Of a stretch of 64,000 bases of DNA, positions 1 through 64,000 are shown piece by piece. The position numbers were made by a program, and so were the translations under genes. Every line of letters begins with the position of its first letter. Positions within the stretch are counted from its first letter, which is position 1. Under the pieces are notes generated by a model. It had not been told where the DNA came from. It did no database searches and worked only from the letters and a program-made list of their open reading frames with translations. This stretch comes from Flavobacteriales bacterium (GTDB taxonomy: Bacteria; Bacteroidota; Bacteroidia; JANQJC01): NCBI GenBank assembly GCA_028281825.1, contig JANQJC010000009.1, forward strand, positions 8,138 to 72,137, written 5' to 3'.

Positions 1-2
1 TA

Positions 3-1217
3 CAGAAGGTGGTGATAACGGGTGCAATATCTCATTTGGGTAATGGAACAGTAATAGAGAATAGTACCATAGCCTTTGAAGGTGGCAAAATCACTTATGC
101 TGGGCCTTCTAGTGGCTATACGGTGGGTGGTGATGAGAAAACCATAGATGCCAGCGGTAAGCATGTTTATCCCGGCTTTATAGCTCCCAATACCATTTTG
201 GGATTGGTAGAAATCAACGCGGTGCGTGCTACCAGGGATTTTGATGATGTGGGTAATATCAACCCAAGTGTTCGCTCACTAATTTCTTACAATGCCGAAT
301 CGAAAATTATACCCACCATAAGAACCAATGGTATATTAATAGCCCAAGTAACGCCACGTGGTGGTTTGATATCGGGTACATCATCTATCTTTAGTTTGGA
401 TGGCTGGAACTGGGAGGATGCCGTCTACAAAATAGATGACAGTGTGTGGTTAAACTGGCCTAACATGTTCAATAAACGTGGATGGTGGGCAGAACCTGGC
501 CCGACAGAAAAAAATGACAAGTATGAAGAAGGTATGCAGGTATTGGATGCCTATCTTGCCGAAGCACAAGCTTATTCTACTGGGAAATTTGAGGAAACCG
601 ATCTCAAAATGGAAGCCATGCGCGGTTTGTTTGATGGTAGCCAACGCTTATTTATCAATGCCAGTTTTGCTAAAGAAATAACAGATGCTATTCTACTTAC
701 CAAGAAGTATGGCGTCAAAAACGTCGTAATTGTTGGTGGAGAAGACAGTTGGCGAGTAACAGATATCTTGAAAGACAATAACGTTCCAGTTATAGTGCAA
801 AGGCTGCATGAGTTGCCTGGTAGAAAAGATGATGATATCGACATTACTTTTAAACTGCCTAAGCTACTTCATAATGCGGGTATTCTATATTGCCTGAACT
901 ACGCTGGTGATATGGAAGCTATGGGCGTAAGGAATTTACCATTTACTGCTGGTACCGCGGTAGCTTATGGCTTGACTAAAGAGGAAGCGCTTCAAAGTAT
1001 CACCTTGAATGCTGCGAAAATATTGGGAGTGGATAAAACATTGGGCACTTTAGAACAGGGCAAAGATGCCACATTATTCATATCAACTGGTGATGCATTG
1101 GACATGCGAACCAATAATGTAGAAGCGGCTTTCATACAAGGCAGGCAATTGGATTTAACCAATCATCAGAAGGAGCTTTTCGAAAAGTATAGCGCCAAAT
1201 ACGGCTTCACCAAATAA
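3..1217 (+). CDS. Amidohydrolase family protein (5'-truncated by window edge; metal-binding HxH degenerate)
   Basis: Frame is open to the window edge. IDASGKHVYPGFI start of barrel; C-terminal ITLNAAKILG...GTLEQGKDA typical of amidohydrolases. Confidence 0.8.
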   Translation, partial: QKVVITGAISHLGNGTVIENSTIAFEGGKITYAGPSSGYTVGGDEKTIDASGKHVYPGFIAPNTILGLVEINAVRATRDFDDVGNINPSVRSLISYNAESKIIPTIRTNGILIAQVTPRGGLISGTSSIFSLDGWNWEDAVYKIDDSVWLNWPNMFNKRGWWAEPGPTEKNDKYEEGMQVLDAYLAEAQAYSTGKFEETDLKMEAMRGLFDGSQRLFINASFAKEITDAILLTKKYGVKNVVIVGGEDSWRVTDILKDNNVPVIVQRLHELPGRKDDDIDITFKLPKLLHNAGILYCLNYAGDMEAMGVRNLPFTAGTAVAYGLTKEEALQSITLNAAKILGVDKTLGTLEQGKDATLFISTGDALDMRTNNVEAAFIQGRQLDLTNHQKELFEKYSAKYGFTK

Positions 1218-1223
1218 CAGGCT

Positions 1224-2291
1224 TTGAACAGGGTTTTACAAATCCTTCAAAAAATTGAATCCCTGCAATCAAATAGGGATAAGTACTTCGCTTCTGGATT
1301 GTTCCCAACCTATCGCTTTCATTTGTATTTACCAGGAGTTCAGGCAGATAACAGCATTTTCTCTACGGCTTCTACTGTTTTTGTTCTTCAAAACCTAGTG
1401 CCCTATTTCACTGAGGGGGAAAAGAGCATAGCCTTATCCATATGTAAAAAAGCCATAGCCCGATACGAGGACTACCGCAATAAAGATGGACTGAAAACCT
1501 ACAACTTTTGGAAAACCGATGGCTCTCCTCACTTCCCAAACGGTTGGCTGTTATCAAGGCTCAAAAGCGTTCGTATCCCTGATGATGTAGATGATACGGC
1601 ATTGATTTATATGACTAAACCTTCCCCAAAAGAGGATGTTTTGTGGTTGCAAAAAAAACTAAAGATGCATGCCAACCTCGCATCAAGGCAAATACAAAAC
1701 ACTTTCCCTGAATATATGCAGCTGAAAGCCTATTCTACTTTTTTCGGTAAAAACATGTACATCGAGTTTGACGCTTGTGTACTATGTAATTTGTTGCTCT
1801 TGTTTTACAGAAATGGCATTAAGCTGGATGAATATGGCCAGGCAAGTGTTGAGTACTTATCTGATATAATACGCACCAATAAGCACCTTGATGTTCCTTT
1901 TTATACCGCAGCTTCTTATCCTCAAACTTCGGTTATTCTGTATCATTATGCCCGATTATTGGGTGAGTTTGCAGTAGAAGGCTTATCACAACTAAAGGAA
2001 AAAATTATCTCAGATTTAAAAGCAGAAAGCAAAAGAGCAAAGCCTATGCTTCAACTGTTGGCCCAAACTGCCTTAATGAAGCTCAAGGAGCCAATAAACA
2101 ATCCTATTGAATTACCTCTGGATTATGATTTTGGTAATTTTTACTACTACCATGCGGGCATGCTTACAGCCATTGAGACTCCACTGGCACGTCAATTAGC
2201 CAGACACCAGTTTGTTCATCTAAAATACCGCTGTGAAGCCCATCATTGGGCATTGGTTTTAGAACACGAAGTATTGAGGCAAAATCAATAA
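1224..2291 (+). CDS. Hypothetical protein with DxDDTA motif (terpene cyclase/prenyltransferase alpha-barrel-like)
   Basis: 355 aa ORF in operon position; PDDVDDTA motif. Confidence 0.55.
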   Translation: MNRVLQILQKIESLQSNRDKYFASGLFPTYRFHLYLPGVQADNSIFSTASTVFVLQNLVPYFTEGEKSIALSICKKAIARYEDYRNKDGLKTYNFWKTDGSPHFPNGWLLSRLKSVRIPDDVDDTALIYMTKPSPKEDVLWLQKKLKMHANLASRQIQNTFPEYMQLKAYSTFFGKNMYIEFDACVLCNLLLLFYRNGIKLDEYGQASVEYLSDIIRTNKHLDVPFYTAASYPQTSVILYHYARLLGEFAVEGLSQLKEKIISDLKAESKRAKPMLQLLAQTALMKLKEPINNPIELPLDYDFGNFYYYHAGMLTAIETPLARQLARHQFVHLKYRCEAHHWALVLEHEVLRQNQ

Positions 2292-2334
2292 CTTGTACTC
2301 TTAAACCTTTTGCTTTATCAAGCGTCAAACGTTT

Positions 2335-4221
2335 ATGAAAAAATTATACACCTTCCTCATTTTGGGTTTAGCTCCCATTGCCCTTTTTGCTCAATTACTA
2401 ACCCCACAGGTAGACTCTATCCCGATGAGGGATAACAAGAAGCTTGCTGCTGATATTCATATACCCAGCGGTTGTAACCAATGCCCAACAGTATTGATAC
2501 AAACACCCTATAACCGCATGTTTTACAGGGTAGGTTTACCTTTGGGTATTGGTCAAAATGTAGATAGCAGTGCCTACAATTTTGTGATTGTGGATTGGCG
2601 TGGGTTTTATGGTTCTTCAGGTGCACTCAATGGTGTTCCTAATCGCGGTGAAGATGGTTACGATGTGGTAGAGTGGATTGCTTCCCAACCTTGGTCTGAT
2701 GGGCAAATAGCAACTTGGGGGCCTTCAGCGCTAGGCAAGATACAATTTCAAACAGCTAGGGAAAATCCACCCCATTTGGCGTGTATATGCCCTTTAGTGG
2801 CTGGTCCCCAATTTAATTATAGTGAATATTATCCAGGAGGTGTTTTAAGAACAGAATATGTGGAGCAGTTAGATGCTCTGGGTTTTGGTCTATCCACTAC
2901 TTTATTGGCTAATCAGGTTCATAATGTGACCTGGCAGTTTATAGAAAATCAGAATTATTACCCAAGTGAGATACAGGTGCCGACTTTTATGATAGGAGGT
3001 TGGTACGACCATAATGTAGAGGTAATGCTGGAAATGTTTAGCGGCTTGCAAAGCCAGTCGCCACAAAATGTGAGAGATAAACACAAATTAATGATGGGTC
3101 CTTGGGCACACGGTGGATTTGGGCAGGCACAAGTTGGTGCTTGTATGCAAGGTGAATTAACGTACACAGAAGCCTGTGGTTGGAGCGATTCCCTGGCACG
3201 TGATTTCCTGGATTTTTACTTGCAGGGCAGTCAAAATGGATGGGATATTAATCAGTCAGTAATGTATTTCCAGATGGGAGAGAACAATTGGTATCAGGAT
3301 AATGCTTGGCCAGTGCAAACAGCTTCTCCAGTTAAGTTTTATTTGGATGGAAATAATGGCCTCACTACCACCATTCCATCAACTTCAGGTAGTTCATCAA
3401 CGCTGGTATATGATCCTCGAGACCCTTCACCAACTATTGGTGGGGCAACTTTGCAGCAAGGCTTGTTTCAAGGGCCTGCCGACCAGGCATTCATGGTTGA
3501 GAGCAGGAATGATGTCTTGATTTTTACCAGCGCTCCACTTTTTTCTGATGCCATTATGAAAGGCCCAGCTAGGATAAAACTCTTTGTCTCTTCGGACAGA
3601 ACAGACACTGATTTTGTAGTTCGCATGACAGATGTATACCCTGACGGTAGGTCTATGCTGTTGGCCGAGAATATCCAAAGAATGCGTTTCAGGAATGGGT
3701 TCACTGCTAATGATACATCCTTGATTGTTCCCAACTCTGTTTATGAAATCAACTTTGAATTGCCTGATTTAGCCAATACTTTTATAGCGGGACATAAAGT
3801 AAGGATAGATATTACTTCAAGCAACTACCCCCGCTTTGATTCTAATCTGAACAACGGTATGGCAATGTATGCGGCTGGTGATACCTTGGTAGCAACCAAT
3901 ACAGTGTATCATGAAGCCATCTATCCGTCACATATTGAGTTGCCTCTGGAGAACTATACTTCAATTAGTGAGGTTCAGGATATGGGTTCTTTTGCATTGT
4001 ATCCAAACCCAGCGAATGACATAGTTAAGGTGGCTCTAAGTTCAACTAATACTGTAGAACTGGAAATATTAGACGTTACGGGCAGAAGGGTACATAGCCA
4101 TACTATAACCAATACTCAATCGGTGGATATCAGTACTTCTGAGCTCTTGGCAGGTACTTATTTCGTTAGGCTTAGACAGCAGGATAAAGTGAGTACACAG
4201 AAACTAGTAGTATTGAAATAA
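2335..4221 (+). CDS. CocE/NonD family (S15-like) hydrolase with T9SS type A sorting domain
   Basis: Signal peptide; IPMRDNKKLAADI, TPY, DGYDVVEW..QPWSDG, GPSALG nucleophile, GGWYD, GPWAH, SSNYPRF; C-terminal LYPNPA...GTYFVRL. Confidence 0.9.
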   Translation: MKKLYTFLILGLAPIALFAQLLTPQVDSIPMRDNKKLAADIHIPSGCNQCPTVLIQTPYNRMFYRVGLPLGIGQNVDSSAYNFVIVDWRGFYGSSGALNGVPNRGEDGYDVVEWIASQPWSDGQIATWGPSALGKIQFQTARENPPHLACICPLVAGPQFNYSEYYPGGVLRTEYVEQLDALGFGLSTTLLANQVHNVTWQFIENQNYYPSEIQVPTFMIGGWYDHNVEVMLEMFSGLQSQSPQNVRDKHKLMMGPWAHGGFGQAQVGACMQGELTYTEACGWSDSLARDFLDFYLQGSQNGWDINQSVMYFQMGENNWYQDNAWPVQTASPVKFYLDGNNGLTTTIPSTSGSSSTLVYDPRDPSPTIGGATLQQGLFQGPADQAFMVESRNDVLIFTSAPLFSDAIMKGPARIKLFVSSDRTDTDFVVRMTDVYPDGRSMLLAENIQRMRFRNGFTANDTSLIVPNSVYEINFELPDLANTFIAGHKVRIDITSSNYPRFDSNLNNGMAMYAAGDTLVATNTVYHEAIYPSHIELPLENYTSISEVQDMGSFALYPNPANDIVKVALSSTNTVELEILDVTGRRVHSHTITNTQSVDISTSELLAGTYFVRLRQQDKVSTQKLVVLK

Positions 4222-4283
4222 CGCTCTTTCTTTCCATTCTCGTAAAATAATTTTAATTTCCCTATCCTCAAAACCTCTTTGAT

Positions 4284-5549
4284 ATGGTAGGAAAAATACT
4301 TCTTTCAGTTTTTTCAGGCCTTTTGTTGTTTTTGGCTTCTTTGGCTCAAAGTCCACCAGGTCAGCCTGGTTCAGGCCCTGGTGGTAGTAACTATTCACAT
4401 GCAGATGTAGTCATGCATACATACCCAGGACAGCACAATGGCTTTTTCATTTTTGAGCCTGCTTCACCTACGCCTGACTCAGCCAATGTAGTGGTTTTAA
4501 TTCATGGGCTGGGTTTGGTCAATCCCAATCTATATGGCGGTTGGATTACACACTTGGTAAGAAAGGGAAACATCGTTATCTACCCCAAATATCAAGATGC
4601 ATCAATGACAACTGCTGAAGCCGATTATAATGATAATGTTATCTATGCAATCACCACGGGTCTCGATACATTGGGATTTCCCGGTCATGTGAAACCGCGC
4701 ACCCAAAACCTGGCTGTAGCTGGGCACTCTTATGGTGGTTTAATGACGTCCAACATGGGGATATTAGCTGCAACTTCAGGATTTCCAACCCCAAAGTGTT
4801 TATTCGTTTGCCAGCCTTATAATGATGCGGGCACCAACGTTCGCTTGCCTGATTACTCCGTGATGCCTTCTGATATGAATTTACTGATAATGGTAGGCGA
4901 GAATGATGCTATTGTGGGTTCTACTTTTGGCCGTTTTCTGATGGATTCAACAACTAGTGTAAGTACCACTCATAAAAACTACATTACCCATCACCCCGAT
5001 AATCATGGTAATCCCAGTATAGGCGCAACCCATTTTGAGCCTTGCAGTAAAGACAATGATTATGACACAGGGGAGAGCAACTTTTTCACCATAGCTTGTG
5101 ATGTAGGTACCAAAACTGATGCAGTAGATTATTATGGATACTGGAAGTTATTGGATGCCTTAATGGATTGCTCATTTAACGGGCAAAACTGCGAGTATGC
5201 TTTTGGCGATACACCTGAGCAACGCGGTTTAGGGAAATGGAGTGATGAGCAGCCTGTGGTAGAAATGACAGTAGAGCCCTCCATGGTAGATGGAGTAGAT
5301 GAGCCTATTGGTAGCTTGATTTTTGAGGTATATCCTAATCCTGCTGAAAGTTTTTTGAATATTTCATGGATGGGCTTAAACAAAACTACGGTTGAAATAG
5401 TTGACTTGCTTGGTAAAGTAATCTATACGACTCAGTTTTCAGGAGTGAATAAGGCAAGTATAGAAGTGGAGCAATTGAATAGTGGTACCTATCTCATTCG
5501 GGTGAGTAATAATAGGGAAGAGGGTATCAAAAAGGTTATTGTACAGTAG
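4284..5549 (+). CDS. Secreted alpha/beta hydrolase (chlorophyllase/esterase-like) with T9SS type A sorting domain
   Basis: Signal peptide; HG oxyanion motif; GHSYGG nucleophile elbow; GEND; C-terminal VYPNPA...GTYLIRV. Confidence 0.85.
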   Translation: MVGKILLSVFSGLLLFLASLAQSPPGQPGSGPGGSNYSHADVVMHTYPGQHNGFFIFEPASPTPDSANVVVLIHGLGLVNPNLYGGWITHLVRKGNIVIYPKYQDASMTTAEADYNDNVIYAITTGLDTLGFPGHVKPRTQNLAVAGHSYGGLMTSNMGILAATSGFPTPKCLFVCQPYNDAGTNVRLPDYSVMPSDMNLLIMVGENDAIVGSTFGRFLMDSTTSVSTTHKNYITHHPDNHGNPSIGATHFEPCSKDNDYDTGESNFFTIACDVGTKTDAVDYYGYWKLLDALMDCSFNGQNCEYAFGDTPEQRGLGKWSDEQPVVEMTVEPSMVDGVDEPIGSLIFEVYPNPAESFLNISWMGLNKTTVEIVDLLGKVIYTTQFSGVNKASIEVEQLNSGTYLIRVSNNREEGIKKVIVQ

Positions 5550-5572
5550 AAAGTAAAGAAAAGAGAAGCAGA

Positions 5573-6286
5573 ATGAGGTTTTTATACATTTTCCCACACC
5601 CTGATGATGAGTCATTTGGACCTGTAGGGGCTATTAACAGGCAGTTAAAAGATGGACACGAGGTGTTTTTGTATACCCTCACAAAAGGAGAAGCCACTAA
5701 AGTTAGGTTGCAACTGGGTGTGACCAAGGAAGAGATGGGAGCAATCCGTTTTAAGGAGATGCAGGCAGTTGAAGAGACTCTAGGGTTAACGGGAATGAAA
5801 GTGGATGACCTGCCCGATAGTGGGCTCAAAGAGATGGACCCAAGGATAATCGAGCAAGCAGTCAAAGCGCATATCGAAGCAATTAAGCCTGATATTATCG
5901 TTTCCTATCCTGCGCATGGTATTAGTGGCTTTCATGACCACTTGGTGATGCATGCGGTAATTAAGCGGGTATATCTTGAAATGAAAGACGAAGGCCACGA
6001 CTGCCTCAAACGTCTGGCTTTTATTACCTTGCCTGATGAAGGTGGCGAAACCTGGCAGGACGGGGGTATCCGTTTCAAGCGCTCAGAGCCTGAATTGATA
6101 GATTGCATAATTCCGCTTGATGAAGCAGACAAACAGATGTTAAGGGATTGTCTCTCTTGCTATGAGACTTACAAGGAGACTATTGCAAAGTCAGGAGTGA
6201 TAGAAAAAATAGGTGATAAGGTGTATTTCGAGATATTCGGTGAAGGTTTTAATCCACCCATTAGTGACCTGATTGAAAGACTATAA
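5573..6286 (+). CDS. PIG-L family deacetylase (BshB/MshB-like)
   Basis: PHPDDES, TKGE and HGISGFHDH motifs. Confidence 0.85.
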   Translation: MRFLYIFPHPDDESFGPVGAINRQLKDGHEVFLYTLTKGEATKVRLQLGVTKEEMGAIRFKEMQAVEETLGLTGMKVDDLPDSGLKEMDPRIIEQAVKAHIEAIKPDIIVSYPAHGISGFHDHLVMHAVIKRVYLEMKDEGHDCLKRLAFITLPDEGGETWQDGGIRFKRSEPELIDCIIPLDEADKQMLRDCLSCYETYKETIAKSGVIEKIGDKVYFEIFGEGFNPPISDLIERL

Positions 6287-6324
6287 GTGTTTATTTCTAA
6301 ATTAGCATCCAGATTAAAAAAGCT

Positions 6325-6828
6325 ATGCCTGAGACAAAAACATTAGTACTGGATAAGAAAAAGGTAGCCCAAAAAATTGATAGGATAGCCTATGAGATTT
6401 ATGAGAACAATTATGATGAAAAAGAAATCATCATGGCTGGCATTTCTGGCAATGGTTATGTACTTGCTGAAAAGCTAAGTAAGCGTTTAGAAGAGCTGTC
6501 TCCTCTCAAAGTAAAGTTGGTGAAAATAACTATTGACAAAGTGGCCACACTGCCAGGCAATGCCGAATGTGCACTCACGGATAAGGATATAAAAAACAAG
6601 GTGATTGTGTTGGTGGATGATGTACTAAATAGTGGAAAAACACTTATCTATGCTGCCAAGTACTTCCTTCAAGCACCATTGAAAAGGTTGCGTACCGTTG
6701 TTTTGATTGATAGAGACCACAAGCGTTTTCCAGTAAAAGCAGACTACATCGGCTTATCACTAAGTACTACACTTAAAGAGCATATTTCAGTGGAGTTCGG
6801 TAAAGAAGCTGGTGTTTACCTCCAATAA
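6325..6828 (+). CDS. PyrR-like phosphoribosyltransferase
   Basis: RIAYEIYE, PRPP loop VLVDDVLNSGKT, DRDHKRFPVKADYIG. Confidence 0.85.
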   Translation: MPETKTLVLDKKKVAQKIDRIAYEIYENNYDEKEIIMAGISGNGYVLAEKLSKRLEELSPLKVKLVKITIDKVATLPGNAECALTDKDIKNKVIVLVDDVLNSGKTLIYAAKYFLQAPLKRLRTVVLIDRDHKRFPVKADYIGLSLSTTLKEHISVEFGKEAGVYLQ

Positions 6829-7334
6829 ACCAATTCCTCAATCGTTTTTGCAATTTTATCAGGCTGGGCATTAGCAGCGTTAATTGTAAAATGTGCTTGT
6901 TTATACTGGATTGCTCTTTCACTGAGTTTTCTTTCAATCAGGCTAAGTAGCTCGTCATCGTTAGTAGCACTTTTCAATAACGGCCTCTCCACTTTTGCAT
7001 TTTTAAGTCTATCTTTCAATAAACTGGGTGTAGCCTCAAGGTAAATAGTGAGCCCATTACTATTCATCTTTTCCATATTATCAAAAAAACATGGAGTCCC
7101 ACCACCGGTTGATACAACTACATTGTCAAGGTTAGAAAGCTCTGCAAGGCATTGCTGTTCCAATTTTCTGAATGTGTCTTCGCCTTTGTTTTCAAATAGT
7201 TCGGTTATCTTCGATTGGTATTTTCTTTCAAGGTACTTATCCAGGTCGATAAAGATAAAGTCCAATTGATTGGCTAGCTTTTTGCCAACGGTGGTTTTCC
7301 CACTTCCCATAAAACCAATTAAATAAACAGGCAT
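6816..7334 (-). CDS. aroK: Shikimate kinase
   Basis: IGFMGSGKTT P-loop, DLD, GEDTFR, STGGG, RPLL. Confidence 0.95.
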   Translation of the reverse strand: MPVYLIGFMGSGKTTVGKKLANQLDFIFIDLDKYLERKYQSKITELFENKGEDTFRKLEQQCLAELSNLDNVVVSTGGGTPCFFDNMEKMNSNGLTIYLEATPSLLKDRLKNAKVERPLLKSATNDDELLSLIERKLSERAIQYKQAHFTINAANAQPDKIAKTIEELVYWR

Positions 7335-7340
7335 TTATTA

Positions 7341-8147
7341 CTATTTGAAGGGTGAGCCTGGTTCCTTTACCACGGTTTTGTATACCAACTTGTCAGACAA
7401 CTTGGGAAAAAGCTTATTTATCCAAACTGCCAGTTTACCTTGGGAAGTAAGTATTATCTCTCTTTTTCTACCCCTCACTGCATGGTACATATGTTTGGCA
7501 ACTTCTTCGGCAGTCATAAGCTTTTCTTCATCCAGAGGGGTATCTCCTTGTTTGCTACCGTCGGCTATCAATGCGGCTTTTCTAATGTTAGAGGCTGTAT
7601 ATCCCGGGCAAGCAACCATTACGTGCAGGCCCGTATTTCTATTCTCATTTCTCAATGCATCCAAAAAGCCCTTCATGGCGTACTTGGAGGCTGAATAGCC
7701 TGTCCTTCCAGGCAAACCAACATACCCAGCAATAGATGCCACACCAACTACTGAGCCCTTGCTTTTTATAAGCTCTGGCATAGCATGTTTGGTGCAATAT
7801 ACCGTCCCCCAGAAATTAACGTTCATCAGGCTTCTTATCACTGACAGGTCAAGGTCGGCAAAAGCAGCCCTCATTGAGATGCCAGCGTTATTCAACAGCA
7901 CATCAATCTTTCCGTACTTCTTAATGGTTTCCTGAACCAATCTTTTGCAATCGTCTTCTTGGCTCACATCAACTTGAACGCTAAGGCAATCAATGTCTTC
8001 CTTTTTCAATTCAGCCACTGTTTCTTTAAGTGACTGTTCATTTCTTGCTGCGATGACCACTTTAGAGCCCTTTCGCCCGAATTCAAAGGCGCAAGCCTTA
8101 CCAATGCCTAAAGAACCTCCTGTGATTATGACAACTTTGTCCTTCAT
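7341..8147 (-). CDS. Short-chain dehydrogenase/reductase (SDR)
   Basis: TGGSLGIG, NNAG, YSASK. Start moved to ATG 8147 because TACATTTG (-7 element) lies at 8158-8165. Confidence 0.92.
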   Translation of the reverse strand: MKDKVVIITGGSLGIGKACAFEFGRKGSKVVIAARNEQSLKETVAELKKEDIDCLSVQVDVSQEDDCKRLVQETIKKYGKIDVLLNNAGISMRAAFADLDLSVIRSLMNVNFWGTVYCTKHAMPELIKSKGSVVGVASIAGYVGLPGRTGYSASKYAMKGFLDALRNENRNTGLHVMVACPGYTASNIRKAALIADGSKQGDTPLDEEKLMTAEEVAKHMYHAVRGRKREIILTSQGKLAVWINKLFPKLSDKLVYKTVVKEPGSPFK

Positions 8148-8245
8148 AGTTTCGTCCCAAATGTATAGAAAATAGATACTTATTGCGGACAACGAGTCAT
8201 ACTATTACAAAATGCTTAGTAAATATATTAAGTTTAAGCGCCTGA

Positions 8246-9310
8246 ATGTCAACGCTCATGGGTTCCAGATTAACCACTTTTTTTAAAAACACCTTTTATG
8301 GTTTGTTGGTGTGTGTGATGTTTTTCGCGCTGCTAGAGTTGGTGCTTTTTGTCTTTGGTGTTGACCACAGGCAGCGCAATCTCAAGTTCCAAAATAAATA
8401 TCACGCACTTGAAAACGCACCTGAATTACCTTTAAGTTACCGAACTAAGCTACCCAAAACAGTATGGCATAACCTTATCCATAATGAATTGTGTTACCCT
8501 GATGTGGAATACATATTCAGGGTTAGGGGTAATCCAGATGGCAAGCCTGTGATGGGTTATGAAGGTATTAACGCTAGTGGCTTTAGAGGGGCATTTGACT
8601 TAAGTAATGACAAGCTAAGAATAGCAGTTCTGGGCAACTCCTGTGTGTTTGGTTGGGAGCTACATCAATTGGAAAACACCTTTGCCTATAAGTTGGAACA
8701 AAAGCTAAATAGCGTAGGACAGGAGTGTAGTGTGTTCAATCTTGGACAGCCAGGCTTTAGCACTACTCAATGCCTCAAACTATATAATGAGTGGAAAGAC
8801 AAGATAAAGCCTGATATAGTAATACTCTATACAGGTTGGAATGATGTATGGCCAAGCCCATGGCTCACTGATAAGCAGACCATGCAAGCCCTGAAAGTAA
8901 ACAATACTTGGATAGTTTGCCAACTCAGAAAAATGAGAACTTATGCATTTATGCAAAGGCTCGTACCCGACTTTAATCAAGAAAGCACCGTATCAGACAC
9001 TGCTGGAATGAAAAGGTTAAGGGTACCACTAGAAGAGACACGGGAAAACCTAAGTGAGATAATTGGGCAGACCCAGGCAATCATTATTTTGCCGCCATAC
9101 TGTATCAAGGAGAGGGAAAACATTGAACCTTATAGAGCTATGGTTAAAGAGAGCTTTAGTGAATTAGCTATTGTCAGATTAGATAGTATGGAGATTGCGG
9201 CTCCTAATACTGCGAGCTATTTTACCCAAGATGGTTTTCACCCTAATGAAAAAGGTAGCGAATACATCGCACTTCGACTAGCTGACGAGATAATGCGTTT
9301 AACTGAATAA
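8246..9310 (+). CDS. Membrane-anchored SGNH/GDSL hydrolase family protein
   Basis: N-terminal TM; GNS block I, NLGQPG, GWND, DGFHPN. Confidence 0.85.
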   Translation: MSTLMGSRLTTFFKNTFYGLLVCVMFFALLELVLFVFGVDHRQRNLKFQNKYHALENAPELPLSYRTKLPKTVWHNLIHNELCYPDVEYIFRVRGNPDGKPVMGYEGINASGFRGAFDLSNDKLRIAVLGNSCVFGWELHQLENTFAYKLEQKLNSVGQECSVFNLGQPGFSTTQCLKLYNEWKDKIKPDIVILYTGWNDVWPSPWLTDKQTMQALKVNNTWIVCQLRKMRTYAFMQRLVPDFNQESTVSDTAGMKRLRVPLEETRENLSEIIGQTQAIIILPPYCIKERENIEPYRAMVKESFSELAIVRLDSMEIAAPNTASYFTQDGFHPNEKGSEYIALRLADEIMRLTE

Positions 9311-9341
9311 ACTTTATATTTCCACCTGCAAAGTAAGAGCA

Positions 9342-10511
9342 ATGGAGATAATTGAAGTAAATGATAAGGCCACAGAAAAGGAATTCAACCAAATGCAGGT
9401 GGAAATTTATAAAGACCATCCGAATTGGATTCGCCCCATAGACCAAGAGATAAATGACATTTTTGACCTTTCAAAAAACAAGCTCTATAGTGAAGGTGGT
9501 GAGGCTATTCGCTGGCTACTGCGTAGTGGTGGCAAGACAATAGGAAGAATTGCGGCTTTCATCAATCCTAGGACAGTAGACACGGATGAATACAAGGTGG
9601 GTGGTATCGCTTTTTTTGAGTGTATAGATAATCAGGATGCCGCCAATCTATTATTTGATACAGCTAAGGAATGGCTGGTGAAAAGAAAGATAAAAGCTAT
9701 GGATGGCCCCATCAATTATGGCGAAAGAGACAAGTTCTGGGGGCTGTTAATTGATGGGTTTACCGAACCTAACTATGGAATGTTTTACCATCCGCCATAC
9801 TACAAAAAGCTATTTGAGAATTATGGTTTTCAGCTTTATTTTGAGCAATATACTTATGGGAGGCCGATAGACAAGAGTATTGATTTTGAGCCTCGCTTTT
9901 ACGAAAAAGCACAGGAAACACTTAATGACCCTGACTTCACTTATCGATACTTAGAGAAGAGTGAGTATAAAGATGCATCCAAATACTTCCTAGAAGTGTA
10001 TATCAAAGCATGGGGTGGGCATAAGGGTGTAAAACCTCTTACTATTGAACAAGCTGAAAAAATATTCAAAAAGCTGGCTCCCATTGCGGATAACCAGTTA
10101 CTGTATTTCGGTTTTTATAAAGGTGAACCCATTTCTTTTTTCATCTCTATCCCGGAAATCAATCAACTCTTTAAATATGTGAATGGCAAAATGGATTTGA
10201 TAGGTAAATTGAAATTCGTGTATCATAAATGGAGAGGGCATTGTCGCAAGTGTTTAGGCTTGGTGTTTGGGGTAGCTCCCGAGTTTCAAGGTAGGGGGGT
10301 AGAGAGTGCAATGGTGGTTAGCTTCTCTAAAATAGCCTGGGGAGTAGGTATGCCATATGATACCATTGAAATGAACTGGATAGGTGACTTTAATCCTAAA
10401 ATGATGAAAGTGGCTGAACAATTGGGCGCTACCATCTGGAAAACTCACGCTACTTACCGTAAGATGTTTGACCCCGATATTCCTTTTAAGAGATATCCTA
10501 TTATTGAGTGA
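9342..10511 (+). CDS. GNAT-fold N-acyltransferase, YghO/bacterial ceramide synthase-like family
   Basis: GRIAAF, FFECID, GPINYGERD, PPYY..LFE.YGF, GVAPEFQGRG acyl-CoA binding motif. Confidence 0.7.
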   Translation: MEIIEVNDKATEKEFNQMQVEIYKDHPNWIRPIDQEINDIFDLSKNKLYSEGGEAIRWLLRSGGKTIGRIAAFINPRTVDTDEYKVGGIAFFECIDNQDAANLLFDTAKEWLVKRKIKAMDGPINYGERDKFWGLLIDGFTEPNYGMFYHPPYYKKLFENYGFQLYFEQYTYGRPIDKSIDFEPRFYEKAQETLNDPDFTYRYLEKSEYKDASKYFLEVYIKAWGGHKGVKPLTIEQAEKIFKKLAPIADNQLLYFGFYKGEPISFFISIPEINQLFKYVNGKMDLIGKLKFVYHKWRGHCRKCLGLVFGVAPEFQGRGVESAMVVSFSKIAWGVGMPYDTIEMNWIGDFNPKMMKVAEQLGATIWKTHATYRKMFDPDIPFKRYPIIE

Positions 10512-10515
10512 CGGG

Positions 10516-13500
10516 TTATTTAATCACCATCACGGTTCCTGTGATGCGCACATCACCATTCTCATAAACTTTACCGGGCCACACGGTGCCATCATCAAAG
10601 GTGGCTAGTATTTGCCACACATAGGCACCCTGAGGTACAACTTCACCTTTATAGGTACCATCCCATCCTTCTACAGGGCTGGTATTCTCTAGTTTACTGC
10701 TTTCAAATATCAGGTTACCCCACTTGTCGTAAATCTCCAAAGTGTACTCTTTAAGTCCTGTTCCTGCGGGTAAGAAAATATTGATACCTGGATTGCCCGA
10801 GTTCGGGATAACGGCATTTGGCACATACAGCCCTCCATAAAAATCAACGGTGATAAATTCAGCAAGAGTATCGGTACATCCTAGTGAGTCTATTACAATC
10901 AATACAACAAACTTCTCACCATGAAACATATATTGGTGGGTGGGGAACTGTTCTGTTGAAGTTGTTCCGTCGCCAAAATCCCACTCCCAGCTTATTACGG
11001 GGGTAGACTGGTCAATAAAATTCACGGTGCCATCTATCTCTGGGTTAGCCACTGTAACGTAGTCATAATCAGCAGTAGGGTTAGGCCATACCTCAATGAT
11101 ATTTTGATAATTGATTGTATCAGTACAACCACCGGCACCAGTTATTATAAGTGTTACCCCATAATTTCCTGCTTCTTCAAAAATATGAGATGGACTGCTT
11201 GCTGTGCTGCTTGTACCATCGCTAAACTGCCAGTCATATATCTGCGCATTTTGCGATAGGTCATTAAAATTGACTGCCAAGGGCTCACAACCTTCTTCCA
11301 CGTCAAAATTGAAATCTGCACTTGGTATTGGATAAACTGAGTAAACAAAACTGGTATCGTCAGTACAACCGTATTGGTTTTCGGTATGTAAACTCACCGT
11401 ATAGTTACCTACGGTATCATAGGTGGTTGTAACAACTGGTTGTATAGAGTTAGAAGTGTCTCCTTGCCCAAACTCCCAGTGATAGTATAAGCCACCAGTT
11501 GAAACATTGGTAAATGAAACATTGACAGGGTAAGTACACGACATTTGACTGTTTACTTCAATCGAGCTGATTGGAAGGGGATAAACGGTAGCTTGTTGCG
11601 TAAGGGTAGTCTCACAACCTTGGTCTGAAGTGGCCGTGAGGCTTACACTATAATTTCCTGAGCCATTATAGTTATGCGAGGGATTTTGACTGGTAGAACT
11701 AATAGAATCTCCAAACTGCCATAACCATTCATCAATTGTTCCACTGTTGATGGTACTTGAATCGCTAAAGTTTATTGGCAACCCAAAGCATACATTGGTG
11801 AACCCAAAATCTATGTTTGGAACTGGATGAATTACATGTGTTCTGGTGATTGAATCTGAACAGGCTGTGCTGCTACCCACTATTAGTGTAACGCTATATG
11901 AAGTGTCTGAATTATAAATGTGGGTAGGGCTTTGCTGATTGGATATAGTTCCATCACCAAAAAGCCAGGTCCAGGAGTCGATAGTTCCTGAAGGCACCGA
12001 AGACTGATCCATAAACTCACTGATATCACCTAAACAAATATCATCTACTGAGAAATCTGCCGTTGGTGCTGCATACACATCTACAGCGCGTGTAATAGAG
12101 TCAGTACACCCATTACTGCTGGTGACTTCGAGAAAGGCATCATAGGTGCCAGCAGCAACATAGATATGGTTTGGAGAAGTATCATTTGATGTATTTAAAT
12201 CACCGAAACTCCATGCCCATGAAATGATCGTATCTCCTTGTACGGTAGATAGGTCTGTAAACTCTGTTTCAAAGCCGAGGCAGACTTCCGTAAAGTTAAA
12301 ATCAGCCACAGGTGTGGGAACAATTGCCACAGTAATAGAATCTACATTTTGACATTGCCCTTCTTGCACGGTAACATAATAGATAGTAGTAGCAGATGGG
12401 GTTGCAACCGGGTTGCTGCTATTGGGGTCACTTAAGCCCTGTGTTGGCGACCACGAATAAACACTACCACCTGAAGCATTTAGCTGAACGGGAACTTCTC
12501 GGCATACTGTGGTGTCTAATCCAGCGTCCACTGCCAGAGGTCTCACAACAACTGAGTCTTGAGACTGAACTATAAAGCTACATCCATTAATATCTTCTAA
12601 TATTAACAAGGGGAAATATTCACCTGTATCGGTGTAAGTGTGTGTGGCAATTTGCCCACTACCCAAACTACCGTCACCAAAATCCCAGGTGAATGAGGTC
12701 GCATTGGGCGAAACAGCTTCATAAGTTACATCAAAGGGTGGGCAGCCTGTAGTGTCGGGCATGAAGGTAAAACTACCAACTGGGCCTGATAAGTTCACGA
12801 GGTCTTCCATCAATATCGTGTCTGAGCAACCAATAGAACTGAATACAATTAGCTCAACATCATATACACCTGGTTGGGTATAGATATGTTGAGGGTTTTG
12901 CTGGGTTGATGATGAACCATCACCAAAGTTCCAAACCCATTGATTAGCATTGGCGGTAGAGGCATCAGTAAAGCTCACTAACAGCGGTGGACATACAGCT
13001 GCAGTTGGTGCGGCTGTATAATCTGCTTCCGGGCTACCTACCGTAATCAAATCGGGATATACAATTGAGCTATCACAGCCATTGTCATTGCTTGCTGTCA
13101 ATCTGATGGTATAAGTTCCATCTATTGAATAAGTGTAAGTGGGATTAACTTCATCGGTGGTTGTGCCATCTCCAAAATCCCATACATATGACGTCGCACC
13201 AGTTGTGAAATTGGTGAACGTGATTGGGATACCCCTGCACACATTGGTAGACGAGGGATTGAAATTTGGGTCGGGGTAAGGGTCATAAAATATAAAGTCG
13301 GGTTTAGTCTCAGTATAAGTACATCCCTCATTATCGTCTATGGTAAGTGATACCGTGTACAACCCACCTGTTTGATAGTAGTGAGTTGGGTTCTGCTGGT
13401 CGGATGTGTTACCATCCCCAAAATCCCAATACCATTGCAATACAGTTCCTGGGGGGCTAGATAAATCCCCAAAAACTGCTTCTAATGAATCACAGCCAGA

Positions 13501-15831
13501 GGAAGAAATCAATTCAAAATCTGGAGTAGAACCGCTAACATTTACAGCACCGCTAACTATCAATGTATCCCTGCAACCATATATGTCAGTAACGATAAGC
13601 CGCACGTTATACGAACCAGCACTGGTATAGGTGCGGATTGGATTTTGAAGCGCCGAAGTGCCTCCATCCCCAAAGTTCCATAACCATGATACTGCATCAG
13701 TCGATTGGTCAGTAAAACTCACGGTTAATGGCCCACATCCGCTATTGTTTACAGCCGAGAAATTCGCTTGAGGGTCAGTAATTTCAATATCAGCCTCAAA
13801 AGTATTAGAACAATTGTTGGTATCACTGGTTACTGTCAGCATTACGGTATACAATCCCGTAGCTGGGAAAGTATGAATAGGTGCACTTAGTGTACTGCTG
13901 GTACCATCCCCAAAATCCCAATTGTAAGAAAAAGCTCCAATTGACAGGTCAATGAAGTCAACGGTGTAGGGGGTAGTACAGCTTTGTAAATATTCAAATT
14001 CAGCTACTGGTGGCAATACGTATACATAATCCTCTATCTCAAAGGTATCTGGGCAGCCATTATTAAAGGCTGTTAGCGTAATATCAAAATATCCGGTGTC
14101 ATTCCATTCATGCTCTGGATTTTGCTCTGTAGAGAAAGTCATATTTCCGAACTCCCAATACCATTCGTTTGCATCGGTGGATAAATCCGTGAATTGAACA
14201 ATAGAACCCGCACATATTTGAAAAGGGCCTCCTGTAAAGTTGGCAGTGGGTGGGGTGCTCACAAAGATGTAGTTTGGCCTTATTACTGTATCTCTACATC
14301 CCAGGTCATCTTCAATTATTAAGGTCACAGTATACATACCTGTAGTGGTATAGGTATGCGTTGGGTTTTGCTGATTAGAGGTAGCTCCATCCCCGAAGTC
14401 CCAAAACCAGCTAGTGATAGTCTGCGCTGAGGTACTGCTATCAGCAAAATTCACTTCTAATGGAACGCAAAATCCAAATTTATCTGGCAGGAAATCGGCT
14501 TCGGTTTGGGTCACAATAATAAAATCAGTTTCCGTCTGTGTAACGCTACATCCTGATGAGTTAATAGCTGTGAGTCTAACCGTATAGATGCCAGGAGCAT
14601 TGTAATCATGAGAAGGGCCTATATCGTTTGAGGTTTGTCCATCTCCAAAATCCCAGATGTAAGTATCGCCCCCAGTAGTGGTATTGGTAAAGTTGGCAGT
14701 AAATGGTATGTGGCAACCTGAGTTGTTATCCACAGTAAAACTGGGCGACGGTACATCAGAAACGGTAATATAATCTGTTTTTGTCTCTGAACCTGTGCAA
14801 CTACCCACATAATCAGCTGTTAAGGTAACTGTGTATGTTCCTGGTACATTATAAATATGCCCAGGGTTTTGAGTATTGGCGGTTTCTCCATCCCCAAAAT
14901 CCCATTGCCATGAAACTGGGGTAGCCGTTGAATTATCAAAGAAGCTGACGTTTTGCCCTAAGCATGCATTCACTGTGCTTGATAAAAAGTTTACATCTAC
15001 AGAATCAACCACATTGATATAACTCGTTTGTACAAGCGAATCTACACAACCTATTTGGTCCGTTACTGTGAGCGTCACGTCGTAAAGTCCTGCACTTGTG
15101 TAGGTATGGCTGGGGTTAGTTTGGGTTGAGTTTTGCCCATTCCCGAAGTTCCATGAATAGGTCAATGTGCCATTACCAGAGGAATTGTTAACGAAGTTGA
15201 CCTGTGTAGGTGGGTTACAGCCAAAGAGTGGGTTACCAGAGAAATCAGCAGTGGGAAAATTACTTGAGACGGTAATGTAATCGTTAAAAGTTACATCATC
15301 CTGGCAATTATTTGAATCAATTAGCAAAAGAGTTACGTCATAAGTTCCTGGGTTAAGGTAAGTGTGAGTAGGGTTTTGTTGGGTACTAATTTGTCCATCC
15401 CCAAAATCCCAAAACCATGATTCTATGCCTGCTGAACCAGGGACTGATAGGTCTGAAAAACTGACATCTAATGGAAAACAGCCTTGAGTTACCGAGCCAG
15501 AAAAATCAGGACTTGGTTGTTCAAAAACAGTAATATACCCTGTTTTTACTTCAGTATCAGATTGACTGCCGTTGGATACGGTAAGTGTAACTGTGTAAGT
15601 ACCAGGATTTACATAAGTAGCAGATGGGTTGCTGGCAGTAGATGAGTTACCGTTACCAAAACTCCATTGATAGGTAAGGGTTCCTGGTCCGCTTGATTGA
15701 TTATTGAACTGTACTATCAGGGGGCCACATCCTTCAGTAGGACTTGCCAAAAAGTCTGCAACTACCTGGGCATTTGCAGCAAACGAGATACCAAGAAAAA
15801 TATATAGAAGGCCTAATACCTTTTTTATCAT
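10516..15831 (-). CDS. Large PKD-repeat surface protein with gliding-motility-type (T9SS type B) C-terminal domain
   Basis: About 19 WxFG(D/N)G PKD repeats; signal peptide; C-terminal YVPNA...IYDKWG...WDGTYKG...GAYVW. Start set to ATG 15831 because TAGATTTG lies at 15849-15856. Confidence 0.92.
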   Translation of the reverse strand: MIKKVLGLLYIFLGISFAANAQVVADFLASPTEGCGPLIVQFNNQSSGPGTLTYQWSFGNGNSSTASNPSATYVNPGTYTVTLTVSNGSQSDTEVKTGYITVFEQPSPDFSGSVTQGCFPLDVSFSDLSVPGSAGIESWFWDFGDGQISTQQNPTHTYLNPGTYDVTLLLIDSNNCQDDVTFNDYITVSSNFPTADFSGNPLFGCNPPTQVNFVNNSSGNGTLTYSWNFGNGQNSTQTNPSHTYTSAGLYDVTLTVTDQIGCVDSLVQTSYINVVDSVDVNFLSSTVNACLGQNVSFFDNSTATPVSWQWDFGDGETANTQNPGHIYNVPGTYTVTLTADYVGSCTGSETKTDYITVSDVPSPSFTVDNNSGCHIPFTANFTNTTTGGDTYIWDFGDGQTSNDIGPSHDYNAPGIYTVRLTAINSSGCSVTQTETDFIIVTQTEADFLPDKFGFCVPLEVNFADSSTSAQTITSWFWDFGDGATSNQQNPTHTYTTTGMYTVTLIIEDDLGCRDTVIRPNYIFVSTPPTANFTGGPFQICAGSIVQFTDLSTDANEWYWEFGNMTFSTEQNPEHEWNDTGYFDITLTAFNNGCPDTFEIEDYVYVLPPVAEFEYLQSCTTPYTVDFIDLSIGAFSYNWDFGDGTSSTLSAPIHTFPATGLYTVMLTVTSDTNNCSNTFEADIEITDPQANFSAVNNSGCGPLTVSFTDQSTDAVSWLWNFGDGGTSALQNPIRTYTSAGSYNVRLIVTDIYGCRDTLIVSGAVNVSGSTPDFELISSSGCDSLEAVFGDLSSPPGTVLQWYWDFGDGNTSDQQNPTHYYQTGGLYTVSLTIDDNEGCTYTETKPDFIFYDPYPDPNFNPSSTNVCRGIPITFTNFTTGATSYVWDFGDGTTTDEVNPTYTYSIDGTYTIRLTASNDNGCDSSIVYPDLITVGSPEADYTAAPTAAVCPPLLVSFTDASTANANQWVWNFGDGSSSTQQNPQHIYTQPGVYDVELIVFSSIGCSDTILMEDLVNLSGPVGSFTFMPDTTGCPPFDVTYEAVSPNATSFTWDFGDGSLGSGQIATHTYTDTGEYFPLLILEDINGCSFIVQSQDSVVVRPLAVDAGLDTTVCREVPVQLNASGGSVYSWSPTQGLSDPNSSNPVATPSATTIYYVTVQEGQCQNVDSITVAIVPTPVADFNFTEVCLGFETEFTDLSTVQGDTIISWAWSFGDLNTSNDTSPNHIYVAAGTYDAFLEVTSSNGCTDSITRAVDVYAAPTADFSVDDICLGDISEFMDQSSVPSGTIDSWTWLFGDGTISNQQSPTHIYNSDTSYSVTLIVGSSTACSDSITRTHVIHPVPNIDFGFTNVCFGLPINFSDSSTINSGTIDEWLWQFGDSISSTSQNPSHNYNGSGNYSVSLTATSDQGCETTLTQQATVYPLPISSIEVNSQMSCTYPVNVSFTNVSTGGLYYHWEFGQGDTSNSIQPVVTTTYDTVGNYTVSLHTENQYGCTDDTSFVYSVYPIPSADFNFDVEEGCEPLAVNFNDLSQNAQIYDWQFSDGTSSTASSPSHIFEEAGNYGVTLIITGAGGCTDTINYQNIIEVWPNPTADYDYVTVANPEIDGTVNFIDQSTPVISWEWDFGDGTTSTEQFPTHQYMFHGEKFVVLIVIDSLGCTDTLAEFITVDFYGGLYVPNAVIPNSGNPGINIFLPAGTGLKEYTLEIYDKWGNLIFESSKLENTSPVEGWDGTYKGEVVPQGAYVWQILATFDDGTVWPGKVYENGDVRITGTVMVIK

Positions 15832-15902
15832 GTTGTATGTAAACTCCACAAATCTAGTTATCGTTAGCTATACGCTTCTTTATCAATAATGTTTTGTTTT
15901 AA

Positions 15903-15918
15903 TTGAGAATATTCTCAA
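15903..15918. promoter_or_regulatory. Perfect 16-bp palindrome TTGAGAATATTCTCAA, candidate operator upstream of the PKD gene
   Basis: Palindrome seen directly, about 50 bp upstream of the -7 element of the PKD gene. Confidence 0.4.
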
Positions 15919-15992
15919 CCGAAGGGCAGGATAAGAAATAACACGAACTAAAGAGCTTTTAACGTTGGGCTTGTTTGCAATAAATCGACGAA

Positions 15993-16898
15993 CTACTTGG
16001 GTCCCAATAGTTTGAATCTAAGCTCTTGTAATAAGTATTCTGCTTTATCTGTAAATCCTTTAGTCTCTAATTCAAGCGCAAGCTTGGTAAATATACTTGG
16101 ATTCAACCCCCTCTTAAAAGTCCTTTTTAAAAAACCATCATCAGAATAGGGCAGCGCACCAGCCTTTAAATGAGGTTTAAGGAGTTTTACCAACTTGTTA
16201 AACTCATTTCTATTATGCCAATAGTAGTCCTTATCAAATTGCCCCATTACCTTCATGCCAATATGCACGGTAAGGTGTAGGTTATCAAAAAGTTTGAAGC
16301 TGCTGGCAAAGGCATAAAGGTTATGGGCAAAAGCAGCTTCAATAAAAGGAACTCCAACACAAATATTGCCTAATTCAAATTTGGGATATAGATTTCTATG
16401 AAATACAAAACAATCAAAACCTGGGTGCGACTTACCTATTTCAGCCCAAATAAGGGGTAGCTCATCTGGCTTACTGTATATTTTTGGGATTCGCCTACGA
16501 TTTATCATAAACGCATCATGGCCTTTATCAATAATTGAAGCTACTGCCGCATAAAAATTGGGTAAAACAGTGATGTCAACGTTGGTGTATATTAAATATT
16601 CAGCATCACTATTCTCATAAACTGTGCTGAGAATATCCTTGAGTAATGGCAATTTTCTCTCTTTTGAAAAAGAAGCAATATCTAAAACTGAATGCTTAAG
16701 GTTGGTTGTTTTGGTAAAGTACTCAGGTATAATGTCAAGGTCTTCTTCGTACTGGGTAGTGAAAAGCTCAACACTTGTATTTTTTGCTAACTCTTTAGCA
16801 ATCCTCATACTTTCGAAGGTGATGGGTTGTGCGACAAACAAGTCTGAAGACTCCTTAACCTTTACCGGGTTAACAATATGTGCTATTGAAACTGCCAC
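15993..16898 (-). CDS. Putative GT-A fold glycosyltransferase / conserved hypothetical protein
   Basis: YLIYTNVDI (DxD-like), HPGFDCFVF; located in glycan locus. Confidence 0.55.
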   Translation of the reverse strand: MAVSIAHIVNPVKVKESSDLFVAQPITFESMRIAKELAKNTSVELFTTQYEEDLDIIPEYFTKTTNLKHSVLDIASFSKERKLPLLKDILSTVYENSDAEYLIYTNVDITVLPNFYAAVASIIDKGHDAFMINRRRIPKIYSKPDELPLIWAEIGKSHPGFDCFVFHRNLYPKFELGNICVGVPFIEAAFAHNLYAFASSFKLFDNLHLTVHIGMKVMGQFDKDYYWHNRNEFNKLVKLLKPHLKAGALPYSDDGFLKRTFKRGLNPSIFTKLALELETKGFTDKAEYLLQELRFKLLGPK

Positions 16899-16907
16899 TT
16901 TACTAAT

Positions 16908-17843
16908 TTAGTCGAACCAATTGAGATAAGACCAAAGTATTTGCCATTTCGCATTTCGATACTTGACCCAAAAGCCCTCATTTTTAAGTATTTTCTTGGT
17001 GTCTATCTTGAAACCATATTTTTCTAAAACAGCTATATAGTCGTGCAACTGAGCTTTTAATATAGGGTCTTCATCACGCAAAATAGCCGCAATGGTGCAA
17101 TCCGCATAATGAACAAAAACCAATGGATATTTTCCCTCAATCAATATTTTTCCATCTACATTCTCCCGTTTGACCTCCTTTATGTTCCAATATGCTACGT
17201 TACAACCCATGTGTGAAACTACCTTGGTTTTGGGTTCAATTACAGGCATCATGTCCAAGTATTTTTGGTCATCAAACATACCCTGAATGTAGCTTTTGGT
17301 ACATTTATAGATACATGCGTTAGCCCACCAATCCAGGGCAGCTTCAGCACCTTTAGAGACTCCAATAAATCCCGCATTATAGATTCCATCTCTAAAATTG
17401 GTCTCAAACCACAAAGGTTCCTTACTTGGGTTCGACGGTCTCCAGTGAGGAGTTAGTAAGATATGGTTGGTGCTTAGGTCATTCCACAAAAAATCAAAAG
17501 AGTCACTGAAGTAGATGTCGTTATCCACATATATGGCCTTTTCATACCCTCCTTCATTCAAAAGGTAGTTTAGAAAAATAGGTTTAAATGTCCATCTTAG
17601 TTTATCGGGATGTTTTCTATACTTGGCAGTTGCTTCCTTAGCAAATATTGAATTCAACTCGTCCAATGCGCGATACTTTACATTTAGAAAAGAAGTATCT
17701 AAATTTGATAACTCGGTAGCATCACTATCTACAACTAAGACTTCAAGTTCTGAGTCTTTATCAAACTTTAAAATTGAATCAAAAAGTGCATATACTTTCG
17801 GTAAATAACTCTTGGTAGATATGGTACAAATGGCGCGCTTCAT
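16908..17843 (-). CDS. Glycosyltransferase (GT8-like nucleotide-diphospho-sugar transferase)
   Basis: CTISTKSYL, TFKP, YVDNDIYF (DxD), GIYNAGF, DDQKYLD. Confidence 0.75.
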   Translation of the reverse strand: MKRAICTISTKSYLPKVYALFDSILKFDKDSELEVLVVDSDATELSNLDTSFLNVKYRALDELNSIFAKEATAKYRKHPDKLRWTFKPIFLNYLLNEGGYEKAIYVDNDIYFSDSFDFLWNDLSTNHILLTPHWRPSNPSKEPLWFETNFRDGIYNAGFIGVSKGAEAALDWWANACIYKCTKSYIQGMFDDQKYLDMMPVIEPKTKVVSHMGCNVAYWNIKEVKRENVDGKILIEGKYPLVFVHYADCTIAAILRDEDPILKAQLHDYIAVLEKYGFKIDTKKILKNEGFWVKYRNAKWQILWSYLNWFD

Positions 17844-17890
17844 TGATATTAAAAGAAGGTGCTAAAATTAGGAAATTAAAAGTTGGTAAC

Positions 17891-18946
17891 TTATTGAGCC
17901 AATTCCTGCATTATCAATTCTCTACTAAAAAGATAATACTTATAATGGCCTAAATTGTTTAGATGTGCATCAGGATAATCATTAAACCAATTTTTTGTTG
18001 TTTGTGGTAATTCCAAATATGGCTTTAAGGTAGGTTCATCAAAAATTGCTGAATACTTGCTTCTATACTCTTCCACATCCATATCAGCCTCCTTTATCTC
18101 AGGTATTACAACGATTTTGAGTAGGGTATTATGGTTTTTACAAGTGGTCACAATTTGCTTTAAGTAGCCAATGGTTATTTCAGGTTTTTTAATTAATTGT
18201 TCATATTCGAGTTTTTCCTTTAACCTGAATTTTAAAGAATAAAGTCTGCTCAATAAGCTGCTTTTGGAAGTAATGGATTCAAGAATTCCAATAGGTTCTT
18301 TGAGGTAAAACTTTCTGGCTACTATATAATTATAAGCTTCTTGAGCAGTTTTAAAGTCATTGCCATCAATGTTGGTAAGAATGGCTCCTGCATTGGTGTA
18401 AAAATAAAATGGTTTATTTGGCTTAGGTTCCCTATCTCGTTTCATTAGGTCGTTTCCCATAAAGAAATAAACCAACACTTGTTTTGGTTGCAATTTGGGG
18501 ATATAAGTTTCTGCAAGCAATGAATATTGTGGTGGGTCGGCTGCAGGAATGCCTAGATTAATAACCTGGAATGTTGAATCATTCCCCAATCTGTCGGCAA
18601 AGCAACTATCAATAGGCTCTGCTGTCATCCCCCAAACAAAACTATCACCAATGAGCATCGTTCCACCCTTTACTGATGATGAATCAAGTTCAGAAGTTCT
18701 AAAACCGTCAGTATTAATGCGCTCTGGTTGATATCTATAATAATCCTGATTTGCTACTAAAATTCCCTTATCGTTCACGACAAAATCATTGTATATAATG
18801 AGACTATCAACAGGCTCAAAATTAATCCAGTTTGGACTTATATCTCCAGGTTGATATCCAATAAACCTAAGGGTTGCTTCAATGATACCCATTAAGACCA
18901 GTAGTATGGCCAATTGTATCAATAGTATTTTGAGAAGTTTCTTCAA
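17891..18946 (-). CDS. Membrane-anchored SGNH/GDSL protein (putative O-acyltransferase/esterase)
   Basis: N-terminal TM; GDSFVWG, NLGIPA, GND, DAHLN. Confidence 0.82.
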   Translation of the reverse strand: MKKLLKILLIQLAILLVLMGIIEATLRFIGYQPGDISPNWINFEPVDSLIIYNDFVVNDKGILVANQDYYRYQPERINTDGFRTSELDSSSVKGGTMLIGDSFVWGMTAEPIDSCFADRLGNDSTFQVINLGIPAADPPQYSLLAETYIPKLQPKQVLVYFFMGNDLMKRDREPKPNKPFYFYTNAGAILTNIDGNDFKTAQEAYNYIVARKFYLKEPIGILESITSKSSLLSRLYSLKFRLKEKLEYEQLIKKPEITIGYLKQIVTTCKNHNTLLKIVVIPEIKEADMDVEEYRSKYSAIFDEPTLKPYLELPQTTKNWFNDYPDAHLNNLGHYKYYLFSRELIMQELAQ

Positions 18947-20003
18947 CAGTGTCTAATTGAAGGAGCTCAGGATATTTATTATTAATTTCTTCAAAAATAC
19001 ATTTTGCCATGATATGATAACCTTTCCCATTAAAATGTCCATCAATTGGCCATGCATATGAGTCGATATTATCTGGATTTAGATATTTACTCATTGGCTC
19101 GTGAAGTACTAAATGAGGCGTGTTGTTTGGTTCAAGGTAAGGAACAACTTTTCTTATATCATCTTGAGTATTGAAGTCATAGCGATGCTCATCTGGAAAC
19201 GCATGTAGTGCAGCTACAAAATCAATATTTCGTGCTTTGGATAGGCTGTCAAAACGAACGATGCATTGAGCAATCTTTTCGATAGCAACCTCTGTTTCCT
19301 TGTTTTTTTGACCTGGAGAAAGCAAAGCATCATCATAGCCAAATGAATGCATAATAGCCCTGCAAACATGGCTGTACTTATAAGGGATAAGCAATAAAGG
19401 TGCTTTTTTAAAAGCTGTTGTTCCATCGTTGAGAAACCGTTCAAAGCCACCACACAACATTACGTCATTAATATCAGAAGAATTAATAATGAGCAACACT
19501 ATATCTATATCAAATTCCTTTAATATGTCTTTAAAAAGTTGGTAGCAGAAAAATACATCACTACCAGCTATACCGGCGTTCCAAACTTCGTATTGGGTTT
19601 TGGGGTTAACATTTAATAAGTTTGATAGCTGTGCGGATATAACGCTATCATTAGTTGTTCCGAAACCTTCTGTAAAAGAATCCCCTATTGTTAAAATCCT
19701 AAGGGAATTAGCCTTTTTTTTCTTGTGAAATTCGGTACCCCTAAATCCCATAGAATTTGCAATAAATTCATACTTAAACTCTTTAAAGTCTCTTGTTACA
19801 ACTTGGCCTGGATTCCATCTATGATAATGTGTAGGATGAGTTTTTCCATAGTATGAATAGAAATACCCGTAAGCGTTCTCGGAATAGGTTAGATAAGTTC
19901 CTTTAAATCTCAAGTATATCTCGTAGGCTAAAACTGGTAAGAATGGAATAAGTATTAAAGCTAATGAGAAGAAATAATACCTAAACTTTTCTTTCAAGAC
20001 CAT
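18879..20003 (-). CDS. Membrane-anchored SGNH/GDSL protein
   Basis: N-terminal TM; NSMGFR, GDSFTEG, NAGIAG, DGHFN. Confidence 0.85.
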   Translation of the reverse strand: MVLKEKFRYYFFSLALILIPFLPVLAYEIYLRFKGTYLTYSENAYGYFYSYYGKTHPTHYHRWNPGQVVTRDFKEFKYEFIANSMGFRGTEFHKKKKANSLRILTIGDSFTEGFGTTNDSVISAQLSNLLNVNPKTQYEVWNAGIAGSDVFFCYQLFKDILKEFDIDIVLLIINSSDINDVMLCGGFERFLNDGTTAFKKAPLLLIPYKYSHVCRAIMHSFGYDDALLSPGQKNKETEVAIEKIAQCIVRFDSLSKARNIDFVAALHAFPDEHRYDFNTQDDIRKVVPYLEPNNTPHLVLHEPMSKYLNPDNIDSYAWPIDGHFNGKGYHIMAKCIFEEINNKYPELLQLDTVEETSQNTIDTIGHTTGLNGYH

Positions 20004-20020
20004 CAGCGATTATAAAGTTT

Positions 20021-21457
20021 TTAATCTTTAATGCTGTAAAAGTTCTTTGCTTTTTCTTTAAGCTCAGACATGTCTTGGGTTTCTATCGAAATCAGGAACT
20101 CTTCAATGGCCATATCATTGCTTAAATCTACTCTTGAGTATATATCTCCAGATTTGAACTCCCCAGGCATTTCACTATCTAGCAATGTTAATTTCTCAAG
20201 CAGCAATTTAGTTCTTGCTAAATCGAACTTTTCCAAAAAGTATTCCTCCTTGAGCTTATTCTTAATCAAACCTTTAAAGTCATGAAAGGAGTTTATGCTA
20301 ACTAAACTCTCATTGATGGTTATCCAATTTTCAATTTGATTGATAATATCTTTAAAATGCCTTTTGTTTTTATTATGGACGTTGCTTTCTTCAGGAAGAC
20401 TAGGTAAGATAGGTCTTAAATAATCTAGAATTTCCTTTAGCTCACTTGGTTTTAAGGTTCTAATTGCTAAATTCAATGGGTAAAACACCGTATGAAAATA
20501 AACCTGTATATCCCTTTCATTACAAAATGATATCATGTCAGGTATTTCCTTCCAGTTATTTCTCATGGCACAAGCAGAAATACCAATAAAGGTGTTCTTC
20601 TCACGACAGTAATTGATATACCACTTAACGTTTTCCATCACCCTTTCAAATTTGGCATTCACCCTTATACTTTCATAGGTTTCTTTTTGGAGAGAGTCTA
20701 ATGAAATATTGATGTGGAAATTAGTCTTATTAAGAATGCTTTTTACGCGATTGTTAAGTATAGTAGCGTTCGTCTGAACTTGAATCCTGACGTTTGGATT
20801 AATCTCCATAATTAACTCCCAAATCTTATAGTAAGTTTCTATAAGAAAAGGTTCTCCACCATAAAATTTTACATCTTCCAAGTAAGGAATAAACTCTTTT
20901 AATTGTTCGATGAATGTATTGTCATAAGGACTTACTAGCGGTTCTCTTTTTTCACGATTTGCCCTTATTAATGAAGAAAAATCACCATTGCACATAGTAC
21001 ACTCAAGGTTGCATAAATTCTCCAATTCAAATTCCATAACCGATGGATATCCGTTAGGGTTTTGTCTATGCAAGTCATATTGTTTGGATTTTACAGCATC
21101 AAAGTTTTCAGCGACCAAGTGAGCGAGGCAACCTTTGCAACCGTATGAAAAGTCATAGTTCGCTAAGGCATCTCGTAATTTTTTTGTGTTTTCGCCAAAC
21201 CAGATTTCCTTAATTGATTCTTCTGGATATGTTCCTAAAATGAATTGTCTATTGTAGCAGCATACCGCCAATCTTCCATGATGACCAAAATAAATACTCC
21301 TATATGGAGCATAACATGCACTGGAATTATTAAATTGTTTTCTCCGACTGTTATACTCTATTGTGAGTTCCTCGGTAATCCCATCACTTGCTTTCGATAG
21401 ATTTGGGATTTTTTTTTCAGAGAAAAAGTTGCTTAGAGTTCTTAAAAATTTGTTCAT
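20021..21457 (-). CDS. Radical SAM protein with N-terminal SPASM/twitch domain (paralogue 2)
   Basis: CNLECTMC and GGEPF; N-terminal CYAP...VCC...GCKGC. Confidence 0.88.
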   Translation of the reverse strand: MNKFLRTLSNFFSEKKIPNLSKASDGITEELTIEYNSRRKQFNNSSACYAPYRSIYFGHHGRLAVCCYNRQFILGTYPEESIKEIWFGENTKKLRDALANYDFSYGCKGCLAHLVAENFDAVKSKQYDLHRQNPNGYPSVMEFELENLCNLECTMCNGDFSSLIRANREKREPLVSPYDNTFIEQLKEFIPYLEDVKFYGGEPFLIETYYKIWELIMEINPNVRIQVQTNATILNNRVKSILNKTNFHINISLDSLQKETYESIRVNAKFERVMENVKWYINYCREKNTFIGISACAMRNNWKEIPDMISFCNERDIQVYFHTVFYPLNLAIRTLKPSELKEILDYLRPILPSLPEESNVHNKNKRHFKDIINQIENWITINESLVSINSFHDFKGLIKNKLKEEYFLEKFDLARTKLLLEKLTLLDSEMPGEFKSGDIYSRVDLSNDMAIEEFLISIETQDMSELKEKAKNFYSIKD

Positions 21458-21497
21458 TATTTAAAATGCAACATGATTTATCCCAATCATAATAGAA

Positions 21498-22895
21498 TTA
21501 TAGGTTTTCGAGATCTTTTTTCTCGAGAGAAATAATATAATCCTCAACTAAAAAATCGTTGCTAAGGTCAACCTTTGATATATGACCAGTATAACTATAA
21601 TTGTCTGGAAGTCGTTCATGAATAAAGCCCATTTTCTTAATAATGGAGTCAGCTCTCTCGGAAGAAAATTTCCGAAGAAAATAAGGTTCACTTAGCTTGT
21701 TTTCTATAAATGACTTAATAGCCTCAAATGAATTCAAATTAGCCTTGGTTTCCTTTATCCTCGCCCAATCATTAATTTGGTTTATGACATCGCCTAAATG
21801 TTTTTTGTTCTTTTTTTCTAAACTGCTTATCTCTGGAAGGTCTGAAATGATTTCATTGTAAGTTTTTCTGATGAGATTTAAGTTCTCAAGTTCTAAATCT
21901 CTTATTGATAGTTCAAGAGGGTAAAAGACAGTGTGGAAATAAACCTGAACACTTTTCTCATTGCAGAATTTGACCATTTCGGGTAATTCTTCCCAGTTAT
22001 TCCTCATTGCGCATGCTGAAATACCTATAAAAGTTTCTTTTTCATGACAATAATCTATGAACCATTTTATATTTTCTATAACCCTTTCAAATTTTCCATT
22101 AATTCGAATGCTTTCATATGTTTCTTTATTAAGGGAGTCCAGTGAAATATTGATATGGAAATTGGTTTTATTGAGAATGTTCTTAACTCGATTATTGAGG
22201 ATGGTAGCATTGGTTTGAACCGAAATTCTGACATTGGGATTAACTTCCATAATTAACTCCCAAATCTTGTAATAGATCTCGATTAAGAACGGTTCACCAC
22301 CGTAAAACTTTACTTCCTCAAGATGTGGGATAAACTCTTTTAATTGTTCAATAAATGCAGCGTCATAAGGAATGTCAAGTGGTTCTCTTTTTTCACGATT
22401 AGCCCTTATCAGTGAAGAAAAATCACCATTGCACATAATGCACTCCAAGTTGCATAAGTTCTCCAATTCAAATTCCATCACTGATGGATACTTGTTTCTA
22501 TTGAGCTTTTGTAAGTCATACTGCTGGGCTTTTGTAGCATCAAAATTGCTAGCGGCCAACTGCATTAAACATCCATCACAACCATTTGAGAAGTCATATT
22601 TTGTGAGAGCATCTCGTAATTTGTTAGCATTTTCTCCAAACCAAATATCTTTGATTGACTGTTCTGGATAAGTGCCTAAAGTATATTGCCGGGTATAGCA
22701 GCAAACGGATAACCTTCCATGATGTCCAAAGTAGATGCTCTTAAAAGGTGCATAGCAAGCCACTTTTTGCGGACCTTTTGGACGACTATTATTATACTCT
22801 TTAACTAACTCTGGGGTGATTCCGCCGCTGGCTTGAGACAGGTCGGGAACTATCTCTTTCCTAAATAGATTGCTTACCTTGTCCAAAAACTCCAT
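21498..22895 (-). CDS. Radical SAM protein with N-terminal SPASM/twitch domain (paralogue 1)
   Basis: CNLECIMC and GGEPF; N-terminal CYAP...VCC...GCDGC; collinear with its neighbour. Confidence 0.88.
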   Translation of the reverse strand: MEFLDKVSNLFRKEIVPDLSQASGGITPELVKEYNNSRPKGPQKVACYAPFKSIYFGHHGRLSVCCYTRQYTLGTYPEQSIKDIWFGENANKLRDALTKYDFSNGCDGCLMQLAASNFDATKAQQYDLQKLNRNKYPSVMEFELENLCNLECIMCNGDFSSLIRANREKREPLDIPYDAAFIEQLKEFIPHLEEVKFYGGEPFLIEIYYKIWELIMEVNPNVRISVQTNATILNNRVKNILNKTNFHINISLDSLNKETYESIRINGKFERVIENIKWFIDYCHEKETFIGISACAMRNNWEELPEMVKFCNEKSVQVYFHTVFYPLELSIRDLELENLNLIRKTYNEIISDLPEISSLEKKNKKHLGDVINQINDWARIKETKANLNSFEAIKSFIENKLSEPYFLRKFSSERADSIIKKMGFIHERLPDNYSYTGHISKVDLSNDFLVEDYIISLEKKDLENL

Positions 22896-22951
22896 CTCGC
22901 AACTTTACTAAGTTTTCTATAAAGATAGCATTTGTAAGTGAAACATAGATT

Positions 22952-24733
22952 TTAAACCCACCTTTGCCACCAATTTTCCATCACGGCTATTTTCCATAAA
23001 CGCCAGTGGGCCTTTTCATTAATAAGCTTGTTTATATACTCCTTGTTTAAAACTTGTTCTGACAGAAGTTTACCTGGTAGAATAATGTTCTTATACCACT
23101 CGATATCCATATAATAACTGTCAGGTCCTACAAATCCTTGCTTTTTTCTTTCTAATATCTTCTTGGGAAGCTTGTTTTTTATGTTCTCATGAAGAAGGAA
23201 CTTGGTCACATTAGGTTTGAAATAGACGCTTTCTTTAAAAGTAAAGACTTTTTCAAACAATTCATGATCAAGAAAGGGTACTCTGACTTCAAGTGAATGA
23301 GCCATACTAGCCCTGTCTATCTTGGTAAGAACCAACTCTCCCATAAAGCATTTGATGTCCATTTTTTGAATGGACTTTAATGGGCTAAGACTTCCATTGT
23401 AATGTTGTCTATAAAACCAGTCAGTATCAGAGTTAATTTCTGACCTTAAATCAGGATTTAAGGCACCAGATAACTCGTTTAGGTTAAACCTGCCCATAGC
23501 CATATACTCGGCATATTCATCAACCGCCGAATTTCGCCGGTTACAGAATAGATTTTTTAACTTGCCTGGCAAACTTGAAGGGTTCCATTGAGCATAGTAT
23601 GTTTTTTGCCACTCATAGCCTCCAAATAATTCATCCGCACCTTCACCACTCATCACTGCTTTCACCTCGCTTGCTGCTAATCCGCTTACAATGTAAGTTG
23701 GGATAATAGAGATATCCGCAATTGGTTCGTCATAAATGGTGCTTAACTTACCAAGTACATCCAAGCTTTCACTACCAACAATTTTCGAAAAATGCTCAGT
23801 TTTTAATTGCTCTGAAACTATTTCTGCAAACTGATGTTCACTATTATCCCAATTTTCAAAACCTATTGAAAAGGTTTTTAGGTTTTGCTTCTGTTGCGAC
23901 AAGTAATAAACAATTGCACTGCTATCATAGCCCCCACTCAAAAATGAACCAATTTCGACATCACTTCTGGAATGTATATTGATCGAATCAGCCAGCATCC
24001 CACCAATTTCCTCTGCTAGTTGATTTGAGTTAGTACTTAAATCAGTACTATTAAGTGTCCAATATTCAGATATATTGGTGCTTTTAGATTGCAAATCAAC
24101 TTTAAGGTAATGAGCGGGGGGAAGTTTATAGGTGTCTTTCCAAATGGTTTTGGGTGATGGGATATACCTGTAAACGAAATAGTCTGCAAATGAGCTAAAG
24201 TCAATTTCTTTGGCTGGAATCCCTGATTTGAGAATAGCTTTTAATTCACTTGCAAAAATGAAATGACTCCCTTTCTTAAAGTAGTAAAGAGGCTTAATGC
24301 CAAATCGGTCTCTGACTAAATATAACTTGTGATTAGCTTCATCCAGCATAGCAAAGGCGAACATCCCTTTTATCTTTTGTAACAAGTCATCAACCCCCCA
24401 TTGTTCAAATCCATGCAGTAGAACTTCCGTATCTGAAGTGGATTTGAAAGTGTGCCCTAATGCAACCAACTCAGTTCTTAACTCCGAATAGTTGTATATT
24501 TCCCCATTCAAGATTACCCATAATGTTCCATTCTCATTGCACATGGGTTGTCTACCAGATTCTGATAAGTCGAGAAATGAAAGCCTTCTATGACCCAGTA
24601 TTACATTGGTTTTTTCTGAATAATAATTGGCAGCATCATCAGGTCCGCGGTGGGCAATAGTATCACGCATCTTAGTAAAAAGATGTTCATCGATATTATC
24701 TTGATAACTAACCCAACCTGCTATGCCACACAT
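22952..24733 (-). CDS. asnB: Asparagine synthase (glutamine-hydrolysing) family amidotransferase
   Basis: MCGIAG Ntn start at 24733; HRGPD, NGEIYN, RDRFGIKPL, LSGGYDSS, SGEGADELFGGY, DRASMAHSLEVRVPFLD. Confidence 0.93.
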   Translation of the reverse strand: MCGIAGWVSYQDNIDEHLFTKMRDTIAHRGPDDAANYYSEKTNVILGHRRLSFLDLSESGRQPMCNENGTLWVILNGEIYNYSELRTELVALGHTFKSTSDTEVLLHGFEQWGVDDLLQKIKGMFAFAMLDEANHKLYLVRDRFGIKPLYYFKKGSHFIFASELKAILKSGIPAKEIDFSSFADYFVYRYIPSPKTIWKDTYKLPPAHYLKVDLQSKSTNISEYWTLNSTDLSTNSNQLAEEIGGMLADSINIHSRSDVEIGSFLSGGYDSSAIVYYLSQQKQNLKTFSIGFENWDNSEHQFAEIVSEQLKTEHFSKIVGSESLDVLGKLSTIYDEPIADISIIPTYIVSGLAASEVKAVMSGEGADELFGGYEWQKTYYAQWNPSSLPGKLKNLFCNRRNSAVDEYAEYMAMGRFNLNELSGALNPDLRSEINSDTDWFYRQHYNGSLSPLKSIQKMDIKCFMGELVLTKIDRASMAHSLEVRVPFLDHELFEKVFTFKESVYFKPNVTKFLLHENIKNKLPKKILERKKQGFVGPDSYYMDIEWYKNIILPGKLLSEQVLNKEYINKLINEKAHWRLWKIAVMENWWQRWV

Positions 24734-24798
24734 ATGATGCAATCTGGATGTTGAGAAAATGGGTGGAAGTTCAAAGTAGAGGTGCTTTTGGTATGGAA

Positions 24799-24890
24799 CA
24801 AATATAAGCACACAATACATATTGACAATTAATGATATTAGATGCCCGTGTTATGGTATTGTTTCATTGTTCATGAAATTGGTACTTTTG
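24799..24890. promoter_or_regulatory. Divergent Bacteroidota -7 promoter elements (asnB arm and wzm arm)
   Basis: TATATTTG on the minus strand at 24799-24806; TACTTTTG on the plus strand at 24883-24890. Both match TAnnTTTG. Confidence 0.55.
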
Positions 24891-24921
24891 CTTTATTCCA
24901 CTTAGTGAGCAGACATTTTTA

Positions 24922-25734
24922 ATGAAGAGGATAATTACCAGTGAACCAGATAGCTTAATCCAATACTTGAAGAAGATTTGGGAGTATCGTTCTTTGGTAA
25001 TGGTATTTGCCAGGCGTGATTTAAAAGTTAAATACGCACAAACCTTGCTTGGATTGGGTTGGACCATCATTCAACCACTCACAGGCCTTTTCATTTTCAC
25101 TTTTTTCTTTGGGTATATTTTAAACTTGAATGCCCAGAGTTTGCCTTTTCCACTTTATGTGCTTTCAGGGTTATTGGGTTGGAACTACTTCAGTTATATT
25201 GTTTTTCAGGGTATAGGCGGCGTTCAGGAATCAGGGCATTTCATAAGAAAGGTATACTTCCCTAAGTCTTTATTGCCTTTGTCAAAAGTATTGGTAGGCT
25301 TGGTTGAGTTATCAGTCAGTTTTCTATTACTTATCCCTTTATTGATGTGGTACGGTGAAGGTCTTTCATGGAGGATAATTTTTATACCTGTATTGCTATT
25401 ATTTAACACATTGATTGCCTTATTTGTAGTATTTTTGGTTACTTCTTTTTCCTATCGATTAAGGGACTTATACCACTTGGTGCCGTTTGTCATGTACTTC
25501 GGTATATGGATAACTCCAGTTTTTTTTACTATAGATGTGCTACCAGAGCAACTTCACTTTCTTTGGTTTTTAAATCCCATGGCTTCAGTTGTTGAAGGGT
25601 GGCGATGGTGCCTCTTTAGTGATTGGGCTTTTAACATTAGATTTTTACCAGCATTACTATGTATTATACCAGCCTTCTTGTTCAGTGTGGTATTGTACAG
25701 TAAAGCTGAAAGTAAATTCAGTGATTTTGCATGA
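24922..25734 (+). CDS. wzm: Polysaccharide ABC transporter permease (Wzm/RfbA)
   Basis: RRDLKVKYAQTLLGLGW..IQPL, KVYFP, TPVFF, LNPM. Confidence 0.92.
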   Translation: MKRIITSEPDSLIQYLKKIWEYRSLVMVFARRDLKVKYAQTLLGLGWTIIQPLTGLFIFTFFFGYILNLNAQSLPFPLYVLSGLLGWNYFSYIVFQGIGGVQESGHFIRKVYFPKSLLPLSKVLVGLVELSVSFLLLIPLLMWYGEGLSWRIIFIPVLLLFNTLIALFVVFLVTSFSYRLRDLYHLVPFVMYFGIWITPVFFTIDVLPEQLHFLWFLNPMASVVEGWRWCLFSDWAFNIRFLPALLCIIPAFLFSVVLYSKAESKFSDFA

Positions 25735-26897
25735 GTAGTGGACCTGCCATAAAAGTTGAGAATATCTCAAAAAAGTTTACTCTTCAGCGTTCAATTGAAG
25801 ATGTTGAGGGCAATTATACCAACACGCTGTGGGCATTGAGAGATGTCTCTTTCGAAATAAAAAAAGGCGAAAGTGTAGCTCTCATAGGCCCTAATGGTAG
25901 TGGAAAAAGTACATTACTGCAGATATTGGCAGGAGTGACCAAGCCTACATCAGGAAGAGTGGAGATAGACGGAAAAGTAGCCAGCATTCTGGATATAGGG
26001 GCTGGCTTTCACCCCGAGTTAAGCGGCAGAGAGAATGTTTTCCTGAATGGACAGATATTAGGATTTACCAAAAAAGAGATACAGGCTAAGTACGATGAAA
26101 TAGTTGAATTTAGTGGGGTTAGGAACTTTATAGATGAGCCGGGGAAGAATTACAGCAAAGGGATGTATTTGCGTCTTGCCTTTAGTATTATGGCTCACCT
26201 TGATTTTGACGTTTACCTTCTGGATGAAGTACTTGGTGTGGGGGATGTAGGCTTTCGCTCAAAGTGTTTTGATAAGATTGAGCGGTTGATAGCAGAAGGA
26301 GGAAAGTCATTCTTGATAATTTCTCACGACTTAAATGAAATATCTGAGATATGTGATAAGGCATTTTTGTTGGAGGAGGGAAAAGTGTCAGACAGTATGA
26401 CTATAAACGAAGCATTATATACTTATACCAACACGGGGGAAAAACTGGTACAGGAATTGCCTGACTTTATTGATGATGTGACTGTTGAGTTCACAGGTGA
26501 AGATGGCAGGGTAAAGACGAACTTTATTAATACTGAGCCTGTGACTATATGCGTGAACAACTCATTTAATGAGAGCGGTAACAATGTTCGTGTTGGTATC
26601 AGGCTCACGGATAAACTAAATAATGTGGTGTTTAATGCTAGCCCAGTTTTGTCAAGAGAAGGAATTAAGGAAGTTGACTTTCAGGGAAAGAAACAAATAC
26701 TAGTCACTATACCTCCTAATTTGCTTAATGCAGGTTTCTTTTCCATAGATGTGGTTTACTTTGATGAAAACAAGGTACTATATGAGTTGAAAAAGGTAAG
26801 CACCTTTACGGTGAGTTTGGATATGACCTTTAAGGGACGGGGCATAGTAGGCGAAAGCGGCCCGCTAAAGCCTTATTTGGATTGGGAAGTAAAATAG
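25731..26897 (+). CDS. wzt: Polysaccharide ABC transporter ATPase with C-terminal extension (Wzt/RfbB)
   Basis: GPNGSGKST, GAGFHPELSGRENV, YSKGM..RLAF, DEVLGVGD; C-terminal beta-rich Wzt_C-like domain. Confidence 0.92.
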   Translation: MSSGPAIKVENISKKFTLQRSIEDVEGNYTNTLWALRDVSFEIKKGESVALIGPNGSGKSTLLQILAGVTKPTSGRVEIDGKVASILDIGAGFHPELSGRENVFLNGQILGFTKKEIQAKYDEIVEFSGVRNFIDEPGKNYSKGMYLRLAFSIMAHLDFDVYLLDEVLGVGDVGFRSKCFDKIERLIAEGGKSFLIISHDLNEISEICDKAFLLEEGKVSDSMTINEALYTYTNTGEKLVQELPDFIDDVTVEFTGEDGRVKTNFINTEPVTICVNNSFNESGNNVRVGIRLTDKLNNVVFNASPVLSREGIKEVDFQGKKQILVTIPPNLLNAGFFSIDVVYFDENKVLYELKKVSTFTVSLDMTFKGRGIVGESGPLKPYLDWEVK

Positions 26898-26904
26898 TCA
26901 TGAA

Positions 26905-27273
26905 ATGAAAGGAGCATCTTGGATAAAAATATTTTTTGTCGGCCTTTTCTTGTGGAATGTATTCTTGATTACCACCAATACTCATATTTTTCCAGCGATT
27001 AGATTTCCCCAGTTTCCCAATAAGTACATGGGTAAACACATAACCTATTCTCAGGTCAAATTGTATAGCCACCAAAGTCAGCAGGAAGTAGACCTTATGT
27101 CGGTATTACACCCTTATGATAAACAATATTACCTATTTATTCTGAGGGCATTAGCTAACCAGAAAACAGCCGATGATATGCTTGCTTTGGTTAATAAGAC
27201 TTACCAGCGAAGGTATCAAACCAGTGATAGTCTATATTTTACTTCAGAAGTTAAAACAGTGGATATCCCATGA
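26905..27273 (+). CDS. Small membrane-anchored hypothetical protein (probable partner of the HTTM protein)
   Basis: N-terminal TM followed by FPAIRFPQF; overlaps the next start (ATGA). Confidence 0.6.
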   Translation: MKGASWIKIFFVGLFLWNVFLITTNTHIFPAIRFPQFPNKYMGKHITYSQVKLYSHQSQQEVDLMSVLHPYDKQYYLFILRALANQKTADDMLALVNKTYQRRYQTSDSLYFTSEVKTVDIP

Positions 27274-28241
27274 GGTTCTTTATATACATATACTACCTCT
27301 TTTACCTGCTGTCAGGTGGTTTCAGGCATTATTACTTTGACTACATGTTCTTCAGCACACTGAAGGGAGAGCCAACTTTTGCTACTCCACTAATTATCCC
27401 TGTTGGAGAAATTACATTGATGGCTTTGGCCATTGGAGTGTTGCTTTTTCCATTGAAGAAATTTTTGCACCTGTTATTCTTCTTAGGACTATTCGTTTTT
27501 GATATGTATTTCCAAAACCAGGTGAACTTCATGAGTTGTTTTACGCTTCCTCATGTTTTTCCTTTGTTCTTTTTCCTTTTTCTGCATTATCAAAAGAATG
27601 AGAAAGCGACCGATTTAGTCACTTTTGCCGCCATGCTCGCAGTGGCTGTTGGTTATTTGGCGAGTTTTACCAGTAAAATAAATTCAGCTTGGTATAACTG
27701 GTCTGACCCAATTATCTACAGCTACATCCTAGAGTTTTATAATGGCTTTCAAGTCCCATCTTTGACATCGGCCTGGCTGGTAAACATCAAAAGCCTGTTC
27801 TTTTGGAAACTTTTAGATTACTCAGTTCTTATGATACAAGCCTCATTTATCCTCGTTTTCCTCAAGAAGAAGAGTTTTTATCCCATTACAGTTTTTGCAG
27901 TTATATTTCATATCGGGATTTTACTCACTTTGGGAATAGGTGTAGTGTTTTTCTTATATACCCTCTTTTATGCATTCACTATATTCATGTCAGTGAACAA
28001 ACCCGATGCTCTCTCCAGCATAGATAAGCCGTTCAGGTTGGGTATATATGCTTTATTGGCAGTTTTTTTTATTTTGTTTGTCACATCAAATGGGGATGTG
28101 AGGGCGTTCAATCGCTTATTGCCAGTTTCTACTTATATTTATATAGAGTATTTTTACGGGTTGATTTGTGTGGTTATTTATGCTTTTTCATTTGCCTTTT
28201 GGCAGAAAAATCAGCATCAAACTCAATTGGTAAGTATTTAA
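27270..28241 (+). CDS. Polytopic membrane protein, HTTM (vitamin K gamma-carboxylase/SdpB-like) domain
   Basis: About 9 TM segments; Y..SFTSKI...W..W and FHIGI..TLGI resemble HTTM motifs. Confidence 0.55.
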   Translation: MRFFIYIYYLFYLLSGGFRHYYFDYMFFSTLKGEPTFATPLIIPVGEITLMALAIGVLLFPLKKFLHLLFFLGLFVFDMYFQNQVNFMSCFTLPHVFPLFFFLFLHYQKNEKATDLVTFAAMLAVAVGYLASFTSKINSAWYNWSDPIIYSYILEFYNGFQVPSLTSAWLVNIKSLFFWKLLDYSVLMIQASFILVFLKKKSFYPITVFAVIFHIGILLTLGIGVVFFLYTLFYAFTIFMSVNKPDALSSIDKPFRLGIYALLAVFFILFVTSNGDVRAFNRLLPVSTYIYIEYFYGLICVVIYAFSFAFWQKNQHQTQLVSI

Positions 28242-29174
28242 ATGGAGGCTCAGCAAACATATATGGAAGATACCGACTTGTACGTATTGCAACCGGACAG
28301 TATGGATATTTTCCAAAAAGGAGATCCTGATTGGTCAAGGCAATTGAAATACCTGGGCTATACTAAGATAGGTAAGTTGCCACAAGAGGTCTTAGAGGAG
28401 TTGAAAGAGAAATCAGAAACACTTGTTAAAGAGACTAAGAAAAGATACCCTAAAGGGGAGCTGTTTAATCTTATCAATTGTGATTATGACGTAAAAATGG
28501 CTTCTAATGAGATGGTGGATAATTACTTTAACCCGTTTCTCAAAGATATTATAGACACCAATAAGGCGGATGTTTATGCTGTTTCACATTTGGTGAAACC
28601 ATTTGGCCTTAAGAGCGACATTTGGCATCAGGATTCAGCGATTGTGGATGAGCGGGTTGCCTTTTCTTTAAATGCCTGGACACCGTTGGTTAACTCCACC
28701 AAACTAAATGGATGTTTATGGGTTTTTCCTGGAAGTCATATCAATACCAATCTTAATCGCCAGTTTGGGTATAATCCAGTTGAGAAGGATTTGTTGAAAT
28801 CACTTCAGAAGTATATGATACCCGTATATGTAGAAGCGGGTGAGGTATTGCTTTTTCATAGAAGTATTATTCATGGTTCATCAAGAAACTGGTTGCCATA
28901 TTCTCGTTTAGCGGTTGAAAGCGTGGTAGTTTCTAAAGATGTACAGTTTTATAATTTCCATAGGGAAGAAGCATGGTCTAAAGATAAAGTCTATGGTTTT
29001 CAAGTGGATATGGAACACTTTATGAAGCCAGATCCCAAAGAAGATTTCTACAAGGGGACTTATCCAAAGATAGAGTTTGATGACCCTGGTTTTGAAGGAA
29101 TAGCTGAGAACTTACTGAGCCATGTAGCCGAGTATCAAGCCTACGCCAAAAAGTACTACGATGGGGATGCTTGA
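28242..29174 (+). CDS. Phytanoyl-CoA dioxygenase (PhyH) family Fe(II)/2OG oxygenase
   Basis: WHQD, W.PL....NGCL.VFPGSH, GEVLLFH..IIHGS..N....R. Confidence 0.88.
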   Translation: MEAQQTYMEDTDLYVLQPDSMDIFQKGDPDWSRQLKYLGYTKIGKLPQEVLEELKEKSETLVKETKKRYPKGELFNLINCDYDVKMASNEMVDNYFNPFLKDIIDTNKADVYAVSHLVKPFGLKSDIWHQDSAIVDERVAFSLNAWTPLVNSTKLNGCLWVFPGSHINTNLNRQFGYNPVEKDLLKSLQKYMIPVYVEAGEVLLFHRSIIHGSSRNWLPYSRLAVESVVVSKDVQFYNFHREEAWSKDKVYGFQVDMEHFMKPDPKEDFYKGTYPKIEFDDPGFEGIAENLLSHVAEYQAYAKKYYDGDA

Positions 29175-29826
29175 AAAAATGCTGGAAAAGAAAAACCAGC
29201 AGGTGAGAAGGCCTTATGGCTATGAAACTCCTCAATGCGTCAAAGAATTTCATGAGAACATAGATGCTATCATTGAAGAATGGAAGAATTATGTGGCTTC
29301 AAGTTCATCTAACGGGACACCAATTGATGAGCTATCATCTGCCCAAGGATACTTGAATGAAGACAAGAAGTGGAAGGCTTTTTTTGTACATATCTATGGG
29401 GAAACTCCTGTAAAAGCTACCAAGTATTTTCCTGTTACGGCCAGGTTAGCCGATAAATGGAAAGATGAAGTAAAATTGGTGTTTTTCTCCAATTTAGAGC
29501 CAGGCAAACATATCCAGCCGCACAAGGGAAACAATCATGGGGTTATCAGGTCACAGATAGGCATTGATATTGGTCAACCCGAAACAACAGGCGTGAGAGT
29601 GGAAGACAAAACCTTTCACATCAAAAACAAAGAATATTTTACGTTTGACGACACTTTTGAGCACGAGGCTTGGAATCGCGGAAGTGGGGACAGGACGGTG
29701 CTTATCATTGATAGCTGCAAGAATTTTTCTTATTTTTATAGCATTATCAACAAGTATTTGCTGAGCAAGATGAAAGACACAGAATACGTTCAGTCCACAC
29801 TTGAGAAATTGAAGAAGACAAATTAA
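29161..29826 (+). CDS. Aspartyl/asparaginyl beta-hydroxylase (AspH/LpxO) family oxygenase
   Basis: FSNLEPGKHIQPH, FDDTFEHEAWN.....R.VLIID. Confidence 0.88.
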   Translation: MGMLEKMLEKKNQQVRRPYGYETPQCVKEFHENIDAIIEEWKNYVASSSSNGTPIDELSSAQGYLNEDKKWKAFFVHIYGETPVKATKYFPVTARLADKWKDEVKLVFFSNLEPGKHIQPHKGNNHGVIRSQIGIDIGQPETTGVRVEDKTFHIKNKEYFTFDDTFEHEAWNRGSGDRTVLIIDSCKNFSYFYSIINKYLLSKMKDTEYVQSTLEKLKKTN

Positions 29827-29836
29827 GGTTAATACT

Positions 29837-30442
29837 ATGCTTATCATTGGTGCGGGCGGTTTGGCTACAGACGTAATTACCCATTGGGAGTTGGATGAAA
29901 CCAAAGCTTCAGAGGGCCTGTATTTCTTTGATAACTTCAATAAGGATAAAGATTTTTTGTATGATAAGTACAAAATATACCACACTTTTGAAGAAGTAAA
30001 GCACCATTTTGAAACAATGGACAAGACGTTTTGCGTTTGTATTGGCAATCCGCTAAAAAGAAAGAGGATTACTGAGCAAATTGAAGAACTTGGTGGTGAG
30101 CTAACCCCCATTGTATCCTGTAAAGTATTAACCTATAATCCAAATACGCCACTAGGTGGAGGGGTTGTTTTACAATCGGGCGTTGGTGTATCTTTTAACG
30201 CAGTGATAAAAAAAGGAGTTTTTATTAATGCAGGTACTATTTTAGGACATGATGTTATCTTGCATGAGTATGTTTCAGTTGGACCAGGTGTTATGATTTT
30301 AGGAGGTGCAGAGGTAGGAGAGTGCTCATACATTGGAACTAACGCTGTGATAATGCCAGGGGTTAAAATAGGTAAGATGGTACGCATTGGTGTTGGTAAA
30401 ATAATAGAAGAAGATGTTCCGGATAACTCTAAAATAATATAA
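29837..30442 (+). CDS. NeuD/PglD-type hexapeptide-repeat sugar acetyltransferase
   Basis: IIGAGG, IGNP..R, LGHD, left-handed beta-helix repeats. Confidence 0.85.
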   Translation: MLIIGAGGLATDVITHWELDETKASEGLYFFDNFNKDKDFLYDKYKIYHTFEEVKHHFETMDKTFCVCIGNPLKRKRITEQIEELGGELTPIVSCKVLTYNPNTPLGGGVVLQSGVGVSFNAVIKKGVFINAGTILGHDVILHEYVSVGPGVMILGGAEVGECSYIGTNAVIMPGVKIGKMVRIGVGKIIEEDVPDNSKII

Positions 30443-30443
30443 G

Positions 30444-31220
30444 ATGGAATTCTTTTCAGTATGTGAAACCGGAACGGGTCAAGGCGATTTTAAGTTGCTA
30501 TTTGAGAACACTAAAGTGGTGCATGTAAAACACGACTTTCAGCAGGAGTCTATCCCTGATTTTTATAAAGGCCTGGCCAAAACAGTAGGTATTCCCCTTA
30601 TTTATGAGGAAGACCCCGTAACTGGGCAAGTTCATGTTAACAAGTGGACGGAGATTAAGTATGATGCTGATAAAGCCACTGATACCTACAAGCATAGTAA
30701 CAAATCTCAGCCCTTGCATACGGATTATGGTTATTTCTCCTTTGAGATATATTCTGCTTTTTTCTACTGCTCGGCACAAGCCCGATTTGGTGGAGCCACC
30801 ACTTTTATAGATGTAGATAAATTGGTGGAAATCCTAGATTGGGAAAACAAGGAATTACTCAATCAATTGCAGGAAAGGAAGATACAGTTCGGTAGACAAG
30901 GCAATCCCATTGCCCATAATGAGGATTATATTTTGCAGCAAGATAGTGTAGGTTGGAAGATGAACTGGAACTATTATCGCGCCAAAGGAGATACCCAGAA
31001 TCAGGATTTAGTAGAAAACTTTTTTGCTTTTATGAATGATATTGTGGAGAAGAGTGGTGAGTTGACAGAGTTGAAACTACAACCCAACGAAGCAGTATTT
31101 TTTCACGATAGGCGAGTATTACATGGAAGAAATTCGTTTATTGGGGAGCGTCAACTTAATAAGGGTGGAATAGCCAAAGAGTTGCCGCAATCAGTACTTC
31201 AATTATTAGAACTTGCTTAA
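30444..31220 (+). CDS. TauD/TfdA (clavaminate synthase-like) Fe(II)/2OG dioxygenase
   Basis: PLHTD, GGATTF.D, F.D.RVLHGR. Confidence 0.85.
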   Translation: MEFFSVCETGTGQGDFKLLFENTKVVHVKHDFQQESIPDFYKGLAKTVGIPLIYEEDPVTGQVHVNKWTEIKYDADKATDTYKHSNKSQPLHTDYGYFSFEIYSAFFYCSAQARFGGATTFIDVDKLVEILDWENKELLNQLQERKIQFGRQGNPIAHNEDYILQQDSVGWKMNWNYYRAKGDTQNQDLVENFFAFMNDIVEKSGELTELKLQPNEAVFFHDRRVLHGRNSFIGERQLNKGGIAKELPQSVLQLLELA

Positions 31221-32140
31221 TGGAGCCTGTTAAGGTGAGTGTGGTTGTAGTAACTTACAATCACGAAAAATATATATCTGATGCTATCAAAAGCATATTG
31301 GCCCAAAAGGTCAATTTTAAGATAGAAGTCATTATTGCTGATGATGGCTCCACAGATAACACTCCCACTATAGTTGATCAGTTTGCCAAGAACTATCCTG
31401 ATACAATTGTCCCATTACGCTCTGCCGAAAATCGAGGAGTTTTTCAGAATGCATTCAGTGCCAGGTTTAAGGTGCGGGGGCAGTACATTGCCTTGCTAGA
31501 TGGTGACGATTACTGGGATTATGAGTTGAAGCTACAAAAGCAGGTTGACTTCCTTGATGGGAACAGTGAGTATAATGGTGTCTTCCATGATGCCAAGATT
31601 ACACACATAGATAGCTCTGATAAAGTTCTCTTTGCTCAAAAGCATCTCTATTCTCAAAATTATCTCTTTAAAGAAGAAATTTACCCTTCAGACTTTATCC
31701 AAAGGGAAATTATCTTACCCTCATCATCAGCAATGATTAGATCTTCTGCATTGGATGGAGTGGATATCAGTATCATTAAGAATAACTATTCCTTTTTTTG
31801 GAAAGTTTGTTGTTTTATCATCAGGCAATCTAAGTTTTATTTCATCAATGAGCCTTGGAGTGTATATAGAAACCATCAACAGGGTATATCTAAGCGTAAT
31901 AATTACGAATTCCATACTTCGCATATTAAGTTTTTGGAAACTCTCTTGGAAGAGGAATTTTACAAAAACTATAAGTATAATGTGTGTCAGGCTATTGCTA
32001 ATGAATACAAAGTGCTACTTGATTCAAGCCATGAAGAAGTAAGGAAGAACATAAGGACTATTTTTAAGCAGTATGTCCGTAACGAGGTGCGCAGAATATG
32101 GCATTACAGGAAAAAGGTAATAGGTAAAGGAGAACAGTGA
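31220..32140 (+). CDS. Glycosyltransferase family 2
   Basis: TYNHEKYI..AI.SIL.Q, DDGSTD, LDGDDYW...KLQKQ. Confidence 0.92.
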   Translation: MEPVKVSVVVVTYNHEKYISDAIKSILAQKVNFKIEVIIADDGSTDNTPTIVDQFAKNYPDTIVPLRSAENRGVFQNAFSARFKVRGQYIALLDGDDYWDYELKLQKQVDFLDGNSEYNGVFHDAKITHIDSSDKVLFAQKHLYSQNYLFKEEIYPSDFIQREIILPSSSAMIRSSALDGVDISIIKNNYSFFWKVCCFIIRQSKFYFINEPWSVYRNHQQGISKRNNYEFHTSHIKFLETLLEEEFYKNYKYNVCQAIANEYKVLLDSSHEEVRKNIRTIFKQYVRNEVRRIWHYRKKVIGKGEQ

Positions 32141-32917
32141 ATGAAGCCAGCCAAGAGTATCCCCCGCATATCACCTATACATAAGACTAAATTTTTCAAA
32201 GAATATGTTTCTCTGGCTAAGCCTGTAATTATTGAAGGTTTGGTAGATGAGTGGCCCGCTTTTGGCAAATGGAGTATGCAGTATTTTGCAGAAAGGTATG
32301 CTAAGGTGGCTCCTGTTACTGTTAAGGTCAAGGATGGGAAACACGATTTTGACTTGGAGCATGGCACTGGCATATTCAACAAGCCTATGGAAGAGACGCT
32401 CAAAAAAATAATGGCTGGAAATGTTAGCGAGGGATATGCCATAGGCACTACTGATGAAGTCTTTCCGCAGGAGCTAAGAGACGATTACCCCACCCCAGGG
32501 TATTGTGCTGATGGTAAGTATTTAAGAGCGCGTATTTTTATTGGGGCAAAAGGCACTATTACCGAAACCCATCAAGACTTGTTCGAGAACCTTTATACTG
32601 TAGTCAAAGGTTCAAAGCGTATTTACCTTTTTGAGCCAAAGGATAGTATATACCCTAACTCCCGTTTCTCAAAGCTGCCCAACTTTGCGCGGACTGACCC
32701 CGAGAATCCCGATTATGAAAACTATCCAAAAATGCGGAATGCCCAACCATATGTTGTAGATTTGAAGGCTGGTGAGACCCTCTTTTTACCAAGCCTGTGG
32801 TGGCATTACGTTAAGAACCAAGAGGAAAGTATAGCTGTGAGTTATTGGTGGGCATATGGATGGAAACTACCTTTGGTGTGGGCCGCAGTGCAGTATAAAA
32901 AGTTCAGGGGTATCTAG
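32141..32917 (+). CDS. JmjC / cupin-8 Fe(II)/2OG hydroxylase (JMJD5/FIH-like)
   Basis: KPVII.G....WPA..KWS, T..HQD..ENL....G.K...LF, L.AGE.LFLP..WWH.V. Confidence 0.88.
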   Translation: MKPAKSIPRISPIHKTKFFKEYVSLAKPVIIEGLVDEWPAFGKWSMQYFAERYAKVAPVTVKVKDGKHDFDLEHGTGIFNKPMEETLKKIMAGNVSEGYAIGTTDEVFPQELRDDYPTPGYCADGKYLRARIFIGAKGTITETHQDLFENLYTVVKGSKRIYLFEPKDSIYPNSRFSKLPNFARTDPENPDYENYPKMRNAQPYVVDLKAGETLFLPSLWWHYVKNQEESIAVSYWWAYGWKLPLVWAAVQYKKFRGI

Positions 32918-32933
32918 GTTGGTACATCCAACC
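32917..32933 (+). terminator. Short hairpin after the JmjC gene
   Basis: GGTTGG-TACAT-CCAACC; no clear U-tract. Confidence 0.25.
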
Positions 32934-32952
32934 GATTCAAGAAAGACTAATA

Positions 32953-34506
32953 ATGGGTAAGAAGCTATTATATAGAATCTTATTGACTGCAATTGTTGTA
33001 GTCACTTCCGTATTTCATAATGACTCATTGAGATATGGCCTTTCTACCGATGGACCTGATGTGTGGGAGTACCAGACGGTAGCCGTCAATTTTTCAGAAT
33101 ATGGGGAGTTTCCCACAATGGGCTTTATTGGAGACGAGCCTTGCTACCAAACTAATATACTTGAAGGCAATACCCTCTCCAACTACATGAAATGTAGGTT
33201 TTCAACCCCTGGACCACTAGTCTATTTGGCGAAACCCCCTGCTTATCCCTTTATACTTGGTTTGGTTTACAAGATATTTGGAGCCAACCTCAAGTATGCC
33301 TACAACCTTAATTTATTATTTTTCATTGGAATCGTCTTTGTGTTGATAGGGATGGGGCAAACCATCAATAATGACTATGGGGTGCTACTTGGAGTATTAG
33401 CAGGGCTTCTATTTGGTACGCAAGTCTATCATAGCTTGTCGGATGTCCTTCCGGCTATCATGATGACTTTCTTTTTTGCCTGCATTGCATGGGTGGGGGT
33501 GTTGGTTGTAAAAACTCCAACACATAAGAAATTCTCCTTGATGGGTATTATGATTGGACTAGGCTTATTGACCAAAGGAGATATCAGTTTTATAGCCATA
33601 CTAATCCCTATTTGCTTAGCTTTCTTCTTATTCCGTATCGATAAGTTGATGACTAAAATGGTGATAATGTTCTTATCCGTTGCCCTCGTGTTACTGCCTT
33701 GGGTTATCTATGCTAACTATTTGAGGGTAAATACACAAACAGAAAGAGTGGAGTGGAAGCAGAAACTGTTAGAATCAGAGCAAGTGTGTGAATTGGATAC
33801 TTCCAAAAGAGAGGAGTGGGAGAATCGAGGCAGTATTATTGAAAACAAAGAGTATCATTCACTAGCAACTCACTTTTATTCAAGATACGCGATTGGAGAT
33901 AAAATGGTGATAATTTCCAATCAAGTTAATAAGGACGAATGGCTTTCAGTGCACAATGAATTTAGTACTGATGGGCATTGGCACCCAGAGTGGAGAGTAA
34001 GGGAAAGTGCCATTTACAATAATAAATATCAAGACAAACCTGTTTTGATGAAGGTCGTCTCATTCTATGCGGATAATCCAAGTCTCTTTTTCAAGATAGC
34101 TATGGCCAAGTTGGTAAGGGCGACAAGTAGTACCAACACCTTTTTGCTGCTTGCTGCATTTTTGTTTGGATGTTTGATGTGGATGTTGGGAATAGGAGTA
34201 GATAAGACGTTTTTAAATGTTATTTTTTTGTTGATTTCAGGGTTAGGATATTTAATATTACACCATCTCAATTTTCAACTTTTAATCGTTTATACCATTA
34301 TATTCTTTTTATCAGGATTATTATTGTTTAGAAGAAACATGATAAAAGACATTCCATTTATATTTCCATTGTTCATTCTAAATACCTTTTTAATCACATT
34401 TATTTTTTATGGAGACGCCAGGTTTGTATACGTGATTGAGCCAATTGCTATCTTTTCAGCCCTTTATTTCCTATCTTCGTTAGTTAAAAGTTTTTTTGAA
34501 CGCTAG
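32953..34506 (+). CDS. GT-C fold membrane glycosyltransferase (ArnT/PMT, GT83/GT39-like)
   Basis: About 12 TM segments; D..EY...A.N, KPPAYP, LTKG, LLPW...N, C-terminal ARF...IEP. Confidence 0.7.
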   Translation: MGKKLLYRILLTAIVVVTSVFHNDSLRYGLSTDGPDVWEYQTVAVNFSEYGEFPTMGFIGDEPCYQTNILEGNTLSNYMKCRFSTPGPLVYLAKPPAYPFILGLVYKIFGANLKYAYNLNLLFFIGIVFVLIGMGQTINNDYGVLLGVLAGLLFGTQVYHSLSDVLPAIMMTFFFACIAWVGVLVVKTPTHKKFSLMGIMIGLGLLTKGDISFIAILIPICLAFFLFRIDKLMTKMVIMFLSVALVLLPWVIYANYLRVNTQTERVEWKQKLLESEQVCELDTSKREEWENRGSIIENKEYHSLATHFYSRYAIGDKMVIISNQVNKDEWLSVHNEFSTDGHWHPEWRVRESAIYNNKYQDKPVLMKVVSFYADNPSLFFKIAMAKLVRATSSTNTFLLLAAFLFGCLMWMLGIGVDKTFLNVIFLLISGLGYLILHHLNFQLLIVYTIIFFLSGLLLFRRNMIKDIPFIFPLFILNTFLITFIFYGDARFVYVIEPIAIFSALYFLSSLVKSFFER

Positions 34507-34533
34507 GCATACGTTGTAAAGGAGGAGAAAAGC

Positions 34534-35544
34534 ATGGATACTTACAGGTTATTGCAGATGGGTGCTGCTTATGCGCAGAGTTTATCTTCGTTTCACTTAA
34601 ATGGGAAGCCACGCCCGTTTTCTGCTTCTTTTGCGATTACCAATAAGTGTAATTTGAGGTGCACCTATTGTGATTTACCCAATATCAAAGCACCAGAACT
34701 CAATCTGGAGCAAATGGATGTCCTTTTCAGGAAATTGAAGAAAATGGGCGTCTTGAGGCTCGGTATCTTTGGTGGTGAACCCATGGTGAGGAAAGATTTG
34801 GGGGAGATTATCAAATTAGCTAAGAAACGAGGCTTTTTTGTCAGTCTTAACTCCAATATGCTGTTGTATGACAGGTATAAAGATGTGCTTGACCCAGTTG
34901 ATTACTTTTTTGTGAGTATAGATGGCACTGCTGAGAAACATGCAATAAATAGAGGTAAACAGAGCTACGAAAAGATTCTCGAAGCAACTCGGGATTTAGT
35001 AAAACGCAAGAAGAAAGTAACAGCAATATCTGTTGTAACTGACCCTGATAAGTCTATGGCAGATTATATGGTTGACCTAGCTGTGCGTGAGAAGATAGAT
35101 GTGCATTTTCAGCCTGAGTGCTATGATTCAATGTGTGCAGGGAGGACTGCGCCTGACGACCTAGAGCATGAAGCAACAAGGGATTTTTGGTTATACCTGC
35201 TGGAAAAGAAGAAACAGGGAGCTCCCATCACCAGTTCTACTGGTTATTTGAAATTTATCAGTCAATGGCACAATTACAAACAGACTTCGGTATACGATGC
35301 TGAACATCGTTGCATGGCGGGGAGCGGATTTATTTCAATAGATCCTTCTGGTATTGCTTATCCTTGTATTTTTACACAGGGTAATTTTGAAGGGGTTGAC
35401 TTGATGAAGTATAATTGGGAAGATAAATTTGATGGAAAGACCCCTTGCACTACCTGCATTGTAGGTCCTTTGTTGGAGTATAACTTATTGTTTAAGAAAC
35501 CAATAAGGTCTACTATTGAAGCGTTGGGTAAGGCAGTTTATTAA
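34534..35544 (+). CDS. Radical SAM protein with C-terminal twitch/SPASM domain
   Basis: CNLRCTYC, GGEP, SIDG; C-terminal CMAG...IDPSG...PC...CTTC. Confidence 0.88.
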   Translation: MDTYRLLQMGAAYAQSLSSFHLNGKPRPFSASFAITNKCNLRCTYCDLPNIKAPELNLEQMDVLFRKLKKMGVLRLGIFGGEPMVRKDLGEIIKLAKKRGFFVSLNSNMLLYDRYKDVLDPVDYFFVSIDGTAEKHAINRGKQSYEKILEATRDLVKRKKKVTAISVVTDPDKSMADYMVDLAVREKIDVHFQPECYDSMCAGRTAPDDLEHEATRDFWLYLLEKKKQGAPITSSTGYLKFISQWHNYKQTSVYDAEHRCMAGSGFISIDPSGIAYPCIFTQGNFEGVDLMKYNWEDKFDGKTPCTTCIVGPLLEYNLLFKKPIRSTIEALGKAVY

Positions 35545-35560
35545 AAAAGTATAAGAGCCA

Positions 35561-36409
35561 ATGGCTTCTATGGACATGAATAAAGAAGTGGTTACAAAAG
35601 AGGATTTATTAAAGTACTATGATGAGTGCTGGCTAGAGAGATTTGAGAAGGGCCATAATCCTAAATCACTCGCTATGCACCTTGGTTATTTTACTGAGGA
35701 AAGCATGGATAACGATGCCGCCAAGGTAAATACCAATAAGTTCTTGGCCGAGCATTTAGGTATTAAAAATGATACCAAAGCCAGTTTGGCTGACTTTGGT
35801 TGCGGAATTGGTGGCACTTGCATTTACCTGGCTAAAAACTATCCTAACCTAAGGATAAGTGGTATCAATATTTCTTCAACACAAGTTGATTTTGCCAACA
35901 GGATTAAAGAACAAAACAATATTAATGGCCAAATTGAGTATTTGATTTCAGATTACTCAAAAACGAATCTTGCCGACTCAAGTTTAGATTATGTAATTGC
36001 AGTAGAGAGCATATGCCATGCGGTAGATAAGCAAAAGGTATATTCAGAGGCTTATCGAGTGCTAAAACCAGGGGGGCGCTTCGTATTCATGGACTATTTT
36101 GAAGAGCGAGAAGCTAACACCCCTGAAGAACTAGAATGGTTAAGTGACTTTAGAAAAGGCTGGGCCATTATTGAATATATAAGAAATCACGGTGAATTAC
36201 TTAGCCAGGTAGATTTTAGCCATATCACCCAAACATCGCTTCTGGATAAAGTAGGACCAGGTATTTTAAATTCATATACCAAGGCAGTTGCCAAACTTGG
36301 GGACAATAGCTCTGAGACATTTAATAATCATTTAAAGGCTTGTGTTGCCCTTAAAGAACTTACAGACAGGGGCATTATAGATTATAAGATAATTACCGCT
36401 CAAAAGTAA
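35561..36409 (+). CDS. SAM-dependent methyltransferase (tocopherol/sterol C-methyltransferase-like)
   Basis: MHLGYF, DFGCGIGG, GINIS..Q, ESICH, RVLKPGG. Confidence 0.85.
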   Translation: MASMDMNKEVVTKEDLLKYYDECWLERFEKGHNPKSLAMHLGYFTEESMDNDAAKVNTNKFLAEHLGIKNDTKASLADFGCGIGGTCIYLAKNYPNLRISGINISSTQVDFANRIKEQNNINGQIEYLISDYSKTNLADSSLDYVIAVESICHAVDKQKVYSEAYRVLKPGGRFVFMDYFEEREANTPEELEWLSDFRKGWAIIEYIRNHGELLSQVDFSHITQTSLLDKVGPGILNSYTKAVAKLGDNSSETFNNHLKACVALKELTDRGIIDYKIITAQK

Positions 36410-37254
36410 TTGGCATTCGCGGCCAGTTTTACCAGTATCATTGCTATTCCTGCAATTAGAAAAATGGCGCGAGAAATCTTTTGGAATTTCTTTATTTCCT
36501 TGTCTCTCATTATTAGAGACATAATAAGCAAGGTGGCCGTGGGCACAACAAAAGCATAAAACGCGATAGTCTCAATAATGTTGAAAAAGAAGAGTGTATT
36601 CCAGTAAAACAGCGTAAAAGCTATCAGCACGGTTCTTAAAAGCAACACCTTATCTTTTCCAATTCTGACTGCCGTAGTTTTGCTGCCAGTACTTTTGTCA
36701 TCATCGTAGTCCATTATTTCATGATGAAAGTGGCCCGCAGATAAAAGTAAAGCAAAGTTGATAGAAATAGTCAATGATTCTATACCATATTCTTGATAGC
36801 TGCAGTATCCAGTATGAAAATGTAATACACCTGCTAGCAGGTGTATTAAAGTACCTCCTAAAAAAGTTGATTTTAGGCGCAAGGGCTGCAGATAGTAGAA
36901 GCCCCATAAAAGTAATGAGGATAGGCTAAGTATCAGTACAGTGACATTGACAGCATAAGATAACACACCGAACAAAACACAAAAGAGAATGAATAACTGG
37001 ATGTAGGTCTGTTTGGAAATATCACCCACAATTTTCAGTCTTTTAGAGTGTTTGTCCTTTTCATAATCAGCAAAGGAATTCATGGCAAAAACGGCCAACA
37101 CATAGAAGAAAACAAAAAAGAAAACAGTGATATTTTTCAACCAGTTGGTCCAGCCTGAAACATCAGTGAATAAAATGCCTATGAAAGAAAAGCCTGTCAT
37201 CAATAAGATTTCTTTCAAACGCAATGACTTTACTAGTGAAAGTGTTTTGTCCAA
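36400..37254 (-). CDS. UbiA family prenyltransferase
   Basis: Multi-TM; NSFADYEKD and EIMDYDDD...G.KTTAVRIG Asp-rich motifs; PLRLK. Confidence 0.85.
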   Translation of the reverse strand: MDKTLSLVKSLRLKEILLMTGFSFIGILFTDVSGWTNWLKNITVFFFVFFYVLAVFAMNSFADYEKDKHSKRLKIVGDISKQTYIQLFILFCVLFGVLSYAVNVTVLILSLSSLLLWGFYYLQPLRLKSTFLGGTLIHLLAGVLHFHTGYCSYQEYGIESLTISINFALLLSAGHFHHEIMDYDDDKSTGSKTTAVRIGKDKVLLLRTVLIAFTLFYWNTLFFFNIIETIAFYAFVVPTATLLIMSLIMRDKEIKKFQKISRAIFLIAGIAMILVKLAANANYF

Positions 37255-37294
37255 CGTGGTTCTGTTTCTAGTTTTGCGCAGCTACTATGACCTA

Positions 37295-38782
37295 TTACTT
37301 CATCATTAACTCTTTCAGCGTCTTTCGGTCCAAATTTTCAAGGTAGGCCATCACAACAATTATAATACCTGGGGATAATCTATTTTTAAAAAAGTTATCG
37401 AAGTTGTCACCAAGTTGCTCATGAATATAATCCAATTGAGCCTCAATTTTATCTATCCTTTGTTGCTTTTGTGATGGGGAAATATGTTTATCACATTGAA
37501 TTATTGATACTATTATTTCCCTGGTTAGGCTTTCCATGTCACCTGTATCAGGGTTTTTAAGCAATTTGTCCACTTTGGTTTTGCAGGATAGGTAGAGTTG
37601 ATTATTGTATTCCAGAATGCTGTCTATATCAACAACAGTCGTTGTAGGTAATTTACCTTTTGGAATCCATTCAACGGCTATATCTTTTATGTTCGTTCCT
37701 TTAATAACCAATTCGTCTATCGTGCTTGATAACCTTTCATTGACAAAATAGTGAAGCCTTACCCCTGAATGGTTGCCCACAAAAGTTACTTTTTCAATAT
37801 AGCTTTTAGTGTTTTTTATGTAGGTGCCTATCTCTTCAGAGCCAATGGTAAATATTGAATCGTTGATAGATACTTTCCCTTTTCCCTTTATGTTGTGTAA
37901 AACCAACGGAACTTTAATGGAGCACTCACTACTATCAGCAACCTTTATTTCAGCAAAAGTATATTCAGGGAAATCAGCTCCCTTATAGGGCCAGAAGTAT
38001 TCGGGAAATCTTATCGGAAAAGTCATTGACGATTTTTTTGGCAAGTAGAACCTTATATCGATAGGATTCATTCTGTTATTATATCCTTCATTAATAAAGT
38101 TATCCTCGGTGGTAGCATACATATTCTTTAACGCTTTAGAACTGGACAGGGCTTTTGGGTGAAAAGCAACATTTGATGCATATACCTTTCGGTTCATAAG
38201 GGTGGTATCCTTGGCTATTTCTTCAACACTTGCTACTTTATTATCCTTATTTAGGTAGTAAACTTGATATGAAGGGTCATACATATGCCATTTTCCTTTC
38301 ACGTATACTTCGGGTACCACGTGACCCTCTATGGTCCATATGCGTGATTCAAACATGAGGTCTTTCCATATGAAGGAAAGTAGTGTAGCCATATCATCAC
38401 ACAAACCATTACCGAGTGAGTTTACCATCAGTTCAGGGTAATGCATCCAACCTTCTTCAGAGAAAGGCCTGCAATAATTAATCTTATCAATCACATACAT
38501 CCATGCAAGTCTTTCCAGTGGCTCATTTGGGTGGTCAATTTGCATGTTGTAGATATCATTCAACATATATCCCTTGGCTTTGAAGAAGTGATCTGATTGA
38601 ACTTTGAATACGCTTAGGGTATCACCCTCGTTTTTAATGCTTATGATACAACCTGATGAGTCAGCGCATATATTTTGAAACACGCGCCTTGCTATAATAG
38701 TGTCTCTGATAATACTGGCATTGCTACTCACAAAGCAAGTCAATAGGCACCCCAATATTAGTATGTATCTCTTAATCATCAA
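37295..38782 (-). CDS. Secreted transglutaminase-like domain protein
   Basis: Signal peptide; G.CDD.A...GHVVPEV....W...DP Cys-His-Asp triad. Confidence 0.7.
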   Translation of the reverse strand: MMIKRYILILGCLLTCFVSSNASIIRDTIIARRVFQNICADSSGCIISIKNEGDTLSVFKVQSDHFFKAKGYMLNDIYNMQIDHPNEPLERLAWMYVIDKINYCRPFSEEGWMHYPELMVNSLGNGLCDDMATLLSFIWKDLMFESRIWTIEGHVVPEVYVKGKWHMYDPSYQVYYLNKDNKVASVEEIAKDTTLMNRKVYASNVAFHPKALSSSKALKNMYATTEDNFINEGYNNRMNPIDIRFYLPKKSSMTFPIRFPEYFWPYKGADFPEYTFAEIKVADSSECSIKVPLVLHNIKGKGKVSINDSIFTIGSEEIGTYIKNTKSYIEKVTFVGNHSGVRLHYFVNERLSSTIDELVIKGTNIKDIAVEWIPKGKLPTTTVVDIDSILEYNNQLYLSCKTKVDKLLKNPDTGDMESLTREIIVSIIQCDKHISPSQKQQRIDKIEAQLDYIHEQLGDNFDNFFKNRLSPGIIIVVMAYLENLDRKTLKELMMK

Positions 38783-38929
38783 CAGGTTTACTTAGCGTAA
38801 TTAGCAACAAAATTAAGGTATTGTGGTTATATAATGGGCTAGGGGTAACGGGAGCGCAATTTCTTTGCCTCAAATTATTTCCCCATCTTAGCCATGTAAA
38901 ACTATTAATTCATAAAAGTAAATCATTAA

Positions 38930-39412
38930 ATGAAGATTTCAAATGACAGTGTTGTAAGCATTCATTATACATTAACCAATGATTCTGGAGAGGTTTTGGA
39001 TAGTTCTCAAGGTCGTGAGCCTTTAGCTTATTTACAAGGCCACGGAAACATCATTCCAGGTTTAGAAAACGCATTACTTGATAAAGAAGCTGGGGACAAG
39101 CTGAAAGTTACTGTAAAACCTGATCAGGGCTATGGTCAGCGCAATGATTCCATGATTCAAGAGGTAGATATTACTAATTTTCAGGAGCCTGAGGAAGTGA
39201 AACCAGGAATTCGTATCAGGGTTGAGACCAACCAAGGTGTGAGCATTGCTGTAGTTACCAAAGTAGAAGGTGAGAAAGTAACATTAGATATGAACCATCC
39301 ACTTGCTGGTGAAACGTTACATTTTGATGTTGAAGTAACTGAGGTTCGCGCAGCCAGCCAGGATGAAATATCACATGGCCACGTTCATGGTCCAGGTGGG
39401 CATCAGCACTAA
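38930..39412 (+). CDS. slyD: FKBP-type peptidyl-prolyl isomerase SlyD
   Basis: HYTL, YLQGHGNIIPGLE, D.NHPLAG.TL.F.V, His-rich tail. Confidence 0.93.
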   Translation: MKISNDSVVSIHYTLTNDSGEVLDSSQGREPLAYLQGHGNIIPGLENALLDKEAGDKLKVTVKPDQGYGQRNDSMIQEVDITNFQEPEEVKPGIRIRVETNQGVSIAVVTKVEGEKVTLDMNHPLAGETLHFDVEVTEVRAASQDEISHGHVHGPGGHQH

Positions 39413-39416
39413 TCGC

Positions 39417-40061
39417 CTAGCGCACGTAAAGTAAAACCGAAAAGTAGTGGCAGGCAGTACCTACTAATACAAAGCAATGGAAGATAGCGTGCTTGTAAGG
39501 TAGTTTTTTAATGCTATAAAAAACTGCACCAATCAAATAAGACGCTCCTCCCCAAATAAGCCATTTTAAGCCATTGGTAGATAAATTTTCTACCAGTGGC
39601 TTTCCTGCAAAAACGACTACCCATCCCATAAGCACATAACTAAGAGTAGACAGGGTTTTGAACTTGCCTGTATGATACAGCTTGACTATGATACCTATTA
39701 TAGCTAAGCCCCATATAACTGACAATACTGCCCAGCTCCATGCGCCCTCTAGAGTTACCATAGCAAAGGGTGTGTAAGACCCTGCTATCAGCAAATAGAT
39801 GGCTGAATGGTCAAAAATCTTAAGCCTCATTCTTGACTTAGGCTTCTTTGCTGAGTGATACAAGGTAGATGCCAAATAGAGTGTAATCATGCTTACACCA
39901 AATATGGTGAAGCTGGTGATGTGCCTATAATCACCAAACATGATTGCATAAATAATTAAGAAAACAAGGCCCACGATGCTGGCTATAAAGCCCACCAGGT
40001 GAGTGATTATGTTTATCCTTTCTTCCTTTGGGTCGTAATCATTCAGTAAATCCTTCATCAC
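39417..40061 (-). CDS. Hemolysin III / PAQR family membrane protein
   Basis: EERIN..TH, STLYH, DHSAIYLLIAGSYTP, HAIFHCFVL. Confidence 0.92.
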   Translation of the reverse strand: MMKDLLNDYDPKEERINIITHLVGFIASIVGLVFLIIYAIMFGDYRHITSFTIFGVSMITLYLASTLYHSAKKPKSRMRLKIFDHSAIYLLIAGSYTPFAMVTLEGAWSWAVLSVIWGLAIIGIIVKLYHTGKFKTLSTLSYVLMGWVVVFAGKPLVENLSTNGLKWLIWGGASYLIGAVFYSIKKLPYKHAIFHCFVLVGTACHYFSVLLYVR

Positions 40062-40098
40062 AAAAAAATCTTTCCTTAAAGATATAGAAAATAGAAGT

Positions 40099-40563
40099 TT
40101 AGTATACGTAGTCCACCTTATTTTCGTGAGTGTTGATATTGATGACTACCTTTTTTTGTCCCTGATATTTCAAAGCAGAGATGTTAAACTGGAGTTCTTT
40201 TTCTTGTTTTTCTGCACATGACTCAGAACCTCGAACTAGCTCTAGAAAAACATTAGCCTGGGGAGGAAGGCTTTTTAAGAACATACCCGAGCTATAAAGG
40301 TTGAAGTCATCATCCTTGCAGGCATTCTTGTAACTTACCATAAGTGTCAGAATATCATCTTCAATAGAATACTCCCTGATTTTGTAAGGGTTAGATAGGT
40401 TCTTATATTCAATATCAATAATGACATTCTCAGGGTCTTGGTTATCTTCCAACTGAGCAGTCCTACTATCGTTAACAATCTTAGATTTATTGGATTTGCT
40501 TTTACATTGCACCAGAAAGCAAGCCAATGAAATAGAGAATATGATTAAAAAGTAACGTTGCAT
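40099..40563 (-). CDS. Hypothetical lipoprotein
   Basis: Lipobox-like LVQC followed by a Lys-rich segment. Confidence 0.6.
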   Translation of the reverse strand: MQRYFLIIFSISLACFLVQCKSKSNKSKIVNDSRTAQLEDNQDPENVIIDIEYKNLSNPYKIREYSIEDDILTLMVSYKNACKDDDFNLYSSGMFLKSLPPQANVFLELVRGSESCAEKQEKELQFNISALKYQGQKKVVININTHENKVDYVY

Positions 40564-40576
40564 TAGAGTAGTGTGT

Positions 40577-43324
40577 CTATTTAGCTAATATTATCTTTTT
40601 GGTGATTTGCTTATTGTCAATGCGTAAAACGAGATAGTACACACCGTGGCTATAGTCACTAATGTCCAGATTTAGCAGTTTTTTGTTTACTCCGACTTGT
40701 TCTATTATTACTTCACCTATCAAGTTATAAATGCTGAATGATGTAGCTTCCACATTATCAGGAAGTAATACATTAAGTTCACCTACTGTGGGGTTCGGGT
40801 ATATCTGAATAGCTTTAGCTATCTCTATATCGCTCAGGCCAACATTAGTTCCAACGGTAACATTTCCAGTTACAGAGCAACCATTAGCATCGGTAACAGT
40901 AACCATATAATTACCAGTAGAAAGTCCTGTGATGGTTTGCGCAGAGCCATTACCACCAGACCATGCGTAAGTATAAGGTTGTGTTCCATTGCTGGGGCTT
41001 GCTGTTGCAGTGCCGTCACTTTGTCCATTGTACTCAATAGTGGAGGATAAGCTAAGTGTTGGCCTGGAGTACACAGTAACGTAGTCTGTTAGAGTGGTTG
41101 TATCAGAACCAAATGTATTGGTAGCAATTAGCGTCACATTATACGTGCCAGCAGAATTGTAGGTAACGGTTGGAGTTGAATTGCTACTTGTAAATGGGGT
41201 TCCACCTTCGAATTCCCAAGAGTAGGTAGTAGGATAATTATTGGTATCCAGATTACTGTATTGCACCTGTTGTGTTCTGCAAATGGCTGTATTATTGCCA
41301 GAGAAATTTGCATATGGCAATTGTGGTGGTATTGGTAAACAAAAGTTTGAAGTTTCCTGGTTAGTGAAATCACCACCAGTTGCTATTTCAAAACCATGTT
41401 CATCTTCTAAAGTATATGAACCCTGGCCTTCACTGCAGCAAATACCATCGCCATAATCATCAAAAATGGTGAATTCATAACAGTCATTGTCAGCCAGGCA
41501 AAAGTCTATTTCATATGTTGAGTTGTCTCCGTAAGTATTGATATCCTCATTGTAAAGTACTTGATTACCAGAGTTTCTTAGTTCCCAGCTTGTTTCTTCT
41601 CCCCAGTTATCAGTTACTAAAGTGAGTGTTATTGCAGAACCAATAATCGTATTAAAGTTGACGTTAGCACTATTGTTTTGAGAGTTTTGGTCAGTACCAC
41701 CGTTTGGAGAACTAACGGTAGCAATCATAGTATGAGCGCCTGAGCCAAGGTTTACAGTGTTGAATGTGATGTCTTCAGTTTCATTGGTTGCTAATGAGCC
41801 TGTCCAGTTTACTACGTAATTATTACCATCAATATTCACGGTTACTGTTAAAGAAGTAAGTGTGTCACCGCCAGAGTTTTTGATGGTAACTACTGGGGTA
41901 ATAGAGTTATCACAGATATCCGCTCCATCGGTTGGGCTATTGATAGATATTAATCCGGCATCAAGAGCAAACAGTGGGGCATATGGGTCTAATCCATTAA
42001 CAGAGGTTGCACCAGTATTGCCTGGGTCAAGCCAGTCACGTAGCCTATTGGATGATGAACTTCCATTCCAAGAAGTGGAAAACTTGCCATAAAAGTCGGG
42101 CTGGCTGTTTGGGTTAGAGCCATTACAAGCTGCACTACCACCATATAGTTGACCAATGATTTGATGGGTGGCTTCATCAAACAAAGGGCTACCTGATGAA
42201 CCACCTTCTGTAGTGCCTTCTTCCCATGCTCCTACCCTCCATGTAGATGCTCCACTAAAGTTGGCAGATGTAGTTGCGTTTTGGTCTCTGGATATCTTTT
42301 TAATATCACCTGAAGGATGATGAATACATACAGATGATGAAGATGAATTATTATCATTTCTCCAACCTGCTAGATAAGGATTGTAGTTAGCAGGAATTGG
42401 GTCGTCTAACTCAACCAAGGCGAAATCAGAACCTGCGTTACTTGCCCTAAAAATGGCACCAGTTAAACTTTGATTCGTTGGCCCGCTTGAGCCACCGCAA
42501 GTAGAACTCTGGTAGTTGAAACGGAATACCCAGGTAGCAGGGTTAGTGCCTTGATAACAATGATTGGCCGTTAGGTAATAAGGTGTTCCGTCGTTTGCTG
42601 TATTATTGACCAGAGAACCTGAACAAAGGCCACCGCCAAGCACTATGCGGGTTACAGCGTTTCTTTCATTGGTCCAGTTAGCACCCAGTGGGCAATTTAC
42701 ATTGATATTACAAGCACCTGAACCACCTGCTGATGAAGATTTGGTTAAGTCATCTAACACATTTCTGTAAGCATGAACTACAGTGGTTAATTTAAAATGC
42801 CCCACACCCCTTGCATGGGCAGGCTCGTAATATTCCAATGTAATTTGGTCTCCTTCGATAAGATTAGTGGCGAAATAGCCATGGGGTTTGTTGTTCTTTT
42901 CGGTAAAGGCTCCTAAAACTGCAGACTTGTCCAAGTTGTATATAAAAAGCTTGGAACCTTCAGCTAGATAGAAATTTTCAAATATTAAGTTGATAGAGTA
43001 GGCACCATTAGACTTGATAGATTGCCTCCATAGTCCGGCACCATTTTTAAGGTTTTCCCAATTGCCATTGTCAGCAAGGGTTATATTCACAGGAAGCTCA
43101 GCACCAAAACGATAACGCCCGATTTTATTTGCGTGGTTTATTTCATCTTCAGCTAGCAATGCAGCTGCATCAACACTTGGCAAAGTATAAACAGGAATAT
43201 TTTGCTCCAAGCCTTTCTTTGTAAAACTCACAGGGGTGCCACCTTGACTCAATTGAGCATAGGATGAAGAACCCATGAATAGGGATACAAGTAGAGAAAT
43301 AGAAAGTAACACAATCTTGTTCAT
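40577..43324 (-). CDS. Lysyl endopeptidase-like (trypsin-like S1) protease with CARDB/PKD/SprB-like domains and T9SS type A CTD
   Basis: CSGSLVNN, LTANHC, DFAL, HHPSGD.K, GSSGSPLF, GQLYGG; C-terminal IYPNPT...GVYYL. Confidence 0.9.
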   Translation of the reverse strand: MNKIVLLSISLLVSLFMGSSSYAQLSQGGTPVSFTKKGLEQNIPVYTLPSVDAAALLAEDEINHANKIGRYRFGAELPVNITLADNGNWENLKNGAGLWRQSIKSNGAYSINLIFENFYLAEGSKLFIYNLDKSAVLGAFTEKNNKPHGYFATNLIEGDQITLEYYEPAHARGVGHFKLTTVVHAYRNVLDDLTKSSSAGGSGACNINVNCPLGANWTNERNAVTRIVLGGGLCSGSLVNNTANDGTPYYLTANHCYQGTNPATWVFRFNYQSSTCGGSSGPTNQSLTGAIFRASNAGSDFALVELDDPIPANYNPYLAGWRNDNNSSSSSVCIHHPSGDIKKISRDQNATTSANFSGASTWRVGAWEEGTTEGGSSGSPLFDEATHQIIGQLYGGSAACNGSNPNSQPDFYGKFSTSWNGSSSSNRLRDWLDPGNTGATSVNGLDPYAPLFALDAGLISINSPTDGADICDNSITPVVTIKNSGGDTLTSLTVTVNIDGNNYVVNWTGSLATNETEDITFNTVNLGSGAHTMIATVSSPNGGTDQNSQNNSANVNFNTIIGSAITLTLVTDNWGEETSWELRNSGNQVLYNEDINTYGDNSTYEIDFCLADNDCYEFTIFDDYGDGICCSEGQGSYTLEDEHGFEIATGGDFTNQETSNFCLPIPPQLPYANFSGNNTAICRTQQVQYSNLDTNNYPTTYSWEFEGGTPFTSSNSTPTVTYNSAGTYNVTLIATNTFGSDTTTLTDYVTVYSRPTLSLSSTIEYNGQSDGTATASPSNGTQPYTYAWSGGNGSAQTITGLSTGNYMVTVTDANGCSVTGNVTVGTNVGLSDIEIAKAIQIYPNPTVGELNVLLPDNVEATSFSIYNLIGEVIIEQVGVNKKLLNLDISDYSHGVYYLVLRIDNKQITKKIILAK

Positions 43325-43500
43325 GATTGTCTCGGTTTTGTTAGTCTTATAAATTTACGAAATGCTGTTCTGATATGCATTCGGTAGCTGCAATTATAAG
43401 TATTCTCGATGGGAAAGCGAGGCAGTATTAGATAAGATGGGAATTTTTGGGGATAGGATATGAATTTTGACTAAAATTGAACAAACTTTAACAAAAGCTA

Positions 43501-44379
43501 ATGAGATTATCATTACTCATATTACCTATTATAACCCTATCTTCTTGTATTACAAATAATCAAGATAAGATAGTTGAAAACAGGATATATGATTGTTTGG
43601 TTGCGAGCTATAGTGAGCAAGGGGTTAACCTGGAGGAAGAGATAGATTCATTTCAGAACTACTTAATAACTGAGGAATACTTAAAAGACGCTAGTGGAAA
43701 GGCGATTCTTGGGTTGTATGAGAGGATGGCTGCAACCAATGAGTTTCCGGTAAGCAGGAGAGATAAATGGGAAGGACTAGAGAAAGTTAACTTTGTTCAA
43801 TTTGCGGATTGCTTTGGTAAAGAGCAAGATACGGTAATTGGTCATACAAAGCTGGATTTACTTGGCAAAAAGCTGAGAGAAACAAAAATTCCAATTGACA
43901 GTGGTATTGCCAAGACTGGTTCGATTATGATTTCAATTTTCGATGCTGAAGATTTCGAAAGGGAACCAATGAGGACCTATGCCCTATGGACTTTTTATTT
44001 TGCTGCACTACAAGATGCAGGACTTGATGCCGTATTGCAGGAGGTACCAGTAGATAATACAGTTTATAATTATTTGATTATAAGGGTTACTGAAGATGAT
44101 GAAATTAGAGTTGACGGAGAGAAAATTGATATAGGTGACATTAAATCATTGGCGCGCAAGCATTATGATGAGAATGTAGGGAATGCAGGCTTTTTAATTG
44201 AAATAGAGAAAGGAACTGCATTTGACACTTATGTGAATATCAGTGATAGATTGTATGAAGTAAAATCGGAGTATTGGGAAGAGCAAAGTGGGTTGATGTT
44301 TGGCAGGCCATTCTCCCAGTTGAATGAAGAAGAAAAGGCGGCTGTGAGAGAAAAGGTTAAGTTTAAAATAAGAGGATAA
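43501..44379 (+). CDS. Lipoprotein with C-terminal ExbD-like domain
   Basis: Lipobox LSSC; C-terminal half resembles Bacteroidota ExbD (KGTAFDTYV...FGRPFSQL.EEEK.AVR). Confidence 0.55.
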   Translation: MRLSLLILPIITLSSCITNNQDKIVENRIYDCLVASYSEQGVNLEEEIDSFQNYLITEEYLKDASGKAILGLYERMAATNEFPVSRRDKWEGLEKVNFVQFADCFGKEQDTVIGHTKLDLLGKKLRETKIPIDSGIAKTGSIMISIFDAEDFEREPMRTYALWTFYFAALQDAGLDAVLQEVPVDNTVYNYLIIRVTEDDEIRVDGEKIDIGDIKSLARKHYDENVGNAGFLIEIEKGTAFDTYVNISDRLYEVKSEYWEEQSGLMFGRPFSQLNEEEKAAVREKVKFKIRG

Positions 44380-44383
44380 GCAG

Positions 44384-46408
44384 CTAGTCTTTCTTCCCTT
44401 CAATCACTTTCTCCAAAGCATACATTTCATCACGTAGCTTGGCTGCCTCAAGGAAATCAAGTTCCTTTGCTGCTACTTCCATCGCTTTGCGGGTTTTTTC
44501 AAGGCTTTTCTTGAGTTGGTCTATGCTCATATATTGCACTACAGGGTCGGCAGCTACACTTGTAATCTCTTGCTCTACATAAGCCTTTGGCTCACCTGTT
44601 TTCTTGCCTACTATGGTTTGGTTCATAATCGCTTCACGAGATTTTTTAAGTGCAGTAGGGGTGATGCCCAATTTCTCGTTGTACTTCATTTGCTTATCAC
44701 GTCGGCGTTCAGTTTCATCAATGGTTTGTTGCATGCTTTCGGTTATGGTATCAGCATACATGATAACGCGACCATTCACATTACGAGCAGCGCGGCCAGC
44801 CGTCTGTGTAAGTGAGCGGGTCGAGCGCAAAAAACCTTCTTTGTCCGCATCCAAGATGGCTACTAATGAAACTTCAGGTAAGTCAAGCCCTTCTCTCAAA
44901 AGGTTGATGCCCACCAATACATCAAAATTGCCTAGGCGTAAATCTCTTAGAAGTTCCACACGTTCAAGCGTATCTACCTCGGAGTGGATGTAACGACAAT
45001 TGATGTTTAGGTTAACGAGGTATTTGCTCAACTCTTCAGCCATGCGTTTGGTGAGGGTAGTCACCAATACACGTTCTCCCTTGGTCCTTGTCTGTTCTAT
45101 CTCGTCTAATAAGTCGTCCACTTGGTTGATACTAGGGCGAACCTCAATTATAGGGTCTAACAAGCCAGTTGGGCGAACAATTTGTTCTACGACTACACCG
45201 TCCGATTGCTCTAACTCATAATCGGAAGGAGTGGCACTTACGTATATTACCTGGTTTTGCAATGATTCAAATTCTTCGAATTTCAATGGCCTATTGTCCA
45301 TTGCTGCTGGAAGGCGAAAGCCATACTCCACCAGGTTTTGCTTTCTAGACCTATCACCGCCATACATAGCACGATACTGAGGAACTGACACATGGCTTTC
45401 ATCAATTACCATCAGGTAATCTTCAGGGAAATAATCTATCAGGCAAAAGGGGCGGGTGCCAGGCAATCTGCGGTCAAAATAACGGCTGTAATTCTCAATA
45501 CCCGAGCAGTAACCTAATTCACGCATCATTTCCAGGTCATAGGTTACTCTTTCTTCCAATCGCTTAGCTTCTAAGTGTTTTCCTACCTCCTTAAAATATT
45601 CTACTTGCTTCATCAAGTCATCCTGTATCTCAAAGATGGAAGATTTAAGCGTATCAGGGGATGTAACGAAGATGTTGGCAGGATAAATTGTCAGTTGGTC
45701 AAAGCCTTCCAATCTTCCACCAGAAATAGGGTCGAAAGACTCAATTTCTTCTATTTCATTTCCAAAGAAGAATATACGATAAGCGATATCGGCGTAAGCA
45801 GGGAATATATCCACAGTATCGCCTTTTACGCGGAAATTACCCCTGTTAAAATCGGCTTCTGTTCTTGAATACAATGAGCCGACAAAATCCAGTAAAAGCC
45901 TGTTGCGACTGATGGTTTGCCCAGTTTGAATTTGTATAGTGTTGTTCTTGAAATCAGTCGGGTTACCAATGCCGTAAATACACGAGACCGAGGAAATCAC
46001 TATCACATCACGCCTGCCAGAAAGTAGGGAAGAAGTAGTGCTCAATCGCAGCTTCTCGATTTCCTCATTGATGGAGAGGTCTTTCTCGATATAAGTATTG
46101 GTTACAGGAATGTATGCTTCAGGCTGGTAGTAGTCGTAATAGGAAACAAAATACTCTACCGCATTGTCAGGGAAGAACTGCTTGAACTCACCATATAATT
46201 GCGCCGCTAGAGTCTTATTATGGCTCATGATGAGTGTTGGCCTTTGTACCTCTTGAATTACATTGGCAATAGTGAAGGTTTTACCAGAGCCTGTCACCCC
46301 CAGCAGGGTTTGGAATTTGTCGCCATCCAAAACGCCCTTTGAGAGCTGTGCAATTGCTTCAGGTTGGTCGCCAGTAGGCTTGAAATCAGATGTAATTTTG
46401 AAATCCAC
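44384..46408 (-). CDS. uvrB: Excinuclease ABC subunit B
   Basis: PTGDQPEAI, GVTGSGKT, YYDYYQPEAY, DESH, C-terminal UVR domain. Start set to GTG 46408; the longer ORF would overlap the divergent gene. Confidence 0.97.
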   Translation of the reverse strand: MDFKITSDFKPTGDQPEAIAQLSKGVLDGDKFQTLLGVTGSGKTFTIANVIQEVQRPTLIMSHNKTLAAQLYGEFKQFFPDNAVEYFVSYYDYYQPEAYIPVTNTYIEKDLSINEEIEKLRLSTTSSLLSGRRDVIVISSVSCIYGIGNPTDFKNNTIQIQTGQTISRNRLLLDFVGSLYSRTEADFNRGNFRVKGDTVDIFPAYADIAYRIFFFGNEIEEIESFDPISGGRLEGFDQLTIYPANIFVTSPDTLKSSIFEIQDDLMKQVEYFKEVGKHLEAKRLEERVTYDLEMMRELGYCSGIENYSRYFDRRLPGTRPFCLIDYFPEDYLMVIDESHVSVPQYRAMYGGDRSRKQNLVEYGFRLPAAMDNRPLKFEEFESLQNQVIYVSATPSDYELEQSDGVVVEQIVRPTGLLDPIIEVRPSINQVDDLLDEIEQTRTKGERVLVTTLTKRMAEELSKYLVNLNINCRYIHSEVDTLERVELLRDLRLGNFDVLVGINLLREGLDLPEVSLVAILDADKEGFLRSTRSLTQTAGRAARNVNGRVIMYADTITESMQQTIDETERRRDKQMKYNEKLGITPTALKKSREAIMNQTIVGKKTGEPKAYVEQEITSVAADPVVQYMSIDQLKKSLEKTRKAMEVAAKELDFLEAAKLRDEMYALEKVIEGKKD

Positions 46409-46529
46409 AGCCTGCAAAGATAGGGCTTTTTGAGGAGCCAGAGACCAGAATATAGGAGTCGGAAGCTTAATTTTAACGTATCTTTCGTATGATATAGAAC
46501 TAAAGTAAATTAGTAGCAAAATTTCCCTT

Positions 46530-46958
46530 ATGCCAGCTGATACAATCACCATTTCAACAGACGATGAGAAACTGGATATTGCTTACGTCTACAACTTTTT
46601 AAAAGAAACTTATTGGGGCAAAGGCCGAACCTATGAAGGAATGAAAGTGATGATTAAAAATTCCTCTGTCAATTTCGGGATGTATGATGGAGACAAGCAA
46701 ATAGGTTTTGCAAGGGTGCTGACAGATACCCTACGTTTTGCATATATATTGGATGTATTTATTGACCAAGAATATCAAAGTAGGGGATTAGGACTGAGAT
46801 TGATGAAGTACGTTTTGGAGCATGAAAGCATGAAAAATGTGGATAAAGTAGCCTTAGGTACTCGAGATGCACATGGTGTGTATGAAAAGCTGGGTTTTAC
46901 AGCTCTTGAAAGCCCTGAAATATGGATGGAGAAGAAGAAGCCTAATTTGGTGTGTTAA
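46530..46958 (+). CDS. GNAT family N-acetyltransferase
   Basis: YW, QIGFARV.TD, DVFI...YQ.RGLG, T.DAHG.Y.K.GF. Confidence 0.9.
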   Translation: MPADTITISTDDEKLDIAYVYNFLKETYWGKGRTYEGMKVMIKNSSVNFGMYDGDKQIGFARVLTDTLRFAYILDVFIDQEYQSRGLGLRLMKYVLEHESMKNVDKVALGTRDAHGVYEKLGFTALESPEIWMEKKKPNLVC

Positions 46959-47695
46959 CCATTCCAAACCTCCCAAGCTTTTTCAGCTTGAATTTGCAGC
47001 ATCTCTTGCCCATTTTTGATAGTTGCGCCTTTTTCTTTTCCTTTTTGCAGGAATAAGGTTTTATAGGGGTTATACACCAAGTCGTATAGCAGGTGCTTGT
47101 CTGTTAAGTATTGATAAGGTATTTCTGGGCAATCGTCCACTTTTGGGTGCATACCGAGTGGTGTGGTGTTTATGATAACGGTATGACTTTCAATTAATTC
47201 TTGAGTTAACTCCTCATAGCGCAAGGTGTTTTCTGTTGACCTTGATACGTATTGAAACCCAATACCCATTTGTCTCAAGCTATAAGCCACTGCTTTTGAT
47301 GCACCACCCATGCCCAATATCAAAGCTTTTTTGTGGTGGTATTTTATCAAGGGTGTAAGCGATTCGGTGAACCCAACATGGTCTGTATTGTACCCCACCA
47401 GTCTTATTTCAATATCCCCTCTTTCTAACTTGATAGTATTTACTGCACCGATTTCTTTGGCAATAGGTGATACATCATCAAGATAGGGGATAATATCTTC
47501 TTTGTATGGGATAGTAACATTTAAACCATCCAATTCTGGATGGTCATACATCACTTTGCGAAACTTCGAAAGAGAGCGAATTGGAAAATTGAGATAATCA
47601 GTATTGCGAATATTTTCGGCCTCAAACTTTCGCCTGAAGTAATCTTGCGAAAAAGAGTGAGCGAGTGGGTACCCGATTAAGCCAAAAAGCCGCAT
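46955..47695 (-). CDS. aroE: Shikimate dehydrogenase
   Basis: GYPLAHSFS, NVTIPYK, GAVNT, NTD, GMGGAS, NTTPLGM, DLVYNP. TAGTTTTG at 47712-47719 supports ATG 47695. Confidence 0.95.
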   Translation of the reverse strand: MRLFGLIGYPLAHSFSQDYFRRKFEAENIRNTDYLNFPIRSLSKFRKVMYDHPELDGLNVTIPYKEDIIPYLDDVSPIAKEIGAVNTIKLERGDIEIRLVGYNTDHVGFTESLTPLIKYHHKKALILGMGGASKAVAYSLRQMGIGFQYVSRSTENTLRYEELTQELIESHTVIINTTPLGMHPKVDDCPEIPYQYLTDKHLLYDLVYNPYKTLFLQKGKEKGATIKNGQEMLQIQAEKAWEVWNG

Positions 47696-47776
47696 GGACA
47701 AATCGTTTGCACAAAACTATTCAATTATATATTAAGTAGTGACACAAAATTTTGTATCCCTATCAAGACGGAAATC

Positions 47777-48862
47777 TCAGTTCTCAGAATAAAATGGATA
47801 ATCAGTATATCCCTTTGTGCCTGGGGTATAAAAAGTTGATTTATCCCATTCAGCTAAAGGCCAATCGTTTTTGTAACGCTCTGTCAAGTCAGGGTTGCTG
47901 ATGAATGGCTTGCCATATGCAATGGCATCTGCCCTGCCAGCAGCTAGCTCTGCTTCTCCACTTTCTTTGTCATAGTTAGAGTTAGCTATCAGGAATCCCT
48001 TGTAGAAGGGTCGATAATGTCCAATCACATCTTTAATAAACCATGGAACGTCTGAATCTACAAACGGCCTGCTCAAGTGAAGATATGCCAGGTCGTAATC
48101 ATTCATCCTGGTAATGATGTATTCAAAGGTTTTAGCGGTTGTCTCATCCGTTTCGATACCCATTAGGCCGTGCAACATTGGGTTGAGCCTAACGCCAACC
48201 CTGTTCAATGGCATTATTTCTTTGATAGCCTCCAAAACTTCAAAAAAGAAACGGCTTTTGTTTTCATCACTTCCGCCATACTCATCAGTGCGGGTATTGC
48301 TGCAATTGGTGAAGAATTGGTGGAAAAGGTATCCATTGGACGAGTGTATCTCAATGCCATCAAAGCCAGCCTTCATGGCATTAGCAGCTGCATTCTTAAA
48401 CTCCTGGACTGTAGCTTTAATCTCTTCAACTGTCATTTCTTTTGGAGTGACTGTTTCCTCAAGTCCTTTATTCGTAAAAACTTTTGTATTTGGGTTAATT
48501 GCTGATGGGGCAAGAGGCAACTCACCATCGTGAAAAGTGGGGTGAGATATTCTGCCTACATGCCATATCTGAATAAATATTTTACCACCTTCTGCATGGA
48601 CCCCTTCAGTTACTTTTTTCCAGGCTTCAACTTGTTTTTCGCTGTAAATACCTGGCACATTTATATAACCCACACCACCGGGAGAGACTACTGTGCCCTC
48701 GGTGATTATCAAGCCTGAACTGGCTCTTTGCTTATAATATTCAACGTGTATATTAGTTGGTGCTGCATCAGGGTTATCGCTTCTGCTGCGCGTCATCGGC
48801 GCAATAAACATCCTGTTCTTAACTTCTGTTGCGCCAACATTGGAAGGTTCAAATAATTTCAT
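47777..48862 (-). CDS. nemA: Old yellow enzyme / alkene reductase (NemA-like)
   Basis: APMTRSR, YYKQRAS, WHVGR, GFDGIEIHSSNGYL, RTDEYGGS, GYTDYP. Confidence 0.9.
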   Translation of the reverse strand: MKLFEPSNVGATEVKNRMFIAPMTRSRSDNPDAAPTNIHVEYYKQRASSGLIITEGTVVSPGGVGYINVPGIYSEKQVEAWKKVTEGVHAEGGKIFIQIWHVGRISHPTFHDGELPLAPSAINPNTKVFTNKGLEETVTPKEMTVEEIKATVQEFKNAAANAMKAGFDGIEIHSSNGYLFHQFFTNCSNTRTDEYGGSDENKSRFFFEVLEAIKEIMPLNRVGVRLNPMLHGLMGIETDETTAKTFEYIITRMNDYDLAYLHLSRPFVDSDVPWFIKDVIGHYRPFYKGFLIANSNYDKESGEAELAAGRADAIAYGKPFISNPDLTERYKNDWPLAEWDKSTFYTPGTKGYTDYPFYSEN

Positions 48863-48928
48863 GTATCAAAAACTTATATGTTCAAATTAACTGAGAAGGC
48901 AAACAGATATAATAGGAAATGGTTCAAC

Positions 48929-49906
48929 TTAAGCTGGCTTTTTTTCTCCAAGCCTTTCAAGTAGATAAACTACAGCGAAACCAATAATTGCCATTCCAAT
49001 CGCCATACCTATTTGACTGGGTTCACGATTAATAGCCTCGTAAGTGTTTGGGAGCACATTTCTATCCAGAAAAGGAACTTGCTCGCCGTGGCTGTTGATT
49101 CGCCATTCAATTACTTCTTTCCAGGGCCATACTTTATTCAGGGAGCCTATCATAAAGCCTGTTAGTAAGGCAATAGTAACGTTATGTGCTTTTCTAAACA
49201 TCCAGCTTAGCGCATGAGAAAAGGTTAATAAACCTAGTAAGCAACCAGTAGCAAACACTGCTAAAGTGGTTCCGTTACTGATTACATTGGCCATATCAGA
49301 GGCTTTGAGTGAGTCTATCATACCACTGATAGAGCCCAATACCGTTGCATAAGCACCTAGGAGGAGAAGTATAAAACTTCCTGAGATACCAGGCAATATC
49401 ATGGCACAAATGGCTATTGAACCTGCGAAAAAGACATAGATTAATCCATCAGGCATACTGGATGGGGCGGCTATGGTCACATAATAAGCAATGGCCGTGC
49501 CAGACACCAAAGCCGCTATCACACCTGCATCCCATTTTTTAATTTGCTTACCTATAAACAGAACAGAAGCTACGATTAGCCCGAAAAAGAAAGACCAAAT
49601 CAAAACTGGCTTGTTTTCCAGAAAGTAAGTGATGGCCTTTGCCAAACTAGCTATGCTAACTAAAATTCCAAAAAAGAGAGTAAAAAGAAAGTTGCCATTG
49701 ATGTGTTTCCAAAAGGGTTTAATACCTTGCTTGAAAAGTACCTGCAAAGCCCTATGATCTATTGACTTAATTGAATTAATCAATTCTTCATAGATGCCTG
49801 CTATAAAAGCTATTGTTCCTCCTGACACGCCAGGCACAACATCGGCTGCACCCATTGCCATCCCCTTGGTAAAAATCAATAGGTAATCCTTAATACTTCT
49901 CTGCAT
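48929..49906 (-). CDS. DUF368 family membrane protein (undecaprenyl phosphate translocase, PopT-like)
   Basis: GAADVVPGVSGGT and AMILPGISGS repeats. Confidence 0.9.
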   Translation of the reverse strand: MQRSIKDYLLIFTKGMAMGAADVVPGVSGGTIAFIAGIYEELINSIKSIDHRALQVLFKQGIKPFWKHINGNFLFTLFFGILVSIASLAKAITYFLENKPVLIWSFFFGLIVASVLFIGKQIKKWDAGVIAALVSGTAIAYYVTIAAPSSMPDGLIYVFFAGSIAICAMILPGISGSFILLLLGAYATVLGSISGMIDSLKASDMANVISNGTTLAVFATGCLLGLLTFSHALSWMFRKAHNVTIALLTGFMIGSLNKVWPWKEVIEWRINSHGEQVPFLDRNVLPNTYEAINREPSQIGMAIGMAIIGFAVVYLLERLGEKKPA

Positions 49907-49937
49907 GGATTGGTAAAATGATAATGAACTAAGTAGA

Positions 49938-51110
49938 TTAGTACTTAGCTACTGTCTGGTCAACTTCGTCAGCATAGGCAAGAATACCACCTTTAAGGTT
50001 ATAAAGGTTCTCAAAGCCATGTCTGTCTTCTAATGCCTGAATAATATTGGCAGAGCGCGCCCCACTGCGGCAATGGACTATAACTTTCTTATCGCGGGCC
50101 ACCTTATCAAGATTGTACAGCACTTCGCCCATTGGTATCAATTCACCTCCTATGTTAGAGATTTCATACTCATATTCCTCTCTCACATCAATCAATTGAT
50201 AGGGCTCACCGCTGTCTACTAACTTTTTGAAGTTCTTTGCTGTTATCTCTTTCATCTTGGTACCATTTTTTGTTACTTTCTCGTTTTTCTGCGCTTTTTT
50301 ATTTGGCTTTTCCCCCATTTGGGGTTTTTCTACTTTGATGGGTGTTGAGTCCTGTTGCAAAAACTGGAAGAATGTATCCCCGCGCACACCTAATCTTAAT
50401 GTCTCCAGGGGAATAACTTCCTCAGGAGCGATATTTCCTAAGTTTACGTTAGCCCCTAAAAGTTTTATAAACCACACCTGCTGTGATTTTTGAGGCGCTT
50501 CCCAGAGTATTTTTTCTCCTGGTATTTTGTTTAATATCTTGTTGACTAATGCCACGTGGGCTTTACCACTTGGACGATAGATACCTACGTTTCCTGACTC
50601 TCTGGCTTCAGCAATCACTTTCCACGAGCCAGCATCCAATTCGGTTTGCATCATCTTTATCCACTTATTCGGGTGAATGATGATACCAGCTTCTTTAGAA
50701 CCTACCTCTGAAAGAACGGTGTAATTCTTAGAGAGGAGTGAAATGTACTCGCATTTCAAATCGTGTGAAATAGTAATGGAGCCATCAGAAACTTCGGCAC
50801 AGTCAACCTTGTACTTATCCAGTAGTCGGCAATACTCATCAAACATGCCGCGAACAAGGAAAGCCTCGAACAGGGTGCCACCAAAATAAACTTTGAAACC
50901 CGCTCTTCTATACAGCTTCACTTTTTCAGCTATATTAGAGGAGACAAGTGAAGTCCCAAAACCTAATTTAACAATATCAACTAGCTCGCCACAAGTTTCT
51001 ATCAAGTCTTCGGCTTGGCGGGTAGAAAGACCTTTATCCATTACCATGGTGAGGCCGTTTTCTCTGGGTTTTTTATCCCTTTCAGGAATATCGGTAAGGT
51101 GAAAATTCAT
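49938..51110 (-). CDS. comA: Phosphosulfolactate synthase ComA fused in frame to a rhodanese domain
   Basis: KPRENGLTMVMDKG, KLGFGT, SEVGSK, EARESG, NVNLGN, LRLG.RGDT; Lys-rich linker; then DVRE..E and HCRSGARS...NLKGG. Confidence 0.88.
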   Translation of the reverse strand: MNFHLTDIPERDKKPRENGLTMVMDKGLSTRQAEDLIETCGELVDIVKLGFGTSLVSSNIAEKVKLYRRAGFKVYFGGTLFEAFLVRGMFDEYCRLLDKYKVDCAEVSDGSITISHDLKCEYISLLSKNYTVLSEVGSKEAGIIIHPNKWIKMMQTELDAGSWKVIAEARESGNVGIYRPSGKAHVALVNKILNKIPGEKILWEAPQKSQQVWFIKLLGANVNLGNIAPEEVIPLETLRLGVRGDTFFQFLQQDSTPIKVEKPQMGEKPNKKAQKNEKVTKNGTKMKEITAKNFKKLVDSGEPYQLIDVREEYEYEISNIGGELIPMGEVLYNLDKVARDKKVIVHCRSGARSANIIQALEDRHGFENLYNLKGGILAYADEVDQTVAKY

Positions 51111-51114
51111 GGTG

Positions 51115-52521
51115 CTATTCTTTGTGAGTATCTATCAAACTGAGAACCTCATTGTCGGTGACAGCCTCAGGCAGATATTCAAAAAGTAATGTGTGTTGGT
51201 CAAAATTAAGGCCCAGCGCAGTATCAAGCATTTCATAAGCCTCTTTTTGCTTGCCTGCTTCAAAAAGCAAGGCAGTAAGTTTGTAATATAGTTCAGCGTC
51301 CTGAGGATTGGTTTTAATGGCTTCCAACATCATTTCAAGTCCTTCAATCTCGCTGTTTTCTTCAAAAACTAATTGTGCCAATTCAATCCAATACTCAGAG
51401 TTGTCAGGCTCCAGGTCAATAGCTACTTCGTAATTCTCTATAGCTTGGTTTAGGTCACCCAATTGCTTATTAATTTGAGCTAAGAAGCCCCTATATTCGG
51501 CATTTTTCTCATTTTTTGCAGCTGCAATTTCAGCATAGTGACGGCTCTCTGTATAGTTCCTGCTGTATTCTAGTATAGTAGCAGCGGCAAAATAAGCTTC
51601 GGCATAGTCAGGGTCTATTTTGATGGCTTCCCTGTAATGGAATAAGGCCATAGCATCGCTGTCCATTTCCTCAAAGCACTCACCGATATATAGGTGAGTG
51701 GTAGCTTGCTCGTTTTCAAACTGAAAAGTCTCTTTGTAAACCTCAATGGCATCTTCGTAGCACTCCAGGCTAGCTAATGAGTTGGCCTTGTTGAAGTAAG
51801 CCACGGTCATATCCTCTTTAATAACGATAGCAAAATCGTAAGCACTTATAGCATCACGGTGCTTCTCCAATTTGCTGTATATATCACCCAAGTAGCACCA
51901 GGCTACATGAGAGTATGGATAGTCATCAATATATCTAGTGAAGAATTGAACACCTTCTTTATAGGTACCCAGCATTTCAAAGCAAAAGAATATTTCATAA
52001 AGTGCACCCTTGTTTTCCGGGTTTTCTTTTATCGCTTTCTTAAGGTAAGCCAAGGCTTTGTCATAATCCCCAAGGTTTTCATATTCAAATGCTATACAAA
52101 TGAATATCTCGTCAGGCTCATCAGAGAACTCAATAGCTTTATTGTAAGCCTGAATAGATTCTTTGAACTTACCCATTTGGCTGTATATGGAACCTTTAGT
52201 AAGGAAAAGGTCAGAATTAAGCGGGTCAAGCAATTCTGCAGTTGACAATGCTTCTAATGCTTCGCCATAGTTTTCATCTGCACAGAGTATTTGAGCTTTG
52301 CGCAAGAGGAAATCAACGGAGAAAGGATGCTGCTGCATGGCAATCTCAATAGCCCTCATAGCCTTGGGCAAATTATCTTGCTCAAAAAAGTAATCAATGA
52401 GGTCTTCCAGTTCGCTTACGTCAAAAAAGGCATTTTCCCTTCCCTTAAGTACTTGCTCAAATCTGTTTAGACTTTGGCCGAACTGTTCGTCGCCGATGTT
52501 GGAATTAGTATCTTCTTTCAT
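51115..52521 (-). CDS. Tetratricopeptide repeat protein
   Basis: Multiple TPR-pattern helical repeats; Bacteroidota gene usually found divergent from glmM. Confidence 0.88.
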   Translation of the reverse strand: MKEDTNSNIGDEQFGQSLNRFEQVLKGRENAFFDVSELEDLIDYFFEQDNLPKAMRAIEIAMQQHPFSVDFLLRKAQILCADENYGEALEALSTAELLDPLNSDLFLTKGSIYSQMGKFKESIQAYNKAIEFSDEPDEIFICIAFEYENLGDYDKALAYLKKAIKENPENKGALYEIFFCFEMLGTYKEGVQFFTRYIDDYPYSHVAWCYLGDIYSKLEKHRDAISAYDFAIVIKEDMTVAYFNKANSLASLECYEDAIEVYKETFQFENEQATTHLYIGECFEEMDSDAMALFHYREAIKIDPDYAEAYFAAATILEYSRNYTESRHYAEIAAAKNEKNAEYRGFLAQINKQLGDLNQAIENYEVAIDLEPDNSEYWIELAQLVFEENSEIEGLEMMLEAIKTNPQDAELYYKLTALLFEAGKQKEAYEMLDTALGLNFDQHTLLFEYLPEAVTDNEVLSLIDTHKE

Positions 52522-52554
52522 GCATTACTAACCGTTGGTTAGTTAAATCTATCG

Positions 52555-52681
52555 CAAAATTAGCAAAATTGGCTTGCGCGCGTCCTTTTCTTATCAACAG
52601 AAAATGTTAATAAAAAGTACGTTCATCGAAAAGATAAACACAGTGTTAATTTCATTTAGTAAGGGCAAACTTCTACTTTTG
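52555..52681. promoter_or_regulatory. Divergent Bacteroidota -7 elements for the TPR operon and glmM
   Basis: TAATTTTG on minus at 52555-52562; TACTTTTG on plus at 52674-52681. Confidence 0.6.
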
Positions 52682-52707
52682 TACGCCCTTTTAAAACCAT
52701 AATTAGC

Positions 52708-54111
52708 ATGGCACTTATTAAATCAATATCAGGCATTAGAGGAACGATTGGCGGCAAGCCAGGAGAGGGATTAAGCCCTTTGGATGTAGTGAAATTTACA
52801 GCAGCTTTTGGTACCCTGATTAAGCAGAAAGAAGTTAAGGAAAATCCCTTGATTGTGATTGGAAGAGATGCCAGGGTGTCTGGTGATATGGTGAATAATT
52901 TGGTTTTGGGAACCCTTCAGGGTTTGGGAATCAATGTGATAGACTTTGGACTTTCAACCACACCGACGGTTGAAGTGATGGTGACTGAGAAAAAGGCAGA
53001 TGCCGGTATTATTCTAACTGCCAGCCACAATCCTAAACAGTGGAATGCATTAAAGCTATTGAATAGTGCTGGTGAATTTATCTCAGCAGAGTGGGGGCAA
53101 GAAGTGCTTAGCCTAGCTGCTGCTGACGATTTTGAGTTTGCTGATGTGAATAAGTTGGGCAAAGTGGTGAAGGATGATACTGCCATTGATTTTCATATAC
53201 GGGAGATATTGAACCTGGAGTTGGTGGATGTGGATGCCATCAAGGCGCGCAACTTTAAGGTGGTGATTGACTGTGTGAACTCAACGGGAGGCATTGCATT
53301 ACCCCCATTATTGAAAGCACTGGGTGTGCAAGAAGTAGTTGAACTATATTGTGAGCCTGATGGTATTTTCCCTCATAATCCTGAGCCATTGCCAGAGAAT
53401 TTATCCGAGATTTCTCAAATGGTGGTGAAGAAAAAGGCTGACCTTGGCATAGTGGTTGACCCTGATGTAGATAGATTGGCTCTTGTGTGTGAAGACGGTG
53501 AAATGTTTGGTGAAGAATACACCCTTGTTGCTGTGGCTGACTATGTATTGAAGCATAAAAAAGGGAATACGGTCTCTAATTTATCATCTACCCGCGCTTT
53601 GAGAGATGTGACCGAGAAAGCTGGTGGTGAGTACCACGCTGCTGCTGTGGGTGAGGTAAACGTAGTGAACAGGATGAAAGAATGCGGCGCAGTGATTGGC
53701 GGTGAAGGTAATGGAGGAGTAATATACCCTGAGATACATTATGGCCGTGATGCTTTGGCTGGTATTGCCTTATTCTTAACTCATCTGGCGAAGTATGGAA
53801 AGAGTATCTCTATGTTGAGAGCTACTTACCCTAACTACTTTATAAGCAAGAACAAGATAGAGCTAACTAAGGAGACCAATGTGGATGCCATATTGGCTGC
53901 TATAAAAGATAAATACGCCAAGAACCCTATTAATACGGAAGATGGGGTGAAAATTGAGTTTGATAAAGAGTGGGTGCATCTGCGCAAGTCAAACACAGAG
54001 CCTATCATACGCATATACAGCGAAAGTGAGAACGAATCAACTGCCAACAACCTTGCAAACAAGATTATCAAGGATATTAAGGAGTTGATGAATCATAGTA
54101 TTAAGTATTAA
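52708..54111 (+). CDS. glmM: Phosphoglucosamine mutase
   Basis: SISGIRG, TASHNP, DPDVDR, GGEGNGG, RKSNTEP. Confidence 0.9.
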   Translation: MALIKSISGIRGTIGGKPGEGLSPLDVVKFTAAFGTLIKQKEVKENPLIVIGRDARVSGDMVNNLVLGTLQGLGINVIDFGLSTTPTVEVMVTEKKADAGIILTASHNPKQWNALKLLNSAGEFISAEWGQEVLSLAAADDFEFADVNKLGKVVKDDTAIDFHIREILNLELVDVDAIKARNFKVVIDCVNSTGGIALPPLLKALGVQEVVELYCEPDGIFPHNPEPLPENLSEISQMVVKKKADLGIVVDPDVDRLALVCEDGEMFGEEYTLVAVADYVLKHKKGNTVSNLSSTRALRDVTEKAGGEYHAAAVGEVNVVNRMKECGAVIGGEGNGGVIYPEIHYGRDALAGIALFLTHLAKYGKSISMLRATYPNYFISKNKIELTKETNVDAILAAIKDKYAKNPINTEDGVKIEFDKEWVHLRKSNTEPIIRIYSESENESTANNLANKIIKDIKELMNHSIKY

Positions 54112-54215
54112 GTACAAAGTATTAAGATTAAGACTTACGGCGTTCGCGGGCAGAGACCCGCGATCTCAATACCACTTAACCGCAGAGTTCACAAAGCAGC
54201 GCAGAGAACACAGAG
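54097..54215. repeat. Composite intergenic repeat patch: heptamer tandem, GC hairpin and C(G/A)CA(G/A)AG units
   Basis: AGTATTA-like heptamers at 54097-54137; TCGCGGG-CAGAGA-CCCGCGA at 54144-54163; CGCAGAG/CACAAAG/CGCAGAG/CACAGAG at 54181-54215. Confidence 0.65.
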
Positions 54216-54376
54216 AATTTCAAACTTGTTTTTTCCACAGAAAATACAAAGTAATTATAAGCTGAAAAAGGGGTACAGACCCTGAGAAGCAAGTTGTTTA
54301 TTCAAATATACATTATCTTGTAACAAAATCAACAATCCTATAAAAAACTCTACTTCCCCACTTCCCCCAAAAATCC

Positions 54377-54384
54377 TAATTTTG
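54377..54384 (+). promoter_or_regulatory. -7 promoter element of the cysteine desulfurase gene
   Basis: TAATTTTG ending about 20 bp before ATG 54406. Confidence 0.55.
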
Positions 54385-54405
54385 CCCTGACCTAATCATT
54401 GAGCA

Positions 54406-55548
54406 ATGAAGAAAGTTTTTTTGGATAATGCAGCTACCACGCCTATCGACCCTGAGGTGGTTGAAGCGATGATACCTGTATTGAAGGAAAAATTTGGTAA
54501 TCCTTCTTCTATACATGGGCATGGGCGAGAGGCCAAGACTTTGATTGAAAGAGCTCGCAAGCAAGTGTCAGGATATTTGAATGTGAGTCCCGCTGAGATA
54601 TTCTTCACCTCGGGCGGTACTGAAGCCAATAACATGGCTATCCGTTGCAGTATTAATGATTTTGGAATTAAACACGCTATCACCAGCAAGATTGAACACC
54701 ATGCGGTACTTCATACTTTGGAGGAGGGAGAAAAGGAAAGGTTATTCAGGCTAAGCTATGTTAAGCTGGATGATGACGGTAGGGTGGACCTGGAGCACTT
54801 GGAGGAATTGCTTAAGGGTAACGATAAGTCGTTTGTTTCCCTAATGCATGGTAATAATGAGATAGGTAACTTATTGGATATTAAGGGGGTGGGTAAGTTA
54901 TGTAGACAGTATGATGCTATATTCCATTGTGATACGGTACAGACTATGGGACATTATCCTCTTGATTTACAGGAGATAGAAGTGGATTTTGTGACATGCT
55001 CGGCACATAAGTTTCATGGGCCAAAGGGGATAGGTTTCCTGTACATTAATAGTGATATCAAAATACGCCCTTTGATATATGGTGGTGCACAAGAACGTAA
55101 TATGAGAGGTGGAACGGAGAATATTTATGGTATAGTTGGATTGGCTAAAGCCATGGAGATAGCCTACCGCGATATGGATATTCATCAAGAGTATATACAA
55201 AACATTAAAGACTACATGCGTAAAAAGTTGGTGGAGGCTATTCCTGATGTTCACTTCAATGGAGATGTCGATGGTCCTGCATTATACACTGTGCTTAATG
55301 TTTGCTTCCCCAAAACCGATGTTGCTGAGACCTTGCTTTTTAACCTTGATATAGATGGTATTTCAGCCTCGGGCGGTAGCGCTTGTTCTTCAGGGAGTAA
55401 TGTGGGTTCGCATGTATTGGCTGAGTTGGCTCGTGATCCAGAAAGGCCAGGTGTAAGATTCTCCTTTAGTAAATACACCACAAAAGACGAGATTGACTAT
55501 ACCGTTGGGAAGCTCAAAGCGCTTTTCAAGGTAGGTGTAAACGCTTAA
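54406..55548 (+). CDS. iscS: Cysteine desulfurase (IscS/NifS family)
   Basis: LDNAATT, GNPSS.H, TSGGTE, SAHKFHGPKG (PLP Lys), SGGSACSSG. Confidence 0.92.
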   Translation: MKKVFLDNAATTPIDPEVVEAMIPVLKEKFGNPSSIHGHGREAKTLIERARKQVSGYLNVSPAEIFFTSGGTEANNMAIRCSINDFGIKHAITSKIEHHAVLHTLEEGEKERLFRLSYVKLDDDGRVDLEHLEELLKGNDKSFVSLMHGNNEIGNLLDIKGVGKLCRQYDAIFHCDTVQTMGHYPLDLQEIEVDFVTCSAHKFHGPKGIGFLYINSDIKIRPLIYGGAQERNMRGGTENIYGIVGLAKAMEIAYRDMDIHQEYIQNIKDYMRKKLVEAIPDVHFNGDVDGPALYTVLNVCFPKTDVAETLLFNLDIDGISASGGSACSSGSNVGSHVLAELARDPERPGVRFSFSKYTTKDEIDYTVGKLKALFKVGVNA

Positions 55549-55614
55549 TTTCTCTTTACCCATTGCGGGATTAGCTGAAAAATCTTTTCTTGCAACCCCT
55601 AAACTATTGAACGC

Positions 55615-56079
55615 ATGAGGTACACATTTTTTCTTTCATTCATAATTCTTTCAACAGCTGTATTTGCCCAAAAACGCGGGGCTGAACCCGTTACTGAAGA
55701 AGTAACCAAAGAGTTGAAACTATATGTGGGTGACAAATTTGAAGAACTGGGTCTTGAAGGTAAGTTGTTTGAATTGTATGCCCCTCGTGGTGGGGAAAGC
55801 TGTGGAAAAGCTAAAAAAGGCCAAAAAATAACCAATGCAGCCATAGCCTATGTAGAGTTCAAGTATCAAGGTAGAAAGGTATCATCAGAGTTGTGCTACC
55901 AAAGGCTGCTGATTGATGGAAAGGAAGATGTGAATTTTACCACAGAACGCTTTAAAGCTAAGGACAGCATCTTGGCCATAAGTGTTCAGGATATCAACAA
56001 CGAAGAGGGCTTGGTGACTTTTGTAATTACAAAAAGCCCTTTACCACCAGAAGAGGATAAAAAGAAGAAGAGAAAATAG
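55615..56079 (+). CDS. Hypothetical exported protein
   Basis: Signal peptide ending VFAQ; 154 aa. Confidence 0.6.
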   Translation: MRYTFFLSFIILSTAVFAQKRGAEPVTEEVTKELKLYVGDKFEELGLEGKLFELYAPRGGESCGKAKKGQKITNAAIAYVEFKYQGRKVSSELCYQRLLIDGKEDVNFTTERFKAKDSILAISVQDINNEEGLVTFVITKSPLPPEEDKKKKRK

Positions 56080-56225
56080 AATGGATAAAATTACGGTCTA
56101 TTCTGCTTAGCCTACCCTTAATCGTATAATCAGGGCCTGTTATCGAAACCAGAAGGCCGCCAAAGGTTGTCTTCCGTTAATTTGTATTATTCCGTTTGAA
56201 TCTAAATGGTGTGATAAGTTAAACT

Positions 56226-57800
56226 TTGGAAAACGGGCGAGTACATATACAATCACCGGGATATTCTAAAAAGGCCTCTTTTGAACCCAACATCCTGAGA
56301 AAATTGAAAATTTGGTTCAATAAGGATTCAATACGATATGCGATTCTAGGTGCACTTTTTGGGTTAATGTTTCCTTTGGTGGTTGTTGTGCTGGATATAT
56401 ACATCAAGGGTCTTTCTTTTGGCTTTCAAAGTGTTATCGAAGTGCAAAAAAGCGATTATCATCATTGGATAATTGATACAGCGCCTATCTTTCTTGGATT
56501 AATGGCATATATAGCGGGGTATAAAAGTGATAATCTAAGAGAATTATACAATGAGGTAGTGCAAAGTAATGAGCGTTACTTAAAGCTTTTTGAGCAGTCA
56601 ACAGAAGGTATTTTGTTGGTTGACCCCAAGACCGGGTTAATTTTTGATGTAAATTCTAAGGCTTTAGAAATCTACGGATATGAACGTGACGAGATTATTG
56701 GCCAGCCAACTTATATATTTTTACCAAAACATAAAAAGGATGATTATAAGCAGCTTAGAGATATACTTAAGAAGGAAGGAAAATTTCTTATTGAGACCGA
56801 GCGCCTTAAAAAAGATGGTTCGCTGTTTTGGGCTGAAATATCAATTGGCTTGGTAGAAAAAAAAGAAAGGAAAATATATCAAACGTGTATCAGGGATATT
56901 TCAGCTAGAAAAGAACTTGAAAAGGAAAAAGAGAGACAGCTTAAAGCGCAGAAAGAACTGACAGCATTGCTTGAGCGGAAAGTGAAAAAAAGAACAGAGG
57001 ATTTGTCGGCTGTGAACGAACAATTAAGTAAACAACATGAAGAACTTACTGATAGTATAACTTATGCTAAACGCTTGCAAAATGCAATATTGCCAAAGGT
57101 CGAAATCATTCAGGAGAGTTTTCCAGGCTCTTTTATTTACTATCTTCCTAAGGATATTGTGAGTGGTGATTTTTACTGGTACCATGAATGGAAAGGGAAT
57201 TATATAATTGCTATAGCTGATTGCACAGGTCATGGTGTTCCGGGGGCTTTCATGAGTATTCTTGGGACAGAGATGCTAAACAAGGCCATTATAGAAGAAG
57301 GATTAATGGATCCCGGGAGAATATTGCAGCGGATAGATGTTCATTTAGCCAGGGCATTCAAATCTGACAATGGCAGTGATATAAAAGATGGTATGGATAT
57401 GAGCCTTTGTGTGATTAATAAAGAAAAGAAAGAAGTGAAATATGCCGGGGCGGCATTACCATTAATACACGGGACAAAAGAAGGACTAAATATATACAGA
57501 GGAAGCAGATTTGGTATTGGTGTGAGTGGTTTATCATTGGAGCTGAAAAATTACAATACCCAGACTTTTACATATAGCGAAGGTGAAGGTCTGTTTTTCT
57601 TTTCTGATGGTTATATAGACCAGTTTGGCGGGCAAAAAGGCAAAAAGCTGATGATACGAGGTTTTAAGGAATTGTTGCTATCGTTGAAGGATGTTGAAAA
57701 AGGAAAACAACAGGATTATCTTCATCAGCATTTTATGAACTGGAAAGGAGATTATCAACAAATTGATGATGTGGTTGTGGCAGGAATATGCCTTGATTAG
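56226..57800 (+). CDS. Membrane PAS-domain PP2C/SpoIIE (RsbU-like) serine phosphatase
   Basis: Two TM segments, PAS (N..A..IYGY...E.IG; KKDG), coiled coil, SITYA.RLQ, VSGDFY, ADCTGHGVPGA, DGMD, SDG..DQFGG, Q.DD. Exact start uncertain. Confidence 0.88.
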   Translation: MENGRVHIQSPGYSKKASFEPNILRKLKIWFNKDSIRYAILGALFGLMFPLVVVVLDIYIKGLSFGFQSVIEVQKSDYHHWIIDTAPIFLGLMAYIAGYKSDNLRELYNEVVQSNERYLKLFEQSTEGILLVDPKTGLIFDVNSKALEIYGYERDEIIGQPTYIFLPKHKKDDYKQLRDILKKEGKFLIETERLKKDGSLFWAEISIGLVEKKERKIYQTCIRDISARKELEKEKERQLKAQKELTALLERKVKKRTEDLSAVNEQLSKQHEELTDSITYAKRLQNAILPKVEIIQESFPGSFIYYLPKDIVSGDFYWYHEWKGNYIIAIADCTGHGVPGAFMSILGTEMLNKAIIEEGLMDPGRILQRIDVHLARAFKSDNGSDIKDGMDMSLCVINKEKKEVKYAGAALPLIHGTKEGLNIYRGSRFGIGVSGLSLELKNYNTQTFTYSEGEGLFFFSDGYIDQFGGQKGKKLMIRGFKELLLSLKDVEKGKQQDYLHQHFMNWKGDYQQIDDVVVAGICLD

Positions 57801-57919
57801 ATATTTATCATTCTTCATATTTTATTCTTAACTCTTTTTAAGACTTTTCATTAGGCAAAGGTTCCCTAGTTAATGCCTAAAAATGATAGCTTTGCCGATT
57901 GGTAACACAAACCATAGAG

Positions 57920-58846
57920 ATGGAGCTTTTTAAGGCAGAAAATATTACAAAGGCATATGCCCATCATGTAGCGCTGAAGGGTGTAAGTATTGAGGTGAAG
58001 GAGCAGAGTATTTTTGGCTTGCTTGGGCCCAATGGCGCAGGAAAGACCTCACTTATCCGTATTATCAACCAAATTACCGGTCCTGATGAGGGACAGCTAT
58101 TTTTTAATGGCGAAAGATTAAATGCAAAGCATGTAGAGCAAATTGGTTATTTACCAGAAGAAAGAGGCCTTTATAAAAAAATGAAGGTGGGTGAACAAGC
58201 CATGTATTTGGCAAGGCTAAAGGGGTTAAGCCAGGCAGATGCCAAGAAAAAATTGAAATATTGGTTTGAGCGCTTTGAGATACAGGCATGGTGGAACAAA
58301 AAGGTAGAAGAACTTAGTAAAGGTATGGCGCAAAAGGTTCAGTTTATTGTGACCATATTGCATGAACCTAAGTTGTTGATACTGGATGAGCCTTTCAGTG
58401 GTTTTGACCCTATCAACACCAATATTATCAAAGAAGAGATTTTGAAATTGAGAGATGCTGGTGCTACCATCATTTTCTCCACACATAATATGGGCTCGGT
58501 AGAAGAGTTGTGTGACCATATTGCGCTCATCAATAACTCTGAGAAGATACTGGATGGACCAGTGAAGCAGGTGAGAAAGGACTTTAAAAAGAATGTTTTT
58601 GAAATTGAGTTTAAAGGAGAGATGCTTATGTTTACCAATGCCCTGGGACATCAATTTGAATTGATAGACCATAGCAAAGAAGATGGTTTAACGACAGCCA
58701 GGGTAAAACTGACAAAGGAGCTTCAACCGAATGATTTATTGCAATCTGTGATGCCAGCGGTGCAAGTGCACTCGCTCAATGAAGTGATACCCAGTATGAA
58801 TGATATATTTATACAAGCGGTAAACGAAAGGAAAAATCTGAACTAA
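57920..58846 (+). CDS. ABC transporter ATP-binding protein (YhaQ/NatA-like)
   Basis: GPNGAGKT, YLPEERGLY, LSKGM.QK, LDEPFSG. TAGCTTTG at 57887-57894 supports ATG 57920. Confidence 0.92.
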   Translation: MELFKAENITKAYAHHVALKGVSIEVKEQSIFGLLGPNGAGKTSLIRIINQITGPDEGQLFFNGERLNAKHVEQIGYLPEERGLYKKMKVGEQAMYLARLKGLSQADAKKKLKYWFERFEIQAWWNKKVEELSKGMAQKVQFIVTILHEPKLLILDEPFSGFDPINTNIIKEEILKLRDAGATIIFSTHNMGSVEELCDHIALINNSEKILDGPVKQVRKDFKKNVFEIEFKGEMLMFTNALGHQFELIDHSKEDGLTTARVKLTKELQPNDLLQSVMPAVQVHSLNEVIPSMNDIFIQAVNERKNLN

Positions 58847-60189
58847 TGGGAAAGATTGGATTAATTATAAAGAGGGAATATCTGACCCGTGTAAAGAAAA
58901 GGTCATTCATCATTATGACCCTTTTAGGGCCATTGCTAATGGGCAGTATCGCTATTGTGCCTGCCTGGCTGGCTATGCAAAATGAGGAAGTTCAGGAAGT
59001 GATAGTGGTTGACGAGAGCTATGTGTTTATTGGTGGACTGCAAGAAACTGAAAGCCTTAAGTTTTTCTATAAACCTGGTGTTTCAAGGCAAGAGGCGAAG
59101 GAAGCACTACTTGAGGATAAGTATAATGCCTTGCTTTATATCCCTGCTAATATTTTATCCTCAAACGCGGTGGTGCTGGAGTATAAGAAGAACCCCGGGG
59201 TGAGCACGGTTTACCAAATTGAGAAAGGTATTGAAGATAAACTAATTGAATATAAGTTCAAGAAATCGGGAATTGAAAAGGAGTGGTTGGACAATACCAA
59301 GAAGCAGTCGCAAATCACCATGGATACCCAAAAAATAAACCAAGCTGGCAAAGGTAAGACTGACAAAACATTGGTGAGTACTGGTGTTGGGATGTTTGCT
59401 GGTATTCTTATATACATATTCATCTTTTTGTATGGGGCACAGGTGATGCGCGGTGTGATTGAGGAGAAAACAAGCAGGATTGTAGAAGTAATCATTTCTT
59501 CAGTTAAGCCCTTTCAACTGATGATGGGTAAAATTACTGGTGTGGCTATGGTTGGCCTTACCCAGTTTTTACTGTGGGTTATGCTCACCTTTTTGGTGAT
59601 AACAGCGGTAATGTCGGCTTTTGGTGGCTCAGCTGTAACTCCAATGAAAAAAGGAACGCCGATGGAAGAGATTATGGGAGTGCAAAGTCAGGCCCAACCT
59701 AGTCCTATGGATGAAATTACTTCCACCGCTCCTGATAAACTGCTGGATAACCTGTTCGGGCATATTAGCATCCCGACTATCTTATTATCGTTTATATTCT
59801 ACTTTATAGGTGGATACCTGCTCTATGGAGCGTTTTTTGCGGCTATTGGCGCCGCCGTAGACAATGAGGCAGATACTCAGCAGTTTATGCTGCCCATCAC
59901 CATACCGCTCATTTTTTCCTTTGTAATGGCACAATTTGTTATCAATAACCCTGAGGGTCCAGTAGCTTTTTGGTTGTCTGTGATACCATTTACTTCTCCT
60001 GTAATTATGATGGTAAGGCTGCCGTTTGGTGTTCCACTACCTGAGTTGTTGCTATCCATGGGAGTACTAATAGCTGGTTTTGTATTTACCACCTGGTTGG
60101 CTGGCAAAGTGTACCGTGTGGGTATATTGATGTATGGTAAAAAGCCTACCTACAGGGAATTATGGAAATGGCTTTTCTATAGGGGATAA
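58846..60189 (+). CDS. ABC-2 transporter permease (YhaP/NatB-like)
   Basis: IKREYLTRVK, EEKTSRIVE..ISSV, GKI.G, PFTSP..M. Confidence 0.9.
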   Translation: MGKIGLIIKREYLTRVKKRSFIIMTLLGPLLMGSIAIVPAWLAMQNEEVQEVIVVDESYVFIGGLQETESLKFFYKPGVSRQEAKEALLEDKYNALLYIPANILSSNAVVLEYKKNPGVSTVYQIEKGIEDKLIEYKFKKSGIEKEWLDNTKKQSQITMDTQKINQAGKGKTDKTLVSTGVGMFAGILIYIFIFLYGAQVMRGVIEEKTSRIVEVIISSVKPFQLMMGKITGVAMVGLTQFLLWVMLTFLVITAVMSAFGGSAVTPMKKGTPMEEIMGVQSQAQPSPMDEITSTAPDKLLDNLFGHISIPTILLSFIFYFIGGYLLYGAFFAAIGAAVDNEADTQQFMLPITIPLIFSFVMAQFVINNPEGPVAFWLSVIPFTSPVIMMVRLPFGVPLPELLLSMGVLIAGFVFTTWLAGKVYRVGILMYGKKPTYRELWKWLFYRG

Positions 60190-60194
60190 ACCAG

Positions 60195-61133
60195 GTGATG
60201 AGCAGGATAGCTATAATTGATCTGGGGACCAATACCTTTAATCTACTTATAGTTGAAAGTGGAGAGGGTAGCAGTTATCAAATTTTGTATTCAGACAAGC
60301 TGGCAGTAAAGCTTGGGCAGGGTGGAATAGATAAGAAACAAATTGCACCTGAGCCTTTCCAAAGAGGTATTGATGCTATCAGGCAATACCTTAAAGTTGC
60401 CAGTAAACACGGGGTAGAAAGGGTTTTTGCTTTTGGTACTTCGGCTATTAGGAGTGCAGAAAACGGAAAAGATTTTACGGCTGCCGTGAAATCTGAGACG
60501 GGGGTAGATGTTAAGGTAATAGATGGGAATACTGAAGCACACTATATTTACTATGGAGTTAGGCAGGCTCTGAATTTGGGTAAGGAGACCTCATTGATAA
60601 TGGATATAGGAGGGGGTAGCACAGAGTTTATTCTGTGCAATGAGAATGAGGTATTTTGGAAAGCCAGTTTTGATTTAGGTGTCACCCGACTGATGGAGAA
60701 ATTTACGCCTGAAGACCCTCTTTCTTTAGATGATGTGCTTCAATTTGAGGCTTATTTTGAAGAGGTTTTGAAACCACTTTTTGAGGCAGTGGGGCAATAC
60801 CCAACCGATGTATTAGTTGGTTCGTCTGGTTCATTTGACTCGTTTGCAGAAATGATTGCCTGGCAAATGCATAATCCACGGGTGCTTGAAGGTAAAACGG
60901 GTTATGAATTCGATTTGCACGAATTTTATCGACTGCATCAATACCTACTTGTTTCTACTTTGGAAGAGCGCCTGCAAATGAAGGGCCTAATACAAATGCG
61001 AGCGGATACCATTGCTTTGGCGGGTGTATTTGTCAATTATATTCTTCAGAAACTTCATATCAACAGGATGAGGCTATCTACCTATGCCTTGAAAGAAGGG
61101 GTGGTGAGTTTACTGCTGAGTGGACAGCTATAA
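60195..61133 (+). CDS. ppx: Ppx/GppA family exopolyphosphatase
   Basis: IDLGTNT, TSAIRSA.N, I.G..EA, DIGGGSTE, LKEG. Confidence 0.9.
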   Translation: MMSRIAIIDLGTNTFNLLIVESGEGSSYQILYSDKLAVKLGQGGIDKKQIAPEPFQRGIDAIRQYLKVASKHGVERVFAFGTSAIRSAENGKDFTAAVKSETGVDVKVIDGNTEAHYIYYGVRQALNLGKETSLIMDIGGGSTEFILCNENEVFWKASFDLGVTRLMEKFTPEDPLSLDDVLQFEAYFEEVLKPLFEAVGQYPTDVLVGSSGSFDSFAEMIAWQMHNPRVLEGKTGYEFDLHEFYRLHQYLLVSTLEERLQMKGLIQMRADTIALAGVFVNYILQKLHINRMRLSTYALKEGVVSLLLSGQL

Positions 61134-61141
61134 TTTGGAAT

Positions 61142-61173
61142 GAGATTGCTTCGTCATTCTTCCTCGCAAGGAC
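61142..61173. repeat. REP-like short interspersed element (GAGATTGCTTCGTC...CCTCGCAAGGAC)
   Basis: Resembles, from recall, the GTCATTGCGAGG...GACGAAGCAATCTC intergenic repeat family; single copy in this window. Confidence 0.45.
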
Positions 61174-61227
61174 GGTATTTTGTAGGTACACTTTGTACTT
61201 CGAATGGAACTTTCTACATTCGCTTTA

Positions 61228-62511
61228 ATGAACAGCCGCCTACAAAATTTTTTTAGAACATTAGGCCCGGGCATACTGTTTGCCAGCACTGCTATTGGAG
61301 TATCCCATTTGGTGCAATCCACCAGAGCTGGTGCTGCATATGGCTTTGCCTTGCTATGGGCAGTAGTAGCTGCCAACGTTTTTAAGTATCCCTTTTTCGA
61401 ATATGGCTCAAGATATGCCAGTGCTACAGGAGAGAGCCTAATAGATGGTTATCAGCGATTGGGAAAGTGGATGCTTTGGTTATATTTTTTAATTACACTG
61501 TGCTCCATGTTCTTTGTGTCGGCGGCTGTGGGAGCAGTTACAGCAGGTTTCTTTGACAACCTTCTGGGTATCTCAACCTGGATGCCTGGCTTTAAACTAT
61601 TACCCATAACTATCGTGTTTGTAGTGTGTATTGGGATATTGGCTTTTGGAAAGTATGGAGGCTTGGACGCGATTATCAAGTTGATAGGAGGGGTATTGTT
61701 GCTATCTACTCTTGTAGCTTTTGCTTTGACTTTATTCCATGGCCCTGTTGAACGTGTGCAGGGGTTTGTGACTCCAGATATTTGGGATGGGATACCTTTT
61801 TTAATCGCCTTGATGGGCTGGATGCCAACAGCAGTTGACCTATCAACCTGGAATAGCTTGTGGACCATTGAGAGAATTAAGCAAACAGGATATAGACCTA
61901 CCTTAAAGCAAACTTTGTTCGAGTTCAATCTAGGGTATTGGATATCAGCAGGACTTTCAATATGTTTTGTAACGCTCGGTGCTTACCTGATATATGGCAC
62001 AGGCCAATCAATGCCCAATGGAGGTGCGGCTTTCGCTAGTTGGGTGATTGAGCTTTATACTGCTACCATAGGTGATTGGAGTAATATCATCATTGCCGCT
62101 GCTGCTTTCTCAATTATGTTCGGTACGGCAATAGGGGTGTTTGATGGTTTCTCGCGTGCTTTAGAACGCACGACTGAATTGCTTTTTCTCAATAAAAAGG
62201 AAGCCACTGAAGCCTTAGGCAATAGTAAGTTTTATATGGGTTCTTTATTTGTTATTGGATTAGGGGCATATTCTATCATTGCCTATTTCTCGAATGACCC
62301 AAAGGGTTTTAGTAAGCTGGTTGACCTAGCTACTACACTTTCTTTTTTAATTGCACCCGTAATTGCAGTTGTGAATCTGATAGTAGTTTGTGGGCCTAAT
62401 GTACCTCAAGAAGCACGTCCTTCGTTAGGGATGAAAATACTCAGTTGGGCAGGAATTATCTTCCTTACTGGATTTGCAGTGTTCTACCTTTACACCTTAA
62501 GTAAACCCTGA
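61228..62511 (+). CDS. NRAMP-family divalent metal transporter-like protein
   Basis: LGPGILFA.TAIGVSHLVQSTRAGA, GWMP, about 11 TM segments. Alternative start at 61204. Confidence 0.85.
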   Translation: MNSRLQNFFRTLGPGILFASTAIGVSHLVQSTRAGAAYGFALLWAVVAANVFKYPFFEYGSRYASATGESLIDGYQRLGKWMLWLYFLITLCSMFFVSAAVGAVTAGFFDNLLGISTWMPGFKLLPITIVFVVCIGILAFGKYGGLDAIIKLIGGVLLLSTLVAFALTLFHGPVERVQGFVTPDIWDGIPFLIALMGWMPTAVDLSTWNSLWTIERIKQTGYRPTLKQTLFEFNLGYWISAGLSICFVTLGAYLIYGTGQSMPNGGAAFASWVIELYTATIGDWSNIIIAAAAFSIMFGTAIGVFDGFSRALERTTELLFLNKKEATEALGNSKFYMGSLFVIGLGAYSIIAYFSNDPKGFSKLVDLATTLSFLIAPVIAVVNLIVVCGPNVPQEARPSLGMKILSWAGIIFLTGFAVFYLYTLSKP

Positions 62512-62526
62512 CAGGCTTTTTGCCTG
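62512..62526 (+). terminator. Hairpin immediately after the NRAMP stop
   Basis: CAGGC-TTTTT-GCCTG between convergent genes. Confidence 0.3.
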
Positions 62527-62627
62527 GAATAAATGCGATTAACTTTCTATCTCAAAATTATGGGTCGCTTGTTAGGGTTATTTATGAAAAATTCTAACAA
62601 GGGTGTCAAACCCTTTCAGAGTTCAAT

Positions 62628-63785
62628 TTAATGAAAGTAGTCCTTCATCTTCTCGAAAAAGCCTTTGTCGCTTTTATCTGGCGCTGGCTTGAAATTTTCG
62701 GAGTCTCTTAACTTTTCCAATATCTTTTTCTCTTCGCTGCTTAGCTTCTTAGGAGTCCAAACGTTTACATTCACCAATTGGTCGCCATTACCATAAGCAT
62801 GAACATCAGGCAAGCCCTTACCGCGAAGCCTTAAAACTTTACCCGGTTGTGTACCAGGTTCAATTTTGATGCGTGCTTTTCCGTCAATAGTTGGTACATC
62901 TATGCTTGTGCCCAAAGCTGCATCAGTAAAGCTGATGAATAAATCATAGTATACATTGCTGCCATCCCTTTTCAGGTGCTCATGTTCCATCTCTTCTATA
63001 AGCACTATCAAGTCGCCGGGGATACCACCACGTGGAGCCGCATTGCCTTTTCCGTTAACGGATAGCTGCATTTCTGAAGAAACACCAGCAGGTATGTTTA
63101 TTTCAATTACTTCTTCACCCTTCACTACACCGTCACCATAGCATTTCTTACACTTGTGTTGTATGGTTTTTCCTTCACCACCACAGGTAGGACAGGTAGA
63201 AGTGGTTTGCATTTGTCCCAATATGGTATTGGAAATACGTGTAACCCGGCCCTGACCATTACAGGTAGAACAAGTGGAAAAACCAGCTCCTTTCTCCGCT
63301 CCTGTACCGTTGCACTCTTCACAAGCCACGTATTTGTTTACCTTAATTTTCTTGGTAACGCCCTTGGCGATTTCTTCAAGGGTGAGTTTTACTTTAACGC
63401 GAAGGTTAGAACCTCGATTTACGCGCCTTCCACCGCGCTGGCCACCAAAGCCACCACCACCAAAATGTCCACCAAAGATGTCCCCAAATTGCTCGAAAAT
63501 ATCTTCCATTGACATGCCGCCACCAGAGAAACCACCACCAAAGCCACCGCCAGCTGCGCCGCCAACACCAGCATGGCCATATTGGTCATAACGCTGCCGC
63601 TTTTGGGCATCCCTCAACACTTCATAGGCTTCTGCAGCCTCCTTGAATTTTTCCTCGGCCTCTTTATCGTCAGGGTTTTTATCAGGGTGGTATTTCAAAG
63701 CCAACTTACGATACGCCTTTTTTATCTCGCTATCGTCGGCTTTTTTGTCTATACCCAGTACGTCGTAATAATCTCTTTTAGCCAT
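62628..63785 (-). CDS. dnaJ: Molecular chaperone DnaJ
   Basis: J domain HPD, G/F-rich region, four CxxCxGxG zinc-finger repeats. Confidence 0.98.
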
Positions 63786-63787
63786 AA

Positions 63788-64000
63788 TTAGCTCCCTACA
63801 ATTACTTTAGCATAGCGCAAAACAATCCCATTCAGGTAATAGCCGCGCTCTATTTCATCTACTACTTTGCCTTTCAAGTCTTCACTTGGGGCTGGTATAT
63901 TGGTAATGGCTTCATGCAATTCGTCGTCAAAATCCTGCCCTTTTGCCGATTCCATTGGCTGCAATCCTTTGGCATGAAGACTATTTTTTAATTTGTGATA
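63788..64000 (-). CDS. grpE: Nucleotide exchange factor GrpE (3' part; truncated by window edge)
   Basis: Manual translation: [50 protein letters not shown], directly upstream of dnaJ. Confidence 0.93.

What the first reader, a model, noticed from the sequence alone, without database searches (positions are those of the whole stretch)
15993..38782. Wzm/Wzt-centred 23 kb locus dominated by redox, radical and transfer tailoring enzymes: candidate undescribed hypermodified surface glycan/glycoconjugate pathway
Seen: 22 contiguous genes, 20 of them in two arms driven from divergent -7 elements at 24799-24890, with many overlapping or abutting stop/start junctions; the last two converge on the right arm. 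Content: 3 soluble GT-like genes, 1 GT-C, Wzm/Wzt, 4 Fe(II)/2OG oxygenases, 3 radical SAM enzymes, AsnB, acetyltransferase, 2 SGNH, methyltransferase, UbiA, HTTM pair, transglutaminase-like protein. There are no nucleotide-sugar epimerases, dehydratases or aminotransferases. Established: Wzm/Wzt exports Und-PP-linked glycans, and AsnB and NeuD/PglD homologues amidate or acetylate sugars in such loci. Inference: the locus builds a simple backbone and decorates it with an unusual oxidised, radical-derived, possibly prenylated substituent. I know no characterised O-antigen or capsule locus with this enzyme set.
Basis: partly seen in the sequence, partly recalled or inferred. Interest (0 to 1): 0.82.

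Follow-up and report, generated by a model that had tools for sequence, protein, structure and literature searches.

The report
Oxidase-packed, prenyl-linked glycan export cluster
This is a real 22-gene cluster, largely shared in the same order with other Bacteroidia genomes, that pairs a sugar-chain export pump with a prenyl-transfer enzyme and seven oxidising or radical enzymes, and it likely makes an undescribed cell-surface sugar polymer that likely carries an isoprenoid (terpene-type) lipid group.

Summary
It is not a random mosaic. The 14-gene block wzm…ubiA, with all four oxygenases, has identical order in two genomes of another Bacteroidia family (50–74% identity), and 11 of the 14 genes in a third. 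The left arm comes from a shuffled pool shared with a wider locus family (UbiA–AsnB–GT8-fold GT–Wzm/Wzt), whose marker GT occurs in 27 of 401 sampled class genomes. Two corrections. Relatives often carry epimerases and aminotransferases, and this genome has such genes elsewhere, so 'simple backbone' is unsupported. The prenyl idea is stronger than stated: UbiA keeps both diphosphate-binding motifs, is fused to glycosyltransferases in two relatives, and lies beside a class II terpene-cyclase-like gene in six, though no such cyclase was found in this genome. Best reading: an ABC-exported, oxidatively tailored, probably isoprenoid-bearing surface glycoconjugate; chemistry untested. No paper describing it was found. 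The scan noted the terpenoid-linked family before on other DNA.

The parts
15993..16898 (-). g01, soluble GT-A-like protein (301 aa), unnamed family
   Evidence: No Pfam/NCBIfam hit; nearest named Atlas clusters GT2/DUF707 at 0.93; homologue in 9 of 26 related loci, often near wzm
16908..17843 (-). g02, GT8-family glycosyltransferase
   Evidence: PF01501 32.3 bits over 24.3 cut-off; homologues in 11 of 26 related loci
17891..18946 (-). g03, membrane-anchored SGNH acyltransferase/esterase
   Evidence: PF13472 E 3.6e-5, below cut-off; one N-terminal hydrophobic segment
18879..20003 (-). g04, membrane-anchored SGNH acyltransferase/esterase
   Evidence: PF00657 over cut-off; one N-terminal hydrophobic segment
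20021..21457 (-). g05, radical SAM enzyme with N-terminal twitch domain
   Evidence: NF033640 160 bits vs cut-off 170; 65% identical to g06
21498..22895 (-). g06, radical SAM enzyme with N-terminal twitch domain
   Evidence: NF033640 167 bits; invariant C47, C65, C106, C109 and CxxxCxxC in 15 of 15; twitch part best matches BtrN, E 8e-10
22952..24733 (-). g07, AsnB-type glutamine amidotransferase
   Evidence: TIGR01536 over cut-off; >=40%-identical homologue in 23 of 26 related loci
24799..24806 (-). TAnnTTTG -7-like element for the left arm
   Evidence: consensus recalled
24883..24890 (+). TAnnTTTG -7-like element for the right arm
   Evidence: similar motif near the wzm start in 4 of 7 relatives scored
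24922..25734 (+). g08, Wzm permease
   Evidence: PF01061; best PDB hit is the WzmWzt permease chain of the 6m96/8dku series, E 1.4e-12
25731..26897 (+). g09, Wzt ATPase with C-terminal carbohydrate-binding domain
   Evidence: PF00005 + PF14524 37.9 bits over 30.4; best PDB hit 8dku, E 2e-58, extending into the C-terminal domain
26905..27273 (+). g10, small membrane-anchored partner of g11
   Evidence: no family hit; conserved next to g11 in G132 and G231
27270..28241 (+). g11, HTTM/GGCX-like membrane protein (probable)
   Evidence: model pLDDT 85; four GGCX entries are the only Foldseek rows with prob >0.15; invariant K136; no Pfam hit in 9 of 9 members
28242..29174 (+). g12, PhyH-family Fe(II)/2OG oxygenase
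   Evidence: PF05721; HxD...H kept in 3 of 3 orthologues
29161..29826 (+). g13, AspH/OlsC/LpxO-like beta-hydroxylase
   Evidence: PF05118; OlsC model 102 bits vs 450; motifs kept
29837..30442 (+). g14, NeuD/PglD-like acyltransferase
   Evidence: PF17836+PF00132; TIGR03570 134 vs 161
30444..31220 (+). g15, TauD/trimethyllysine-hydroxylase-like 2OG oxygenase
   Evidence: PF02668; close orthologue in 3 other of 401 class genomes, all family f4
31220..32140 (+). g16, GT2 glycosyltransferase
   Evidence: PF00535
32141..32917 (+). g17, JmjC/cupin-8 2OG oxygenase
   Evidence: PF13621; HxD...H kept in 2 of 2
32953..34506 (+). g18, GT-C (PMT_2) membrane glycosyltransferase
   Evidence: PF13231 over cut-off; 9 hydrophobic segments
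34534..35544 (+). g19, radical SAM enzyme with C-terminal Cys cluster (twitch-like)
   Evidence: PF04055; Cys 260/278/305/308 kept in 3 of 3 orthologues
35561..36409 (+). g20, class I SAM methyltransferase
   Evidence: PF08241; nearest solved: phosphoethanolamine N-MTs, MitM, sugar O-MTs; weak top NCBIfam hit GPP 2-C-MT
36400..37254 (-). g21, UbiA-family prenyltransferase
   Evidence: PF01040; invariant N59, D63, D67, Y120, K128, H178, D182, D186 in 8 of 8; extra to 4 other UbiA-family genes over cut-off in the genome
37295..38782 (-). g22, exported transglutaminase-like protein
   Evidence: C128/H154/D169 invariant; PF01841 on homologues; N-terminal hydrophobic segment
38808..38815 (-). TAnnTTTG -7-like element upstream of the converging pair

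Best explanation
This is a Wzm/Wzt gene cluster, conserved in other Bacteroidia, that likely builds a lipid-linked glycan, likely tailors it with oxygenases and radical SAM enzymes, likely attaches a UbiA-made isoprenoid group, and likely exports it to the cell surface. Shown: gene content, intact catalytic motifs, synteny, and the family-wide link of UbiA to glycosyltransferases, AsnB and Wzm/Wzt. Inferred, in order. (1) g21 transfers a prenyl chain from a prenyl diphosphate to a small acceptor, and the methyltransferase g20, its neighbour in all five loci of this UbiA clade, methylates that product or caps the glycan. (2) The four Fe(II)/2OG oxygenases and three radical SAM enzymes hydroxylate or dehydrogenate the hydrophobic moiety and an N-acyl or sugar substituent; they fill a variable slot that relatives fill with PhyH arrays or P450s. 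(3) g01, g02, g16 and a GT8-fold enzyme on contig C75 add sugars, g14 acylates an amino sugar made elsewhere, and AsnB amidates a carboxylate. (4) Wzm/Wzt recognises a modified chain end through its C-terminal domain and exports the product. (5) SGNH x2, GT-C, the transglutaminase-like and the HTTM-like proteins finish or attach it outside the cytoplasm. I put 'surface glycoconjugate exported by Wzm/Wzt' at about 0.85 and the version with a built-in isoprenoid at about 0.5.
For: Synteny: 14 of 14 cassette genes in the same order and strands in G132 and G231, then AsnB and the TG-like gene; 11 of 14 in G003, which lacks JmjC and has a diverged small/membrane pair. Family: marker GT in 27 of 401 class genomes. 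In stretches fetched from the 26 others: UbiA 22, AsnB 23, Wzm 15, Wzt 14, some oxidative or radical enzyme 21. Wzt and Wzm are closest to the A. aeolicus O-antigen exporter, whose C-terminal domain binds a methylated cap (PMC9445017, passages). Isoprenoid link: both Asp-rich motifs kept; UbiA fused to GT4 in G003 and to a DxD-GT in G176; a family matching the class II cyclase domain of drimenol synthase (E 2.5e-5) in 10 related genomes, next to ubiA in 6, fused to P450 in 2, and in a wzm-wzt-cyclase-ubiA run in G231. No priming phosphoglycosyltransferase or ligase among the 22 genes. The N-twitch domain is closest to BtrN, an aminocyclitol dehydrogenase with a Cys4 auxiliary cluster (PMC10337720, passages).
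Against: The cyclase-like gene was not found in this genome (96% complete) nor in G132, G003, G070 or G109. g21 belongs to a separate UbiA clade (5 rows, SH-aLRT 95 in a quick tree) from the cyclase-linked UbiAs, about 17% identity, so terpenoid evidence is carried over from cousins. The cyclase assignment rests on one weak profile hit, and the DxDD motif is degenerate in most rows. The genome has 3 priming transferases, 5 Wzy_C/ligase-like genes and WaaA elsewhere, so ordinary Und-PP assembly and ligation to LPS needs no UbiA. The fold search of g06 gave only generic radical SAM cores (TMq <=0.36). No substrate, product or expression data exist. Related genomes are kin and the stretches were chosen around hits.
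Confidence: 0.5

Rival explanations
1. Conventional ABC-dependent O-polysaccharide on Und-PP, ligated to lipid A-core, with an unusually oxidised N-acyl or sugar substituent. The oxygenases cluster around the NeuD/PglD and GT2 genes and build an R group. UbiA plus the methyltransferase make a side product or cofactor (for example a quinone for the GGCX-like protein) that is not part of the glycan.
For: Wzm/Wzt-CBD type; priming, ligase and WaaA genes elsewhere in the genome. G070 and G109 place DegT, NeuD, FabZ/KAS/PPTase-like genes and a g16-like GT2 together (Pfam run on the G070 copies), like the F. psychrophilum wfpC-G R-group genes (PMC6519341, passages). g11 folds like the vitamin-K-dependent carboxylase.
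Against: UbiA-GT fusions and the fixed UbiA-AsnB-GT neighbourhood across the family argue that UbiA acts in the same pathway. P450s, which prefer hydrophobic substrates (recalled), occupy the same slot in 5 of 26 relatives. A second, more ordinary wzm/wzt locus exists on C141.
Confidence: 0.22
2. Modification system for large type IX-secreted surface proteins. The glycan is exported and attached to adhesin or S-layer proteins by GT-C/TMTC-like or transglutaminase-like enzymes, and some oxygenases may hydroxylate protein residues.
For: A TPR-bearing large membrane protein lies in 17 of 26 related loci (one has a weak TMTC_DUF1736 hit), often followed by a 1200-3300 aa protein. A 1777-aa PKD/CHU_C protein follows the left arm here. 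Multi-dioxygenase clusters with beta-hydroxylase, PhyH, methyl-, acetyl- and sulfotransferases were proposed to modify surface proteins (PMC2938197, passages).
Against: The oxygenases have no hydrophobic leader. The TPR membrane gene is not in this locus (homologues on C133 and C77). T9SS-type proteins are common in these genomes, so adjacency is weak evidence. This rival concerns the acceptor and can coexist with the best explanation.
Confidence: 0.15
3. Small-molecule cluster: a prenylated (meroterpenoid-like) glycoside that is oxidised, methylated, amidated and secreted, with Wzm/Wzt as its exporter.
For: UbiA + methyltransferase + oxygenases, and in relatives a monodomain cyclase-like gene + P450, resemble merosterol-type chemistry (PMC12414744 and PMC9401909, passages).
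Against: The exporter is of the polysaccharide type with a cap-binding domain; there are several GTs, a GT-C and membrane-anchored SGNH proteins; the locus family sits at conserved positions with sugar-nucleotide genes.
Confidence: 0.1
4. A mosaic of independently inserted genes with no shared pathway.
For: The left arm is shuffled relative to all relatives and has lower GC (35.4% vs 38.5% right arm). The N-twitch pair is missing from the three closest cassette loci. N-twitch genes are abundant in viral contigs.
Against: 14-gene order conserved across families; coupled junctions; left-arm gene types recur with the same core in many genomes.
Confidence: 0.03

Closest known systems
ABC-transporter-dependent O-antigen pathway with CBD-bearing Wzt (Aquifex aeolicus WzmWzt, PDB 8dku; PMC9445017, passages)
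   Same: Adjacent wzm-wzt, Wzt with Wzt_C domain, soluble GTs, a methyltransferase that could make the cap.
   Different: Four 2OG oxygenases of four families, three radical SAM enzymes, a UbiA prenyltransferase, HTTM-like and transglutaminase-like proteins; acceptor unknown.
Flavobacterium psychrophilum O-PS R-group genes wfpC-G (PMC6519341, passages)
   Same: Bacteroidota glycan locus in which a PglD homologue is proposed to transfer an unusual acyl group to an amino sugar; relatives G070 and G109 have the matching KAS-type module.
   Different: That pathway is Wzx/Wzy-dependent and uses ACP/KAS genes; this locus has none of these and has oxygenases instead.
Three-component pentofuranosylation (Citrobacter youngae O1/O2; PMC11127046, passages)
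   Same: A UbiA-superfamily membrane enzyme and a GT-C in a glycan locus.
   Different: No MATE/SMR flippase or epimerase in the 22 genes; g21 matches prenyl-diphosphate-using models and 4tq3, not a phosphoribose synthase.
Merosterol-type meroterpenoid chemistry (MstE monodomain class II cyclase) and A. spongiae drimenol synthase (PMC12414744, PMC9401909, passages)
   Same: In relatives, a 340-380 aa cyclase-like domain sits beside UbiA, P450 and methyltransferase.
   Different: The cyclase was not found in this genome; the read passages describe small molecules with no glycan export machinery.
BtrN twitch radical SAM dehydrogenase (PMC10337720, passages)
   Same: Twitch domain with four conserved Cys plus CxxxCxxC core.
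   Different: The twitch domain is N-terminal here; two paralogues; substrate unknown; the core matches many families equally.
Mixed-dioxygenase gene clusters of Iyer et al. 2010 (PMC2938197, passages)
   Same: JmjC, beta-hydroxylase and PhyH enzymes gathered with methyl- and acetyltransferases.
   Different: Those were linked to peptides or collagen-like proteins; the words 'polysaccharide' and 'glycosyltransferase' do not occur in that paper's main text.

Membership tests
ABC-dependent (Wzm/Wzt) O-polysaccharide pathway | Adjacent Wzm and Wzt of the polysaccharide-export clade | tested here: met
ABC-dependent (Wzm/Wzt) O-polysaccharide pathway | Wzt C-terminal carbohydrate-binding domain | tested here: met
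   PF14524 37.9 bits over cut-off 30.4
ABC-dependent (Wzm/Wzt) O-polysaccharide pathway | Cytoplasmic GTs able to polymerise a chain | tested here: inconclusive
   GT2 and GT8 confirmed, g01 only by Atlas; a fourth core GT lies on C75; polymerase activity not testable
ABC-dependent (Wzm/Wzt) O-polysaccharide pathway | Und-PP priming transferase and lipid A-core ligase available | tested here: inconclusive
   not in the locus; 3 PF02397, 5 PF04932 and 1 PF04413 genes elsewhere; link to this locus unknown
ABC-dependent (Wzm/Wzt) O-polysaccharide pathway | Product is ligated to LPS | not testable with these tools
   needs knockout and glycan chemistry
Three-component pentofuranosylation system | Polyprenyl-phosphoribose synthase | tested here: not met
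   g21's 13 NCBIfam hits are prenyltransferase models, none a phosphoribosyltransferase; only PDB hit 4tq3; that a DPPR-synthase model and structure exist in those libraries is recalled, not checked
Three-component pentofuranosylation system | MATE or SMR flippase in the locus | tested here: not met
   none among the 22 proteins
Three-component pentofuranosylation system | GT-C transferase | tested here: met
   g18 PF13231
Meroterpenoid (MstE-type) cluster | UbiA prenyltransferase with both Asp-rich motifs | tested here: met
Meroterpenoid (MstE-type) cluster | Monodomain class II terpene cyclase | tested here: not met
   profile A6 found nothing in G000 while it rang in G231; present in 10 related genomes
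Meroterpenoid (MstE-type) cluster | Aromatic acceptor identified | not tested
   no candidate supply gene recognised in the locus
NF033640 N-twitch radical SAM | Score over the curated cut-off (170) | tested here: not met
   160.3 and 167.1 bits; it is by far the best model
NF033640 N-twitch radical SAM | N-terminal twitch Cys set plus CxxxCxxC | tested here: met
HTTM / GGCX membrane domain | Sequence match to PF05090 | tested here: not met
   0 of 9 alignment members; profile vs one HTTM protein E 0.31
HTTM / GGCX membrane domain | GGCX-like fold | tested here: inconclusive
   Foldseek top hit GGCX prob 0.96, TMq 0.49, E 0.7; VIA rank 20, Z 6.2, rmsd 4.7, 163 aligned; Atlas second hit 0.89 with HTTM on 21% of members
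Transglutaminase-like superfamily | Cys-His-Asp triad | tested here: met
F. psychrophilum-type acyl R-group module | ACP and ketoacyl synthases beside the PglD homologue | tested here: not met
   absent from the 22 genes; KAS, FabZ-like and PPTase present in G070

The most novel reading that the evidence does not exclude
The locus is one subtype of a Bacteroidota-wide pathway for a new class of envelope glycoconjugate. Its glycan is primed on, or permanently anchored by, a UbiA-made isoprenoid (cyclised to a sterol-like meroterpenoid in cyclase-bearing relatives) instead of Und-PP or lipid A. It is diversified by interchangeable 2OG oxygenases, P450s and circularly permuted BtrN-like radical SAM enzymes, and exported by an O-antigen-type ABC transporter.
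Probability: 0.28. Interest if true: 0.88.

Novelty: new variant of a known kind. Interest (0 to 1): 0.66.

Why it matters
ABC-exported bacterial glycans are normally built on undecaprenyl carriers and decorated with small groups. A conserved family that ties this exporter to a prenyltransferase, terpene-cyclase-like genes and swappable oxidases points to an unrecognised envelope polymer or glycolipid in about 7% of sampled Bacteroidia genomes. It also gives a first concrete context for two orphan families, N-terminal-twitch radical SAM enzymes (also common in aquatic viruses) and bacterial GGCX/HTTM-like proteins, and a compact 14-gene cassette that can be tested enzyme by enzyme.

Tried and rejected
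No RNA holder was listed for 24700-34600, so co-transcription was not tested. A metagenome scan with g22 alone found 0 relatives in 65 candidate stretches; with the alignment it found 1 weak locus in 143. Sigma-70 and terminator scans were at chance. phmmer of g06 and of g02 against PDB gave 0 hits. The fold search of g06 gave no substrate information. The wide VIA search of g11 was led by unrelated helical bundles. The PF13243 search for cyclases missed the positive control G219, so it was discarded. Considered and rejected: DPPR-synthase/three-component role for UbiA; independent insertions; a phage origin of the whole locus (among 75 viral loci, AsnB in 3, a g22 homologue in 1, none with Wzm, Wzt, UbiA or the oxygenases by tblastn). 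Literature searches that found no description of this gene set: swamped by 'twitching'; 2 unrelated Xanthomonas papers; 0 papers. The library lacks most subscription papers, and no supplements were read. The careful UbiA tree did not finish; only the quick tree is used. Complex prediction, read laying and the search of protein representatives were not used. An alignment of the g19 orthologues was not obtained; their motifs were checked.

Full report
Observation. The ORF list shows 22 intact genes between 15993 and 38782, flanked by a 1777-aa PKD/CHU_C protein and an FKBP gene. Seven lie on the minus strand, 13 on the plus strand, and two converge on the right arm. Nine of 21 junctions overlap or are 0-1 bp apart. 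TAnnTTTG elements (consensus recalled) face outward in the 188-bp gap and precede the converging pair; the motif is enriched four-fold upstream of genes in this genome (370 vs 92 of 1478). Pfam and NCBIfam support 18 of the 22 labels. g22 is transglutaminase-like by its triad and homologues. g01 is GT-A-like only by Atlas neighbours. g11 is GGCX/HTTM-like by fold, but with weak statistics. Catalytic motifs of the four oxygenases, g19, g14, g20, g21, g16 and AsnB are kept in the orthologues examined. The locus is 37.2% GC against 41.1% for the rest of the window. All 40 relatives offered were only 'same class'; T9SS domains and the named hits place the genome in Bacteroidota.

Conservation. The block g08-g21 (wzm, wzt, small, HTTM-like, PhyH, AspH-like, NeuD, TauD, GT2, JmjC, GT-C, rSAM, MT, inverted ubiA) has the same order in G132 and G231, followed there by AsnB and the TG-like gene, at 50-74% identity. 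G003 has 11 of the 14, with wzm further upstream, JmjC missing and a diverged small/membrane pair (profile match P 84%). The TauD gene has a match at E<=1e-20 in 5 of 401 class genomes including this one: three are these f4 genomes (3 of 8 in that family) and one is a distant copy. Median cassette identity to G132 (65%) equals that of 14 flanking genes that I picked by hand (65%), so the data do not separate old inheritance from old transfer. The left arm is a different story. N-twitch radical SAM genes occur in 26 of 401 genomes, 0 of 14 controls, often as 2-8 paralogues, with SGNH, GT8, AsnB and TG-like genes in changing order. They are missing from the three cassette loci. So the 23 kb is a fixed cassette joined to a shuffled arm of the same gene pool.

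The wider family. A GT8-fold glycosyltransferase that follows AsnB in relatives occurs in 27 of 401 genomes; in this genome it lies alone on contig C75. In stretches fetched from the other 26 (partial, chosen around hits, several contigs merged per genome, kin not independent) I counted UbiA 22, AsnB 23, Wzm 15, Wzt 14, TPR-membrane protein 17, SGNH 16, N-twitch 12, PhyH 11, P450 5, cyclase-like 9, epimerase 15, DegT 9, UDP-sugar dehydrogenase 4. The recurring order is wzm-wzt-(variable oxidases, methyl- or sulfotransferases)-ubiA-asnB-(epimerase)-GT-GT8-TPR membrane protein. The lack of sugar-nucleotide genes in the window is therefore a local feature; homologues lie on C23, C127, C53 and C142.

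The isoprenoid link. g21 and seven homologues share NxxxDxxxD and HxxxDxxxD. NCBIfam and PDB hits are prenyl-diphosphate-type enzymes, and the genome has four other UbiA-family genes over cut-off, so g21 looks pathway-specific. UbiA is fused to a GT4 domain in G003 and to a DxD-GT domain in G176. A 340-380 aa family near ubiA matches the cyclase domain of drimenol synthase (E 2.5e-5). Its profile, built from 6 of these sequences, finds 10 genomes; the gene is adjacent to ubiA in 6, fused to a P450 in 2, and forms wzm-wzt-cyclase-ubiA in G231. Against this, the cyclase was not found in this genome or in G132, G003, G070 and G109, and g21 forms its own clade of five, each beside a g20-type methyltransferase. 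The terpenoid reading is thus strong for the family and only moderate for this subtype.

Radical and oxidative chemistry. The N-terminal domain of g05/g06 best matches the C-terminal twitch domain of BtrN (E 8e-10); weaker hits to the core include an unnamed rSAM (8vpo), BlsE and MoaA. Four Cys are invariant, as expected for a fully ligated auxiliary cluster like BtrN's (PMC10337720, passages). This suggests oxidation of a sugar or cyclitol, but the full-model fold search matches viperin, SkfB, MoaA and BlsE about equally. The oxygenases surround the NeuD and GT2 genes, where G070 and G109 have DegT, KAS, FabZ-like and PPTase-like genes. That recalls the proposed acyl R-group genes of F. psychrophilum (PMC6519341, passages; one passage of bioRxiv 10.64898/2026.09.14.751350). 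Some oxygenases may therefore build an N-acyl substituent and not act on the prenyl part.

Export. Wzt is closest to the A. aeolicus O-antigen transporter 8dku, including the C-terminal domain, which binds a 3-O-methylated cap (PMC9445017, passages). The genome encodes WaaA, three priming transferases and five Wzy_C proteins elsewhere, and a second wzm/wzt locus on C141. The acceptor (lipid A-core, a free isoprenoid glycolipid, or secreted proteins) cannot be decided from sequence.

Comparison and verdict. It works like an ABC-dependent polysaccharide pathway and passes the transporter tests, but product membership is untested. It fails two of three features of the three-component pentofuranose system (PMC11127046, passages) and lacks the cyclase of MstE-type clusters (PMC12414744 and PMC9401909, passages). 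Mixed-dioxygenase clusters were described earlier without a glycan context (PMC2938197, passages). Searches found no description of this gene set; subscription papers and supplements were not seen. After I had reached the terpenoid link, the scan's notes showed a similar reading for a Vicingaceae genome (e1-2996811) and an oxygenase-rich Wzm/Wzt locus in a planctomycete (e1-2079157); these are leads, not support. Verdict: a real, conserved, uncharacterised variant of ABC-dependent glycoconjugate synthesis, probably isoprenoid-bearing (0.5), with a 0.28 chance of being a new class of terpenoid-anchored envelope glycan. Interest 0.66.

Noticed in passing
window 10516-15849 (-): 1777-aa protein with 19 PKD repeats and a CHU_C type IX secretion signal, 143 bp after the left arm on the same strand; many related loci also end in very large proteins.
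   Followed up: partly
window 49938-51110 (-): ComA (phosphosulfolactate synthase) domain fused to a rhodanese domain.
   Followed up: no
window 48929-49906 (-): VCA0040-like undecaprenyl-phosphate translocase about 10 kb from the locus.
   Followed up: no
G000 contig C75 62866-64071: The family's core GT8-fold glycosyltransferase stands alone among unrelated genes, away from the locus.
   Followed up: partly
G000 contig C141 (5.4 kb): Second wzm/wzt pair followed by what I read as an aminotransferase and a formyltransferase-like gene; labels not HMM-tested.
   Followed up: no
L048-L049 (G173), L093 (G003), L061-L062 (G236), L056 (G211): Arrays of 6-9 PhyH-family paralogues in related loci, interleaved with wzm/wzt in several.
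   Followed up: partly
L179:3237-5390 (G219) and the matching 706-aa ORF in L181 (G262): Cytochrome P450 fused to a class II terpene-cyclase-like domain, directly before ubiA.
   Followed up: partly
L051 (G176): Two P450s, a geranylgeranyl-reductase-family gene between wzm and wzt, a sulfotransferase, a cyclase-like gene and a UbiA-GT fusion in one run.
   Followed up: partly
L032:6082-21936: Aenigmatarchaeota MAG with about 14 tandem radical SAM genes beside a glycosyltransferase-like gene.
   Followed up: no
L099 (56% GC) looks like a bacterial piece of this locus family.
   Followed up: partly
L039 (G070) and L042 (G109): KAS, FabZ-like and PPTase-like genes between NeuD and a g16-like GT2: a candidate acyl R-group module in the slot held here by oxygenases.
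   Followed up: partly
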